Shown here: positions 1 to 64,000 of the stretch, piece by piece
How positions within the stretch are numbered: position 1 is the stretch's first letter
Layout of the letters: each line of letters starts with the position of its first letter
DNA from: an uncultured delta proteobacterium
Lineage (GTDB): Bacteria > Myxococcota_A > Polyangia > Polyangiales > Polyangiaceae
NCBI GenBank assembly: GCA_963841435.1
Contig: CAWJCS010000006.1
Span: 1,664,001-1,728,000 of the forward strand
DNA length: 64,000 nt
Direction of reading: 5' to 3'
Translations under genes and position numbers: made by a program
The notes under the pieces: model-generated
What the model was told of the DNA's origin: nothing
Seen by the model: the letters and a program-made list of their open reading frames with translations, nothing else
The model's database searches: none

Positions 1-346
1 CGTCGCGCCGGGCCGAAAACGACGGGATGTCGCCGTTGTGGGCGAACACCCAGCGCCCGTATTGGAAGGGGTGGCAATTGAGGACGGTCTTCGCCCCCTG
101 CGTGGCTTTTCGCACGTGCGCGAGCACCGTCTGCGAGGCGACCACCCCGCTCAACCGGTGGAACAGCGTGTCACCGAGGGCCGTGAGCGGGCTTCGCGTG
201 AGGTGCGGGGTGCCGTCAACGTAGAAGGCGACTCCCCAGCCGTCCGGATGGTCGTTACTCTGGATGCCGAGGGCATTTTCGGCGTCGAGCAGCGAGCGAT
301 GAACCCGGCTCGCGATGACGCTCCGAAACCCGAACAATCGGCACAT
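1..346 (-). CDS. Class II glutamine amidotransferase (YafJ/EgtC-like), runs off the left edge
   Basis: Manual translation from ATG 346: MCRLFGFRS...HPDGWGVAFY...LAHVRKAT...NCHPF...WVFAHNG. This has the N-terminal Cys nucleophile and typical GATase-II motifs. Not in the ORF track. Confidence 0.85.
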   Translation of the reverse strand, partial: MCRLFGFRSVIASRVHRSLLDAENALGIQSNDHPDGWGVAFYVDGTPHLTRSPLTALGDTLFHRLSGVVASQTVLAHVRKATQGAKTVLNCHPFQYGRWVFAHNGDIPSFSARRD

Positions 347-406
347 GGGGAGTTCCTCCCGCCAGTATCCCACCCCTCGCAGGCGGGGCCCAGCCGTTCC
401 GAAACC

Positions 407-420
407 TGGAACCGATTCCA
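407..420. promoter_or_regulatory. Palindromic operator TGGAACCGATTCCA (LacI-type)
   Basis: Near-perfect palindrome in the divergent intergenic region upstream of porin-like gene 1. The same motif recurs at 2873, 9643 and 10641. Confidence 0.7.
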
Positions 421-536
421 GTTTCGGGCTTCCGAATTTCGGCACACCCTGCTATGAGTGGCCGCGCGTTGAAACACGCCGGACGCCGAGGGCGTGCTTG
501 CCCCGGGCAATCCGGCTCCGAACCCTCGTAGAGCCC

Positions 537-2522
537 ATGCGTAGGATCCTCTTCTCCGGCCTCTTGCTGCTTCTACCCAACGTTGCCCATGCCCAGGCGC
601 AGGGCCCCGAACCGGCGAAGCCTACCGAACCGGCGACGCCAAGCCCGGCTCCCGCGGAGCCTGCCCCCGCGGCGCCGGCCTCACCGCCTTCGGAAGCGCC
701 ACCTTCCGAGACGGCCGAGCCGGGCCCTGCTCTCGCGACCTCCTCCACCGCCGCCGGCGCCGAGCTCACGGCCGCGGGTCCCACCGCCGCAGCAACGTCC
801 GACGGCGCGGCGACCGCCGAAGCGCCGAAGGACGCTCCGCCACCGCAGGTCGCTCGTCGAGGACAGGAGAGCGAAGACGAAGGCGCCTGGAAGTTCGACT
901 ACCACGGCTACCTCCGCGCCCCGATGCGCCTGGGCATCAACAAGCGGCTGGCCGAGGACACGAACGGCTTCGGTGTCGCCGGCCGCAGCCCGACGACCTT
1001 CCACGAGGCCGTGATCCCCGATGACCAGTATCTGAGCTTTCAGTCCACGGCGCACAACATGCGCACGTGGGCCGAAGGCTTCTTCAGCTTCGGCAACAAC
1101 TGGGCGACGGGCGTGCTCGGCTTCGGCTCGTACAATCTCACCGAGGCGAGCTTCAGCTACACCGAGGCCCAGTGGGGCATCTCGCAGGCGTACGTGCTGC
1201 TCACTCCCGATCTCGGCTACGAGAACGTGCGCATCTGGGCGAAAGCCGGCGCCATCGTGGATCGCTACGGCATGTCGGGTCGCTACGACGCGGGCGAGTA
1301 CGACATGTACATGTTCGGCCGCACGCACGTCATGGGCGAGACGTTTCACGTCGACTACGACATCACGCCCGCCTGGACACTCTATCTCGAGCAAGGCTTC
1401 GGCACGAAAGAGCCGGATCCGAACCCGTACAACAACGCCCACTACACGCTGCTCCATCACGAGCACGTGGGCTTGAAGCAGGGCAAGGACCTCGAGTTCG
1501 GAGCCCACTACCTGATGAGCTGGAGTCAGGAAGAGTTCCGAAATACGGGCGACGCCAATTCCGTTTCTACGGGTGCGAAGGCAGCGCCACGCAACGGCTT
1601 GCCCAATGGCAAACTGTGGGTCACGGGCGTCGAGGCACGCGCCGAGCTGGGCGCGTTCGGCTACATCTACGGCGCCTACTCGCACGTCGGGTCCGACTAC
1701 GCGCTCAACGTCTCGCGGGCCATCGAGGTGCTCCACGCTTCAGGCGGCGGAGAGTTCGAGCTCGGTGTCGCCGCGAACTACCTCGACAGCCCGAACTGCC
1801 TGTCGACGCCACCCTCCGTGGTGCAACCAGTCCCCGCCGGCGCTCCTCAGAACTGGCAGCCGCTCGACATGAACGGCTGCAGCGACGGCAATGGCTCGAT
1901 CAACGCCCTCCACGCCCACTACGAGTTTAGTCTCACGAACTTCCAGCAGCAGTTCTCGGGCGGGCAGCGCTTCTGGGGTCGGGGCTTCGACGCGATCCTC
2001 AAGCTTTACGGCCTTCTGGCGTTCGTCAACAGCGAGTCGCGTGACACGACGAAGGTCTCGCGCAAGAGCGGCATGCTCGCGGATGCGCCCCAGGGTTACA
2101 AGGTGACGAAGTCGAAGTTCGGCGCCGACGTGACCGTCCAGGTGTTCCCGTGGCTCTCGCCCGGCGTGCGCTTCGACCGCGTCGTGCCGAACAGCCACAT
2201 TCCCGAGCAGTCGTTTGCGATCCTGTCGCCGCGGCTCCAGTTCAAGTCGCAGTGGGTGACGCACGAACGCATCACGCTCGGCTACTCGCACTACTTTTAC
2301 GATCAGCGTGTGTGCGACCCGCTCCAGCTCCCCGCCGCCGGCGGCGGCACCATGCCGAACCCCGACCCACTGTCGCAGTACCGCTGCACGCAGCCACCTC
2401 CCTCGCCCGTGCCGTTCGACGGCTTCGGGACCAACACGACTGACCAGGATGGCGAGCGCGCCACGAGCGTCAAGCGTCCCGACGAGAACGTCGTGAAGAT
2501 TGAAGCCACGATGTGGTGGTGA
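537..2522 (+). CDS. Outer-membrane beta-barrel, divergent LamB-like sugar porin (paralog 1)
   Basis: Signal peptide MRRILFSGLLLLLPNVAHA, Pro/Ala linker, WKFDYHGYLRAP motif and C-terminal ATMWW. Start reassigned to ATG 537. Confidence 0.6.
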   Translation: MRRILFSGLLLLLPNVAHAQAQGPEPAKPTEPATPSPAPAEPAPAAPASPPSEAPPSETAEPGPALATSSTAAGAELTAAGPTAAATSDGAATAEAPKDAPPPQVARRGQESEDEGAWKFDYHGYLRAPMRLGINKRLAEDTNGFGVAGRSPTTFHEAVIPDDQYLSFQSTAHNMRTWAEGFFSFGNNWATGVLGFGSYNLTEASFSYTEAQWGISQAYVLLTPDLGYENVRIWAKAGAIVDRYGMSGRYDAGEYDMYMFGRTHVMGETFHVDYDITPAWTLYLEQGFGTKEPDPNPYNNAHYTLLHHEHVGLKQGKDLEFGAHYLMSWSQEEFRNTGDANSVSTGAKAAPRNGLPNGKLWVTGVEARAELGAFGYIYGAYSHVGSDYALNVSRAIEVLHASGGGEFELGVAANYLDSPNCLSTPPSVVQPVPAGAPQNWQPLDMNGCSDGNGSINALHAHYEFSLTNFQQQFSGGQRFWGRGFDAILKLYGLLAFVNSESRDTTKVSRKSGMLADAPQGYKVTKSKFGADVTVQVFPWLSPGVRFDRVVPNSHIPEQSFAILSPRLQFKSQWVTHERITLGYSHYFYDQRVCDPLQLPAAGGGTMPNPDPLSQYRCTQPPPSPVPFDGFGTNTTDQDGERATSVKRPDENVVKIEATMWW

Positions 2523-2872
2523 GCCGGGCGGGGTGCTCCGCTCCGCCGGACCCGCCCCACCTCGCTCCGTTGCTCCCCGTGCGGGGGTCAGCGCCCGCCG
2601 GCGGCCCCTCGTGGTGCCGAGCGGTGCCCCGCCGCGCGGGCCCCGGTTGCCGCCCGCGGGCCTGCCAGCCATCCGCGCACGGAGCGGCCCCGCGGCTCGC
2701 GGCGCCCATCCACTCTCACGCCACGCGAGATGCCTGCGGCCTCGCACCGGTGCCACGGGACGATTCTCGCTGCGAGCCTCCGTCAACCCTGCCGCTGCTG
2801 GCGGGAATCTCCACCGCGCGTAAAATATGCTTCGCGGAGGTTGCCAGTCGGCCTCTTGGGATCTAGTGATCC

Positions 2873-2884
2873 GGAACCGGTTCC
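2873..2884. promoter_or_regulatory. Perfect palindromic operator GGAACCGGTTCC
   Basis: Directly abuts the GH9 ATG at 2885. A TTGCCA (-35-like) hexamer lies at 2841. Confidence 0.75.
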
Positions 2885-4582
2885 ATGTTGCGCCCTTTCC
2901 TTGCCGCGTCCGCCGTCTTGCTCTTCGCCTGTGATACCGCCGACACGCGTTGTCCAACGGGCGTGAACCCCGACGGCTCCTGCAAGATCACCGGCACGAA
3001 CGCCGTCACGATCCGCACGACGACCGTCGGCTTTTTGCCCGACGCCGGCAAGCGAGCAAGCTACGTCGGCGACAACCTCGATTTTCTCGTGGTGCGCTCC
3101 GGCGACAAATCCGTCGCGTTCCAGGGCACGGCGGGGCCCGAGGTCGACGCGAGCGACACGGGCGAGACGCTCCACGTCGCCGACTTCAGCGACCTCACGC
3201 AGCCTGGCTCGTATTTCGTCGCCGTTGACGGCGTAGGGCGCTCGCCGACGTTCACGATCGCAAGCGACGTGTTCGTCGAGCCGTTCCGCGCCGCCATGCT
3301 CGGCTTCTACGGTTTCCGCTGCGGCTCGGCGGTCTCGCTCGAGTGGGAAGGCGTGCACTTCAGCCACGCCGAGTGCCACATGAGCGACGAGGCGCCGGGC
3401 GGCTGGCACGACGCGGGCGACTACGGGAAATACACGGTCAACGGCAGCTTTTCCCTCGCGATGCTGCTCTTCGCCTGGGACCATTTTCAGGAAAAACTCG
3501 AGCCCCTCACGCTCGACATTCCCGAAAGCGACAACGATCTGCCGGATTTTCTGGACGAATGCCGCTATCAGCTCGAGTGGCTGCTCGCCATGCAGGACTC
3601 CGAGACGGGCGGCGTCTACGATCGCGAGACGAACTTCTGCGAGACGTGCACGTCGCGCAACCAACCGTTCGATCCGCTCACGACCATGCCGGAGCAGACG
3701 ACCGGCGATCGCAAGCTTGCGCCCATCAGCACGCCCGCCACGGCGGACTTCGCGGCGGTCGCTGCACACGCCGCCCGCATCTTCGAGCCCTACGATTCCG
3801 ATTTCGCAAAGCGCGCGGAGGACGCCGCCGTCGCGGCGTGGAGCTACCTGCTCGAGAACCCCGAGCCGCAGGCGCCGACGTCGGCGCAATACACGGGCTC
3901 CTACGTGACGACCGATGCCGACGACCGCCTGTGGGCGGCCGCCGAAATCTGGGACACGACCGGAGACACCGAAGCACTAGCGAGCTTCGAGACCGCCTCG
4001 AAGAATCAGTACATCCGCTCCGACTGGGACTGGAGCGACGTGCAAAATCTCGGCATCTACGCGTACCTCGGCTCCGAGCGCGAGGGCCGCGACGAGGAGC
4101 GTCGCTCGCAGCTCGAGACGGCCTTGATCGCGAGCGCGGCGCAAATGGCGACGACCGCCGACACGCACGGCTACGGCCGTGACATCGGCACCGTGTACTA
4201 CTGGGGTATCAACGGCGTGATCGCGCGCACGCTCATGACCTTCGTGCTCGCCGAGCGCCTGTCGGGCGACACGAAGTACCGCATCCCTGCGGGCTACCAG
4301 CTCGATCACCTCTTCGGCCGCAACTACTACGGTCGCTCGTTCGTGACGGGTGTAGGTCAGGGCGCGCCGCAGTCCCCCCACCACCGCCCCTCCATCGCCG
4401 ACGGCGTCACGCCTCCCTGGCCCGGGCTGCTCGTCGGTGGCCCGTCGGACGCGAGCACGCCGCTCACGGCCACGACCTGGAAGGACGACTTCAACGATTT
4501 TCGCAGCAACGAAGTCGCCATCAACTGGAGTGGGGCCCTCGTGTACGCGCTCGCGGCAGTCCTCCCGGAGGCGACCCCGTGA
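2885..4582 (+). CDS. Glycoside hydrolase family 9 endoglucanase, lipoprotein with N-terminal Ig-like domain
   Basis: Lipobox LLFAC, plus the GH9 motifs GGWHDAGDYGKY, PHHR and NEVAINW. Confidence 0.92.
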   Translation: MLRPFLAASAVLLFACDTADTRCPTGVNPDGSCKITGTNAVTIRTTTVGFLPDAGKRASYVGDNLDFLVVRSGDKSVAFQGTAGPEVDASDTGETLHVADFSDLTQPGSYFVAVDGVGRSPTFTIASDVFVEPFRAAMLGFYGFRCGSAVSLEWEGVHFSHAECHMSDEAPGGWHDAGDYGKYTVNGSFSLAMLLFAWDHFQEKLEPLTLDIPESDNDLPDFLDECRYQLEWLLAMQDSETGGVYDRETNFCETCTSRNQPFDPLTTMPEQTTGDRKLAPISTPATADFAAVAAHAARIFEPYDSDFAKRAEDAAVAAWSYLLENPEPQAPTSAQYTGSYVTTDADDRLWAAAEIWDTTGDTEALASFETASKNQYIRSDWDWSDVQNLGIYAYLGSEREGRDEERRSQLETALIASAAQMATTADTHGYGRDIGTVYYWGINGVIARTLMTFVLAERLSGDTKYRIPAGYQLDHLFGRNYYGRSFVTGVGQGAPQSPHHRPSIADGVTPPWPGLLVGGPSDASTPLTATTWKDDFNDFRSNEVAINWSGALVYALAAVLPEATP

Positions 4583-4674
4583 CGCCCTGCGTCGGCACGG
4601 CCGACGGGACGGCCGGGGAGCCGGATATCGCCGATTCTCGGCTGATTTCAGCCGGTCCGAAAGGGAGCTCCAGC

Positions 4675-4703
4675 TTGACGATCCCGGGAGCGCCGCGGAT
4701 ACT
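4675..4703 (+). promoter_or_regulatory. Putative sigma70 promoter TTGACG-N17-GATACT
   Basis: Consensus-like hexamers with a 17-nt spacer about 90 nt upstream of ATG 4794. Confidence 0.5.
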
Positions 4704-4793
4704 TCACGGCGTCGCCGGGCACCGAGCCACGGCTCGGCGCTGCTTGCTTTAACTAGCCCAGAACAGGCTCCCGACCCCTGTGAGGTTTCCCCC

Positions 4794-5690
4794 ATGCAGA
4801 GTGTATTGAAGCAATTCCTCCTTTCGTTCTGCGTCGCAACCCTCTCGGTTGCGGCCGGCTGCTCCAGCGACGCAAGCTCCGACGACGACGCGAGCGCCGG
4901 CACCGGCGGCACCGCCGGCACCAGCGCGACCGGCGACGTGCAAGTCATGCCCGACAGCACCGGTTGGGTCGATCGCGAGGCCGCCTGGAACACCATCGGC
5001 ATCCAGGGCGCCTGGTACCCGTACGGCGATCAATATGGCACCGGCCCGAGCGACGCGAAGTGCATCCACATCGGGATGCACTCGCCCACGGAGTGCTCGA
5101 CGATCACGATGCCCGATCCACTCGCCCTGGCCTTTCCCAACGTGAACGGCGACATGTGCACGGCTGGCGAAACGGCGATCATCCTCGACTGCCCCGCGGG
5201 CCTCAACACCTCGGGCTGCCCCATGGACGACTATTCGAACATGTGGGGCGCCGGCATCGGCCTCGACGTCAACGCCGACAAGGGCGAGGATGGCGGTGCG
5301 AAGAACACCTGGGATCCCGCGGCACAGGGCGTGATCGGCATCTCCTTCGAGATCGACAACGTGCCGCTCCCCGGCCTGCGCGTCGAGATCCCCATGCGGC
5401 TCACGGACACGGAAGCCGCGATGGTCAACCTGCCGCCCGGCTCGATCACCGACGATCATCCCGACGGGGCGCCGTACTGGGGCGCCACGAGCTCGTATCC
5501 CGCATCGCCGGTCGCGATGGGCGTGAACCGCGTGCTCTGGACGGACATCAAGCCCCCGCGCACCAACTACGTCTTCGACAAGGCGCGCATGTTGGGCGTG
5601 CAGTTCCACGTGCCCGCCGTCCCCGGGACGAGCACGTCGCGCGGCGCCTACAGCTTTTGCATCAAGAAGCTCACGTTCCTGAAGCAGTAG
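4794..5690 (+). CDS. Lipoprotein, putative carbohydrate-binding (CBM11/CIA30-like jelly roll)
   Basis: Lipobox VAAGC, Gly/Thr linker, and WGAGIGLD...GISF...GVQFHV motifs shared with the lipoproteins at 9705 and 10771. Confidence 0.55.
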   Translation: MQSVLKQFLLSFCVATLSVAAGCSSDASSDDDASAGTGGTAGTSATGDVQVMPDSTGWVDREAAWNTIGIQGAWYPYGDQYGTGPSDAKCIHIGMHSPTECSTITMPDPLALAFPNVNGDMCTAGETAIILDCPAGLNTSGCPMDDYSNMWGAGIGLDVNADKGEDGGAKNTWDPAAQGVIGISFEIDNVPLPGLRVEIPMRLTDTEAAMVNLPPGSITDDHPDGAPYWGATSSYPASPVAMGVNRVLWTDIKPPRTNYVFDKARMLGVQFHVPAVPGTSTSRGAYSFCIKKLTFLKQ

Positions 5691-5792
5691 GCACGCGACC
5701 CGAAAGCGCCTGGCGTCACCGCCGGGCCAGTCAGCGCGGCGGCTCTACCCCGGGGCCGCCGCGCTGCATTTTGTGCGCTCCTCGGTGCTGGG

Positions 5793-7031
5793 TCAGGGCT
5801 TGGTGTAGTCGAGCAGGTTGCCCGACATCATCAGCATGGTGATGGCGCGAAGTGACTGCTGGTAATACTGATTGTTGCCGCCCGTGCCCGTGGCGCCGTA
5901 GGTGAAGGCGTCGTCGAGGAGCTTCTGCGAGCCAGCGGCCATGCCGGCGACCCCGGCGGGGCCGATGAAAGCCATGTTGCCGAAGGTCGACGTCTTCTGC
6001 CCATCGAGCGAGTAGCCGTCACCGATGTTCGCTACGCCCTGGCTGTCGAAGAAGGGCGCGATCAGGTTCAAATACTCGAGCGCGCGCGGCTCGCCGTTGA
6101 AGCAGTAGTCCATGGCGATGCGCCAGGGCGTGCGGCAGGCGTCGTAGCCGTAGCCGCCCATGTGCTGGTAGGTGGTCGTCGTGCTGTCGGGCACGAGGCC
6201 GTAGGTGCCGCTTACGTCCTTGAGAATGGCGTAGTTGCGATCGATGATCGTCGTGCGCCAGGTGCTGTTCCCCGTGACATCGGCAAAGACGCGGAAATAG
6301 GCGGGCGAAAAATAATCCGGGAACGTGCGGTTGCTCCCTTTGCCCCAGTTGTCACCCGGCACGAGCAAGCCGTCAGGGCCGATCTCGTAGGTGTACATGG
6401 CGTTGATGATCTTCTTGGCGTCGTCGAGGTACGTGCCCGACTGCCACTGCGCCGACGCCATGATGAGCGACCACGCCATGTCCTCGTCGGCGTCCGTCGC
6501 CGAGCCCGTGCCATCGCTGGCGATCGATCCGTCGGCGTTCAGGTGCCAGTTCATGAGGCCGAAGCCGTCGAGGTGGGCCTTGGCGAAGGCCCAGACTCCG
6601 TCGAACGTCGGGCGGTCGTTCATGTACACGGCGAGCAGCATGCCGTAGGCGATGCCCTCGGAGACGGTATCGCCGTTGTTCGTGAGCCTGGACACGCGCA
6701 GCGCCGCGCCCGCTGGGACGACGAACTGCCCCTTCCAATAGGTGTACGCCGAGGCGACGGCGGCCGAAGCATTGGCCACGCTCGTGATCCGACACGCGCC
6801 CGGGACCTCGTTCTGCGGAAACGGGTGCGGCCCGCCAGGGATGGGCATGGTCGTCGTCCCCGCGGCGCCGCTCGAGCCCGACGAGCCAGCGCTGCCGCCC
6901 GTCCCGCCGCTGCCGACCGTTCCGGCGCTGGAGCCCCCGCTCGAATCGTCGTCGTCCCCGTGGTGGGTCGGGGCGCTGCAGGCGGAGGCCGCGAGGACAA
7001 GGAGCGAGCAGAGGGTCCCGAACGTTCTCAA
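5793..7031 (-). CDS. Glycoside hydrolase family 8 lipoprotein (endoglucanase-like)
   Basis: TVSEGIAYGML, SATDADED and YDACRTPWR motifs. TTG start follows an AAGGAG RBS. Lipobox AASAC. Confidence 0.9.
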   Translation of the reverse strand: MRTFGTLCSLLVLAASACSAPTHHGDDDDSSGGSSAGTVGSGGTGGSAGSSGSSGAAGTTTMPIPGGPHPFPQNEVPGACRITSVANASAAVASAYTYWKGQFVVPAGAALRVSRLTNNGDTVSEGIAYGMLLAVYMNDRPTFDGVWAFAKAHLDGFGLMNWHLNADGSIASDGTGSATDADEDMAWSLIMASAQWQSGTYLDDAKKIINAMYTYEIGPDGLLVPGDNWGKGSNRTFPDYFSPAYFRVFADVTGNSTWRTTIIDRNYAILKDVSGTYGLVPDSTTTTYQHMGGYGYDACRTPWRIAMDYCFNGEPRALEYLNLIAPFFDSQGVANIGDGYSLDGQKTSTFGNMAFIGPAGVAGMAAGSQKLLDDAFTYGATGTGGNNQYYQQSLRAITMLMMSGNLLDYTKP

Positions 7032-7197
7032 AGCGAAGTCTCCTTTGACGAAGGTCTCCAAGCGTAGCGCGCGAGTGCCACCACGACCACCCGCCCAGTC
7101 AGCCTCTCGGCCACGTCGCGCGCCGATTGTCACGCGAGGGTCACGACCTCGAGCGGTGCGATCGACTGGTGCTCGAACACTCTCGTCGCGCGGGCGC

Positions 7198-9627
7198 TCA
7201 GGCCTCGCACTCGACCTCGACCGTGCTCCCCGCGGGAGCATACGGCACGAGGTGACCGACGACGGGCTTGCCGTCAACCTTGAGCGCGACCTTGCCGCCG
7301 CGACCCTGGTTCTTGACGCGGATCTTGTAGGTGGCGCCACGGCAGCGCCGCTCGATGGAAAACTCGGCGAGGTCCTTGCCGATGACGGGCTTGACCGACA
7401 GGCCGTCCCACTCTGGCTTCACCCCGAGCAGGTACTGAGAGATGGCAACGAAGTTCCAGGCGGCCGTGCCCGTGAGCCAGGAGTTTTTCGCCTCGCCGTG
7501 GCGCACGGCGTCGCGCCCGGCGATCATCTGCGAGTAAACGTACGGCTCGGTCCGATGGACCTCGCTGATCTCCTCGAGGTATGCGGGCGCGATCTTCTTG
7601 TAGTAGTCGAACGCCTGGTCGCCCCGGCCGATCATCGTCTCCGCGATGATGACCCAGGGGTTGTTGTGGCAGAAAATGCCGGCGTTCTCCTTGTAGCCGG
7701 GCGGGTAGCTCGAGATCTCGCCGAGCTCGAGGTGGTACGTCTGGTAGGCGGGCTGCTGGAGCACGATGCCGTACTTCGTGTCGAGGCGCGCCTTGACCGA
7801 ATCGAGCGCCTTCTCGACGTGCCCGCTCTCGAGCCCGATGCCCGCCATCGAGCAGAAGCCCTGCGGCTCGATGAAGATCTGCCCCTCGGCGCACTCCTTG
7901 CTGCCGACCTTGTTGCCGAAAAAGTCGTACGCCCGCAGGTACCAGTCGCCATCCCAACCGTGAGAAAGCACCGTCTCGCTCATCTTGGCGATGAGCTCCT
8001 TGGCGCGCTTCGCCTCGTCGGTGAGACCGCGCCGTTCGGCGAGCGCCACGTACTCGGGGCCGATGTGCACGAACATGCCGGCGATGAACACCGACTCGGC
8101 CGTGCGGCCCTTCTTGTTCTCGGTGGTCTGATACGGCTCGTCGGGCGTCTCCGAAAAGCAGTTCAGGTTCAAGCAGTCGTTCCAGTCCGCGCGCCCGATG
8201 AGGGGCAGGCCATGCGGGCCGAGGTTCTCCGTGACGTGATAAAATGAGCGCTTGAGGTGCTCGAAGAGCGACGCCTGGTTGTTCTCGTCGTTGTCGAACG
8301 GAACCTGTTCGTCGAGGATCGCGAAGTCACCCGTTTCCTTCACGTAGGCGGCGACGCCGAGGATGAGCCACAGCGGGTCGTCGTTGAAGCCGCTGCCCGC
8401 CTCGTGGTTGCCGCGCTTGGTGAGCGGCTGGTATTGGTGGTACGCGCTGCCGTCGGGAAACTGCGTCGACGCGATGTCGATGATGCGCTCGCGAGCGCGC
8501 TCCGGCACGAGGTGCACGAAGCCCAAAAGGTCCTGGTTCGAGTCGCGAAAGCCCATGCCGCGGCCGATGCCCGACTCGAAGTACGAGGCGCTGCGCGACA
8601 TGTTGAACGTCACCATGCACTGGTACGGGTTCCAGACGTTCACCATGCGGTTGAGCTTGTCGTCGCTCGAGGTCAGCTTGTAGCTCGAGAGCAGGCTGCC
8701 CCAGCGCTCCTTGAGCTTCGCGAACGCCGCGTCGACTTTCTCGGGCGTCGCGAACACCGCCATCAGCGCCTTGGCGCGCTGCTTGTTGATGACGCCGGGC
8801 TTCTCCCACTTGTCGTCCTTCGGGTTCTCGACGTAGCCGAGCAAGAACACGAACGTCTTCGACTCGCCGGGCGCGAGCGTCACGTCGAGCGAGTGCGAAG
8901 CGATCGGCGACCAGCCGCTCGCGACCGAGTTCTTCGACTTTCCCGCCAGCACGACGTCCGGCTCGTGAAAGCCGTTGTAGAGGCCGAGGAACGATTCACG
9001 ATCGGTGTCGAAGCCGAGGATCGGCTGATTCACGTGATAAAACGCGAAGTGATTACGGCGCTCCCTGTACTCGTGCTTGTGGTACACGGTGCTGCCGTCG
9101 ATCTCGACCTCGGCGGTGTTGAGGTTGCGCTGGAAGTTGGTCTGATCGTCCTGCGCGTTCCAGAGGCAGAACTCCAGGAACGAGAACAGCGTGACGCGCC
9201 GCGGGGTGCTGCCTTCGTTCTTGAGCGTGACGCGCTCGACCTCGCAGTCGTGATCGACGGGCACGAACGCGAGCAGCTCCACCGACAGGGCCTTCCGCTT
9301 GCCCGTGATGCGCGTGTAGCCGAGGCCGTGCCGGCACTCGAAGGAATCGAGGGCCGTCTTCGTGGGCGAAAACGTCGGGTTCCACAGCTCGCCGTCGGCT
9401 TCCCGCACGTAGAACATCCGACCGCCCATGTCGGTCGGCACGTTGTTGTAGCGGAAGCGGAGCAGACGCCGGAGGCGCGCGTCGCGATAGAAGCAATAGC
9501 CGCCGCCCTGGTGCGAAATCAGCCCGAAGAAGCGATCCGACCCGAGGTAGTTGATCCAGGGGTAAGGCGTCTTCGGAGTGGTGATGACGTACTCTTTGGC
9601 CGCGTCATCGAAATGACCAAATCGCAT
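7198..9627 (-). CDS. GH94 cellobiose/cellodextrin phosphorylase
   Basis: 809 aa with [38 protein letters not shown] and WLTGTAAW. Confidence 0.93.
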
Positions 9628-9642
9628 GGGTTTCCTTCAACC

Positions 9643-9654
9643 GGCACCCGTTCC
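9643..9654. promoter_or_regulatory. Degenerate operator GGCACCCGTTCC
   Basis: Two mismatches to GGAACCGGTTCC, about 15 nt upstream of the GH94 start. Confidence 0.5.
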
Positions 9655-9704
9655 GCCGGTTCTCTCGCTCGGGGGGTGTGCCCGCTCGCGCCGATCTCCG
9701 CCGG

Positions 9705-10442
9705 CTACTGGCACCCGGTGAACTGAATGTCGTCCACCCAGATGTCGAAGTCGGCACCCTTCACGTTGACCTGCCACTGGATGCCGTAGAGCTTCGTCGG
9801 GTCGATGCCCGAGTCCTTCGGGCCCCAGTCTTCCTGGTTCATCGACGTGAACGGGATCGTGTACTGAACCCAGTCATTCGTAAACTCGAAGGTCATGCCG
9901 TGGTCGTTGAAGCACTGGTGGCAGATGCCGCCGTCGGGGTCGGTCTGCACGTCGGGCACCTTCATGCGCACCGTGCCGATGGATCCGGGGCCCTTTTTGG
10001 CCCAGAACGAGATGCCCTTGTACTTCGAGGCGTCGTAGGTGCCCTTCGGGTCGACGAAGTTCAAGCCCATGCCGGCATAGACGATGTCGGCGCCGCCGAC
10101 CTTGCCCTTCATGCGCGCTGCGTTGGCCGAGCCATTCGCGCCGCCAGGGCTCATCTCGAATGTGCCGCCGAGCGCACCGGAGAGCGGCCAGATGTCCGAG
10201 CCGCCGTTGTCCTTGGTGTCGAGGAACGTGTACCAGTAGCCGCCGCGCCCTTCGACGAAGTTGGTCTTGTTGGCCGACTCACCGTCGGAGATCATCGCCG
10301 TTTCCTTGGGGCAAGGGCGCCCCTCGGGCAGCTCGCGAGTGGAGGCGGCCGCGGGGTCCACCCTCTTCTTGCAAGCGCCCGTCGTCAGCGAAAGCGCGCA
10401 CAGGCCGCCGAGCACGGTTACCCAAACAATCGATCGAAGCAT
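9705..10442 (-). CDS. CBM11/CIA30-like carbohydrate-binding lipoprotein
   Basis: Signal peptide ending TTGAC, with YAGMGLNF, YDASKYKGISFWAK and FDIWVDDIQF. Confidence 0.75.
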   Translation of the reverse strand: MLRSIVWVTVLGGLCALSLTTGACKKRVDPAAASTRELPEGRPCPKETAMISDGESANKTNFVEGRGGYWYTFLDTKDNGGSDIWPLSGALGGTFEMSPGGANGSANAARMKGKVGGADIVYAGMGLNFVDPKGTYDASKYKGISFWAKKGPGSIGTVRMKVPDVQTDPDGGICHQCFNDHGMTFEFTNDWVQYTIPFTSMNQEDWGPKDSGIDPTKLYGIQWQVNVKGADFDIWVDDIQFTGCQ

Positions 10443-10624
10443 TTTCTCACCTTGGGGTTTTCGGGAAGGTCCGCGTGGGCTATGGCCGGTTCGGGCTCGT
10501 TTGATCGGCCGCGTTCCAGCCGTCCGTTCGCACCGGCGCGCCCGGGGGGTCCCACCCGCTCCACGCGCCGATCGGCGCTCTGGGCGTGCAGGCGGGCGGC
10601 ATGTTGCGACCCAAGCCGGAGCTC

Positions 10625-10653
10625 TGTCAATCGGGAATGCGGAACCGGTCCCA
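10625..10653 (-). promoter_or_regulatory. -35 TTGACA with adjacent operator (GGAACCGGTCCC at 10641-10652)
   Basis: tgtcaa at 10625-10630 reads TTGACA on the - strand. A one-mismatch palindrome sits between the divergent CBM-lipoprotein genes. Confidence 0.65.
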
Positions 10654-10770
10654 GGTTGCGGCCGGGGCCCGGGGCAAGGGCGGTCGGCGGGGCGGCTGGG
10701 CCGACCCGCCACGGCGCCGGGGGCTGGCGCGGTTTGGGGGTGCGGCTAGACTCGGGCGCTGAGGCTCAGC

Positions 10771-11793
10771 ATGACTTATCGCTCCCTTCTTTCGGGCTGG
10801 ACCCCCACCCTCACCGTGGTTTCTGGCCTGCTTTACGTCGGCTGCGGCGCAGCCCCCGTGAACACGGGTGACGACGATGCGGCTTCCGGCGCAACCGGAG
10901 GCGCAGGTGGCGTCGGCAATGGTGGGGCCTCGGCCGTCGGGGGGAGCGGCGTGGGCGGCGCAACGGGCGGTGTGGGCGGCGCAACGGGCGGCGCGGGTGG
11001 TGCGACGGGCGGCGTCGGATCGGGTGGCACGGCAGGTGTCATCACGGCTGGCGTCACCAGCAGCTCCGGCGGGACGGTCGCGGCTTCGCTCTGTGGCCAG
11101 CCCACGGGCGTCGCCACCGAGAAGCTCATCGACGATCTGGAAGACGGGGACAACACCGTGGGCAACGGCCTCGGCGACCCGGTGCCCCCTTCGCGCGTCG
11201 GCTACTGGTTCACGTACAACTCGAACGACTCGAGCTGCACGCCGCTCAGCATGGGTGGCAATTGCCCTTGCAAGCAGAGCCCGCCCCCCGACCCCCAGGG
11301 CCTCATCCCCTTCCCCCCGGCGGCGAATCCCGGCAACGGCAGCATGTTCGCCGCGCACACCTCGGGCAGCGCCTGCACGACGTGGGGCGCGGGCCTCGGC
11401 GTCGATTTCAACAATTGCAACACGAAGAGCAACCCGTACAACGTGAGCGCCTACTCGGGCATCGGCTTCTCCTACAAGAGCAACCAGCCCCTGCGCGTGC
11501 TCGTCGGGACTCAGCCGAACCTGCCGACCTCGGAGGGCGGCTCGTGCGGCGGCACCGATTGCTACAACCACCACGGCAAGAACTTCGCGGCGGCGAGCGC
11601 CTGGACGACGGTCACCATCTCGTGGGCCGAGCTCCAGGGCACACAGCAGATCGGCAGCCCGCCCGCGGACCCGCAGACCTACGGCGAAAAGCGTGCGTTC
11701 GACCCGACGAAGGTGCTCAATCTCGAGTTCCAGGTGGACGCGAGCGGCGGCCAGAACTTCGACTTCTGGGTCGATGACGTGACGTTCCTCTGA
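10771..11793 (+). CDS. CBM11/CIA30-like lipoprotein with Gly-rich linker
   Basis: Lipobox YVGC, GGATGG repeats, WGAGLGVDF, YNVSAYSGIGF and FDFWVDDVTF. Confidence 0.7.
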   Translation: MTYRSLLSGWTPTLTVVSGLLYVGCGAAPVNTGDDDAASGATGGAGGVGNGGASAVGGSGVGGATGGVGGATGGAGGATGGVGSGGTAGVITAGVTSSSGGTVAASLCGQPTGVATEKLIDDLEDGDNTVGNGLGDPVPPSRVGYWFTYNSNDSSCTPLSMGGNCPCKQSPPPDPQGLIPFPPAANPGNGSMFAAHTSGSACTTWGAGLGVDFNNCNTKSNPYNVSAYSGIGFSYKSNQPLRVLVGTQPNLPTSEGGSCGGTDCYNHHGKNFAAASAWTTVTISWAELQGTQQIGSPPADPQTYGEKRAFDPTKVLNLEFQVDASGGQNFDFWVDDVTFL

Positions 11794-11826
11794 GCGACGG
11801 CGCGAGAGCCGCCGCCAACCGCGGCG

Positions 11827-12789
11827 TCAGAAGCCGTAGGCGCCGCCAACCGCGAGCGCGAAGCCGATGGCCGTCGCGGGAACCATCGCGAGCACGCGTA
11901 GCTCGCCCGTGATCATCACATTGCCGATGCCGTAGCCGACGCCGCCGCCCGGCGCGACGAACGCCGTGCCCGTCTTGCGCCAGGCGTGCAGCGTCCCCGA
12001 CTGGTGGTCGTCGGCGTGCTGCTTGTCCTTGTAGAACTGGACGGCCACGAGTCCGTCCACCTCACCGAGCCCCAAGCCGAGTGAGGCGAACGGTCGGAGC
12101 CCGGGGTGCGCGAACGGCGCAGCGCCGAAGAAATAGGCTCCGCGAAGCTCCACGTGGAGCGGCAAGGATGCGCCCACGCCCTCCACGGTCGGCGCCTCGC
12201 GAAACGCGTACCCGACGCGCGCGCCGGCCAGCAGCCGGCCGATGAAGAGCCGGTCGTAGCCAACGAGCACCCGCGTCGTCGTGAGCCCGAAGCCGCCCGA
12301 GACCACGTTGCCGGCGCCGGAATAGACGCGGTCCGAGTACAGGCCCTTGTCGTCACGGCAGGTGTACTGCGTCGCGCCGGGGGACTTCTTGCCGTTCTCG
12401 TCGATCGAGGGGCAGACGCCCGGCGTGGACGGGAAAATCAGCGAATCCTGCTGAACGCTCAGGCTCACCCAGTTGAGCTTCGACGGGCCACGCGAACGTG
12501 CCTCGTCATCGGACTCGGAGATGGGCTTTTCCGCCGGCTCTTCCTCCTCGAGCTCGATGACCTCGATCTTCTGCCCCTTGGTGTTGGTCGTGGTCATGAC
12601 GATGTCGTCGGAATCGTGCTCCACGGCAGCGGGCTTGGACTCCTTCGACTTCTTCTTCTTGGTCTTGGCGTTGTGCTGCGAGCTCTGGGCGACAGACTTC
12701 GCGGGGGCGGTCGCCGGCCAGCCGAGAGCCGCGAAGAGCAGGCACGCCGCGCCTTTGCTGCGGGCGGATCGCCAAGGGAAGCGGGCCAT
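11827..12789 (-). CDS. Exported hypothetical protein, probable small outer-membrane beta-barrel
   Basis: Signal-like N-terminus, alternating Gly/aromatic beta-strands and C-terminal Phe. Confidence 0.5.
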   Translation of the reverse strand: MARFPWRSARSKGAACLLFAALGWPATAPAKSVAQSSQHNAKTKKKKSKESKPAAVEHDSDDIVMTTTNTKGQKIEVIELEEEEPAEKPISESDDEARSRGPSKLNWVSLSVQQDSLIFPSTPGVCPSIDENGKKSPGATQYTCRDDKGLYSDRVYSGAGNVVSGGFGLTTTRVLVGYDRLFIGRLLAGARVGYAFREAPTVEGVGASLPLHVELRGAYFFGAAPFAHPGLRPFASLGLGLGEVDGLVAVQFYKDKQHADDHQSGTLHAWRKTGTAFVAPGGGVGYGIGNVMITGELRVLAMVPATAIGFALAVGGAYGF

Positions 12790-12893
12790 GGAAAGTCGGG
12801 GGACCATAGCAACGGCTCGCCACGGCCTGCAATCGGGCTCGGGCTCCGATTTTCGGCGCAAGAACTCCTGATTTGAGTCGGGCGACCTTGCAG

Positions 12894-14071
12894 CTAGGTG
12901 TGCTCGTTCGCGCCGGCACATGCCGCGGTAGCGAAAACTTCCACGGATCGGCCGAAGGCGTCTCGCAGCCGTGCGCGCCAGGCGTCGCCGAGCGTGTCGA
13001 TGGCTCGCCCCGCGGCGAGCGCGATCGCGCAGCCACCGAAGCCCCCGCCCGTCATGCGGGCGCCGTACACGCCGGGGATCTCGAGCGCGACCTCGACGGC
13101 GAGGTCGAGCTCGGCGAGCTCACTTCGTAGTCGTCGCGCAACGACGCGTGCGAGGCGCCCATGAGGCTGCCGAGCCGGTCGAGCTCCCCGTGTTCGAGGA
13201 GCTCTGCCGCCATGAGCGTACGCCCGTTCTCGCTGACGACGTGGCGCGCGCGGCGTAGCAGCGTGTCCGGCAGCTCGTGGGCGTAGCGTTCGAAATCAGC
13301 GAGTGAAACGTCGCGCAGCGAGCGCACGCCGGGGATCTTCTTCGCGAAGTGCGCAGCCGCGCGCTCGCACTCTGCGCGGCGCTCGTTGTACGCCGACGTC
13401 GCGAGATCGTGCTTGACCTTGGTGTCGCAGACGACGATGCGCGCGCCGCCGAGGTCGAGTGACACCACGCGCGGCTCGAGCGAGCGGCAGTCGATGAGCA
13501 GCGCGCCCCCGGCGACGCCGAGGGATGCGATTGCCTGATCCATGATGCCGCAGCGCGTGCCCACGTACTCGTGCTCGGCCGCCTGCCCCGCGAGCGCGAG
13601 CGTCATGCGATCGATGGTCTCGTGCCCCGCGAGCGACGCGAGCGCGAGCCCGACGGCGATCTCGAGCGCCGCCGAGGCCGAGAGACCCGCGCCCGGCGGT
13701 ACCTCACTGTCGATGAGCAGGCTCGCGCCACGCACGGGCACACCGCGCGCGATGAGCGCCCTCGCCGTTCCCTCGACGTAGTCGCCCCACGTGCCACGCC
13801 GTGGCACGCCTGGGTCGGCGAGCGTGAATTCGAACGGCTCGGGCTGGCCCGTCGAGACAGCGACGACCCGACCGTCGTCGCGCGGCGCCGCAGCGACACG
13901 CGTGCGCCGATCGATCGCCATGGGCAGCACGAAGCCGTCGTTGTAGTCGGTGTGCTCGCCGATCAGGTTCACGCGCCCGGGCGCGGAGAAGAGCCGCGCC
14001 GACCCGCCGAAACGGCGAGTGAAGGCTTCCGCGAGGCCGGTCAGGGTCGTCACGCGCTCGGCGTCGAGCAT
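12894..14071 (-). CDS. galK: Galactokinase with a 1-nt frameshift near 13116 (probably a sequencing error)
   Basis: [30 protein letters not shown] and CGIMDQ. The [11 protein letters not shown] motif continues in the next frame to a stop at 12894. Confidence 0.88.
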
Positions 14072-14090
14072 GCCACGCCCGAAGCCCGGG

Positions 14091-15624
14091 TTACCACCAG
14101 AGGCTCGCCGTGAGCGCCAGCATGCTCTTGTCCGGGGCGATGGTCGGGTCGTCGTGCGGGGGGTAGCCGCCGCGCACGACCGTGCGGCTGCCGTAGACGA
14201 ACCGCGTGTACTGGAGCGCGACCTGATCGTGCGCGTTCCATCCCGATCGGAACAGCAGACGCGGCGAGATCTCGAAGAAGGCCGTGTCCGAGTCGTTGAA
14301 CGTCGGGCCAAACCTGATCGGCACGCGCCGAAACGCCGAACCAGGGCAGGATGGCGTAGCTTGCCTCGGCGCCGAGCTTGCGCTTGGTCACGCCGTCGTA
14401 AAGCGCCCGACCCGTTGCAGGGTCAACGGATTTGTCGTGGCTCGAGACGTGGGTCTGCATGCCGAACAGGCTGACGACGATGTCGGGGCCCTCACCCACG
14501 AAGTAGGGACCGTAGAGCAGCCTCGAGATGCTGAGATCGTACTGCGCTCCCAGCGTGAAAAGAGAGCCCGTGGCGGCGCTCTTCGGCCCGAAATACTGGT
14601 CCATGAGCCCGACGCCGCTGTCGACGTTCAGGACCTCGATGATGCGGCCGAGCGAGCGCGCGTAGTCGGCGCCGTGGTGCACGGCGCCGAAGTAGAAATG
14701 CCCGAAGCGGCTCAGCGTGAGCCCCAGATCGGCGCCCAGGATGGTGACGCGCCCGTCGGGTTGGTCGTTCTGGCTCGCGCGGTCGTCCTGCGTAAACGCC
14801 GACAGGTAGTGCAAGCCGAGCACGCCCATGCCGCCGTAGCCGATGCCGACGTGCTCACCGAACACCCAGCCCGCGCCGGTGCGCGAATCGGCAAAGTCGT
14901 TCGAATAGTCGGGGGTGATGCCGTTCCATGGCTTGTCGGCCTGCCCCTGGATCTCCTGCGCAAGCAACAGGGAAAAGTCGCCGAAGGAGAAGCCGGCGTT
15001 GACGGCCTCGCCGATGCCGTTCGTGCGCACGATGATGGGCGTCGCGTAGCGTCCCTCGTCCCACTCTCCCATGCTGCCGTAGCGCTGGGAAAACGCGCCA
15101 ATCGTCACGGAAAACCGAGCATTCTTCAGGAGGTCGGAGAGCTCGAAGTCGAGGTACGCGTCCTCGATGCCGGGGTTCTTCGGCGGATCGAAGAACGACG
15201 CGGCCGTGCGCGGCTGGCGCGAAACGACGGAGATGTTGCCCGTGACGATGGGGTTGCCGTACGTGAAGCGCAAATCGACGTAGGGCTGAGGAACCGTGCC
15301 CGTGTAGTTGAAGCTGTCGGTGTAGTCGGGAACGACGGGCGGAGCGTGCAACGTCGACTTCTGCTGCTTGGCCGCGACCGTGGTGCGCTCGCCGAAGCCG
15401 GCGCGGAGCGGCATCATCATCATGCCGTGGAAGTCGAAGCGCCAATCGCTCTCGTCCTTCGCCGCGTGATGGTACGCGGGGGCAATGCCGCCGGGCACCG
15501 GGCCCGCTTGCGGGGCGCTCGGGGAAAGCCCCAAGACGGGCGGCGACGCGCTCTCCTCGGCCAAAGCCGGCAGCGCGAGGCTCACCGAACAGCCGAGAAT
15601 GGCGAATTTGAGGCCAGCGTTCAT
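14091..15624 (-). CDS. Outer-membrane beta-barrel, LamB-like paralog 2 (frameshifted near 14290-14330)
   Basis: Signal peptide and WRFDFHG...PLRAG. The C-terminus ISPRLLFRSGW...ASLWW lies in the adjacent frame and aligns by eye with paralog 1. Confidence 0.6.
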
Positions 15625-15662
15625 GAGGAACCTCTTTTTTCGTTCGCGGCACACATCGTTTC

Positions 15663-17537
15663 TCACCACCACATCCCGAAGCCTGCGCTCACGACGTCGC
15701 TGTCGAGCTTCTCGACGGGCGGGGCGTTGAAGCTCACGGGTGGCTCCGAGCCGTAAATCCACTTGTTGTACTGCAGCGACACGGTCTCGCGGCTGCTCCA
15801 CGTGGTCCGAAAGACCGCCCGCGTCATGAGCGCCGTGTAGGCCTTGTTCGGGCGGTCGAGCTCGGGGCTCACCCGGTCGGCGCGGAACTCCGCCGCGAAC
15901 CAGGGGAACAGACTCGCGAAGACATTGAAGCCCGCGCGAACCATCGACCAACCGTTGCGCAGCGGGTCGTGGCTCTTGATGCGGCCGTACTGCACGCCGA
16001 GCGCCGTGGTGACGTTTCGGCCTTCGCCCCAGAACGGGTCGGGCGAGCGCCAGAGCGTGCCCCAGCTGAGCTCGGTCTCGGCGGAGGCACTCCACATGCT
16101 GCCCGCCCAGTTGTTGTCACTATCGAACGAGCGCGGGCCGATCCAGGTATTGGAGAACGTCTCGCCGTCGCCGACGTACGAGATGGCGAGGCCGTGCAGC
16201 GCGTAGGCGTTCTTGGCGCGGCCGTACAGGACGCCCGCACCGCCTTGGTACCAGTTGCCTTTGAAGCCGAACGTCGCGCCGTAGGCGTCGTAGCGGCCGT
16301 CGTTGCGACGGCGACTCTCGTCGATGCCCGGTGTTTCCGGGCGCGGATCGGGGTTGTAGTTGCTGCGGCTCTGACCCTCGAGCGGCGGCTCGGCGGGCGG
16401 CAGGTAGCCGCGCTCGTCGTGGCTGAAGTTGTTCAGCCAGTGAAGCTGCGCGCGGAGCGACACATCGCCGTTGCGGATGAGCCCGAGGTGCGCGTGGTGA
16501 ATCCATGCTGCCGGGTCGTACGAATCGCCGAAGTTGTTCGGCGCGACCGTGTCGCCTTGCGGCGAATCCTCGGGCAATATCGGGTGGTTCTGCCCGCCCG
16601 GCGCCTTGTCGCCGCTCGAGTGAACGCCATGGTCGAGCGTCACGACCCACGTGTCGGAGATTGCGTACTCGGCCGACGTCGTCTCGCCGACACCGGCGAC
16701 TCTACCGACGGCGTTGCTGTAGAAGCCGCCGCCGTAGTTGCCGAGGTTGCCGTACGTCACGCTGAACGCGCCGAACGAGAACCCAAGCCGCAGTTTTCCG
16801 ATCTGTGGCAAGCGCGCCGTGATGAAGGCCGAATCGATGAAGTTCTGGCTGCCGAGCTGGAAGAACGAAGCGCCGCGCGTCGGGTTCCAGGTCGTGAGGT
16901 TCATGTGAGCGGTAACGTTGCGGTTGCCGTACTCGAACTTCATCTCGACCCAGCTGCCCTGCGCCCCGCCCGCGCTGAAGCTGCCGCCGGTGTCCACCGT
17001 GTTGCGGAAAATCAGGTCGGACTGGCGCGGCGCCAGCGCGACGTGCGAAAGCTCGCGCGAACGGATCGAGCCGCGCACGCCGGCGGCGAAGAAGCCGGTG
17101 TAATTGAACGTCCAGACGTCGCGCGGCGCCGGCGCGCCGTACGGCACCGTGAGCCCACCCGCGACGGGGCCCGAATGCGGCGCGTAGGAGGGCAGGCCAA
17201 GCGCGGGGTAGCGCCGGTAGCCGGGGACGTAGCCTGGACGGTCGAGCTCGTCGGGAGGCAAAGCGGGCGGGGCCGAGGCGGCAGCGGCGGCTGGCGGTGG
17301 CGCTGCTTCGGGCGGAGCGGGGGGTGATGCCGCAGCGGCGGCGACGGGCGGCGAAGCCGCGGCAGCATCGGCGGAGGCGGGCGCCGCATCGTTGGGTGAC
17401 GCGGGCGCAGCCGCAGGCGCTTCGGCTCCCGGCGGCGTCGGCTGGGGCGCGCCAGGCTCGGCTGCCGCACCCGGAGACGGCGCAGTCGGAGCCGGCGCGG
17501 GTGTCGCGGGCGCGGGGGCTTGCGCGGCGACAGGCAC
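15663..17537 (-). CDS. Outer-membrane beta-barrel, LamB-like paralog 3 (true start probably near 17628)
   Basis: Pro/Ala linker, WTFNYTGF, PWF...RADRV.P and C-terminal GMWW. A hydrophobic signal segment lies in frame just upstream of 17537. Confidence 0.6.
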   Translation of the reverse strand: MPVAAQAPAPATPAPAPTAPSPGAAAEPGAPQPTPPGAEAPAAAPASPNDAAPASADAAAASPPVAAAAASPPAPPEAAPPPAAAAASAPPALPPDELDRPGYVPGYRRYPALGLPSYAPHSGPVAGGLTVPYGAPAPRDVWTFNYTGFFAAGVRGSIRSRELSHVALAPRQSDLIFRNTVDTGGSFSAGGAQGSWVEMKFEYGNRNVTAHMNLTTWNPTRGASFFQLGSQNFIDSAFITARLPQIGKLRLGFSFGAFSVTYGNLGNYGGGFYSNAVGRVAGVGETTSAEYAISDTWVVTLDHGVHSSGDKAPGGQNHPILPEDSPQGDTVAPNNFGDSYDPAAWIHHAHLGLIRNGDVSLRAQLHWLNNFSHDERGYLPPAEPPLEGQSRSNYNPDPRPETPGIDESRRRNDGRYDAYGATFGFKGNWYQGGAGVLYGRAKNAYALHGLAISYVGDGETFSNTWIGPRSFDSDNNWAGSMWSASAETELSWGTLWRSPDPFWGEGRNVTTALGVQYGRIKSHDPLRNGWSMVRAGFNVFASLFPWFAAEFRADRVSPELDRPNKAYTALMTRAVFRTTWSSRETVSLQYNKWIYGSEPPVSFNAPPVEKLDSDVVSAGFGMWW

Positions 17538-17667
17538 GGCGACCAGAAGCGCCGCGAGCGAGACGAGGCACGCCGGTCCGAGGCCGGAGCAAGACGGTGC
17601 CTTGTCGCCCAGTGACAGCGGCTTCGATCAGCTGGCGTAAGCTCAAGCGCTGTGCTCCGATTTTCGC

Positions 17668-19185
17668 TCAGGGGCGCTTGCGATAAAAGCCGATGTCGTT
17701 GACGTAGGTGTCGAGATAGCCGGCGCTGAAGTAGAGGGCGACCGACCAGATGCCGCTCGGGTTGAAGCGGCGCGCGATTCGGCGTGAAACGGCGGAATTC
17801 CGACCACGGGATCGTGAAAAGCCTCCACTCCGTGTCGACGACGACGTTCGCCTCGAAGCCGTCACCACAGCGGTTCTCGTTCTTCTCGGGCAGCGCAGGA
17901 TTCGCCGGGCTCCCAGCAGTAGTAGCCGGACGCCTGATCGAATCGGAAGACGTACGGATTGCAGGCGCGGCCGCCGAACTGCGGGTCACCCGGTGCCGTC
18001 GGGCGTCTCTTCTGCCATGGTCCGCGGGCAGCAGAGCGGGATGTTGCGATCGTCAGTCCGTCGAAGGCGACCTGATAGGTGCCGCCGTCGTCCCGACGGC
18101 GTCCGATCCGGACGTCCTGATCGGCGGGTCACGAAAGTCGACATGCCCGTCACGGTCCGTCGCGGAGCTCCGGAGGGCGCTGCGCTCACCGGGCAACTAG
18201 CAGCGCTGTTCGTCCTCCTTCTGCACGCCTCACGATGCCGCCGGTCCTCGTAAACCAGGGCATCTCGTACTCGACGGAGTTGCAGTGGCGACAGCAACTC
18301 TTCGTCCGCTTGACACGCCGGCCCGGGCGGATTGCTGGCCGGGTCACTCATCTTCGCGTCGTAGGCGGCGCGCTCCACCTCGAGCGCGAGCCCCTCACTC
18401 GTGTTGTTGTCGTTGAGCGCCACGCGCAACGTGGACTGTCCACCGGGCCCGCGCCGCGCCCAGAACGCAAGCCCTTCGAAATCCGACACGTCGAGCCCGA
18501 GGCGCGAGCCCTGCCCCTGCACCGGGGTCATCCAGAAGCCGCACGTGTCTATCGGTCGCCGTCGGCCCCAAGCCGATTCCGACCGGCTGGCCTTCGAGCT
18601 CTACAGGGCAGTACCTCTCGACGTATTTCGCCCCGCGCACGATGGCGTATTGCGTGACGTAACCGCCACCCCACGAGACGAACGGGCCGCCCTGGAGGTG
18701 CAGCGCGTAGTTGCTCGAGCAGCGCGCCCCGCCCGGCATCGTTCGCAGATCCGGCACCTGGAGGCCCCAGTACGGCGCCGGAACCGTGGCCGGCGTGTCG
18801 GTCGAGCTCGACGCTGGAACCCACCTGATTGGGCTCGATCGGAATCCCGGGCTCGCCGTAGTTGAACCACGTTGGAGCAAACGCCTGCTCGAAGTCGTGC
18901 GATCGTCATGATCTCGAGGTCGTCGCCCTGAGCGCAATTCGTGCACGACGGACCCGGGTCGGGGCGCATCCCCATATCGGTGATGGCCTGCGCGTCGGTC
19001 GTCGGGACGCCCCAGTACACCGAGCCGTCGGGAACCTCGGGAGGCGGCGTTCCGCCGTCGAGCAGCTCCGCGCACGTCGGGCGCGGTCGATCGCTCGAAA
19101 CACAGGCCGCCCCGACGAAACCAAGCGCAGCGAGCACGATCCCCAAGCGGATGATCCACTGCGCTTTCTTGGGGGAGCTCTGCAT
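17668..19185 (-). CDS. Large CBM11-like lipoprotein, broken by several frameshifts
   Basis: Pieces in different frames: lipobox VGAAC; GGPFVSWGGG; LDVSDFEGLAFWARRG; EWRLFTIPWSEF; DTYVNDIGFY. Confidence 0.6.
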
Positions 19186-19468
19186 ACGCCGGGCCTTGGG
19201 CCGGCCGCGCCGGCGTCAGCGTACCTACCAGAGCGTTCCGCCAGGCGGCCAGCAAAAATGCGACGAGCAGAGCAAAAATGCTATCTCCGACCCCTCGTGG
19301 CAATTTCCGCCCAGATGGGGATCGGATAGCGCGATGCGTCGAAGCCTCACGCACAGTCGAAGGCGCCCGCGATACCGCGCCGCCCGAGCCACCCATGTCG
19401 GGCGGGTATGATGCGAGGCTCGCAGGCGCACGGTATCGCGACATTCCCCCGAAAGCGAAAGTGAGTCG

Positions 19469-20617
19469 ATGGCAGGCGTCGTTCTGACGGACGTAGTGAA
19501 GATCTTCGACAGCGGCGTCAAAGTCGTCGATCGCTTCAACCTCGAGATCCAAGATCGCGAGTTCGTGGTGCTCGTCGGTCCCTCGGGCTGTGGGAAATCG
19601 ACGACGCTGCGCATGGTGGCGGGGCTCGAGGACATCACGAGCGGCACCATCGCCATCGGGGGCAAGGTCGTGAACGACGTGCCGCCGAAGGATCGCGACA
19701 TCGCCATGGTGTTTCAGAGCTATGCGCTCTACCCGCACATGACGGTGTACGAGAACATGGCGTTCGCGCTCAAGCTCCGGAAGCAGCCGAAGGCCACCAT
19801 CGACGAGAAGGTGCGCCACGCCGCCCAAATCCTCGGCATCGAGGGGCTGCTCGCGCGCAAGCCGAAAGCGCTTTCCGGCGGGCAGCGGCAACGCGTCGCC
19901 GTCGGACGCGCCATCGTGCGCGACCCCAAGTGCTTTCTGTTCGACGAGCCGCTCTCGAACCTCGACGCCAAGCTTCGCGTCGAGATGCGCGCCGAGATCA
20001 AGCACATCCACATGAGCTTGAACGCGACGACGATCTACGTCACGCACGACCAGGAAGAAGCGATGACGCTCGGTGACCGCGTCGTCGTGATGAAGGACGG
20101 CGTCATTCAGCAATGCGCGAACGCGCTCGAGGTCTATCACCATCCCGAGAATCGCTTCGTCGCCGGGTTCCTCGGCAGCCCACCCATGAACTTCTTCACG
20201 GGTCGCATCCTCGGCGACGCTCAGCGGCTCGTCTTCGACGAGGGCACCGGCAAGCTCCCCGTACCCGACTGGGCGAAGAGCGCCCTCGAGCCCTACGTTG
20301 ACAAGGAAGTCGTGCTCGGGGTGCGCCCCGAGGCGCTGTCGGACAAGGGCCACGCCCGCTTCGCCGCGACGGACAACCATTTGACGATGCGCGTCACGCT
20401 CGTGCAGCCCCTCGGCGATCGCATGGACGTGTACCTTTCCACGGATTCCCACCCGCACTCCGTGGCGCAGGTCGCCGCGCACATGGGCCTCAATCCCGGC
20501 ACCACCATGCCGGTCTACTTCGACCCCAGCCGACTGAATTTCTTCGAGCCCGGCGAGATCGGCAAGCGCATCGTCACGAACCCGGCGTCCACCGCCGAGT
20601 CGAGCACCGCTGCCTAG
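19469..20617 (+). CDS. Sugar ABC transporter ATP-binding protein (MalK/MsmX/UgpC family)
   Basis: [32 protein letters not shown] and YVTHDQEEA, with a C-terminal TOBE-like region. Confidence 0.95.
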
Positions 20618-20700
20618 CCGCTCCCGAAGTCCGCGGCGATGTGCGTCATCGCCCGAGGGCCTTCCCAGCGACGCCATCGTGGTATAGGCACGCCGGCGTC

Positions 20701-21984
20701 ATGGCAGATCTCGACAAGCTCGCAATCCTCGTCGGCGGCGGTCCCGCCCCCGGTATCAACAGCGTGATCGGCGCGGCGACGATCCGCGCTTGCCTCTCGG
20801 GTCTGAAGGTCGTCGGCATCCAGGACGGCTTCCAGTGGATCATGCGGGGCGACACGGAGCACGCCCGGCCGCTCGACATCGACGACGTGTCGCGAATCCA
20901 TTTCCGCGGCGGCTCGGTGCTCGGTACGGCGCGGGCGAACCCGACCAAGGACGCGAAGCACCTCGCGGGGGCGCTCGAATCGCTGAAGAAGCTCGGCGTG
21001 GGCAAGCTCGTCACGATCGGCGGCGACGACACGGCGTTCTCCGCGCTCAAGCTCGCAGAGGCGTCGCAGGGCTCGCTCAGGGTCGTCCACGTCCCGAAGA
21101 CGATCGACAACGACCTCGACCTACCCGACAGCATCCCGACGTTCGGGTACCAGACCGCGCGCCATGTCGGCACGGGCATCGTCCGGGATCTGCTCACGGA
21201 CGCTCAAACCACGTCGCGCTGGTACTTCGTGGTCGCGATGGGCCGCAAGGCCGGGCACCTCGCGCTCGGCATCGGGAAGGCCGCGAGCGCGACGCTCACG
21301 GTGATTCCCGAGGAATTCGGCCGCAAGATCGTGCCGCTCGACGAGATGGCCGACATTCTCGTCGGGGCCATCATCAAGCGCCTCACCCACGGCCGTCCGG
21401 ACGGCGTCGCCGTCCTCGCCGAAGGGCTCGTCGAGCACCTCTCGGAGGACGAGCTCAAGACGGTCGCCGGCGACGTCGAGCTCGACGAGCACGGCCACAT
21501 CCGAATGGCGGAGGTCGAGTTCGGACCCATCATCAAGAATCGCGTGCAAGCAAAGCTCAAGGCGCTCGGCGTGAACACCACCGTCGTCTCGAAGAACATC
21601 GGTTACGAGCTCCGCTGCACCGATCCGATCCCCTTCGACATGGAGTACACGCGTGACCTCGGTTACTGCGCCGCGAAGTACCTGATCGAGGGAGGCTCGG
21701 GCGCCATGGTCAGCATGCAGCAGGGCAAGTTCAAGCCCATCAAGTTCGGCGACATGCTCGACCCCGCAACGGGCCGCACGCGCGTTCGCATGGTCAACAC
21801 CGACACGGAGTCCTACAAGATCGCGAGGCGCTACATGATTCGTCTGCGCCGCGACGACTTCGACGAGCCAGCCGAGCTCGCCCAACTTTCCAAGACGGCC
21901 AAGCTCGAGCCCGCGGCGTTCCGCAAGCGCTTCGAGTACCTCGTGAAGAACGAGGCGCCGCCGCTCACGTTCAACTACCCGTAG
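20701..21984 (+). CDS. pfp: Phosphofructokinase, probably PPi-dependent
   Basis: GGGPAPGIN, GGDDT (Asp at the phosphoryl-donor specificity position), PKTIDND, MGR and GYELR. Confidence 0.85.
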   Translation: MADLDKLAILVGGGPAPGINSVIGAATIRACLSGLKVVGIQDGFQWIMRGDTEHARPLDIDDVSRIHFRGGSVLGTARANPTKDAKHLAGALESLKKLGVGKLVTIGGDDTAFSALKLAEASQGSLRVVHVPKTIDNDLDLPDSIPTFGYQTARHVGTGIVRDLLTDAQTTSRWYFVVAMGRKAGHLALGIGKAASATLTVIPEEFGRKIVPLDEMADILVGAIIKRLTHGRPDGVAVLAEGLVEHLSEDELKTVAGDVELDEHGHIRMAEVEFGPIIKNRVQAKLKALGVNTTVVSKNIGYELRCTDPIPFDMEYTRDLGYCAAKYLIEGGSGAMVSMQQGKFKPIKFGDMLDPATGRTRVRMVNTDTESYKIARRYMIRLRRDDFDEPAELAQLSKTAKLEPAAFRKRFEYLVKNEAPPLTFNYP

Positions 21985-22058
21985 CATCTTGCGCCGCGGC
22001 ACGGCCCGGCCCGGCGCGGGTCGTCGGCGGCCCATCTGTCACCTCGGAGGGACCCGCC

Positions 22059-22577
22059 ATGACCCACCCCATCATCAATCTCGCCGACGTCGAGCTCCTG
22101 CCGCGACCGGCCGCCATGGCGGCCGAGGGGCCAGCCGCCGAGCGCTTCGACGCACGCATGGGGCTCATCGCCCCGCGCATCGGCGCGCAGAAGCTCGGCT
22201 ACAACCTGACGGCCGTACCGCCCGGCAAGCGCGCGTTCCCGCTTCACAACCATCACATCAACGAGGAGATGTTCTTCGTGCTCGATGGCGAGGGCGAGGT
22301 GCGCATCGGCGACGAGACCCACCCCATCCGCGCCGGCGACTTCATCGCCTGCCCACCAGGCGGCAAGGACCGGGCACATCAGATCGCCAACACGGGGAGC
22401 ACGGAGCTTCGCTACCTCGCCGTGAGCACCAAGCTCGTGCCAGAGGTCGTCGAGTACCCGACCACGGGGAAGTTCGGGCTGCTCGCCGAGCTCGCGACGA
22501 GCACCGGTGAAAAGCCGCGGACCTTGCGCTTCGTCGGACGCGAGGACCAGAGCCTGCCCTACTGGGAAGGCGAGTGA
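22059..22577 (+). CDS. Cupin-domain protein
   Basis: HNHHINEEMFFVLDGEG and AHQIANTG cupin motifs, with a GGAGG RBS. Confidence 0.85.
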   Translation: MTHPIINLADVELLPRPAAMAAEGPAAERFDARMGLIAPRIGAQKLGYNLTAVPPGKRAFPLHNHHINEEMFFVLDGEGEVRIGDETHPIRAGDFIACPPGGKDRAHQIANTGSTELRYLAVSTKLVPEVVEYPTTGKFGLLAELATSTGEKPRTLRFVGREDQSLPYWEGE

Positions 22578-22622
22578 CGCGCCGTCCCGATGCCCCCCTT
22601 CCGCCTCCCCCTCCCCATTCCT

Positions 22623-22667
22623 GAGCGGGACACGGGACTCGAACCCGTGACCCCGAGCTTGGGAAGC
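22623..22667. repeat. att direct repeat (45 bp, 3' part of tRNA-Gly)
   Basis: Identical to 34418-34462. Confidence 0.95.
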
Positions 22668-22942
22668 GAAGCGCGTGAGCCGATCCGGCAGGATTCCTGC
22701 GGGTCCGAGCGGCACCACCTCACGGGGGACGATGCGAAACCGCGCGATCCGTTCGGCCCGTGCAGAAACGCCATGCTGAAACTGGGAGCCCGGGGGAAGG
22801 CCGCGGACGCTGCTCTAACCATCTACCTCCGGACGCTAGCAGATGACCTTGCCGAGGGCTGGCTCTCGCCCGGCGGAGACGCGTGATTGGGGTCGCGGTA
22901 GCGTCGAGTCCTGCCGGTCGGCGCCGACCGGCAGTGGCGGTC

Positions 22943-23743
22943 ATGGCGAAGATCGAGGATCGAGATTGGGAGAAGCTCGGGCGCGCGCTCGAGGTCAGGG
23001 CACGGCGCGACGCTCGGACGCTCGACCACGAGAACCTGGCGTTCGAAGCTTTGCGAAAGACGCTCGAACGCAAGCCGGCCACCTTCGAGGCGGCGCGCGC
23101 CCTGGCGTTCAAGATCCTGGCCGACGAGGTCGCGGACGCGCACCGCCGAGCCGCCGTCGCGGCGCGGGGTCGCGAACGCCTCGGGCGAGGCGGCAAGCTT
23201 CCCGGCGGACGCAAAAGGGCGGTCCGGCATGCGACCCTCGCGGAACTGCGACCCGCCCTGCTCGCCGAGCTGGGGGCGGAATTCCTCGCGGCGTGGGGCC
23301 GCAAGCCGGCGGACGCTCTGCCGGGGCCGCTTGCGGAGGTGGCGGCGTTCCCGCCGCGCGACCGCCGCTCGCGGCTCGTGCAGCTCCTCGATCACGCGCT
23401 CGGCGACGTGGCGCCCTGGGCGGTACACCCGACGCCCGGGAGGCAGTACGGGGCCAGGCGGCGGGGCAAGGGCCGGGGCCTGCCCAAACCGGCGCCGCCA
23501 CGACCGAACGCGATCGGGCGGCTCCGTGCGCGGCTCGGGCGGGAGTTGACGTATCACGACCTGATGGGGATCCAGGAAACCCCCGAGTACCAAGCGTCTC
23601 TCGCCGAGTGGAACAGGACTTCCCGCCCCGGCGCCGACGAGTACCTCACCGATTGCGAGCTGGCGATCGTGTCGCTCCTGGTCGGCAACTGGCCGCGCGG
23701 GGTGAAGCTGCCCGCCAAGGTTGGGGACGTTCCTCACGCTTGA
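22943..23743 (+). CDS. Hypothetical protein of the element
   Basis: Open 266-aa frame starting MAKIEDRDW with plausible codon usage. No recognised motif. Confidence 0.5.
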   Translation: MAKIEDRDWEKLGRALEVRARRDARTLDHENLAFEALRKTLERKPATFEAARALAFKILADEVADAHRRAAVAARGRERLGRGGKLPGGRKRAVRHATLAELRPALLAELGAEFLAAWGRKPADALPGPLAEVAAFPPRDRRSRLVQLLDHALGDVAPWAVHPTPGRQYGARRRGKGRGLPKPAPPRPNAIGRLRARLGRELTYHDLMGIQETPEYQASLAEWNRTSRPGADEYLTDCELAIVSLLVGNWPRGVKLPAKVGDVPHA

Positions 23744-23950
23744 GGTCGAGGTGATCCAAAAAGCGCGCGCACGTTGGGGCGTGCTGAGGACCGCCGACGA
23801 GAAGCGCACGGCCCGGGTGGGGCCGTCCCCTCGCCGTCGTCCGCGCTGACCTGTCCCGAAAAAACTCGGACGGCTTAGGAGGTGTGGCGCCCCCAGTCAG
23901 CACACCAGCCGCGGCGCGGCATGTAAGACCCGTGCCCCGAGAGGAGAAAC

Positions 23951-24356
23951 ATGATCAGCCCCCACGACGAGGTGAGGATCGCAGCTCACGCGATCGTTTG
24001 TCAGAGAACGGTGCGCCGGGTCTACGCCGGGCGCGGCAACGAGTACTCGCGCCGCCGGGTAGCGGAGGCGGCCAGCAGCTCGGCTTGCCGCCTCCCTCGG
24101 ACCCCTCGACGCCGTCGTTGACGACCTCGTCGAACGGGTCGCCGAGCGTCTCGCCGAACGTCTGATCGAACAGGGGGTCGGGCGACCCCAGCCGTCGCCC
24201 GGGCTGCTCGACCGTCGCGGGCTGGCGGAGGTGCTGGGTGTGTGCGTCGACGTGGTCGATCGGCTCCGGGGAGAGGGCATGCCCGAGCTTCGCGTCGGGG
24301 ACGTTCCGCGGTTCGAACGCGAAGCGGTGCTCGAATGGCTGAGGGGACGATCATGA
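23951..24356 (+). CDS. Small HTH / excisionase-like protein(s), frameshifted
   Basis: GAGGAG RBS then MISPHDEVRIAAHA. The second frame reads LLDRRGLAEVLGVCVDVVDRLRGEGMPELRVGDVPRFEREAVLEWL (Xis/AlpA-like). Confidence 0.6.
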
Positions 24357-25469
24357 AGCCGCCCGAGAGGAAAGCCACCGCGCGCAAGTTCCGCGCCCGC
24401 GGGCAGCCGACAGCTTGGTGGCATTGCTCCGGGCCCAGGTCGAGAACTTCAGCGCGGAGCGGGATTGGGTCGTAGAGGGGATGATCGAGGGAAACCCGAT
24501 TGTGCTCGTCATCGGCCCAGAAAAGGCGGGAAAGTCGTGGCTCCTGCAAGACCTCGCCGTCTCGATGATTTGTGGCGATGCTTTTCTCGGACGTTTTTCG
24601 GTGCGCTCGCCTGGTCCGGTCCTGTATCTCGACGGCGAGTACGGCCACCACGAATTCTCCAGGCGTCTGATCCGGCTGGCGCGCGGGCACGGTCGCGACG
24701 CTCTCGAGTTGGTGGACGACGTTGACTACATCTACGCGCGCGGGTGGACGATCAAGTACGCCCCGCCAGAGCCAGGAAGGAAGCGCCCCCGCGAGGACGA
24801 GACCACCGTCCGACTCGTCCACGAGCTGCGAGCCATGGTTAAAGCCGACGACGGCCCCTCCCTGATCATCGTCAACCGCTCCGCAACTTCCTTGGCGGGA
24901 GCGAAAACGACACCGACGCCGTGCTCGCGTTCTTTCTCGGCCTCGAAATTCTGCGAACCGCCGCGCGCTGCCCGATCGTTGTTGCTCATCACCTGAACAA
25001 GGCCGGCGGCTACTCGGGGTCGCGCGCGCTGCTCGGACGAGCTGACCTGATCATTGAGGGTACGGACGAGCGCCCTCCTTGGTACTCGACGATTGGCCGG
25101 ACGATCCGGCGCGGAGACGCCATCGCGGAGCGGTTCACGGTCGATATCGAGCACTTGGACGACGACGACGACGCCGTGGCCAAGACCCTCGTCCGTGCGC
25201 GGTTCGCGAGCGAGAACCGGTCGAAGTTGGAGATCGGTAAGACGGCGTTGCGCGTGCTCGACCTCATCAAGGAGCGCGGGCCGGTGACGACGAGGGAGTT
25301 GCGCGGCCTCGCGAAGATAGGCGGTGCAAAGGTGAAGGAATGCTTGGACGACCTAAAGCGTGTAGGAGCCGTTCGGCACGACGGCGCGGGATGGAAACCC
25401 TCGCTGCAAGAGACCCTCGAAATCGAGGACGATGCCCGGGACACTCCACCCCGGGACAGAACTGCGTGA
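24353..25469 (+). CDS. AAA-family RepA-like helicase with C-terminal wHTH (frameshifts near 24410 and 24880)
   Basis: Walker A GPEKAGKS, VLYLDGE, LIIV and VVAHHLNK...GSRAL. Confidence 0.75.
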
Positions 25470-25622
25470 GTGTCCCGTGTCCGACGAGTGTCCCGCGTTT
25501 TACGTTGCAGCTTCTTTCCCGCTACTTCAGCCCGGGACACTCAGCCGGGACACAGGGCGTGGGACACATGGGACACCACCCTTAAGGGTGTGTCCCGATG
25601 TCCCGTCCCGCCTGGATGTCCC
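25438..25622. repeat. GGGACA/TGTCCC iteron cluster, putative replication origin
   Basis: 11 exact hexamer copies in both orientations, plus the palindrome CACCCTTAAGGGTG (25577-25590), at the 3' end of the rep gene. Confidence 0.7.
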
Positions 25623-25679
25623 ACGCGGCATGATTGAAGTGGACGAAACGACACCACGCACAACCACCACACCCGCGCC

Positions 25680-25889
25680 GTGATCTACCTCCACCGCGTA
25701 ACAACCCTCCGCGCTCGCGCCCTCGGCCTTCGCCTGGTCAAGGGCGGTCGCCTCGGTGAAGCGAGCACCCCGCGCCTCGAGGTACGGTCGCGCTCGACTG
25801 TCGGCACCGTCGTTCACGTCGCTCGCCGTCGTCTGCGTTCGATGCTCGAGGACTCCGAACGGCCACCCGCATCCCCCCGCCGGAGGTAA
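25680..25889 (+). CDS. Small basic hypothetical protein
   Basis: 69-aa ORF following the origin. Confidence 0.3.
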   Translation: MIYLHRVTTLRARALGLRLVKGGRLGEASTPRLEVRSRSTVGTVVHVARRRLRSMLEDSERPPASPRRR

Positions 25890-27289
25890 CGCCCTGGATT
25901 TTCCGAGGCAGGGCAACCTCGAATTGACGCCGCCCACAAGACACGGGTAGCGGCTATCCAATGAGGTGGTACGTCAGCAGAGCGGGCGCAACTCAGGGCC
26001 CTTTCGAAGAGGACCAGGTCCGCGAGATGGCCAAGGGGAACCAGCTCGACAAGGCCCAGGTGCGCGACGAGGAAGGTGGAGCGTGGATCGCCGCCGAGAA
26101 GTCTCCTTCGGCGCGCTCATGAAGCAGCGCGGCATGCTCGCACCAGTCGTGTGCGGGCTCGTCGTGGCGATCGCCGGGACGGTGATCATCAACCCGCTCG
26201 CTGGTGTACTTGCAGGGGTCGTGACCTTCGGGTTGCTCGCGCTCGTTCGGCGGCTCTGACGGCGCGGGTGTCCCCGGTGCAGACCCGGAACTGACGCAGT
26301 TCCGATCCGCCGGGTGTCCCGAAAAAACTCGCGCGGTTCTAGAGTGTGCACCAGCAGTCACCACACGTCGTCCTCCTCGGCCCGCTCGCCCGCGCCGGCA
26401 GACGCGAGGGCACCGGCTCGCCGAGCCCGAGCCTTCGAATCGCCGATCAGGTGTTTTGGCTCTTGAACAAGGCTGGCGGGCCCGGGTTTCTGCACGGCCG
26501 TTTCTGCACGGGGCTTGGCGCGAGCAATTCCAGTTAGTTACTGTGCGCTGGTAGGCGCCGACGGCGGGCGGCGGGGGCGCGTGTGATGATCGGGCAGCGC
26601 ACGGAAGACTCGTCGCCTCGGGCGATCGCGTCGTCGAGACGCTGCCGGCAGACAAGCGGCCGGCGGGCGCGCGGAGACCGAGCACGAGCGCGGAGCCTGC
26701 TCGCGAACAGCGCGGGCGATGGCTTGCCGGAGACAAGCGCAAGATCGAGCAAGACCGCGCCGGCGGACGTTTCGCCGGGACCGCACGGCGCTCGCTCACA
26801 CTCGCGTCACCTCCAACGATAAGAAGTGGAGGGAATATACGGCAGGCCGAGGCGTTCGCGGCGCCAGGTTCGGCGCTCGCCGGATTCCGAGGCGGAGGGC
26901 AGTGCGGGCCGGCCGGCCGCGCTCGTAAGTGGCGGCGCTCGCGCTCGCGGCTCGCGCTGGCCAGCGCGCGCGGCGCGAGCTAGGCGCTCGGCTCGCCGCG
27001 CAGGTCGGGCACCACTCACCGGGGCGCACGATTGCGCGCGGGAGGAGGCGACCGCCCGACCCCCACAAGAGGCCATGCGGGCGGTCAGGTCCAATTAAAC
27101 GGAAGCTGCTCGAGCGCAGGCGGAGCAGCGCGCCATGGGGACGCGCGGAGGGCTCACTGACGCCTTCGCGGACCCGATTGAGTGGAAGTCATCACTCCGT
27201 GCGCGTCTCGCCGCGTGGCGAGCCACGGTCAAGGCCTGTACGACTGCGCTCGGCGACGCGAGCGCGCGTTTTCCAGCAGTCTGCTGGAG

Positions 27290-28530
27290 TTAAAGAGCTT
27301 ATTAGTTTTGCGTTGGTGGTGTGCGGGGAAAGAGAGAGAGTATTGTTCGCAATTTCGAAGCGTGCACGTAGGGCACTAAGCGAGAGAGAGAGGGGCAGGC
27401 GAGCTCATGTGATTGCGTGCGAGAGAAGTGCAAGAGATTAAAGCACGTAGGAATCAAAGCGCTAGAGGAAGAAAAAAAACTAGAAAACGGCGAACCGACG
27501 AGAGACGGGTGCGCTTGCACGGGTGAGAAGAGTTATGACGTGTATGCTCAACGAATGGGATTGACTATAGTGCTCGCGTGCTAGACGAGATTGTTGAGTT
27601 TAGGGGGACGACTCGATGACAGACAGAGAGATTCTCTCGAAGGCAGTGATCGCCCGCACGAGTGAGATCGTGTGGCAATCGCATCACGAGAGTGTATATT
27701 AGTGATGAGATGTTTTGAAAAGGATGGGATTACTTTAGTGCGTTGAGCGTATGTGCGTTAGTATGTGTGTTGATGGAGTGTTTTAATTTTTTGATTGATT
27801 ACGCCTGATAGAAAAAGAGAAAAGACGAGTGGGTTGTGAGTTTTGCAAGAGAGTAAAGGCAGAGTGGTAGACGCGATTGACTGAGGTCTGCGAAGGTTTT
27901 GGATGCGTGTAGAGTGTGTGTTTTAGTGTGACTTGAGCTTGATAGAATAAGTATTTTTTATTGATTGCGTTTTGGAGATTCTTGCGATTGCATGTGCACG
28001 CAGAGAAGTATGCGTTCGTTTTCGATTGGTGTTTGATGTTTGTTGTTTAGAGTTACGAAAGTGTTCGCTTTTTGAGGATTGTTGCGTGTGTTAGGGGATT
28101 TGTGTGATTATGATGGTGTTTGTGTTTACGTATTAGGTGTGAGGTGTGTTGTGAGTTGTGTGTTGTTAGGGATTACGTTAGTTGATGTTTTTGGATGGGT
28201 GGAATAAGTTTTGTTATGCTGTGAGTGAGCTTGTTGATGGTGTGTTGTCTCTCGAAAACCACCACCTCAGGCATCTCGCTAATATGAGTGTTGAGTTTTC
28301 TGATTAGGGTATGAATGGATTGAGGTGTTGTGGGTATGACGATTTGAGTGAGTGTAAAAAAAATTTTTCGAAGCGGGCGTGCTTGAGGTGAGAGGCGTGG
28401 AGGATTTGAGTGTACAGCGTTAGTGAAGTGCGTTCGCTTCGCTCGCCCACGATTTTCGGGTGACGCGAGTTATGATTGTGCGTGTTTGAGGATTTTAGAT
28501 GAGGCGTTGACATCGAGGATTGGACGATGG
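27290..28530 (+). other. Partially C-to-T converted / low-quality tract
   Basis: C is strongly depleted while G is retained on the + strand. Confidence 0.7.
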
Positions 28531-30359
28531 TTTCGAGTCGCTCGGGATCTCACGGCGCGACATCATTTTTTATTCTTAGACGATATGAGAGTATCGCTGA
28601 ACCACCCCCAGGAGTTCCCCAAGATGTTTGCATTGCACGCCCCCGACGACGAGCGATCGCAGCTCTATCGAGAGTTCCTCGATCCCGAGACGTTCGCGCT
28701 CTATCAACAAGTCCAACGGAAGCCAGCACTACGCGCGGGCGCGGCGGTCTCAACATGACGATCGAGACGCGCTCGCAGAATTCGCAAAACCGCGCCCGCG
28801 CCGCGCAAGACGAACCGAGCGCCGCCCCGGCGTCGCTGCTTAACTCGGGCAACCTCGCGGCGCTCGCCGAAACGCCGACGAAGTTCGAGCACGAGCGAGC
28901 GCTCGCCGCGCGACGAGCAAGAGCGTGACGAGATCAGAGCCGCGCGCGCCGAAGCGGACGACCCGATTGAACGCGCGGGCCACCCCCCGCGACCGAAAGG
29001 ACCACCGCACACGTGACCCCCGACAAATCCAAATCTCCACCGCACCCGCCAACGAGCACGAGCGCGCGATGATGAAGGCGACGGGCAAGACGCTCGCCGA
29101 GCTGCGCGAGGCGCGCGCGGAATGGGACGCCGCCGAAACCATGACGCCGCAGGCACGCTCGGGTGTTCATCCAGGAGTGTGCCGATGAGCGAGCCCGCGC
29201 CGCGCCCCGCCGCAGCTCGCACCGGCCGCGCGCGCGTTCGAGTCCGCGTCAGACATCATACCACACATGGCGCGAAACCCGACGCCGCGCCGGCCTCTAC
29301 TTAAGCAGGGAGCCGACCGAGCACGACGTTCGCTCGACGCAGCTCGCGCAGCTGCGCGCCGACGAGCATGCTCACCGTAACGGTGCTCGACCAGGCCGCG
29401 CCCGAGCCGCTCACCCCCGACGACCGGCGCGCACTCGAGACGCTTCGATCGTGTCTCTTTGCGAGAACGAGCGCTCGAAGTAGTAAGAACGGCGCCTGGT
29501 GCTCGAAGCACGAGCTAGAGCAGCTCGATCGACTGGTCGCCGCGCTCTCAAAGCGACACCGTTCCGCGCACACGCGCGCCGGCGAAATACGAGCGGCGCG
29601 GGGCGAGCCGCCGAGCCGCCCGCGCCCGAGCGTTTCCTTCGTGCCCTCGAACGCGTCGAGCGAGCGCGTCGAGCCGGTGGCGCCGAATCGCACGAGCTCG
29701 CAGCCGCGACGAACGTGCTCAGCGACACAATCCCCCAAGACATGGCACGCCCGCCGACGCTTCTCGATGCTCGCTCGACGGCAGCTTGCAAGTCGAGCTC
29801 GCGCGCCGCGCTCGCGAGCACGAGAGAAGCGCGCCGAGCGCGAGCGGCAACGCGCCGAGGCCGCGCGCCTCGAGCGCGAGCAGGCCGAGCAAAAGCGATA
29901 CGAGCACGAGCTTCGGGAGGTCCTGCTCCTCGACGAGCAACGGGCAGCGCGACGCCGCACGCGCGCAACAGGAATCGAGCACGTAGCAGCACGAGCGCGG
30001 CGCGCATCGAAGCCGACGCCGCGCGGCGCCTCGCAGAGCGCGCAGGCGGTTCACCAAAGGTACGAGCGCGAGGTCGCGGGCCGAGCACCCAGAGGAGATG
30101 CCGCGGCAGTGACCTCGCGCTCGGCTAGTCAAAGACTTGGATTGTTGGGCGTTCCTCCCGAATATCGCGAGCGCGCCGCCCGACGGCGCTCGCGAGCGAG
30201 GTGTTGGGCCGTCGAGGGTCACATCACCTCGTCCCAAGGTCATCGGGCAAAATCTTGACCACGGCGGCGGTTGGGTCTGTCGCCGCGCGCGCGAAGTCGC
30301 GAGCGCGCGCGGAGGGTGAGTCTCGTCAAGGTTCCCTTCGTGCTGGTCGAGGCGCAAGC

Positions 30360-33970
<3,611 letters not shown>

Positions 33971-34418
33971 GTCGTCCCCCACTCTGTCCGAGCGTTCCTC
34001 AAGGTCTGGCACGAGAACCAGGGGCAGCTGGCAACCGGCCCCGTGTTCCCGGTCCGCCGCGGCGAGCGGGCCGGTAAGGCAAAGAAGCGCTCGAACATGA
34101 GCTACGCGGACCGGCTACGACGGGAGCTGCTCCGCGCCAGCGTCTCCCGCCACGAGCTGCACCACGAAACGGCGAGCACCCTGCCGGTGGATTTCGACAG
34201 CACTCGACGGGCGTACGCGACCGCGCTTGCCCGCGTCGGCGTCAACGAGCAGACGGCCATGGTGCTGACCGGCCACACGGACCCGAAGGTCCACATGCGC
34301 TACGTCGCGAGCCTCGTCGGGGAGCTACCGGCCGCCGCCCTCCCGAGTTTCAGCACCGACCATGCTGAAACCCTCCGTCGAACCGCCAACAAGAATCACG
34401 ATTTGGCGATTTTTTCGG

Positions 34419-34491
34419 AGCGGGACACGGGACTCGAACCCGTGACCCCGAGCTTGGGAAGCTCGTGCTCTACCAACTGAGCTAGTCCCGC
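34419..34491 (-). tRNA. tRNA-Gly (CCC)
   Basis: GCGGGACTAGCTCAGTTGGTAGAGCACGAGCTTCCCAAGCTCGGGGTCACGGGTTCGAGTCCCGTGTCCCGCT forms a cloverleaf. CCA is not encoded. Confidence 0.95.
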
Positions 34492-34619
34492 GAACAAACC
34501 GAGCTTACCTCTCCTCGCGTTGGAAGCCAAGGCTCCCCGGTTCTCGGGGGGATGGGGCCGCTTCGAGCCGCGCTTGACCGCGGGACGAGCCCTCCGCTAG
34601 ACACGGGCGAGCCCGAGCC

Positions 34620-34892
34620 ATGAAGACCTGCGTCATCGACTCCGTTTGCGAGTGTCAGGCCAAGCTCTTCACCGCCGTTGACGAGCAGCGGCACGTCGTG
34701 CGCGGTTGGGCGCGCTTGCGAGGCCGTGAACTCCCGGCGCCCGCGAACGCGCTCGGCGGCAAAGACGACACGTTCCACGTCGGCTTCAGCTGCCCGTTCT
34801 GCACGCGGAACACGTTGCGCTCGTTCCACTCGAGCGCGCTCTCGTTCAGCGAGCCGACGCCGAGCAAGGCGCCGCCGCCTTTGTCTCGTTGA
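34620..34892 (+). CDS. Small hypothetical protein, possible Zn-ribbon
   Basis: CEC and CPFC motifs in 90 aa. Confidence 0.55.
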   Translation: MKTCVIDSVCECQAKLFTAVDEQRHVVRGWARLRGRELPAPANALGGKDDTFHVGFSCPFCTRNTLRSFHSSALSFSEPTPSKAPPPLSR

Positions 34893-34967
34893 GGAGCGGG
34901 GCTCGGATGATCCGCGCGCTCGCGCGGCCGAGCCGCTCGCCCGCGCCCTGACACTGGCGAGCGAGCG

Positions 34968-36509
34968 CTACCGTTCTGCCCAGAGCTCGCGGCCGACGAG
35001 GACCAGGCCGGCGACGAACAAAAGGCCGGCGACGAGGCTCGTCTTGATGGGCCCGAGCGAGAACACCTCGCCCGTCGACGACGCGTAGATGCGATCGAGC
35101 GCGGTGAGCGCGATGCTCGCGACGACGGCGCCGAGACCGGGCGCGAGCCTTCGCGCGAGCGACGGCGGCACGCTGGGCGCCGGCGTCGAATGGCGCTGGA
35201 CCGCTTGCTGCTCGCCCGGGGGCGCCTGGCCCGCCGCAGGCGCCGGCGGGAAGGACACGGCGAGCGCCGGGCTGCGCGCGCCGGCCGGGGGCGCCCCGGA
35301 GGCCCCCGAGGGCACGAGCGGGACTCGCTGGGACGTTGGGCTCAGCTCGAGGCGGGCGGGCGGAAGGCTCCCTGCCCCCAGGGGTGCGAGCGACCCTCGC
35401 TTGACGAGCTCGTCGGGCGCCACGTCGAGCGCGAGCGCCGCGCCGTGCCCGTCGGCACCGTCGAAATCGAGCTGGTGCACTCCGGGAAGCTCGAGCTTGT
35501 GCGTGCCGCTCGGCCGGCGCACCACGGGCACGAGGTCCGGGATCTCCGCGACGTTTGCCGCGACGGCGGTTGCCGGACGCTGAACGGCGTCGCGGAGCGC
35601 CTGCCAGAAGGCGCCGGCATCCTGGTAGCGGTCGCGCGGCGACACCGCGAGAGCGCGAACGAACACCGCTTCCACGGCATCGCCGACGAGGGCGCCGTGG
35701 GTGCGGGGCGTTGGACGGCGCTTTCGGTCGAGAACCTGCTGCATCACGGCCTGATGGGTCCCGGAGATGACGGGACGCCCGACGAGAGCCTCCGAGAGCG
35801 TGAGCGCGAGCCCCCAGACGTTGGTGAACGGGCCCGTCGTGCCGAGCTCCTTCGGCATCCATTGCTCGGGTGCGCCGTAGGCGGGGGTAAAGAGCGCCAC
35901 CCCGCTCGAGTCGGCGCCGACGCGCGTCGCGGCGCGCTGCACCTGCGCGACGCCGAAATCGAGGATCTTTACCGTGCGCTCGCCCGCGACGATCGCGACG
36001 AACACGTTCTCCGGCTTGAGGTCGCAGTGCACGATGCATTCGTCCCCCGCGGGCCCCTGAAAGTGGTGGGCCCGCGAAAGCGCGTGCGCGACGGGGTCGA
36101 GCAGCTCGATGAGTTTCTCGAGCTCGAGCGGCGGCCTACGCTCTGCCGTCCGCTTCTGAATGATGGCGTCGAGCGTCTCACCCTCGAGCCACTCGAGCAC
36201 CATGAACGGGACGAAAGCTCCCGTCGGTGTCGTCATGGCATCGACGTGCAGCGGGCGCACCACCGTGGAAAGACTGGCCGAGAGCCGGAACATCACCTCG
36301 GCCTCGGCGCGGAACTGCTCGAGAAAGACCGTCTGTTGCTGGCGCGCGAGGTGCTGCGGCACCTTGAGGCACTTCAGCGCGACCGGCGCGCGAAAACCGC
36401 CGTGATGCGCGCGGTACACGACGCCGAAGCCGCCCTCGGCGACGACGGATTCCACCTGATAAGCGGAAGCGACGACATGCCCGACGATCCCGAACCGGTC
36501 CGCGGTCAT
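34968..36509 (-). CDS. Ser/Thr protein kinase with two C-terminal TM helices
   Basis: AEGGFGVVY, VALK, HCDLKPEN, DFG and APEQ. Confidence 0.92.
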   Translation of the reverse strand: MTADRFGIVGHVVASAYQVESVVAEGGFGVVYRAHHGGFRAPVALKCLKVPQHLARQQQTVFLEQFRAEAEVMFRLSASLSTVVRPLHVDAMTTPTGAFVPFMVLEWLEGETLDAIIQKRTAERRPPLELEKLIELLDPVAHALSRAHHFQGPAGDECIVHCDLKPENVFVAIVAGERTVKILDFGVAQVQRAATRVGADSSGVALFTPAYGAPEQWMPKELGTTGPFTNVWGLALTLSEALVGRPVISGTHQAVMQQVLDRKRRPTPRTHGALVGDAVEAVFVRALAVSPRDRYQDAGAFWQALRDAVQRPATAVAANVAEIPDLVPVVRRPSGTHKLELPGVHQLDFDGADGHGAALALDVAPDELVKRGSLAPLGAGSLPPARLELSPTSQRVPLVPSGASGAPPAGARSPALAVSFPPAPAAGQAPPGEQQAVQRHSTPAPSVPPSLARRLAPGLGAVVASIALTALDRIYASSTGEVFSLGPIKTSLVAGLLFVAGLVLVGRELWAER

Positions 36510-36528
36510 CGGCCCCGTGACCTCGCCG

Positions 36529-38046
36529 TCAGGCGATGCTGATCCCTAGTTGGCGGCGGAGCTGGAAGTAGCGCTCGCTGCTCGCGAAAGCGAAGAGGTC
36601 CTTGGCTAGCTCTCCCACCCCTCGCTCCTCGGATCCGAGCAGGCCGAGCGCCGTCCCGAGGTCGTTGCAGAGCAGGAGCCCGGCGCGGCACGCCGTTTTC
36701 TCGGTTGCGAGCGCCCAACGCTGCAGGTTCGTGCGCCCACCCTCCTCGACGAAGCGCAGGAAGCACCCACGCAGGATGTCGATCTGGCCGGGCTCGAGCA
36801 GCGGCTGGATGGCGTTCGCGATGGGGGTCACGCGCTGCTTCATGTCGTCGGCGATCGGCAGGCCAGGGTTGCCGATCACGAGCGCCGCGAGGAACAGGTC
36901 CTCGAGGTCCAGGATCCCACCGAAGAGCGTCTTGACGTAGTGCTCGTTGCGGTACCAGCTAAGGTGTCGCCCCGCGAAGAACGCGTGCTCGAGCTGCGTC
37001 CTGCCGCTCAGCACGCGCTTGCCGATCACGGTCACGGGCGGGACGCCCGGCACGTGCTCGAAGCCCACGTCGCGATCGCGCTCGACGTAGATCGGCGGCG
37101 CCGCCAGTCCCAGGATTGCCGCCGCCCACGGAATCGCCCGCACGGCGGTCACGGTGGCCTTGGCGACGTCCTGCTTTTCGGCGGGCGCCGGCTGGTGAAG
37201 CTTGCCGTCGCGGCGCAGCGTCGTGACGCGACCGATCAGCACGGCGGGCGCGATCACGCTGAAGATCTGACCCGTGAGGACCTCCTCCTCGGGGTGGAAG
37301 AGCTGGTCGTACCAGGCGGACTGGGCAAGGCCCGCGCGCGGCGCGATGAGGGTCTCACTCTTGTGAGCCGCAAATTCCTCGGTTTCGGCGGGCGTCGCTG
37401 CGCCGAGCGCGACGAGGCACTGCGCGAGACACCAGGCGCGATCCTTGTCGCCGCGCGCCGCGTAGATCGCGTGGAGCTGGCGGTGCGCGTCGGCGTCCAT
37501 CGGGTTGCGGCGCACGCGGCGCCAGGCCTCATCGGGATCCTCGGTCGCGCGCGCCGCCTCCGCCTCGAGGCCGCTGAGGTTGACCTCGACGTTGATGGCG
37601 GCCTGAGCGCGGCGAAGCTCGTCCTCGAGCGCTACGATGCGGGCCTCGAGCTGCTCGATGCGCTTGAGCAGAAGCGCGCGCCCTGCGTCACCTTCGGCAT
37701 CGACGCGCAGCGGCACGAGCGACGCCGCCGGCTCTTCGTAGTGCTCGACGATCTGCACGTGGTGCCGCGTTTGATACGCGGCCACCATCGCCTGCTCGAG
37801 CCGCGCGAGGCGCCCCCGGTCGAGGCCGAGGTTGTGTGCGGCCTTCTCGAGGCGAGCGCGCTCCTCGGCGGTGATGATGCCGTCTTCGAGCACCTCCGCG
37901 AAGAGCTCTTCGTATTGCAGCTCGAGAGGCCCGAGCGCGAATCCGCCCGCGACCTCCCCTGCGGCGAAGCCCGAAAGATGCTCGAAGCTGTCGCGCCCGT
38001 CGGCGCCCGATGCAGGAACCGACGGTCCCTCCGCTTGGGTCGTCAC
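36529..38046 (-). CDS. Hypothetical helical (TPR-like/coiled-coil) protein
   Basis: 505-aa ORF with a coiled coil and helical repeats, in the same apparent operon as the kinase. Confidence 0.6.
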   Translation of the reverse strand: MTTQAEGPSVPASGADGRDSFEHLSGFAAGEVAGGFALGPLELQYEELFAEVLEDGIITAEERARLEKAAHNLGLDRGRLARLEQAMVAAYQTRHHVQIVEHYEEPAASLVPLRVDAEGDAGRALLLKRIEQLEARIVALEDELRRAQAAINVEVNLSGLEAEAARATEDPDEAWRRVRRNPMDADAHRQLHAIYAARGDKDRAWCLAQCLVALGAATPAETEEFAAHKSETLIAPRAGLAQSAWYDQLFHPEEEVLTGQIFSVIAPAVLIGRVTTLRRDGKLHQPAPAEKQDVAKATVTAVRAIPWAAAILGLAAPPIYVERDRDVGFEHVPGVPPVTVIGKRVLSGRTQLEHAFFAGRHLSWYRNEHYVKTLFGGILDLEDLFLAALVIGNPGLPIADDMKQRVTPIANAIQPLLEPGQIDILRGCFLRFVEEGGRTNLQRWALATEKTACRAGLLLCNDLGTALGLLGSEERGVGELAKDLFAFASSERYFQLRRQLGISIA

Positions 38047-39311
38047 GCCCCGCCCTGGCCGCCGTTGCCACCGCTGCCGCTGCCACCCGTGCCCGTCATG
38101 TGGCCGGCCGGACAGGTCTCGAGCGTGTCGGCCGCCGTCTCGCCGCTCTGCAGCGGGCGGCAGTAACCCTCGCGTCCGAAGATGTTGAGGATCTCGCCGG
38201 CGGTGTCGTCGATGCAGCTCTCACTCGAGAGCACGCAGTCGGCGTTGCAGTCGCACAGCGACCCGCAGATGCCGACGTTGCCCGCGCCGAGATCGCCCGG
38301 CGGCGAGAGGATCGTCGGGAACAGGCAGCCGGCGTCGGGCAGGCCCGTGCCGTCCCAGCCGCAGCCCGTGAACGCGGAGGAGAAGCTGCAGAACGCGGCA
38401 CAGGAGCCCTCGTTGCCCGTGCTGTCGGAGGGGACGCAGAATCCGTTGCAGGGATCGGTCGCGGCGTTGGGATCGCAGGGCGCGCCGATGGGCAACCCAG
38501 ACGGCTCGGAGTCGGTGCAAAGCCCCGTCGAAAAGTCACAGAACTGGCCAGACCCGCAGTCGAAGTCCCCGCCGCAGGTCGGGAGGCAGCCCGTGACGAT
38601 ATCGCCGCAGACCCGCGGCGCGCTCGTGCTGCACAGCTGACCCGAGAGGCAGTCGTCCGTCGAGGCGCAGCTCGTGTTCGTGGGGAGCAGGCCGAGCAGC
38701 GTGCACGAGAGATCGGTACGGGACTGACACTTCGGGACGCCCGCGCCCCCGGTGATGCAACCCTGCACGCAGTACGAGGCATTGGTGTCGAAGTCGATGC
38801 AATAGGCGTCATTCGAAAGCTCGAGGCACTGCGTGTCGGAGGTGCAAGCGCGCGTACAGAGCCCGCCCGCCGGGCCGCCGCCCGACAAGCCGTCGTCCAT
38901 CAGACAGGTCAGCATCGGGTCGTCGCAATCGGCCGTGGTGCTGCACGAAGCCCCGAAATTCGGGGAGCCGACGCTACCGCCCGTGCCACTCGTGCCGCCG
39001 CGGCCCGAAGTGCCGCCCGCGCCGCTCGTACCGCCGCCACCGAGGAGCCCGCCGCCCGAGCCCCCCATCCTGCAGGTGCACGTTCCGTTCGACTGCATGA
39101 CGCCACCCGGCCCCGAGGTCTGCGTGAGATCGCAGAGCGGCGTCAGGCCGTCGCAGCAGGAGCCGCTGCTGGACGAGTTCTTGACAGCGTAGCTTTCGCC
39201 TTCCTTCTTGCACGACGAGCCGCCGCCGGTCGCTTCGTCGCTACCGCAACTCGCGGTCGACAGCACGAACCCCGTGAGCATCAAAACAAGCGAGGCAAGT
39301 CCATTTCTCAT
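38043..39311 (-). CDS. Cys-rich lipoprotein (paralog A)
   Basis: Lipobox STASC, Gly linker and many Cys repeats. Confidence 0.7.
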   Translation of the reverse strand: MRNGLASLVLMLTGFVLSTASCGSDEATGGGSSCKKEGESYAVKNSSSSGSCCDGLTPLCDLTQTSGPGGVMQSNGTCTCRMGGSGGGLLGGGGTSGAGGTSGRGGTSGTGGSVGSPNFGASCSTTADCDDPMLTCLMDDGLSGGGPAGGLCTRACTSDTQCLELSNDAYCIDFDTNASYCVQGCITGGAGVPKCQSRTDLSCTLLGLLPTNTSCASTDDCLSGQLCSTSAPRVCGDIVTGCLPTCGGDFDCGSGQFCDFSTGLCTDSEPSGLPIGAPCDPNAATDPCNGFCVPSDSTGNEGSCAAFCSFSSAFTGCGWDGTGLPDAGCLFPTILSPPGDLGAGNVGICGSLCDCNADCVLSSESCIDDTAGEILNIFGREGYCRPLQSGETAADTLETCPAGHMTGTGGSGSGGNGGQGGA

Positions 39312-39409
39312 CGTGAAATCTCCCGGGGCGCGGCCCGCCCTCCTAGTGTGGTCGTCCGACCTCCACCGAGGCAAGCGCTTTCGTGTGCCATTCGCCCCTG
39401 CCCCGCCCA

Positions 39410-40570
39410 TCACGGACACGCGCCAATCGCGTCAGCCTCGGACTCCCCGCCGAGGAGCGGGCGGCAATACCCCGCGCGGCCCCAGATCGCCAAGACCTCC
39501 CCACCGCTGTCGTCCACGCAACGGTCGTCCGCCGCTAGACAGTCGTCGTCGCAGTCGCACAACGCGCCGCACAAACCCACGTCGCCAACCCCAACGTCCT
39601 TCGACAGGCGCGTCGCAAACAAGCAGGCGGAGTCGGCCGGTAGCGAGCCGTCCCACCCGCAGCCGATGGCGCGCGGAGCGAGCGTGCAGAAGGCGGTGCA
39701 CAAACCTTCGTCACCGCCGTTGCTCGTTGGCAGGCAAAAACCGTTGCACTGATTGGCCATGGCGTGCGGATCGCAAAGCGCTCCCACGGGTCTTCCCGAG
39801 GGCGGTTCGGGGACGCACAGTCCACTCGCGAGGTCGCAGAAAGTTCCGGTGGCACAGGCTGCGTCGCCCCCGCAGCTCGGCAGGCAGCCGGTCACGGCCT
39901 CGCTGCAGCGGCGGGGCTCCATCCCCATCGAGCAGAGCTCGGCAGGTCCGCAGTCTTCGGGGCGCTCGCACGCGCGGTTCGTCGGGATCAACCCGAGCAA
40001 GCCGCACGCCATGTCGATGCGCTCGTGGCATTTGGGCTCTCCCGCGACACCCGTCGTGCAACCCTCGAGGCATACGGAGCTCCTGTGCTCGTGGTCGAAC
40101 GAGACGCAGCGGGCGCCCTCCGCCACGTTGCGACAGTCATCGTCGGTGCGGCACCCGAGCGTGCAGAGCCCGCCGCCGGGGCTCGCTCCCGCGAGCATGC
40201 GCCCAGAGCTAGTGACGCAGTCGAGCTCGGCCGCGCAGTCCTGTTCGTTCTGGCACGCGTCGCCGAGCCGTCCGTCACCCGCCATCGAGGGCGCGCCGCC
40301 CGCGTCACCCCCGCCCGCGGGCACGCCCGCCGCGTCGCCGGCAGCCGCCCCGTCCCCACCCGCACCCGCGCGCCCCCCAGGCTCCACACCCCCCACGGCG
40401 CTGGTGCCAGCCGTCCCGGACGGTGCGCCGGCGCCGGCCTGACCCCCGGCGCCCCCCAGGGCGACGCCGCCCGCCTTTTCCACAGGAACGTCGTCCGCCA
40501 TGCAGGCGCCCGCGAGCCAGACAGCAGCGAGCCCGGCAATCGCAAAGGCCTTCGAACCGGCGCGCTTCAT
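39410..40570 (-). CDS. Cys-rich lipoprotein (paralog B)
   Basis: Lipobox LAGAC. Colinear with paralog A (GGLCT, PKC..R.D..C.LLGL.PTN, GCGWDG, GYCRPL). Confidence 0.7.
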   Translation of the reverse strand: MKRAGSKAFAIAGLAAVWLAGACMADDVPVEKAGGVALGGAGGQAGAGAPSGTAGTSAVGGVEPGGRAGAGGDGAAAGDAAGVPAGGGDAGGAPSMAGDGRLGDACQNEQDCAAELDCVTSSGRMLAGASPGGGLCTLGCRTDDDCRNVAEGARCVSFDHEHRSSVCLEGCTTGVAGEPKCHERIDMACGLLGLIPTNRACERPEDCGPAELCSMGMEPRRCSEAVTGCLPSCGGDAACATGTFCDLASGLCVPEPPSGRPVGALCDPHAMANQCNGFCLPTSNGGDEGLCTAFCTLAPRAIGCGWDGSLPADSACLFATRLSKDVGVGDVGLCGALCDCDDDCLAADDRCVDDSGGEVLAIWGRAGYCRPLLGGESEADAIGACP

Positions 40571-40743
40571 ACGTAGCTCATGCCCCCAAATGCGTTGGTG
40601 CCGCGTTCGCAGCCAAACAAGGCCCCCTGACGCAGAGCGCCGGCGCAGCCCTCGAGCCGCCCGGCCCACGGAGAAAAGCCGGCGAAGAAACCGCCTTGCG
40701 GCCGGCGATCCCCTCGTGAGAAGAGTACGCGGACGAAAACGTC

Positions 40744-40816
40744 GGGTCGATAGCTCAGCCGGCAGAGCAGCGGATTTTTAATCCGTTGGTCCCGGGTTCG
40801 ATCCCCGGTCAACCCA
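40744..40816 (+). tRNA. tRNA-Lys (TTT)
   Basis: Cloverleaf with anticodon stem GCGGA/TCCGT and T-loop TTCGATC. One acceptor-stem mismatch. Confidence 0.88.
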
Positions 40817-40891
40817 CTTAGGCCTCTTCGCGAGCCCCGTCGGGCGTGGCGAGCGGCCCTAGAAACCTTGAGCGAGATCGGAAAGGCTCGC

Positions 40892-42148
40892 TCAAGCCTG
40901 GGGGCGGAGCGAGGCGAGCAGCGGGCCGATGCTACGGGCCACCTCGGCTTCGGCATCCGAGCCCAGCGCCGCGCCCACGCTGAAGAGCGCGAAACTCACG
41001 TACTCGTGCAGCATCTGCTTCAGCACGTTGTCGGGCTCCGCGCCCCCCGCCACGATCACGGCATTCTGCGCGACGCGCTCGGCGTCGAGCACACCTTGCG
41101 CATCCGGGCCGGCCCCGCGAAACAGCATCTCGTAAACGCCCGCGCCCACGGCGAAGCCCGAGAGACTCTCCCGCACCTCCGCTGCCTTGCCTGCGGCGTC
41201 CGCTGTCGCAAAGAGCGCACCGAGCGCGCCGTTGGCCGCGTTCACGAGCGACGTGGGTCCGCCCGAAACGCGCGGCGGGTGCATCACGACGTGGTGCGAC
41301 TGTACGAGCGCGTACAGGACCCTCGTCGTCTCAAACTCGCCGAGCCCCGTGGAGCGGCCGATCTCCTCGACGCTGCTCTTGCCGTCGACCCCCCCGAGCA
41401 CGCGCTCGAACCCTTCGGGGACGGCGCCGCTACCCGACGCGCGCAGTGGCACGTGCTCGGGCGACGGAACCTTTAGGCGAAAATAGCGCATCTCGTCGAG
41501 ACGCGTCACGCCATCCATCAAAAGCGCGGTCGCGCTCAGCGTGTGGTGCGAGACGAGGCGCGCGTCATCGAAGCCTTCGAGGAAGAAGAACGTGCCGTCG
41601 GACACGGTGAGCGTCGCGAACACGATCTCCTGAATCTGTTTCGAGATGTGCGCGTAGAGCACCTCCTGCGTGATGAGGCCGAGCTCGAGCGCCGTTTCGC
41701 CGAAGCGCCGGCCCTTGCTCTGCTCGAGCACGAGCGAGAGCTGATCCACGGTCAGCGCGCCGTAGCGATAGAGTACCGAACCGATGCGTTCGTCGTCCAC
41801 GCTCGTCGTCGCACCCACGACGTTGCCTTGATCGAAGAACACGGACCGAACGCGCTCGCGATCCTCGACGACGAGCTCACCCCGAAAGCCCGTCTGCGCC
41901 AAAAGCGCGAGCACGTCCGAGAGCGCACCCGGCGCGGTGACCTCGCCCGCCAGGCGCACGATGGCACCGTCGCCCACGTCGCGGCGCCCGTCTTCACCGG
42001 TGAAGCGCATGAAAACCACGTGCCGCGGTGACGGCAGCACGCGGTACGCGCCGGCGCGGGCACGCATGCGCCGCCCCGCGACGACGCCGATCGGGTGGGC
42101 CTCGCCGCGGGCGTCGATGCGCACGAGCTCATCGCGAGCCTCCGTCAT
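40892..42148 (-). CDS. DUF4388/PatA-N-like domain protein
   Basis: LSDVLALL...GELVV...SVFFDQG.VVGA and LLMDGVTRLDE pattern. Confidence 0.7.
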   Translation of the reverse strand: MTEARDELVRIDARGEAHPIGVVAGRRMRARAGAYRVLPSPRHVVFMRFTGEDGRRDVGDGAIVRLAGEVTAPGALSDVLALLAQTGFRGELVVEDRERVRSVFFDQGNVVGATTSVDDERIGSVLYRYGALTVDQLSLVLEQSKGRRFGETALELGLITQEVLYAHISKQIQEIVFATLTVSDGTFFFLEGFDDARLVSHHTLSATALLMDGVTRLDEMRYFRLKVPSPEHVPLRASGSGAVPEGFERVLGGVDGKSSVEEIGRSTGLGEFETTRVLYALVQSHHVVMHPPRVSGGPTSLVNAANGALGALFATADAAGKAAEVRESLSGFAVGAGVYEMLFRGAGPDAQGVLDAERVAQNAVIVAGGAEPDNVLKQMLHEYVSFALFSVGAALGSDAEAEVARSIGPLLASLRPQA

Positions 42149-42293
42149 CCTGACTCATCATTCTAACACGTCGCGCAACGCGCCGGGCGCTCGTTCGGGC
42201 CTCCGGCGCCGCGGCCCGCGTCTCCTTTTCAGGGCGCGTGGGGCGGGCCCCGCGTCCTTGCCAGGGCAGCAGCCACCGGGCAGGCTTTGGCGC

Positions 42294-43232
42294 ATGGTCG
42301 AAACGGAGCTCAACGCGGGGCGAGCCCGCGATCGCGAGTTCTGGCGGCGGCTATGCCCGGAGCTTGCGATTGAATCGGCGAAGCCAAGCCCGCGCTTCGC
42401 GCTCGGCGACGTCTCGGGGCTCGTCGAACGGCTCAAGTTCGAGGGATACGTCAACGTGCCCGCGGTGGTGCCGCCCGAAGCGTTCGAGCCACTTCAGCGA
42501 TGCATCGCCAAGCTTCACGAGCAAGAGATCCCGCTCGCGTTCGCGTTCGTCTACGACGAGCTCTGGCACGCGTTCCACGGTGTCGCCCGCTTCATCGAAG
42601 CGGTGCTCGGCAGGAGCTACCGTGCGCTGCCCGATTTCTGGGTCTGGCACGTCCTGCCTTCCGAACAAGCGGCCGGCTGGGGGCCCCATCGTGATCGCGT
42701 GCAGCCGACGCTCGAGCGCGATAACTCACCCCACTCGCTCACCGTGTGGCTACCGTTCAGCGACGCGACGCCGCTCAACGGCTGCATCTACGTGCTGCCG
42801 GCGCATCTCGACGAGCGGTTCCGGCGTCGCGTGTGGGACGGGCCCGATAACATCCTCGTCACGGATCCGCAGAACGTGCGAGCGCTGCCCGCGCCGGCCG
42901 GCAGTCTGCTCGCGTGGAACCAGGCCGTGCTCCACTGGGGCGGGCGCGCGAGCCGGCTCGCGGACGGCCCTCGCGCCAGCGCGGCTTTCGAGTTTCAGCG
43001 CGGCGACAGGCCCCCGTTCAACCAGCCGCTGCTCGACCCGCTGGCCGTTCCGTCCTTTTCCTTTCGCCTGGGGCTGATCGGCAAACAGGTCCTGCAGTAC
43101 CAGCACATGTATCCACTCACCGCCGACGTAGAAGCGATCGCCGCCGACCTGCGCAATCGCTACATGCCCGGTGCCGCGCCCGCGGGAATCGCTGAGCCGG
43201 GCGAGGTCGCAGGCGGCGGAGGGGGCGGCTGA
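42294..43232 (+). CDS. Phytanoyl-CoA dioxygenase (PhyH)-family 2OG-Fe(II) oxygenase
   Basis: PHRD (HxD), LTVWLPFSDATPLNGC and VLHWGG. Confidence 0.8.
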   Translation: MVETELNAGRARDREFWRRLCPELAIESAKPSPRFALGDVSGLVERLKFEGYVNVPAVVPPEAFEPLQRCIAKLHEQEIPLAFAFVYDELWHAFHGVARFIEAVLGRSYRALPDFWVWHVLPSEQAAGWGPHRDRVQPTLERDNSPHSLTVWLPFSDATPLNGCIYVLPAHLDERFRRRVWDGPDNILVTDPQNVRALPAPAGSLLAWNQAVLHWGGRASRLADGPRASAAFEFQRGDRPPFNQPLLDPLAVPSFSFRLGLIGKQVLQYQHMYPLTADVEAIAADLRNRYMPGAAPAGIAEPGEVAGGGGGG

Positions 43233-43299
43233 TCACGCACATGCGTGCGCGCTCGAGGCGCGGCGCCGGATCCGGAACGCTTCGCGGTACTCATCCCGC

Positions 43300-44868
43300 A
43301 TGATCCGAAAGGCTCGAGCCCAGCGGCTCGTAGCGGTCGCCGCGCTTGCGTGCACCGGTGCTTGCGCGTCGAACAACGATGACCCGTTCGCTGCGACGGA
43401 GGGCACCAGTGCGACGGGCGGTGGCGCGGGCGTCGGCGGATCGCTCGGGGGCGCGGCGGGAGCCGCGGGGACGAGCGCGGGCTCTGCGGGAGCGAGTGCG
43501 GGCTCCGCGGGAACGGCAGGAACAGCCGGCGATGCCGGCGCCGGGGCCGGTGGGACCGCAGCAGGGGCCGGCGGTTCCAGCGGAGGCTCGTCCGGCGCGG
43601 GAACGAGCGGCGAGCCCGGCAGCGGCACGGCCGGCGCGAGCGGGGCAGCCGGCGGGAGCGCAGGCGTGGCGCCCTTCGTGGTGAACGTGGAGCTCGCGAG
43701 CAACGTCAATCCGAGCGCCCCAGGCACGATTGGCATCGTCACCTGGTCGCTCGACGGGCCCACGCTCACCCAGGCGAACGTCGAGTTTGGCCTCGACGAG
43801 AGCTACGGCACGAGCGCGCCCGTGGACATGACGTCGCCGGACCATCGCACGCTGTTGCTCGGCATGAAGCCCGAGCGCACGTATCATTTTCGCGTCGTCG
43901 CGAGCGACGGCGTCGCGAGCTACGCGAGCAGCGACCACACCGTCGAAACCGGACCCCCCACGACGCTCGTCGAGCTTTCGAGCTTCCGCGTCGTCGATCC
44001 GGCCGCGCGCGAGCCCGGCTTCATCGTCACCGAGGAGCGCAACGGCGGCAACGTCGTCTTCGTGATGGACCCGGACGGGGAGATCGTCTGGTGGTTCGCG
44101 GGGGGGCCGGCCGACGGCATCGCGCGCGCGCGCCTCTCGGCCGACGGCAAGAACATGTGGCTCGTGTCGTCGGGCAACACGGGCGTGCCCGTGATGCGAG
44201 TGAGCATGGATACCCTCGATAGCCAGAGCTACGCGACGACGGGGGGAACGCACGACATCACCCCGGTCGAAGGTGCGACGATGGCCTACCTCGACTACGG
44301 CGAGAACGACTGCACGAGTATCTTCGAGATCGACCCGACGGGAAACGCGCACGAGGTGTTCGAGTCGCAGGGTGTCGTGGCGTCGGGCGGATGCCACGGC
44401 AACGCCGTGCGCTATTCCCTCGCCGAGGACGAATTTACGTACTCGGATCTGAGCCAGGACGTGCTCGTCTTGAACCGCGCAGGTGGGGTCCAGTGGCGGC
44501 TGTCGGAGCGCGTGAGCGGTGGGAACGGCGCCTGGGGCGGCGCGCAGCACGGCCACCAGCTGCTCGACGACGGTCTTTTGATCTTCGCGAACCGCGGCGA
44601 GGGCTCGAACGCCTCGGCCGCCATCGAGTACGACCTCGAGGGCAACGAGCGACGCCGCTTCCCGAGCGACGGCAACAGCGCGAACCTCGGTGACGTCCAG
44701 CGCCTACCCGGCGGCAACACCCTCATCACCTACTCGAACGAGGGCACGATCGAAGAGGTCAACGCGAGCGACGCCGTCGTGCTCGAAATTGCCGACTCCC
44801 GAGCGGCGTTTGGGTACTCCCTCTGGCTCGCGGATCTCTATCACCCCGTCCCCGACCAACTCGAGTAG
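43300..44868 (+). CDS. Arylsulfotransferase-like beta-propeller lipoprotein with FN3-like domain
   Basis: Lipobox TGAC, Gly/Ala linker, THD, CHGNAV, AQHGH and GDVQRLPGGNTLI. Confidence 0.65.
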   Translation: MIRKARAQRLVAVAALACTGACASNNDDPFAATEGTSATGGGAGVGGSLGGAAGAAGTSAGSAGASAGSAGTAGTAGDAGAGAGGTAAGAGGSSGGSSGAGTSGEPGSGTAGASGAAGGSAGVAPFVVNVELASNVNPSAPGTIGIVTWSLDGPTLTQANVEFGLDESYGTSAPVDMTSPDHRTLLLGMKPERTYHFRVVASDGVASYASSDHTVETGPPTTLVELSSFRVVDPAAREPGFIVTEERNGGNVVFVMDPDGEIVWWFAGGPADGIARARLSADGKNMWLVSSGNTGVPVMRVSMDTLDSQSYATTGGTHDITPVEGATMAYLDYGENDCTSIFEIDPTGNAHEVFESQGVVASGGCHGNAVRYSLAEDEFTYSDLSQDVLVLNRAGGVQWRLSERVSGGNGAWGGAQHGHQLLDDGLLIFANRGEGSNASAAIEYDLEGNERRRFPSDGNSANLGDVQRLPGGNTLITYSNEGTIEEVNASDAVVLEIADSRAAFGYSLWLADLYHPVPDQLE

Positions 44869-44893
44869 CCGCCCCGCCGACGGACGCCGCCGC

Positions 44894-47800
44894 TCAACGA
44901 AGCTCGGCGACGCTGCCGCCGAAGGCTCGCTCGAGCCCTCCGAGCAGCGCGTCCGTCGGTGTCACGCGCGTCCCGTCGAGGTCGAGCACTGCTTCCGCAC
45001 CGTCCGGCATCTTGAGAACCAGCTCGACGGGACAGGGGCCGGGCGACCCACGCAAAAGGTCCCGGAGCGTCTCGAGGTCGCGCTTCACGGTGCGCTCGAC
45101 CTCGAGGCGAATCGACACGGCCCGGGTGCTCTTGAGCGCGGAATCCGAGAGGAGCTCGACCGAGTCGATCAAGAGCGTCGCCTCGCGCGTCGCCTCGAGG
45201 TCGTCGGCTTCGTCGGTGATCGGGAAGCTCACCTTGCCCGTGACGACCACGGGCTCGCCGCCGGTCAGCAAGTGCGCGTAGGTCTCGATGCGGTCGCCGC
45301 GGAGCTTCGCCTTCACCCGGCCCACGAGGTCCTCGAGCTCGAAGAACGCTGCTCGCCCGCCGGAGCCACCCTTGAACAGACGCTCCTGGTAGCCCTCGAC
45401 CATGCCCGCCACGCTCACGACCGCCCAGGGCTGCTCGGCGGAGATGCGCGTCGTCGGCGTGAGCCCGAGACGCGAGAACTTGCTGCCGTAGCGCGCGAGC
45501 GGATGACCGGAAACGTAGCAGCCGAGCGCCTCCTTCTCGCGCTTGAGCTGCTCCATCCGATCCCAGGATTCGGCTTTTGGGTAGTCGGAGAGCGCACCCG
45601 AGCTCGAGCCTTCGGGGCGCGCCTGCTCGAAACGCCCGAACAGCGACTCCTGGCCGCTCTCGCGCTCCCGACTCGCGCTGCGCGAGCGCTCGAGCGCGCG
45701 ATCGACGGCGGCGTAGGCGCGCGCTCGCGAGATGCCGATCGGCTCGAGCAAGGAGTCGAACGCGCCGCATTGCACGAGCGCCTCCAGGACGCCCTTGTTC
45801 AGCCGTTTGGCGTCAACGCGCGTCGCGAAGTCGAAGAGGTCGCCGAACGGGCCGCCGGCACGCCTGGCCTCGAACATCGTCTCGAGCGCCGCCCCGCCCA
45901 CGCCGCGCACGGCGCCGAGACCAAAGCGGAGCCGGGGGCCGAGGCGATCGCGCACCTTGCCCGAGACCCTCGGCGGGCCGCCACCGCCGGGATTCGCGTA
46001 AACCACGGTGAAATCGGTCTCGCTCGCGTTCACGTCGGGCGGTAGCACCTCGACGCCCCACGCGCGCGCCTCGGCCACGAGCCGCACGACCTTCTCGACC
46101 TTGTCCTTGTCGGTGGTGAGCGCCGCGGCGAAAAATTCCGTCGCATAGTGCGCCTTCAGCCACGCGCTCTGGTACGTGACGAGCGCGTACGCGACGGAGT
46201 GGCTCTTGTTGAAGCCGTACGACGCAAAGCCCTCGAGCTCGCGGAAGATCGCGACGGCCTTCTCCTCCGGGACTCCGTTCCTGACCGATCCATCGACGAA
46301 GCTCTGCTGCTGCTTCGCCATCTCCTCGGCCTTCTTCTTCCCCATCGCGCGGCGCAACAGATCCGCTTCGCCCAGCGTGTAGCCGGCGAGAAGCTGGGCG
46401 ATCTGCATCACCTGCTCCTGATAGACGGGCACGCCGTAGGTCGGCGCGAGCACCTCGTCGACGAGGGCGTGCAGCTTCCTCACCGGCTTTCTGCCGTGCT
46501 TGCTGCCGATGAAGTCCTCGATCATGCCCGTGCCGAGTGGTCCGGGGCGGTAGAGCGCCACGGCGGCCACGATGTCGTCGAAGCAGTCGGGCTTGAGCGG
46601 CCGGAGGATGCGATCCTGCATGCCGCTCGACTCGAGCTGAAAGACGCCGGTCGTCGTGCCGCTCGAGAGCAGCGCGTAGGTCTCCTGATCGTCGAGCGGC
46701 AAGTGGTTGATGACGAGAGGGTCCGCCTTGCGGTCTGGCCGGGCGTTGACGAGCCGGACGGCAACGTCGATGAGCGTCAGCGTCTTCAGGCCGAGAAAGT
46801 CGAACTTCACGAGGCCGACCGCCTCGATGTCGTCTTTGTCGTACTGGGTGACGATGCTGTCGTCGCTCTTGAAGCACGGCACGCGTTCGGCGAGCGGCCG
46901 CTCGCTGATGACGATGCCCGCGGCGTGCATGCCGGCGTGCCGCGTCAGCCCTTCGAGCTTGCGGCTGATGCCGATGAGCTCACCCACCTCCGGGCTTTCG
47001 TCGGCCAGCTTCTTCAACTTCGGCTCGACCTCGAGCGCCTCGTCGATGGTGCACATCTTGCCCTGCCCCTTGGGCGGCACGAGACTCGCGATGCGCTGCG
47101 CCTCGGGAGCGGCGATGCCCATGGCGCGCGCGACATCCTTGATGACGCTGCGTGCTTTCAGGTTCTGGAAGGTGCCGATCTGCCCGACGCACCTTTTGCC
47201 GTACTTGTCCGCAACGTACGCGATGACCTCGTCGCGCCGGCTCATGCAGAAGTCGATGTCGAAGTCCGGCATGCTGACGCGCTCGGGATTCAGAAAGCGC
47301 TCGAAGAGCAACCCGTAGCGGATGGGCTCGATTTCCGTGATGCCGAGCGCGTACGCCACGAGCGACCCCGCGCCCGAGCCACGGCCCGGCCCGACTGGAA
47401 TGCCGCGCGCCTTCGCCGCACGGATGAAGTCCCAGACGATCAGAAAGTAGCCCGGGTAGTTCATGCCCGAGATCACGTCGAGCTCGATCTCGAGCCGAGC
47501 CCGGTACGCGGCCTCGTCGACCGCCTCACCGCGGCGCCGGTGGTCCTCGAGGCGGGAGACGAGACCCTCGCGCGAGACGTGACGAAAGTAGGCGTCCGTG
47601 TCGTAACCCTCGGGCACGGGGAACTCGGGCAGCACCGCCTCGCCGAGCTCGAGCTTTAGGCCCGAGCACATCTCGGCGACGCGCATCGTGTTGGCGAGTG
47701 CCTCGGGCAGCGCGCGGAACGTCTCCGCCATCGCTTCGGGGCTCTTCAGGTACATCTCGGGGCTGCCGTGATGCAGCGGCTCCGCGTCGCGGTAGGTGCG

Positions 47801-48460
47801 GCCGAGCCGGATGCACTCGAGGTACACCTGGGCCACGGCATCGTCGCGATTCATGAAGTGCACGTCGTTGCTGGCGACGAGCGGCAGGTCGAGCTTGCGC
47901 GCTGCGGTGACGAGCAGGTCGTTCAGCACGGCTTGCTCGGGGAAACCGTGGTCTTGGAGCTCGACGAAGACGTGGCCCGGCTCGAACGCGTCGCGAAGCT
48001 CGGCGAGCGCGGCGGGCGCCCGCTCCGGCCCTAGCTCGAGCACGCTCTGCGGCACGTGGCCGCCCAGGCAACCGCTCAGCGCGATGAGCCCCCGGCTCTT
48101 GGACGCGAGCAGATCGAAGGTGATGCTCGGTGCGACGTCGCTCGCGGGCTCGACGTGCCCTGCCGACACGAGCGAGACGAGGTTCGCGTAGCCCTCTGCC
48201 GTCAACGCGAGCACGACGAGGTGGTTCACGGCACCGCCGGGCCGCGCAAGATTCAGCTCCGAACCGAGGATTGGCGAGATGCCAGCCGAGCGGCACGCCT
48301 TGTAGTGCCGGAGCGCGCCGTACATGTTCGCGTGATCGGTGAGCGCGACGGCGCGCATGCCGAGCTCGCGCACACGCGCCGGCAAGTCGTAGACTTTGAT
48401 CGCACCCGTGAGGAACGAGTACTGCGAGTGGAGATGGAGGTGGGCGAACTCGGTCGCCAT
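44894..48460 (-). CDS. dnaE: DNA polymerase III alpha subunit
   Basis: PHP motif HLHLHSQYS, GPGRGSGAGS, MPDFDIDF, KFDFLGL and YGFNKSH. Confidence 0.98.
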   Translation of the reverse strand: MATEFAHLHLHSQYSFLTGAIKVYDLPARVRELGMRAVALTDHANMYGALRHYKACRSAGISPILGSELNLARPGGAVNHLVVLALTAEGYANLVSLVSAGHVEPASDVAPSITFDLLASKSRGLIALSGCLGGHVPQSVLELGPERAPAALAELRDAFEPGHVFVELQDHGFPEQAVLNDLLVTAARKLDLPLVASNDVHFMNRDDAVAQVYLECIRLGRTYRDAEPLHHGSPEMYLKSPEAMAETFRALPEALANTMRVAEMCSGLKLELGEAVLPEFPVPEGYDTDAYFRHVSREGLVSRLEDHRRRGEAVDEAAYRARLEIELDVISGMNYPGYFLIVWDFIRAAKARGIPVGPGRGSGAGSLVAYALGITEIEPIRYGLLFERFLNPERVSMPDFDIDFCMSRRDEVIAYVADKYGKRCVGQIGTFQNLKARSVIKDVARAMGIAAPEAQRIASLVPPKGQGKMCTIDEALEVEPKLKKLADESPEVGELIGISRKLEGLTRHAGMHAAGIVISERPLAERVPCFKSDDSIVTQYDKDDIEAVGLVKFDFLGLKTLTLIDVAVRLVNARPDRKADPLVINHLPLDDQETYALLSSGTTTGVFQLESSGMQDRILRPLKPDCFDDIVAAVALYRPGPLGTGMIEDFIGSKHGRKPVRKLHALVDEVLAPTYGVPVYQEQVMQIAQLLAGYTLGEADLLRRAMGKKKAEEMAKQQQSFVDGSVRNGVPEEKAVAIFRELEGFASYGFNKSHSVAYALVTYQSAWLKAHYATEFFAAALTTDKDKVEKVVRLVAEARAWGVEVLPPDVNASETDFTVVYANPGGGGPPRVSGKVRDRLGPRLRFGLGAVRGVGGAALETMFEARRAGGPFGDLFDFATRVDAKRLNKGVLEALVQCGAFDSLLEPIGISRARAYAAVDRALERSRSASRERESGQESLFGRFEQARPEGSSSGALSDYPKAESWDRMEQLKREKEALGCYVSGHPLARYGSKFSRLGLTPTTRISAEQPWAVVSVAGMVEGYQERLFKGGSGGRAAFFELEDLVGRVKAKLRGDRIETYAHLLTGGEPVVVTGKVSFPITDEADDLEATREATLLIDSVELLSDSALKSTRAVSIRLEVERTVKRDLETLRDLLRGSPGPCPVELVLKMPDGAEAVLDLDGTRVTPTDALLGGLERAFGGSVAELR

Positions 48461-48712
48461 ACGAAGAGCAGCCTAGTACCGACCCTCGGCGCGGGCTCGG
48501 CCTCGCATCGCGCTTCTGCCCGGTCCCCGGGCCGCTGGGGGTCTCGCGGCCCGGCGCGTGAAGATTTCGCGCTGGAGCTCCGTCGATCCGGCTGCCCAGG
48601 TGCTTCGGGGGACTCCGCTCCCTTGCGGAGCTCTGGGCTTTTGGATTACCGCTTGGGTGCATCGCGCCGAAACGGCTCGGCGCGGCTGGCTTGCCTGGAG
48701 GACCTCGGAATC

Positions 48713-49396
48713 ATGATGCGGACGAGAAGCGTCGCGTGGTTGTTGTTGGGATCGGCCCTCGTGCTGCCCGCCCTCGTGGGCTGCGCTGCTCAGGCCTCGT
48801 TCACTGCCGGCGGCGCGGACGCGCCACCGCCGCCCCCTCCACCGCCGCCGCCGCCCCCACCGCCGCCACCGCCCGAAGAGCCGGCGGCGCCACCAGCGAC
48901 GACCGAGCCCGCAAAGACGGAGCCCTCACCGGAGCCCCCGAAGGCCGAGGCCAACCCGACGACGAAAAGCGCGGCCAAGGTCGCGGGCGACAAGGTCACC
49001 GTCCCCGGCAAGATCGACTTCGAGCTCGGCAAGGCGACGCTCCTCGGTGGCGACGACACGAAGAACGCGCTCGACCAGATCAAGCTCTACCTCGACGACA
49101 ACCCGCGGGTGACCAAGCTCCGCGTCGAGGGGCACACCGACAACGTCGGCACGGCGGACGCGAACCTCGAGCTCTCGGGGCAGCGCGCGCTCGCGGTCAT
49201 CGGCGCCGTCGTCGCGAAGGGGATCGCCAAAGAGCGCTTCCTTGCGGTCGGGTGCGGGCAAACGAGGCCCGTCGCCGACAACACCACGGACGACGGCAAG
49301 GCCAAGAACCGGCGCATCGAATTTCACATCGCCGAGCTCAACGGCAAAAAATACATGGGGCGCGACCCCACGGGTCGGTGCAAGCCGTTCGAATGA
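48713..49396 (+). CDS. OmpA-family peptidoglycan-binding lipoprotein with poly-Pro linker
   Basis: Lipobox LVGC, VEGHTDNVG, NLELSGQRA and NRRIEF. Confidence 0.9.
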   Translation: MMRTRSVAWLLLGSALVLPALVGCAAQASFTAGGADAPPPPPPPPPPPPPPPPPEEPAAPPATTEPAKTEPSPEPPKAEANPTTKSAAKVAGDKVTVPGKIDFELGKATLLGGDDTKNALDQIKLYLDDNPRVTKLRVEGHTDNVGTADANLELSGQRALAVIGAVVAKGIAKERFLAVGCGQTRPVADNTTDDGKAKNRRIEFHIAELNGKKYMGRDPTGRCKPFE

Positions 49397-49463
49397 ACGA
49401 GCGCCGGCCAGCACCGCGCTCCGCTGGCCGTGCTCGCGAGCGAGAGTCCCGTCGCGTCGTGCT

Positions 49464-50108
49464 ATGACGCGGGCCGTGCGTTCACGCCTCGCCCTCCTCG
49501 CTCTCGTGGCCGTGGCCTGCAACAACACGCCCCCCGATCGGCGCGAGTGGCGACCGTCCGACCACGACCACACCGACAACCCCGGCGCCGATCAAGTGGT
49601 GGGTGGGCCCGATGCAGGCACCGACCCGGAGCTCGCGCAGCACGGGCTCAACGAGGTCACGATCGTCGCGTGGTCGCAGAACTGCGTGCGCTGCCACGGA
49701 CGTCTCGGGCGTGGTGACGGGCCACAGGGCCCGATGGTCCACGCGACCGATCTTTCTAACCCCGAGTGGCAGAAGTCGGTGACCGACGACGACATTCTAA
49801 AGACGCTCAGGCAGGGCCGCGGGCTCATGCCGGCGTTCCCGCTCCCCGAGCCCACGCTCGAAGCGCTCGTGCATCTCGTGAGGTTGATCGGGCAGGCGAC
49901 GGCCGAGGACCACGCAGCCCCCGACGGCAGCGCCGCGGCGGCACCGAGCGGCTCGGCGCCTCGCGTCGCATCGCCGCACGGGAGCGCGACGGCACGCCTG
50001 CCGGCGACCGCCGCGAGCGAAAACTCGCAAGCTGGCGGCGCGGGTACGGCAGCCTCTGCACCGGCGAGCTCCGCGCACCCCATCGCACCTTCCCCTACCA
50101 CCCCATGA
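49464..50108 (+). CDS. Monoheme cytochrome c lipoprotein
   Basis: Lipobox AVAC, CVRCH heme motif and distal Met in MPAF. Confidence 0.85.
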   Translation: MTRAVRSRLALLALVAVACNNTPPDRREWRPSDHDHTDNPGADQVVGGPDAGTDPELAQHGLNEVTIVAWSQNCVRCHGRLGRGDGPQGPMVHATDLSNPEWQKSVTDDDILKTLRQGRGLMPAFPLPEPTLEALVHLVRLIGQATAEDHAAPDGSAAAAPSGSAPRVASPHGSATARLPATAASENSQAGGAGTAASAPASSAHPIAPSPTTP

Positions 50109-50529
50109 CCCTGCTGCCGGGGACTCCGGCGTTGCGGCGACGCGCGGCCCTCGCGCTCCTGGCACTCGGCAGCGTGCTCGCCTACCGCGCGCTCGAGCGG
50201 GACGTTCCGCGCGAGCACACGCTGATCTTCAGACTGGGCGACGAGTTACGTCACAAGCCGCTGCGGCTCCGCGCAACGCTCACGCGCGCGGGCGAAAGTG
50301 AGGCGCACAGTGGTTTCACACTCGAAAGAAGCGGTGACGAGGTGGGTGACCCGAAAACTACACTTCGTGCTCCGAGCGGCACCTACATGCTCTCCGTGGA
50401 TTGTGAGCAGCAGGTTCGACCGGACGCCGGCGACAGGGCGCCCACGGAGAAACGGGAGACATCGAGCGTGCATCGCGTTACGCTTCAAGGCGGCGACATC
50501 GTCGTCCCGATCGGCCAGAGGGTTCCCGA

Positions 50530-50533
<4 letters not shown>
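50105..50533 (+). CDS. Hypothetical membrane-anchored protein
   Basis: N-terminal TM segment; overlaps both neighbours by 4 nt. Confidence 0.55.
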
Positions 50534-51894
<1,361 letters not shown>

Positions 51895-51903
51895 GGCGGC
51901 CCT

Positions 51904-53142
51904 TCAGAACTCGCCGCGCAGCGCGAACGAGAAGATGAGCGACGTCGTGTCGTCCGGCTTCTGGCCGCCCCACGTGAAGTCGCGCAGCTGTGTCTTGAGG
52001 AGGTCGAACCCAGCGCTCCCCTGCAGGAGCAGGAGCGCGCCGATGATGCGCGCGTCGGGCGCTCCCCGGAGCGCCGCGAGCACCCGCCCGCCGAGCGTGA
52101 CGCTCGACAGGGGTGAGAGCTCCCGATCACCCGTCCAGTACTGACCGCGGGGCCCGTAACGTGGCTCGCCGCCCGTGTAGTCGTTGCTGTAAAAGAGCGC
52201 ACCGCTCTGGGAGTAGTAGCGGCCGTGCACGAGCACCCGCAGTACCGGACCGAGATACTTCTCGGCTTCGAGCTCGTAGGTCTGTCCGAAGATGTCCCAG
52301 GTGTCGCGGTACAGGCGGATGGCGGCGGTGACGGCGCCCGTGAGGGGGCGCACGAAGTACTTTCCGCGTAGCGCGACCGCTCCGCGCGCGCGGTTGTCGG
52401 GTTGGTTCTCGAGCGCGTCGAGCCCCGCCGGCGTGATCACGACACCGCGGTACGGATTCTCCAAAAAGCCGTGCTGCAGCGAGCCCGTGACCACGAGCTG
52501 CGTCGCGACGGTCGGCGTCCATGCCTGGGTCCAGCCCGCCTGAAACACGTCGAGATCGATGGGGCGCTTTGCGCGGTCGGGCGCCTGCGTGAAGCAGCCA
52601 TCCGAGCTGTCGAGACGCGTCCGTGCCGAGGGGCTCGTCGCATCCGAGTACGCGGTCGTGCACACAGTGTCGAATCCGCGCGAGTAGGAAATTTCGAGCT
52701 CGGTGTCCCGCTGGAAGAAGTCGGTGCCCGCCGAAACCGTCACACTCTGCGACCGGTAGTCGCTTTCAGTGCCGTACGAGTAGTCCGCAGCGAGGCGCGT
52801 CGTGGACCGGGTGAACGTGAAGCCGCCGTGAACGGCATGGCGCACGTCGTCGAACGGGGTCGCCGACGACACGATGTCCGCCAGCGGCCCGCTCTTCACG
52901 GCCTCCGTGGCACCGCTGACGATGTCGGCCTCGTAGCTTGCATGAAGCTCGAGGAAATCGGCGGGGCTCACGGCGAGCGTCGCGGCGGGCGTGACGACCG
53001 TGAGGTGGCTTTCCTTCGACGGCTCGAGCAGCACCGTGCCGCGCAGATCGGCGCTCGCGACTTGCCCGCGCGCCTCGTTGCCCACGAACAGCGCGGCGAG
53101 CCCCAGCGCGAACGCCGGGAAGGCCCGAGCCCTCAATTGCAC
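51904..53142 (-). CDS. DUF3570-like outer-membrane protein
   Basis: DIVSGAT, ESDYRS, LENPYR, YRDTWDI and DRELS. Overlaps the DUF4266-like gene. Confidence 0.75.
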   Translation of the reverse strand: MQLRARAFPAFALGLAALFVGNEARGQVASADLRGTVLLEPSKESHLTVVTPAATLAVSPADFLELHASYEADIVSGATEAVKSGPLADIVSSATPFDDVRHAVHGGFTFTRSTTRLAADYSYGTESDYRSQSVTVSAGTDFFQRDTELEISYSRGFDTVCTTAYSDATSPSARTRLDSSDGCFTQAPDRAKRPIDLDVFQAGWTQAWTPTVATQLVVTGSLQHGFLENPYRGVVITPAGLDALENQPDNRARGAVALRGKYFVRPLTGAVTAAIRLYRDTWDIFGQTYELEAEKYLGPVLRVLVHGRYYSQSGALFYSNDYTGGEPRYGPRGQYWTGDRELSPLSSVTLGGRVLAALRGAPDARIIGALLLLQGSAGFDLLKTQLRDFTWGGQKPDDTTSLIFSFALRGEF

Positions 53143-53405
53143 CCGCAGCCGCCTCCGCGGACGGACCCGCCTCCGAACGAAGACTCCCGATTCTCGAACA
53201 CGTGCTCGAGCGCCGCCTTCTCGCCCGGCTCGCCTTCGAAGTGCATCGTCGGATCGGCCAGCACGGCGCGCTGCTCCGGCCGCACGGTGACGCAGGCGGA
53301 GCTCGCGAGCGCGAGCACCACGACGACGGGAAACCAAGCGCTCGGTGCCCGCGGGCGCGGGCGGGTGAGCGTCGAGGTGGAGAGTCGGGGTCGGTGCTGT
53401 CGCAT
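53133..53405 (-). CDS. DUF4266-like small lipoprotein
   Basis: CVTVRPEQRAVLADPTM...GGGCGCN. Confidence 0.8.
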   Translation of the reverse strand: MRQHRPRLSTSTLTRPRPRAPSAWFPVVVVLALASSACVTVRPEQRAVLADPTMHFEGEPGEKAALEHVFENRESSFGGGSVRGGGCGCN

Positions 53406-53415
53406 GGTCACTCTC

Positions 53416-54195
53416 TCAAAAGTACGAGCCGAGCCCCCCCGCGTAACACTGAACGTTCCGGTAGCGGTCCTCGGCGAACAGCACGAAGTCCGTGACCTCG
53501 AGCCGAAGCAGCAGGCGGAAGCGCAGCGACACGAGCAGCCCGCCTCCCACGCGCGCGCTGAACCAGGAGCGCTTCTGGCGGATGCGCTCCTCCTTGGGCT
53601 GTTCGCGCACGCCGCCGACGCCGAGCGTGAAGAACGGCGCGAGCGCCCAATCGGGCGCGATGTTGAGCGCAAAAGCGCCCCCGTAGAAGATTCTGCGACT
53701 GTCCGACTGTAGCGCGAGGCCCGCATACGGCTCGAACGCGATGGCCGGCGCGATCACGAGGGCGGGCCGGATCTCGGCGAAGCCCGACCCGTCGTAGGCA
53801 CCCGCCATGAGGGCGAGACCGCCACGCGCGTCCTCGAGCGCGGGCGGCGCGAACACGCCCGGCTTTTCGGGAGCGTTCGGCGCGTCCGCGTCGAACGCCA
53901 CGGCCTGCACGGTGTCGCCGAGCACGAAGGCGCGGCGGCCGTCCGGCAACAGGACTTCCATCCAGAAACCCGACGTTTCACGCGTCTCGACGAGGAAGGC
54001 GTCGCCGCGGTACGCGCGATGAATCACCCGGTACGAGATGCCGGGCCCCGCTCGCAGCTCCGTTTCGGCGACGACGACACGTGCGAACACGTCGCTGTCC
54101 GCCGCGGATGCGACGGCAGCGCGCATCAGCCACAACGAGGCGACGAGGAAGCAGAATGAAATTCGATTCATTGCGTGGAGATACGCGTTGCCCAT
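53416..54195 (-). CDS. SH3-domain plus beta-barrel exported protein
   Basis: ELRAGPGISYRVI (SH3b-like) and C-terminal Phe. Confidence 0.65.
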   Translation of the reverse strand: MGNAYLHAMNRISFCFLVASLWLMRAAVASAADSDVFARVVVAETELRAGPGISYRVIHRAYRGDAFLVETRETSGFWMEVLLPDGRRAFVLGDTVQAVAFDADAPNAPEKPGVFAPPALEDARGGLALMAGAYDGSGFAEIRPALVIAPAIAFEPYAGLALQSDSRRIFYGGAFALNIAPDWALAPFFTLGVGGVREQPKEERIRQKRSWFSARVGGGLLVSLRFRLLLRLEVTDFVLFAEDRYRNVQCYAGGLGSYF

Positions 54196-54671
54196 TCACG
54201 GATCGCCGCGGCGGCGTCGCTGTTCTCGTCGAAGATCTTGCGCGGGTGCTTGAGCACCGCGAGTGGCCGCAGCATGAGCGGCGCCGAATCCGGGTCGCGC
54301 CGCATCTTTACTTGCGCCGACTGGTAGTTGTCTCGCGCTTCGGTCGGAATGGGACCGCCCGGGACGTTGCCCTGACACGTGTCGGACACGTGGTTCGGAT
54401 AATCGAGAAAGCGAAACGACGTGACCGCAGCATGACACCCGCCCGTACCGTCCCCCTTGGTGGGGTCGCCCCCGCTACAGCTGTTCGGGAGCAGCGTCCG
54501 CGGCTCGACCTGGCAGTAGTAAAAGCCCTCGTCGAACACGATGTTCGCCACCTCGAAATCGGGACCAGGATCGACCGTCGTCGGCAGCAGGCCTTCCTCG
54601 CCGCAACCCCCGAGGGCCATCGCGAGCGCGAGCAGACCGAGGCCGGCGCCGACGCGGAGGGTGGTGCTCAC
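54168..54671 (-). CDS. Hypothetical lipoprotein
   Basis: Lipobox LGGC; Cys-containing with GGCH. Confidence 0.6.
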   Translation of the reverse strand: MSTTLRVGAGLGLLALAMALGGCGEEGLLPTTVDPGPDFEVANIVFDEGFYYCQVEPRTLLPNSCSGGDPTKGDGTGGCHAAVTSFRFLDYPNHVSDTCQGNVPGGPIPTEARDNYQSAQVKMRRDPDSAPLMLRPLAVLKHPRKIFDENSDAAAAIREWATRISTQ

Positions 54672-54968
54672 CACGACCTCACGGTAACAAAAAACCAGCG
54701 ACCACCGGCCCATCAAATCCGACAACGAACGCGCGCCTGCGCTCTGCATGTGAGACGAAGGGCGATCGGCCGGTGGGCAGGTGCGCGTATAAGTGAGCCT
54801 GGGTCCCACCTAAATAATCAGATCGCGAACTAGCGCTTGCTCTCGATCGCGAAGCTCCGCTAACTCTTTGCGCCCGGCCATGAAGTTGTGGCAGGCTTCC
54901 CTACACAGACCTACACCGCGCGCCTGCCCACGAGGGGTCGGCCGACACCCCCCGATGGAGATGCGAGC

Positions 54969-55136
54969 ATGAAGTTGAACCCGTACCTGTTCGCCGTGAT
55001 CCCCGCTGCGTTGCTCGCCTCGCGGGGAGCGTTCGGGGCGCAGCTCGCGGTGCTCGGCGTTACTCTCGGGATCTTCTTCGGCACGCTGTCGCTGCGCCGG
55101 CCCGCCGAAGGCGACGCCACCACGACCCAACACTGA
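54969..55136 (+). CDS. Small two-TM membrane protein
   Basis: GGAG RBS and a hydrophobic 55-aa ORF. Confidence 0.45.
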   Translation: MKLNPYLFAVIPAALLASRGAFGAQLAVLGVTLGIFFGTLSLRRPAEGDATTTQH

Positions 55137-55261
55137 CCGCCTCGTCGAGCGACCAACCGCCCCCGTCGGCGGATCCCGCGCGGGGCTCGCGGCTCAAGCG
55201 CTTCGAAGAGTTCTCGGTTCATGACGTTCAGGCGCTGCGCCTGATCCTGACCGGGGGGTCG

Positions 55262-56224
55262 GTGATCGACTGGCACCGGCTCAATCTGAAGGATATCGAG
55301 CACGCGCGCCGGCTGCTCTCGAACCACGAGCTGTCGTCCACGGAGCCGCGTGACGTCGCGTTCACGGAGCACGTGAAGCGTGAGGCCATCAGCTACCTCC
55401 GGCGCCATTTCAACTTCTCGATCCCGAAGCCCGTCGAGGAATCCTCCATCGTCGAGCTCCTGGTGATGGCCTCGGGCAAGGGTCATCGCCAGCTCTGCGC
55501 CTGTACGATCCTCAAGGCGGTGCAGATCATCAACCACATGGCGGGCCGCGAGCTCCTGTTTCGCCTGCCCGTCAGCGACCGCGATCTGTTCCATCTCGTC
55601 GAGGAGAAGGTCTACCGAGTCGTCGGCACGATGCTGAGCGAGGGCTTTCCCATCACGGAATTCATCGGCGGTCGCAAGAACCTCGATTCGACGTACGCGA
55701 AGCTATTGTCCAAACCGGAGGCCACCGCGGCCGCGCTCTACGACAAGCTGCGCTTTCGCATCGTGACCCGCACCCAGGAGGACATACTGCCCGTGGTGCT
55801 TTACCTCACCGAGCGGCTTTTCCCCTTCAACTTCGTGGTCCCGAAGCAGAGCACCAACACGATTTTCCATTTCAGGAGCTATTGCGAGCGGCATCCCCAG
55901 CTGGCGCCCATGATTCCCGAGTTCCAGGGGGCCCTCGACGACGACCTCACCCCCGGCGACAACCGCTTCAGCTCCCCCACCTACCGCGTCATCCAGTTCG
56001 TGACCGACGTCCCGGTGCGCGTCCCCCCCCACCTGATGGAGCTTGCGCCGCTCGGCTCCGAGCTGCTCGGACCCCTCGTGTACATGCTCTGCGAGTTTCA
56101 GGTGCTCGACGCCGAGAGCGAGGCGAAAAACGAGACCGGCGAGGCCAGCCACGAGGCTTACAAACGCCGCCAGCGCGAAGCGGTGTTCCGCCGGCTGAGG
56201 CTGGGGAGCCGCGGGGACGGCTGA
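55262..56224 (+). CDS. TIGR04552-like myxobacterial protein (start probably further upstream)
   Basis: GGSVIDWHRL, YDKLRFRIVT and EFQVLD...SHEAYKRRQ. Confidence 0.65.
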   Translation: MIDWHRLNLKDIEHARRLLSNHELSSTEPRDVAFTEHVKREAISYLRRHFNFSIPKPVEESSIVELLVMASGKGHRQLCACTILKAVQIINHMAGRELLFRLPVSDRDLFHLVEEKVYRVVGTMLSEGFPITEFIGGRKNLDSTYAKLLSKPEATAAALYDKLRFRIVTRTQEDILPVVLYLTERLFPFNFVVPKQSTNTIFHFRSYCERHPQLAPMIPEFQGALDDDLTPGDNRFSSPTYRVIQFVTDVPVRVPPHLMELAPLGSELLGPLVYMLCEFQVLDAESEAKNETGEASHEAYKRRQREAVFRRLRLGSRGDG

Positions 56225-56290
56225 TCGCCACGGCGATTTTCCGCCGAGACTGCTGACTTTCCCAGGAAAGTGGTGGTAGGACGGTTCGGC

Positions 56291-56800
56291 ATGAGGCTCC
56301 ACGCGGCGAAAGTCGGCCAGATCGCCCAGGAGATGGTGAGTGCCCTCACCAAGAGCCGCGACATCGAGACCGAGTCGCCCGCCGAGGTGCGGGCCGATGT
56401 CGAAGCCGTCCTCAACCAGTACATTCGGGACGAGCAGTCCGTTTCCGAGCGCGCCAAGGACATGATCAGCGCGCGCGGGCTGTCGCAGACCGAGTACCCA
56501 CGGCTGCGCAAGCTCGTGGCCGACGAGAAACACATCAAGATCGGCGAGGACGCGGTCGACTACCTGCTCGACCAGCTCGTGGAGATGTTGATGCATTCGG
56601 CGAACGTCGACGAGGTGTTCGCCGAGGACTTCGAGCTCCGGCGCAAGATGCGCGACCCGCTTCGCAAGCAGCTGGCCGACGAGCAAGCGCTCGAGGCCGA
56701 GGTCAGAAAACAGCTGGGGCACGTGCAGGAGGGCACGGGACTCTGGGAGATCGAGTACCGGCGCATGATGGAGGACATCAAGCGCCGTAAGGGGCTGTGA
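56291..56800 (+). CDS. DUF507-like protein
   Basis: Helical protein MRLHAAKV...VDEVFAED, upstream of yicC. Confidence 0.65.
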   Translation: MRLHAAKVGQIAQEMVSALTKSRDIETESPAEVRADVEAVLNQYIRDEQSVSERAKDMISARGLSQTEYPRLRKLVADEKHIKIGEDAVDYLLDQLVEMLMHSANVDEVFAEDFELRRKMRDPLRKQLADEQALEAEVRKQLGHVQEGTGLWEIEYRRMMEDIKRRKGL

Positions 56801-56810
56801 GCCGGCCGCG

Positions 56811-57680
56811 ATGCGGAGCATGACGGGCTACGGCTCCGCCGAGGCAACGCTCGGAGGGGGCGCCCTAACGCTCGAGCTTCGCACCCTGAATCATCGCTTC
56901 GTGGACGTGCGCGTGCGTCTGCCCGCCGAAATCGCAGACCAGGCCTCGTTCCTGGAGCTTTTGGTCCGCGACCGGCTCGACCGCGGTCGCATCGACGTAA
57001 CGGTGCGACTGAGCGGCGCGGCTCTGCCACCGGCACGCTTCTCGAGCGAACGCGCGCGCTCCCTACACGCGGCGCTCTGCACCCTGCGCGACGAGCTCGC
57101 GCCGGGGTCGGACGTGACGCTCGGCACGCTCTCGAGCTTCGCCGCGGCGCTGCTCGAGCCCTCCGCTCCCGAGCCGACGAGCGTGCGCGAGGCGCTCGGG
57201 GCGGCCCTCGACGACGCCCATCGGCTGCTCATCGAGATGCGCACGACCGAGGGCGAGTCGCTCGGGCGCGAGATCGGGTCACGCCTCGGGCGCCTGCGCG
57301 AGCTCGTCTCGGCCATCCGCGCCCGGGCAGGCGGCCTCGCCTCCGTCCAGCGCAACCGCTTGCGCGAACGGCTGGAACGGCTGCTCGCCGGCGGCGCTCC
57401 GCTCGATCAGAGCCGGCTCGAGAACGAGGTCGCCCTGATGGCGGATCGGGCCGACATCAGCGAGGAGCTCGCGCGGCTCGACAGCCATTTCGGCCAGCTC
57501 GAAGCGCTATTGGACACGCCGGGGCCTGTTGGGAGAAAATTCGACTTTCTGCTGCAGGAGATCGCCCGCGAGCTCAATACGGCCGGCGCCAAGTGCCAGG
57601 ACGCGCCGGTCGCCCAGCTCGTGGTGGATGCCAAGGTCGAGGTCGAACGCATGCGGGAGCAGGTGCAAAATGTCGAGTGA
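56811..57680 (+). CDS. yicC: YicC/YloC family endoribonuclease
   Basis: MRSMTGYG, NHRFVD, DISEELARL, GRKFDFLLQE and REQVQNVE. Confidence 0.95.
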   Translation: MRSMTGYGSAEATLGGGALTLELRTLNHRFVDVRVRLPAEIADQASFLELLVRDRLDRGRIDVTVRLSGAALPPARFSSERARSLHAALCTLRDELAPGSDVTLGTLSSFAAALLEPSAPEPTSVREALGAALDDAHRLLIEMRTTEGESLGREIGSRLGRLRELVSAIRARAGGLASVQRNRLRERLERLLAGGAPLDQSRLENEVALMADRADISEELARLDSHFGQLEALLDTPGPVGRKFDFLLQEIARELNTAGAKCQDAPVAQLVVDAKVEVERMREQVQNVE

Positions 57681-58320
57681 CGGCCCGCTGCTCCTGATCG
57701 TGTCATCGCCCTCGGGTGCCGGGAAGACGACGCTCGCCAATCGCCTCCTCACGGTGGTCGACGGACTGAGGTTCAGCGTCTCCCACACGACGCGCAAGCC
57801 CCGCCCGGGCGAGTCGCCGGGACGCGAGTACCACTTCGTCGAGCGCGAGCGCTTCACCGAGCTAATCCGCGCCGACGCGTTTCTCGAGTGGGCCGAGGTG
57901 CACGAGAACCTCTACGGGACGAGCCGCTCCGAGGTCGAGCGCGCCACCGACGCGCGCGGCATCCTTTTCGACGTGGATCACCAGGGCGCCCGGCAAATCA
58001 AGAGCGTGCGTCCGGATGCCGTCGCCGTTTTCATCCTGCCCCCCAGCATGCCGGCGCTGCTCGACCGGCTGCGTGGGCGGGCCAGCGAAGACGACGCCAC
58101 GGTGATGAAGCGTTTCCGCGTGGCGAGAAACGAGATCGCCCACTATGGCCTCTTCGACTACGTGGTCGTGAACGAGGATCTCGAGCGCGCGCTCGACCAG
58201 CTAATCGCCATCTTCCGCGCGGAAGAATGCCGCCGCGCGCGCGCCGCCCGCCTGGCGGAGCACCTGCTCGACGAAACACGGGGCTTCGGTGGCACCGTCC
58301 CCCCAGGCCCGAAGGAGTGA
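57670..58320 (+). CDS. gmk: Guanylate kinase
   Basis: SSPSGAGKTT, SVSHTTRKPRPGE and EWAEVHENLYGT. Confidence 0.96.
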   Translation: MSSDGPLLLIVSSPSGAGKTTLANRLLTVVDGLRFSVSHTTRKPRPGESPGREYHFVERERFTELIRADAFLEWAEVHENLYGTSRSEVERATDARGILFDVDHQGARQIKSVRPDAVAVFILPPSMPALLDRLRGRASEDDATVMKRFRVARNEIAHYGLFDYVVVNEDLERALDQLIAIFRAEECRRARAARLAEHLLDETRGFGGTVPPGPKE

Positions 58321-58330
58321 CCATATCCCA

Positions 58331-59245
58331 ATGAAAGCCGAGCCCTTGCTGATCGTCGGTTCGATGGCATTCGACGACCTCGACCTGCCGAGCGGCTCCG
58401 CCCGCGACGTCGTGGGCGGGTCCGCCACCTACGCGGCCTTCGCCGCCAGCCAGTTCGCCGCCGTCCGCATCGTCGCCGTCGTGGGCGAGGACTTTCCCGA
58501 GGAGACCCTCGCGGAGCTCGGAAGGCGGGGCGTCGACGTGAGCGGCGTGGAACGAGCCCCCGGCAAGACCTTTCGCTGGTGGGGCCGCTACGCCGACAAC
58601 CTCGCGAGCCGCACGACACTCGACACGCAGCTCAACGTGTTCGCGGACTTCAAACCCAAGCTGCCCGACTCGTTTCGCGGCACACCCTACGTCTTTCTCG
58701 GCAACATCCACCCCGCGCTGCAGCTCGACGTGCTCGAGCAGGTCGCTTCGCCTCGCTTCGTGGCGGCGGACACCATGAATTTCTGGATCGACGGGGAGCC
58801 GAAGCTGCTCGCCCGCGTGCTCGAGCGGCTCGACCTTTTCGTCATCAACGACGAGGAGCTCCGACAGCTCGCCGGCATCCACAACGTACGGCTCGCCGCG
58901 CGCGCCGTGCTCGGGATGGGTCCCAAGCGGCTCATCGTGAAGCGCGGGGAGTACGGCGCACTGCTCTTCGACGCCGACGGCAGCTTTTTCGTGCCAGCCT
59001 TCCCGCTCGAGGACGAGGTCGATCCGACAGGCGCGGGCGATACCTTCGCGGGGGCCCTGCTCGGCTGCCTCGCGCAGAGCAATGCGACCGACCGGCCCGC
59101 GCTCCGCCAGGCGCTTCACCTGGCGGCGACCGTCGCTTCCTTTTGCGTCGAGGACGTGGGCACCCGCCGGCTCGCCGTGATCGACCGCGACGCCATCCGC
59201 CGGCGTCAGCTCGAGCTGCGCGAGCTCGTGCATCCCGGCGACTAG
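58331..59245 (+). CDS. PfkB-family carbohydrate/nucleoside kinase
   Basis: GGSATY and DPTGAGDTFAG. Confidence 0.92.
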   Translation: MKAEPLLIVGSMAFDDLDLPSGSARDVVGGSATYAAFAASQFAAVRIVAVVGEDFPEETLAELGRRGVDVSGVERAPGKTFRWWGRYADNLASRTTLDTQLNVFADFKPKLPDSFRGTPYVFLGNIHPALQLDVLEQVASPRFVAADTMNFWIDGEPKLLARVLERLDLFVINDEELRQLAGIHNVRLAARAVLGMGPKRLIVKRGEYGALLFDADGSFFVPAFPLEDEVDPTGAGDTFAGALLGCLAQSNATDRPALRQALHLAATVASFCVEDVGTRRLAVIDRDAIRRRQLELRELVHPGD

Positions 59246-59258
59246 CGCGGGCCAGGGC

Positions 59259-59522
59259 TCAGGCGGCCGCTTTGGCGGGGTCGTTCGCGAGCACGGTCGT
59301 CGGCGCCCCGTTCCGTTCGGCGCGCACCTCCCGCACCACCTTGAGCAAGGTCACGTGATCGGCGATGCCGCCCTCGAGCAGGGCGCGGACGAATCCGTCC
59401 ACGTAACCGATGGCCTGGCCGAGGCGGGGCTGCGTGGCGCCCTCGCTCTGAAGCCTCAGCGATTCGCGAAGCAGGGAGCGCAAGATGTCGAGCAGCTCGG
59501 CCTGGGACTTGGTCGCGTTCAT
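59259..59522 (-). CDS. Small hypothetical protein
   Basis: GGAGG RBS and an 87-aa helical ORF. Confidence 0.55.
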   Translation of the reverse strand: MNATKSQAELLDILRSLLRESLRLQSEGATQPRLGQAIGYVDGFVRALLEGGIADHVTLLKVVREVRAERNGAPTTVLANDPAKAAA

Positions 59523-59725
59523 GGGTGCCTCCGGGGCTATGTCGCGACGGTTATCGAAGCACGCGACATCGGGCCAAGTTTGTGGACCGCACCCCTCGGT
59601 TCCAGCGCACAAAACCCTCTGATTTCTCGCGGGGATTGACCCGCTCCCCGTGCGTCTTATCTTAAGTAGGTCCGCTGGGTGGACCGGCAACTGCGCCGGC
59701 CGCCACGGTAGGGCCCATTTTCGCC

Positions 59726-60133
59726 ATGCGTCTCAACGTCTTCAAGTCGAAGATCCACCGCGCCACGGTCACTCACGCCGACGTGGCCTACGAGGGCAGC
59801 GTCACCATCGACCGCGATTTGCTGGATGCCGCCCAGATCCTCCCGTACGAGGCCGTCCACATCTGGAACGCCACGCGGGGGACGCGCCTCGTCACCTACG
59901 CGCTCGAGGGGCCGCGCGGCAGCGGGGCCATCTGCGTCAACGGTGCCGCCGCCCATCTCAACAAGCCGGGCGACATCGTGATCCTCGCCACCTTCGCCGA
60001 GATGAGCCCCGAAGAGGCGCGCGCGTACAAGCCCCGTGTCGTGCGCGTCGACGAGCACAACCGCCAGATCCCGGGCGGCGACGCCCCGGAAACGCCGGGG
60101 CCCGTCCTGGATTCGCTGCGCCTCTCGTCCTGA
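59726..60133 (+). CDS. panD: Aspartate 1-decarboxylase
   Basis: [14 protein letters not shown] cleavage site and NGAAAH. Confidence 0.97.
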
Positions 60134-60242
60134 GGACACCGGGGCCGCCCCGAGCCCCCAACCCCCCACCCGACGAGCCCCCGGCCCGCAGAACTGGCGT
60201 CCGCGGCCTGGCATCGGCTAGACGTGGAACCCGAGCCAAGGC

Positions 60243-61460
60243 ATGCCCGACGCGCCGACTCCCACGGAGGTCGTCGAAACGCTGGGTCACCACCCGGCGC
60301 TCGACGAGCTTGCTGCCCTCGTGCGGCGCGCCGCGCTCTCGGCTGCGGCCGCGCGGCGTTACGGGTTCTGCTCACGCCACGCGGGGCCCAGCGACGAGCC
60401 GGTCGCGCTCCCGGAGGAATACACGCGGCCGGACGCCGACACGGCATACGGTAACGTGGTCGAGGTGCTCGAGCGCGGGGTCACGACGCCTGCGGAAGGG
60501 GCGCTCGTCTCGACGCTGCTCGCGCTCTCGGCAGCCCACGAGCCCGAAGCCGAAATCGAGGAGCAGGCCTTCGTCGCTCACGTGACATGGCTCGCCGCGC
60601 ACACGCCGTGCGACGCCCTCGCCGCGCTCGACGCGACCGTGGGCGAAAGCGCAGCCGTCTATCGCACGCTCGCTCGCATCGCCGTCGAGCCAGCCGACGT
60701 GGCGTCGGATTTCGGACGCACCGAGGCGCTCGTCGCGGCGGCCGCGCTGGGAGCGAGCCACACCGCGGCGGCGGCGCGCGAGCGCAGCGACGCCATGCCG
60801 CGCGCCAAGGATCCGGCGGTTCACGCGCTGCTCGGCTACGGGGGCCTCGGCGAGGCACCACTCGACGGCGAGCTCGTGCCAGCCCCGCGTGGCCCGCTTT
60901 TGACGGCGGCGCTCGCCGTGACCCTGCTGCTGTTCGTCATCGAGCTCGGGCGCCTGCTCGGGCGCCTGGCGTTCGCCTACCGGCGGCCGGCGACCTTTCG
61001 TCTCACCGAGCGAGGCCTCGAGCTCACGCATCGGGTGGAGCTGCTCGGCAAGGTGCTCCGCCAGCGCTCGACGCTGATCCCCTTCGGGAACATCGCGCGC
61101 GTCACCCGCGAGGAGAAGTACGCGCGCGCCGGGCTCTATGCGGGGCTCGCGGCGCTCGTGCTCGGGACGTATTTCGGCACGGGGCTCTTCGTCAACGGCA
61201 TGCGGGTACCGGGCGGGTCCGGGTCCTTGTTCGGGCTCGCGGCGGCGTTCGTCGTGGCGGGCCTCCTACTCGACTTCGTGTTGGCGGGTGCCGAGGACAC
61301 GTTTCGCGGGCAGTGCCGGCTCATCGTCGTGCCGCACCGCGGTCGTGCGCTGTGCCTCGGCCGGGTGGACCCGAGCCGCGCCGACGCGATGTTGAGCTTC
61401 GTCACCGAGGTGGCTCGCGGCACCGCGACCATCCCGCCCCCTGCCCCGGCGCCCGCCTGA
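60243..61460 (+). CDS. Hypothetical membrane protein
   Basis: 405 aa with three TM segments. Confidence 0.6.
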   Translation: MPDAPTPTEVVETLGHHPALDELAALVRRAALSAAAARRYGFCSRHAGPSDEPVALPEEYTRPDADTAYGNVVEVLERGVTTPAEGALVSTLLALSAAHEPEAEIEEQAFVAHVTWLAAHTPCDALAALDATVGESAAVYRTLARIAVEPADVASDFGRTEALVAAAALGASHTAAAARERSDAMPRAKDPAVHALLGYGGLGEAPLDGELVPAPRGPLLTAALAVTLLLFVIELGRLLGRLAFAYRRPATFRLTERGLELTHRVELLGKVLRQRSTLIPFGNIARVTREEKYARAGLYAGLAALVLGTYFGTGLFVNGMRVPGGSGSLFGLAAAFVVAGLLLDFVLAGAEDTFRGQCRLIVVPHRGRALCLGRVDPSRADAMLSFVTEVARGTATIPPPAPAPA

Positions 61461-61509
61461 GCCGCGGCGCAACGAGCACGAAAGGCCCCGGCGCCGGTCG
61501 CCCCCCCGG

Positions 61510-62916
61510 TCAGCGAGGCAACGCCGAGGGGCTCGCGGATGGGCTGCCCGCATCGGCCGGCGTGCGCGGCCGTCGGGGCTCGACGAGGAACGCCTCGCCG
61601 AGCGCGAGGAGCGCGTCTATGTGCCCCGGGCTCAGCGTGAGCGTGCCGACGATGCGCGCGCCGTCGGCGCTGAGATCGGCGCGCGACACGAGGCGCTGAC
61701 TCGGAAAGCCGAGCGCCCAGAGCCTCAGGTCCTGCGTCATCAGCTGGCGAGCGAAGGCTCGAGCGTGCTCGATGGCAAGCTCGGGAGTCTCGTCTTCGGC
61801 TTCCAGATCGACGAGCGCGCCGCCACCTTCCGTGGGCGTGAGGCGCGCCCGTGCCCAGCGCAGGGACTTCGGGACGTCCAAAAGCGGCAGCCCGCGCGCG
61901 AGCCGCCAGGGCGTGACGGCATAAGCGCTGGCGATCTCGTCTCCCTTCGCGGGCGCAATGCCGGTCTTCTTGCCGAGCGAGAGGGCGGCCTTCTCGGCGC
62001 TCGGCGGCGTGACGACGACGATGCCGGGCGCTGGCAGCACGAAGACGCGCGGCGCACGGTCCGCAAAGGCGTGCGCCGCCGGAATGCCGGCATCGAGCCA
62101 TTTTCCGTGCTCGGTGTCGGCCTTGACGATGGCGTCGATCGCCGCGAGCAGGCGTTTCTTCGACACGTTCACCTTGAGCACCGCCACGACGTTGCTCGAA
62201 TCGCGAAACTGCGGACCCACGAGCAGCAGACGGTCAACGTCGCGGATGGGATCGAGCGCCGCGGGGCCGAAGAAGTCTCGCCACTGGTAGACCGAGCCGA
62301 GCAGGCGCCCCACGCGTGCACCGAGCGGGAGTGCGCGGATCTTTTCGGTGTAGACCACGACCCGCACGTTCGCCTCGGCGTCGACGACCTTCTTCGCGTC
62401 GCCCGTCACCGCCACGGGTTCGCCGAGACCCCCGTCAACTCCGCCGTCGGGGCCTCCGCCCCCGTCGAGTCCGGCGTCGCTCGACGCCGCAGCTCCCGCG
62501 TCCGAGGGTGCGCCGGCGTCCGCGAGCCCGGCGTCGACCGCGGCCCCCGCGTCCGGCGCTCCGGCGTCGGGGAGCTCCTTCTTGGGCTCCTCCGGAGCCT
62601 TTGCCGAGGGTGCGGGCCGGGGCAGCACCGCGACCGGTGAAAGCTCGGTGCCGGTCTCGGTGGCGGCCGGAGCGGGAGGGTCCGGGGGTCCCGGCGCCTG
62701 GTCCTCGATGAGATCGACGGGGATGGCCGTGATGGGGGGCTCGTCCGGGAGCGGCTCCGCCGGGCGAGCGAGCATTCCGAGCACTCCCAGGAGGGCGACG
62801 AGCGGTGTCAGGGGCGCGTGCACCAGCAGGGACAAAAGCAAAAGCCAGCGGACCCGGCGGTCCGATGTGTCGGGCTGGCCGCGCCACTGCGTCACGAGTC
62901 CCACGGTTTTGACCAT
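61510..62916 (-). CDS. Hypothetical membrane-anchored protein with Pro/DAG-rich linker
   Basis: LSLLVH TM segment and DAG repeats. Confidence 0.6.
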   Translation of the reverse strand: MVKTVGLVTQWRGQPDTSDRRVRWLLLLSLLVHAPLTPLVALLGVLGMLARPAEPLPDEPPITAIPVDLIEDQAPGPPDPPAPAATETGTELSPVAVLPRPAPSAKAPEEPKKELPDAGAPDAGAAVDAGLADAGAPSDAGAAASSDAGLDGGGGPDGGVDGGLGEPVAVTGDAKKVVDAEANVRVVVYTEKIRALPLGARVGRLLGSVYQWRDFFGPAALDPIRDVDRLLLVGPQFRDSSNVVAVLKVNVSKKRLLAAIDAIVKADTEHGKWLDAGIPAAHAFADRAPRVFVLPAPGIVVVTPPSAEKAALSLGKKTGIAPAKGDEIASAYAVTPWRLARGLPLLDVPKSLRWARARLTPTEGGGALVDLEAEDETPELAIEHARAFARQLMTQDLRLWALGFPSQRLVSRADLSADGARIVGTLTLSPGHIDALLALGEAFLVEPRRPRTPADAGSPSASPSALPR

Positions 62917-62976
62917 AGCCTTGCCCCGCAGGGCCGGCGAACGCCGCCCTGGCGCTCGGCGAGCGGGCTTTTTATG

Positions 62977-62991
62977 TGGCACACCGCTTGA
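62977..62991 (+). promoter_or_regulatory. Putative sigma54 promoter TGGCAC-N5-TTGA
   Basis: GG-N10-GA spacing upstream of the last CDS; the -12 element is non-canonical. Confidence 0.5.
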
Positions 62992-63047
62992 AAAGCCAAG
63001 AACTGGCTACCTGGCCCGCCCTCATGGAACAACTTTGCCGTCCCGCG

Positions 63048-64000
63048 ATGCTCCGACACCTGCCTCCCCTGTCCACGCCGCTTTGCTTGCTGCTGCTAGC
63101 CACCGCCGTGGCCTGCGACCGGCATGCTGACGAAGGCGACAAAACCGCCGGTGGGCGGGTCGAGACCGGCCCGGCCGCCGTCCAGCCCGGCGCCCCTACC
63201 CTCCCCTCCGAGGTGGTGCCGCCGCTCGCACCGCCCGCCTCGGCCGCTCCGGTCGAGACGGTGCCGCTCAGCCACTTCCCCGAGCCTCCCGACCACGCCG
63301 GGCCCTGGTTCGTCGTCACTTCTCCCGCCGCGGGCGTGTACGCGGAGCCCTCGTTCGAACAGAAGCAGAAGATCGGCTGGGTGCGGAGCGGCGGCAGGCT
63401 CGCCGTGAAGCCCGAGCCGGTGTCCCACAAGGCCTGCACCCCGGGTTGGTACGAGCTCGTCGACGGCGGCTACATCTGCGGCAACTTCGGCACGACGAAC
63501 CTCTCGAGCGCCGACGTGAAGTTCGCGCTCACGGCGCCGAAGCTCGAGGACGTGTTGCCGTACACCTACGTGCGCAACGCGAAGCACGGCACGCCGCTCT
63601 ACCACTCGGTGCCGTCGCGCGAGCAGATGCTCCACTACGAGCCTTACCTCGCCGAGAACGACAAGAAGAGTGAAAAGGCCACCAGCGATTCCAAGAAGAG
63701 CGCCGACGCCGACGTGAAGAACGCGAGCGACCCGAAGCCCGCGAGCACGGGGCCGACCGTCGTGAGCGGCGCGACGCGGGTCGCTCCCATCACGATGGAC
63801 GGCGGAGTTCCCATCCTCGACCCGGGTCTCGCCGACGCGGGCATCGAGGTGGAGAAGCCCGAAAAGCCCTGGTGGCAGCAAGACGACATCAAGGAGCACC
63901 TGCACGAGCTCAAGCTCGAGCACCTCGAGAACGAGGCGGACGACATCCTGGCCAAGCGCATGGTGCGCGGCTTCTTCGTCGCCGTAGATCGCACGTTCCG
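63048..64000 (+). CDS. Lipoprotein, probably the N-terminal part of a myxobacterial L,D-transpeptidase (truncated by window)
   Basis: Lipobox AVAC and KIGWVRSG...CTPGWYELVDGGYIC...LPYTY. The frame is open to the window end and the catalytic domain is not visible. Confidence 0.55.
   Translation, partial: MLRHLPPLSTPLCLLLLATAVACDRHADEGDKTAGGRVETGPAAVQPGAPTLPSEVVPPLAPPASAAPVETVPLSHFPEPPDHAGPWFVVTSPAAGVYAEPSFEQKQKIGWVRSGGRLAVKPEPVSHKACTPGWYELVDGGYICGNFGTTNLSSADVKFALTAPKLEDVLPYTYVRNAKHGTPLYHSVPSREQMLHYEPYLAENDKKSEKATSDSKKSADADVKNASDPKPASTGPTVVSGATRVAPITMDGGVPILDPGLADAGIEVEKPEKPWWQQDDIKEHLHELKLEHLENEADDILAKRMVRGFFVAVDRTF

Follow-up and report, generated by a model that had tools for sequence, protein, structure and literature searches.

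The porins that come closest in predicted shape to the proteins described here are two sugar channels, LamB of E. coli and Salmonella (PF02264; structures 1mal, 1mpr and 8xcj) and the 18-strand sucrose porin ScrY (1a0t, 1oh2). The solved ScrY chains start at residue 71 (range 71-483), and the part missing from them is an N-terminal periplasmic extension, a coiled coil. OprP, OprO and OmpF are barrels of 16 strands. E. coli LamB begins VDFHGYARSG after its leader and ends MEIWW (sequence from NC_000913.3), as the preliminary description of the present DNA said when it proposed that three genes of this stretch encode a very divergent LamB-like family. How far does the likeness to LamB go, and what might such proteins do?

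The window, the whole stretch of 64,000 nucleotides that was analysed, comes from a soil myxobacterium. OMP1 (537..2522, + strand) consists, by translation and model, of a signal peptide, a Pro/Ala-rich stretch of about 90 residues and an 18-strand barrel domain at residues 110-661. OMP3 (15663..17537, - strand) is the upstream member of a tandem pair and has a Pro/Ala-rich N-terminal stretch followed by an 18-strand barrel; OMP2 (14091..15624, - strand), the downstream member, has a signal peptide and a barrel with no long extension. Translations and pairwise BLASTP bear out the earlier claim of three colinear paralogs at these positions: identities are 23% for OMP1 and OMP3 (E 1e-15), 25% for OMP1 and OMP2 (E 3e-33) and 27% for OMP2 and OMP3 (E 5e-29), scores far above chance, and the three are genuine paralogs. 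The first-strand motif reads WKFDYHG, WRFDFHG or WTFNYTG in the three proteins, and [FY]GN, PW.....R.D.V.P, R..F...W and GA....YG..G.[YW]..G.Y are common to all, the spacer between GA and YG being four residues where three had been written. Pro/Ala-rich extensions, attributed at first to the whole trio, belong to OMP1 (53% P+A at residues 20-110) and OMP3 (71% in the first 100 residues) but not to OMP2, in which merely some 38 residues separate signal peptide from barrel. Read from the listed GTG at 17537, OMP3 lacks a signal peptide. Sequence resembling one occurs in frame upstream of that GTG, with no ATG, GTG or TTG ahead of it, and translation probably starts farther upstream than 17537.

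A terminal WW, also ascribed to all three, is plainly present in OMP1 and OMP3. The OMP2 span is 1534 nt, or 1 mod 3; the frame from 15624 enters unrelated sequence beyond ...ARADQVWP, and the conserved C-terminus (...SPRLLFRSGW...TASLWW*) lies in a different frame, so that a terminal WW in OMP2 requires reading across a frameshift. The frameshift was missed in the preliminary description. Comparison with the intact ortholog at a related locus, L100, places a single frame change at about 14299-14306, adjoining a CCC run, with 64% identity over residues 8-468 and, after the change of frame, 59% over 466-536. The galactokinase gene that follows (12900..14092, - strand; Pfam GalKase_gal_bdg and GHMP_kinases_N) likewise has one frame change, at about 13121-13169, its C-terminal part lying in another frame and the gene matching the intact L100 GalK in two tblastn pieces. 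Upstream of OMP3, remnants of the conserved neighbour family unk480 (17674..18910, - strand) are spread over frames -1, -2, -3, -1 and -2 in tblastn with three intact homologs.

With several frame disruptions, in OMP2, in galK, probably at the OMP3 5' end and in the upstream gene, the pair copy in the window may be non-functional. Are these real mutations in a decaying locus that takes in the pair, galK and the unk480 remnants, or assembly errors? At least seven disruptions fall within about 13.1-18.9 kb (one in galK, one in OMP2, probably one at the OMP3 5' end and at least four in the upstream gene), while the long genes checked at 0.3-13 kb are intact, and four further pairs in the genome could render this one dispensable. 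Decay nonetheless seems to us doubtful. Past each break the shifted frame retains family-conserved residues to the natural stop and stays 59-69% identical to the intact orthologs at L100, and the OMP2 break is of one base beside its CCC run. Family genes are similarly split at other MAG loci (L068, L086 and L091), the paralog ORF at C3:1158858-1160369 is also without a signal-peptide part, and the window contains an evident assembly anomaly at 30.4-34.0 kb, with runs of 191 T and 354 A. The stretch is present in no public run.

The preliminary description had suggested looking for an 18-strand barrel and for structural similarity to LamB and ScrY, and both are found in the AlphaFold2 models of OMP1 (pLDDT 91.9, pTM 0.92) and OMP3 (pLDDT 84.7, pTM 0.87), the two proteins that the fold results cover. 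Each is confidently predicted as a barrel of 18 long strands, and LamB and ScrY are its top solved matches, in alignments that begin at the first strand and extend as far as the last residue. For OMP1, VIA-align gives LamB 8xcj_A a Z of 23.1 (355 residues, 3.5 A), followed by 1mpr (22.6), ScrY (21.5) and 1mal (20.5), the next best being OmpT at 18.0; for OMP3 the values are 26.4 for LamB, 24.7-26.3 for ScrY and 22.4 for 1mal, with OccK1 next at 21.0. The LamB and ScrY scores thus run from 20.5 to 26.4 and those of other porins reach at most 21. Since beta-barrel porins of all kinds score 16-21 against these models, the lead is only 1.4 to 5.4 Z units and no gulf. F11 of the OMP1 domain is aligned to LamB V1, and the alignment closes at the final Trp of each protein. 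On an ungapped alignment of the first residues, family residues G15 and Y16 would stand opposite LamB G5 and Y6, and the penultimate Trp opposite W420; among 111 family sequences, 107 have G at position 15, 99 have Y or F at position 16 and 77 keep the penultimate W. LamB Y6 and W420 are named in PMC3509688 among the six greasy-slide residues. In predicted architecture the proteins are like the sugar porins LamB and ScrY, with 18 strands, periplasmic termini and long outer loops.

Sequence comparison speaks less clearly. The Pfam LamB model PF02264 matches none of the three, either in hmmscan (E<=1) or in a search of the genome (E<=10), and a sequence-profile search found no solved structure. 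PF02264 does match one other gene of the genome (E 2.7e-88), so the organism already owns a canonical LamB-family porin. In hhalign, an alignment of 111 family sequences matched a LamB-family alignment at 91.5% (E 8.6e-7) over 99 C-terminal columns and, in global mode, at 98.1% over 450 columns, against less than 1% for reversed-sequence controls. The match depends on the alignment used: it falls to 0.56% with ten paralogs, to 19.9% for the upstream pair subfamily and 1.2% for the downstream one, and to 0.2% when E. coli LamB is the sole target. As a control of matched depth, an alignment of OprO/P-like porins from myxobacteria scored 90.7% (E 1.3e-6) over 139 N-terminal columns, within the first 150 or so barrel residues. 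Because this control scores equally, sequence does not single out LamB homology over porins in general, and the evidence from it for LamB in particular is weak. What supports the proposed divergent LamB-like family is the predicted 18-strand fold, the best structural matches and the sugar-gene loci.

Alternatively, the proteins might be diffusion porins of the wider superfamily, either general or selective for ions, such as OprO/OprP-like anion or phosphate channels, whose carbohydrate neighbours would be incidental or a matter of co-regulation only. The N-terminal third of the family is linked to the OprO/P-like profile as strongly as the C-terminal part is to LamB, the nearest ESM Atlas neighbours are 'Porin family protein', BBP2 and Porin_O_P clusters, and general porins reach Z 16-18 against the models. 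We consider such a role quite unlikely, as the models have 18 strands and not the 16 of OprP and OmpF, OprP and OprO are absent from the best 50 VIA-align rows, the link with glycoside hydrolase, sugar ABC and sugar kinase genes recurs over many loci and genomes, and the pairs each have their own enzyme set, for which a housekeeping porin would have no need.

That link is well seen in the window. Directly downstream of OMP1 and on the same strand is a GH9 cellulase gene with CelD_N (2885..4582; Glyco_hydro_9 E 3.6e-75, CelD_N E 3.7e-13), followed by a protein of 298 aa (4794..5690, + strand) that has a Cys after a hydrophobic leader, is predicted by eye to be a lipoprotein and has no Pfam match at E<=1. 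A GH8 endoglucanase-like gene (5793..7340, - strand; Glyco_hydro_8 E 1.1e-50) and an intact 809-aa GH94 gene of the cellobiose/cellodextrin phosphorylase type (7198..9627, - strand; Glyco_hydro_94 E 6.6e-172) come next. Two copies of a conserved neighbour family, unk287, are predicted lipoproteins, one of 245 aa (9705..10442, - strand; 60% identity to the L100 copy by tblastn, no Pfam match) and one of 340 aa with a Gly-rich linker (10771..11793, + strand). Beyond the pair lies the ATPase gene of a MalK-type sugar ABC transporter (19469..20617, + strand; Pfam ABC_tran, OB_MalK and TOBE_2). Cellulases, cellobiose phosphorylase and a MalK-like ATPase make a sugar-channel role reasonable. One or more glycoside-hydrolase-type cluster genes occur at 47 of 80 related loci, a figure that is descriptive because the clusters were derived from these same flanks, with 160 singleton ORFs outside the scan; 63 have a glycoside-hydrolase-type or sugar transport or metabolism gene. 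The sole independent control is a comparison within the same genome, in which hydrolase-cluster homologs occur at four of seven family loci and in 6.7% of 20,000 random 17.4-kb windows.

Could the barrels be mainly platforms that anchor or expose neighbouring lipoproteins or glycoside hydrolases on the cell surface, or pores that export products of the locus itself, for instance a polysaccharide in the manner of 18-stranded AlgE? Two lipoprotein-like families are conserved beside the pairs, unk287 at 48 of the 80 loci and unk480 at 33, one of them has a weak ESM Atlas lead (score 0.89) to CBM30 or surface-glycan-binding-protein-like clusters, and structures of AlgE reach Z 18-19 with the OMP3 model. 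LamB and ScrY outscore AlgE, the loci are catabolic, with hydrolases, phosphorylases, kinases and importers, and no glycosyltransferase or polysaccharide-export cluster is among the neighbour clusters shared by two or more loci. A main role of this kind is in our view improbable, and a platform role could coexist with that of a channel.

The pairing of OMP3 and OMP2 is a new finding. At 77 of the 80 loci, which were found with an OMP2-type profile, a second family gene stands immediately upstream on the same strand, and the other three loci have less than 610 bp of upstream sequence; the tandem arrangement is fixed. In the tree the upstream genes fall in one clade and the downstream genes in another (SH-aLRT 93 each), many locus sub-groups recur in both as parallel branching, and OMP1 falls in an unpaired clade (SH-aLRT 100). 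Strict conservation and parallel branching are compatible with co-function of the two proteins, though not in themselves a sign of binding. The preliminary description had suggested heterotrimers or different specificities for the pair. A difference in specificity fits better between pairs than within one, as the pairs of this genome adjoin differing enzyme sets: GH10, GH3 and GH67; two GH5 and CE2; GH2 and GH44. Another has a pectate lyase gene and KduI within 5-8 kb. The genome carries 12 family copies, including five tandem pairs. The family has no match in Pfam or NCBIfam and is unannotated; at E<=1e-3 it comprises 868 cluster representatives among 1.84 billion, the named sources being nearly all Polyangiaceae, Polyangia or Myxococcales and labelled 'hypothetical protein', and matches occur in 10 of the 201 genomes sampled from the phylum. 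In the matches found, these outer-membrane beta-barrels are nearly confined to Polyangia (Myxococcota).

LamB-like predicted shape, cellulose-degrading neighbours and the kept pair together suggest that these proteins are probably entry gates for plant-sugar fragments, a divergent family of LamB-shaped porins for oligosaccharide uptake, the substrate class being one that we infer. We think it fairly likely that OMP1-3 are passive channels of LamB/ScrY architecture and that the OMP3 and OMP2 types form an obligate co-working unit. Neighbouring surface or secreted glycoside hydrolases would release oligosaccharides, which would cross the outer membrane through the barrels, most likely as passive, TonB-independent channels, be imported by the MalK-type ABC system and be processed by phosphorylases and kinases. 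The most conserved motif of the family is predicted to lie in the loop after strand 5, the position of the constriction loop L3 in porins, and may act likewise. The two-gene unit, with a periplasmic Pro/Ala-rich extension on the upstream protein and none on the downstream one, would have been duplicated and retargeted whole to loci for differing glycans. The simplest reading is that the pair proteins act together, perhaps in contact as a mixed oligomer. OMP1, of the separate clade, here forms an operon-like unit with the GH9 cellulase.

How do these proteins compare, then, with the systems already described? With LamB they share the predicted barrel (345-370 residues aligned), a first strand F-D-[YF]-H-G-Y-x-R resembling V-D-F-H-G-Y-A-R, the C-terminal WW and a nearby gene for a MalK-type ATPase. 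They differ in identity (8-13%), in a barrel domain 100-130 residues larger, with long loops after strands 1, 9, 11 and 17, in being mostly a fixed pair of two diverged genes where LamB is one, and in having beta-glucan, xylan and other plant-glycan enzymes as neighbours instead of the mal regulon. ScrY is as close structurally as LamB, and its N-terminal extension parallels those of OMP1 and OMP3, which are however of low complexity and not a coiled coil; similarity in sequence to ScrY was not detectable. OprO and OprP (PF07396) belong with the family to a wider porin superfamily, but PF07396 gives no match, and strand number and gene neighbourhood set the family apart. The SusC/SusD-type loci of Bacteroidota offer a parallel of another kind, in that two adjacent co-inherited genes make up an outer-membrane transport unit, copied to many loci that each have a particular set of glycoside hydrolases and candidate glycan-binding lipoproteins. 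The family pair has neither a TonB-dependent transporter nor a SusD fold, TonB-dependent receptor genes forming one neighbour cluster at just two of the 80 loci; both of its genes encode porin-like barrels, and the uptake that we propose would be passive.

The three genes at 537-2522 (+, OMP1), 14091-15624 (-, OMP2) and 15663-17537 (-, OMP3) are paralogs, as the preliminary description held. They encode colinear proteins of 23-27% identity (BLASTP E 1e-15 for OMP1/OMP3, 3e-33 for OMP1/OMP2 and 5e-29 for OMP2/OMP3), and every motif that it quoted is found in all three, so that its observation was largely correct. Three particulars need amendment. The proteins were said all to end in WW, but the LWW-stop tail of OMP2 lies in a different frame from the one that opens at 15624. 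The OMP2 stretch, 1534 nt, is not divisible by three, its frame from 15624 departs from the family sequence past ...ARADQVWP, and comparison with the intact ortholog at L100, a related locus fetched from another genome, places a single frame change at ~14299-14306. Pro/Ala-rich N-terminal extensions had likewise been described for the whole set, but OMP2 is without a long one. OMP3, when read from the GTG at 17537, has no signal peptide; a signal-peptide-like stretch lies in frame upstream of 17537, with no ATG, GTG or TTG.

Are such breaks a property of the organism? At least seven frame disruptions fall between 13.1 and 18.9 kb. The galactokinase gene (12900-14092, -) changes frame at ~13121-13169, its C-terminal part lying in another frame, and its ortholog at L100 is intact; the gene upstream of OMP3 (17674-18910, -), a member of the conserved neighbour family unk480, is spread over frames -1, -2, -3, -1 and -2. 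Real decay of these genes is possible. We lean towards assembly error, because conserved sequence runs on to the natural stops, because OMP2 is broken by one base only, at a CCC run, because similar splits occur at other loci from metagenome-assembled genomes (MAGs; the family genes of loci L068, L086 and L091 are in 2-4 frame pieces, as is OMP2), and because the same window contains a gross anomaly at 30.4-34.0 kb. There, in a window of ~67% G+C from a 7.78-Mb genome in 6 contigs, ~3.5 kb (30400-33970) is nearly C-free on the + strand, with GC 0-0.43 and GC skew 0.73-1.0, and at its centre 191 consecutive T give way to 354 A (30929-31473). This C-poor stretch resembles an artefact of assembly or base calling, or else C-to-T-converted DNA. 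A second, milder patch, low in GC and G-skewed, lies at 27400-28600. Public sequencing runs were searched for the window, and the search returned three metagenome runs only, in each of which the share of its words was 0.05; no RNA run was among them. Elsewhere in the genome, the open frame of an OMP2-type paralog on contig C3 (C3:1158858-1160369, L005:946-2457, -) starts TVPKKKK..., is preceded by neither a start codon nor a signal peptide, and may represent another frame break.

The genome carries 12 paralogs, namely five tandem pairs and two unpaired genes, the latter being OMP1 and its copy on C3 (75-80% identical). Scans of OMP1, OMP2 and OMP3 against Pfam (E<=1) and NCBIfam gave no family match, the sole row being GltJ at E 0.67 on a low-complexity stretch, and no PDB sequence was matched by a profile search at E<=10. 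Of 8000 candidates scored in a word-indexed search, 401 were relatives; where the sources name them, they are nearly always a 'hypothetical protein' of Polyangiaceae, Polyangia or Myxococcales. With a profile built from the barrel domains of ten of the paralogs (alignment A1), the number of cluster representatives matched was 868 at E<=1e-3, falling to 653 at E<=1e-10 and to 315 at E<=1e-30. The family is patchy, since matches occur in 10 of 201 genomes sampled across the phylum, the present one included, and, within its own GTDB family, in only one of 15 other genomes. In the ESM Atlas, OMP1 adjoins Myxococcota clusters that are automatically named 'Porin family protein' and have no Pfam family. 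One OMP1-type relative, P0070, bears the precomputed Pfam label PF27998.1 and is without a match in the Pfam copy that we searched; as PF27998 is missing from that copy, a newer release may already model the family. A literature search, with most subscription journals outside its coverage, found no paper on these barrels.

The predicted folds bear out the expectation of a beta-barrel with structural similarity to LamB. AlphaFold2 models, each made with an alignment of 111 sequences, have 18 long strands both for OMP1 (domain 110-661, pLDDT 91.9, pTM 0.92) and for OMP3 (last 524 residues, pLDDT 84.7, pTM 0.87). Maltoporin and ScrY take the top Foldseek ranks (1mpr at E 1.6e-8, TM 0.49 by query and 0.61 by target), and with VIA-align the same two proteins are the closest structural relatives of both models. 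For OMP1 they score Z 20.5-23.1 (LamB 8xcj_A 23.1, over 355 aa at 3.5 A; 1mpr 22.6; ScrY 21.5; 1mal 20.5) versus 18.0 for the next family, OmpT, and ~16-17 for Occ and OmpF. For OMP3 they score Z 22.4-26.4 (LamB 26.4; ScrY 26.3 and 24.7; 1mpr 25.4; 1mal 22.4) versus 21.0 for OccK1 and 18-19 for AlgE. The lead of LamB and ScrY over the next family is thus 1.4 to 5.4 Z units, varying with the LamB or ScrY entry. The OprD/Occ substrate-specific channels are a poorer fit: there is no Pfam match, Occ structures, at Z 16-21, rank below LamB and ScrY, and the hhalign score against E. coli ChiP is 0.2%.

The structural alignment begins in the first strand and reaches the final residue (model 11..552 versus LamB 1..421). 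If the ends are ungapped, F-D-Y-H-G-Y-L-R of OMP1 falls on V-D-F-H-G-Y-A-R of LamB, and WW falls on WW. The greasy slide of LamB consists of six aromatic residues, Y6, Y41, W74, F227, W358 and W420, according to PMC3509688. With the ends again assumed ungapped, the positions of the 111-sequence alignment that face LamB G5, Y6 and W420 hold G in 107/111, Y or F in 99/111 and W in 77/111 sequences, and on the models the conserved Y/F and W positions are likely the counterparts of Y6 and W420. The most conserved block of the family, G129, Y135, G136, G144 and Y146, lies in and around the loop after strand 5, which by analogy with other porins would occupy the position of L3.

Is the family then LamB by descent? 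The three proteins are not ordinary LamB orthologs, for the LamB HMM, PF02264, matches none of them (Pfam scan, E<=1), and a canonical LamB-family gene is present elsewhere in the genome. That gene, C6:756822-758069 (L013:1201-2751), is the only match to PF02264 in the whole genome at E<=10; it matches at E 2.7e-88, and its protein has an N-terminal extension of PDEAK-like repeats and the C-terminus AEAWW. Profile comparison with hhalign was made against a LamB alignment, A4, of 18 sequences, the E. coli LamB sequence coming from NC_000913.3. The ten-paralog alignment scored 0.56%, and two alignments of 111 sequences scored 91.5% (A2; E 8.6e-7, over 99 C-terminal columns) and 93.3% (A3). In global mode A2 reached 98.1% over 450 columns, in which hGY.R pairs with sGY.R, and with BglH added to A4 it scored 88.6%. 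Reversed controls gave 0.7% (reversed A4) and 0.3% (reversed A2). Against single E. coli proteins A2 scored 0.2% both for ChiP and for LamB alone; against OmpF plus OmpC it scored 2.7% (2.2-2.7%), the match being confined to signal peptides. The upstream and downstream members of the tandem pairs, aligned separately, gave 19.9% (A6) and 1.2% (A7) with A4. A control alignment of 18 OprO/P-like sequences, matched in depth and lineage, scored 90.7% with A2 (E 1.3e-6, 139 N-terminal columns; global 70.8%). Because this control scores equally, the hhalign match is not proof of specific homology to LamB, and the scores place the family in the porin superfamily without singling LamB out. OprP has a barrel of 16 strands, versus 18 in the OMP1 and OMP3 models, and the OprO/OprP family PF07396 matches none of OMP1, OMP2 and OMP3. 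The earlier assignment to a LamB family therefore holds for architecture, and as specific homology by sequence it is no more than possible; the 'LamB-like' case rests on the end motifs and on two features of the predicted models, their number of strands and their structural ranking.

OMP3 and OMP2 form a tandem pair, with OMP3 upstream. With an OMP2-type alignment (A5) we fetched 80 loci from GTDB species genomes. These are Polyangia MAGs, one Sorangium MAG and the genomes of two culturable species, Polyangium fumosum DSM 14668 and P. jinanense SDU13, whose pairs lie at L101 and L102. When six-frame ORFs were searched with the A1 profile, a second family gene was found directly upstream on the same strand at 77 of the 80; the remaining three have just 287-602 bp of upstream DNA. 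The median gap between the paired barrel domains is 165 nt (59 upstream and 55 downstream genes measured), so that the downstream protein has room for a signal peptide only. Upstream proteins in the same set carry a median of 105 residues before the barrel, 38% of them P+A. A quick IQ-TREE of 77 rows was built from every second of 61 complete pairs, seven OMP1-type proteins and ten paralogs of this genome; it leaves out the remaining 31 complete pairs and, lacking a complete pair, 19 of the loci. The tree separates an upstream from a downstream clade (SH-aLRT 93 each), and many sub-groups of loci are repeated in both. OMP1-type proteins form a clade of their own (support 100), and one pair of this genome, C3B, is a separate duplication near it. 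The window's pair is sister to that of L100, a locus syntenic with the window for the pair, GalK, two genes of the neighbour family unk287, and GH94. Fixed pairing and parallel branching argue that the paired barrels depend on each other, and a mixed oligomer of the two would be the obvious model.

What do the pairs sit beside? In the window the genes are OMP1-GH9-lipoprotein, GH8, GH94, two putative lipoproteins of the unk287 family, a small OMP-like ORF, GalK, OMP2, OMP3, the broken unk480 gene, a MalK-type ATPase and PFK. The small ORF (11827-12807, -; ~320-326 aa) has a signal-peptide-like start, ends ...GGAYGF and has no Pfam match; it may encode a small outer-membrane barrel. At the genome's other loci, where 55 ORFs were scanned, the C5 pair neighbours GH10, GH3 and GH67; the C3A pair two GH5 genes and CE2; the C2 pair GH2, GH44, NPCBM and AraC; and the C3B pair has pectate lyase, KduI and an MFS gene at 5-8 kb. 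No glycan-enzyme neighbour was seen in that scan for the single gene on C3.

Across the 80 loci, 685 called ORFs were clustered, and one representative was scanned from every non-family cluster that two or more loci share (63 clusters). The commonest clusters are unk287 (48 loci), unk480 (33), GH44 (19), MalK (17) and an enolase-superfamily protein (14), followed by an ABC permease (11), GH30 (10), GH3 (9) and GH67, GalK and SBP (6 each). With 160 singleton ORFs left out, a hydrolase-type cluster gene is present at 47/80 loci, and counting genes for sugar transport or metabolism as well raises the figure to 63/80; among the 51 loci with at least six flanking genes the counts are 34 and 46. As an independent control, 20,000 segments of 17.4 kb were taken at random from the genome; 6.7% of them contain homologs of the hydrolase clusters, versus 4/7 family loci. 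The families unk287 and unk480, sites of which include window 9705-10442 (-) and 10771-11793 (+) and L020:5915-8225, have no Pfam match and are probably lipoprotein families. A weak lead comes from an intact unk480 copy, which the ESM Atlas places with CBM30 and surface-glycan-binding-protein-B-like clusters (score 0.89). What is new here is an obligate, co-diversifying barrel pair, systematically placed in glycan-degrading loci of Polyangia.

Sorangium, Polyangium and other cellulolytic myxobacteria have a major part in degrading plant polymers in soil. How do the breakdown products cross the outer membrane? A full-text literature search, again with most subscription journals outside coverage, found nothing on this for cellulolytic myxobacteria, and the barrel family, recurring in many loci, is a concrete candidate for that step. 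The most economical reading would be a TonB-independent uptake path, in which enzymes would free oligosaccharides outside the cell, these would diffuse through the LamB-shaped channels, a MalK-type ABC system would take them up, and the imported sugars would be phosphorylated, or split by GH94 and similar phosphorylases. Since the first strand begins on the periplasmic side, as it does in LamB, the upstream partner's Pro/Ala-rich tail would be periplasmic.

The rule that two diverged barrels are inherited together (77/80 loci) is an unusual one genetically, and in Myxococcota genomes and soil metagenomes the pairs could serve as markers by which glycan-utilisation loci are found and classified. 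Should the two proteins form a mixed channel, the pair would be a hetero-oligomeric sugar porin encoded by two dedicated genes, of which we know of no described example. Our broader proposal is a tentative one, and we put its chances well below even: that Polyangia own a TonB-independent polysaccharide utilisation locus, its core being two LamB-shaped barrels, long since diverged and joined in a hetero-oligomer, of which one bears a Pro/Ala-rich tether in the periplasm and the other bears none, together with dedicated glycan-binding unk287 and unk480 lipoproteins, in a cassette duplicated as a whole and adapted to cellulose, xylan, xyloglucan or mannan, and pectin. If true, this cassette would be the passive-porin counterpart of the SusC/SusD system.
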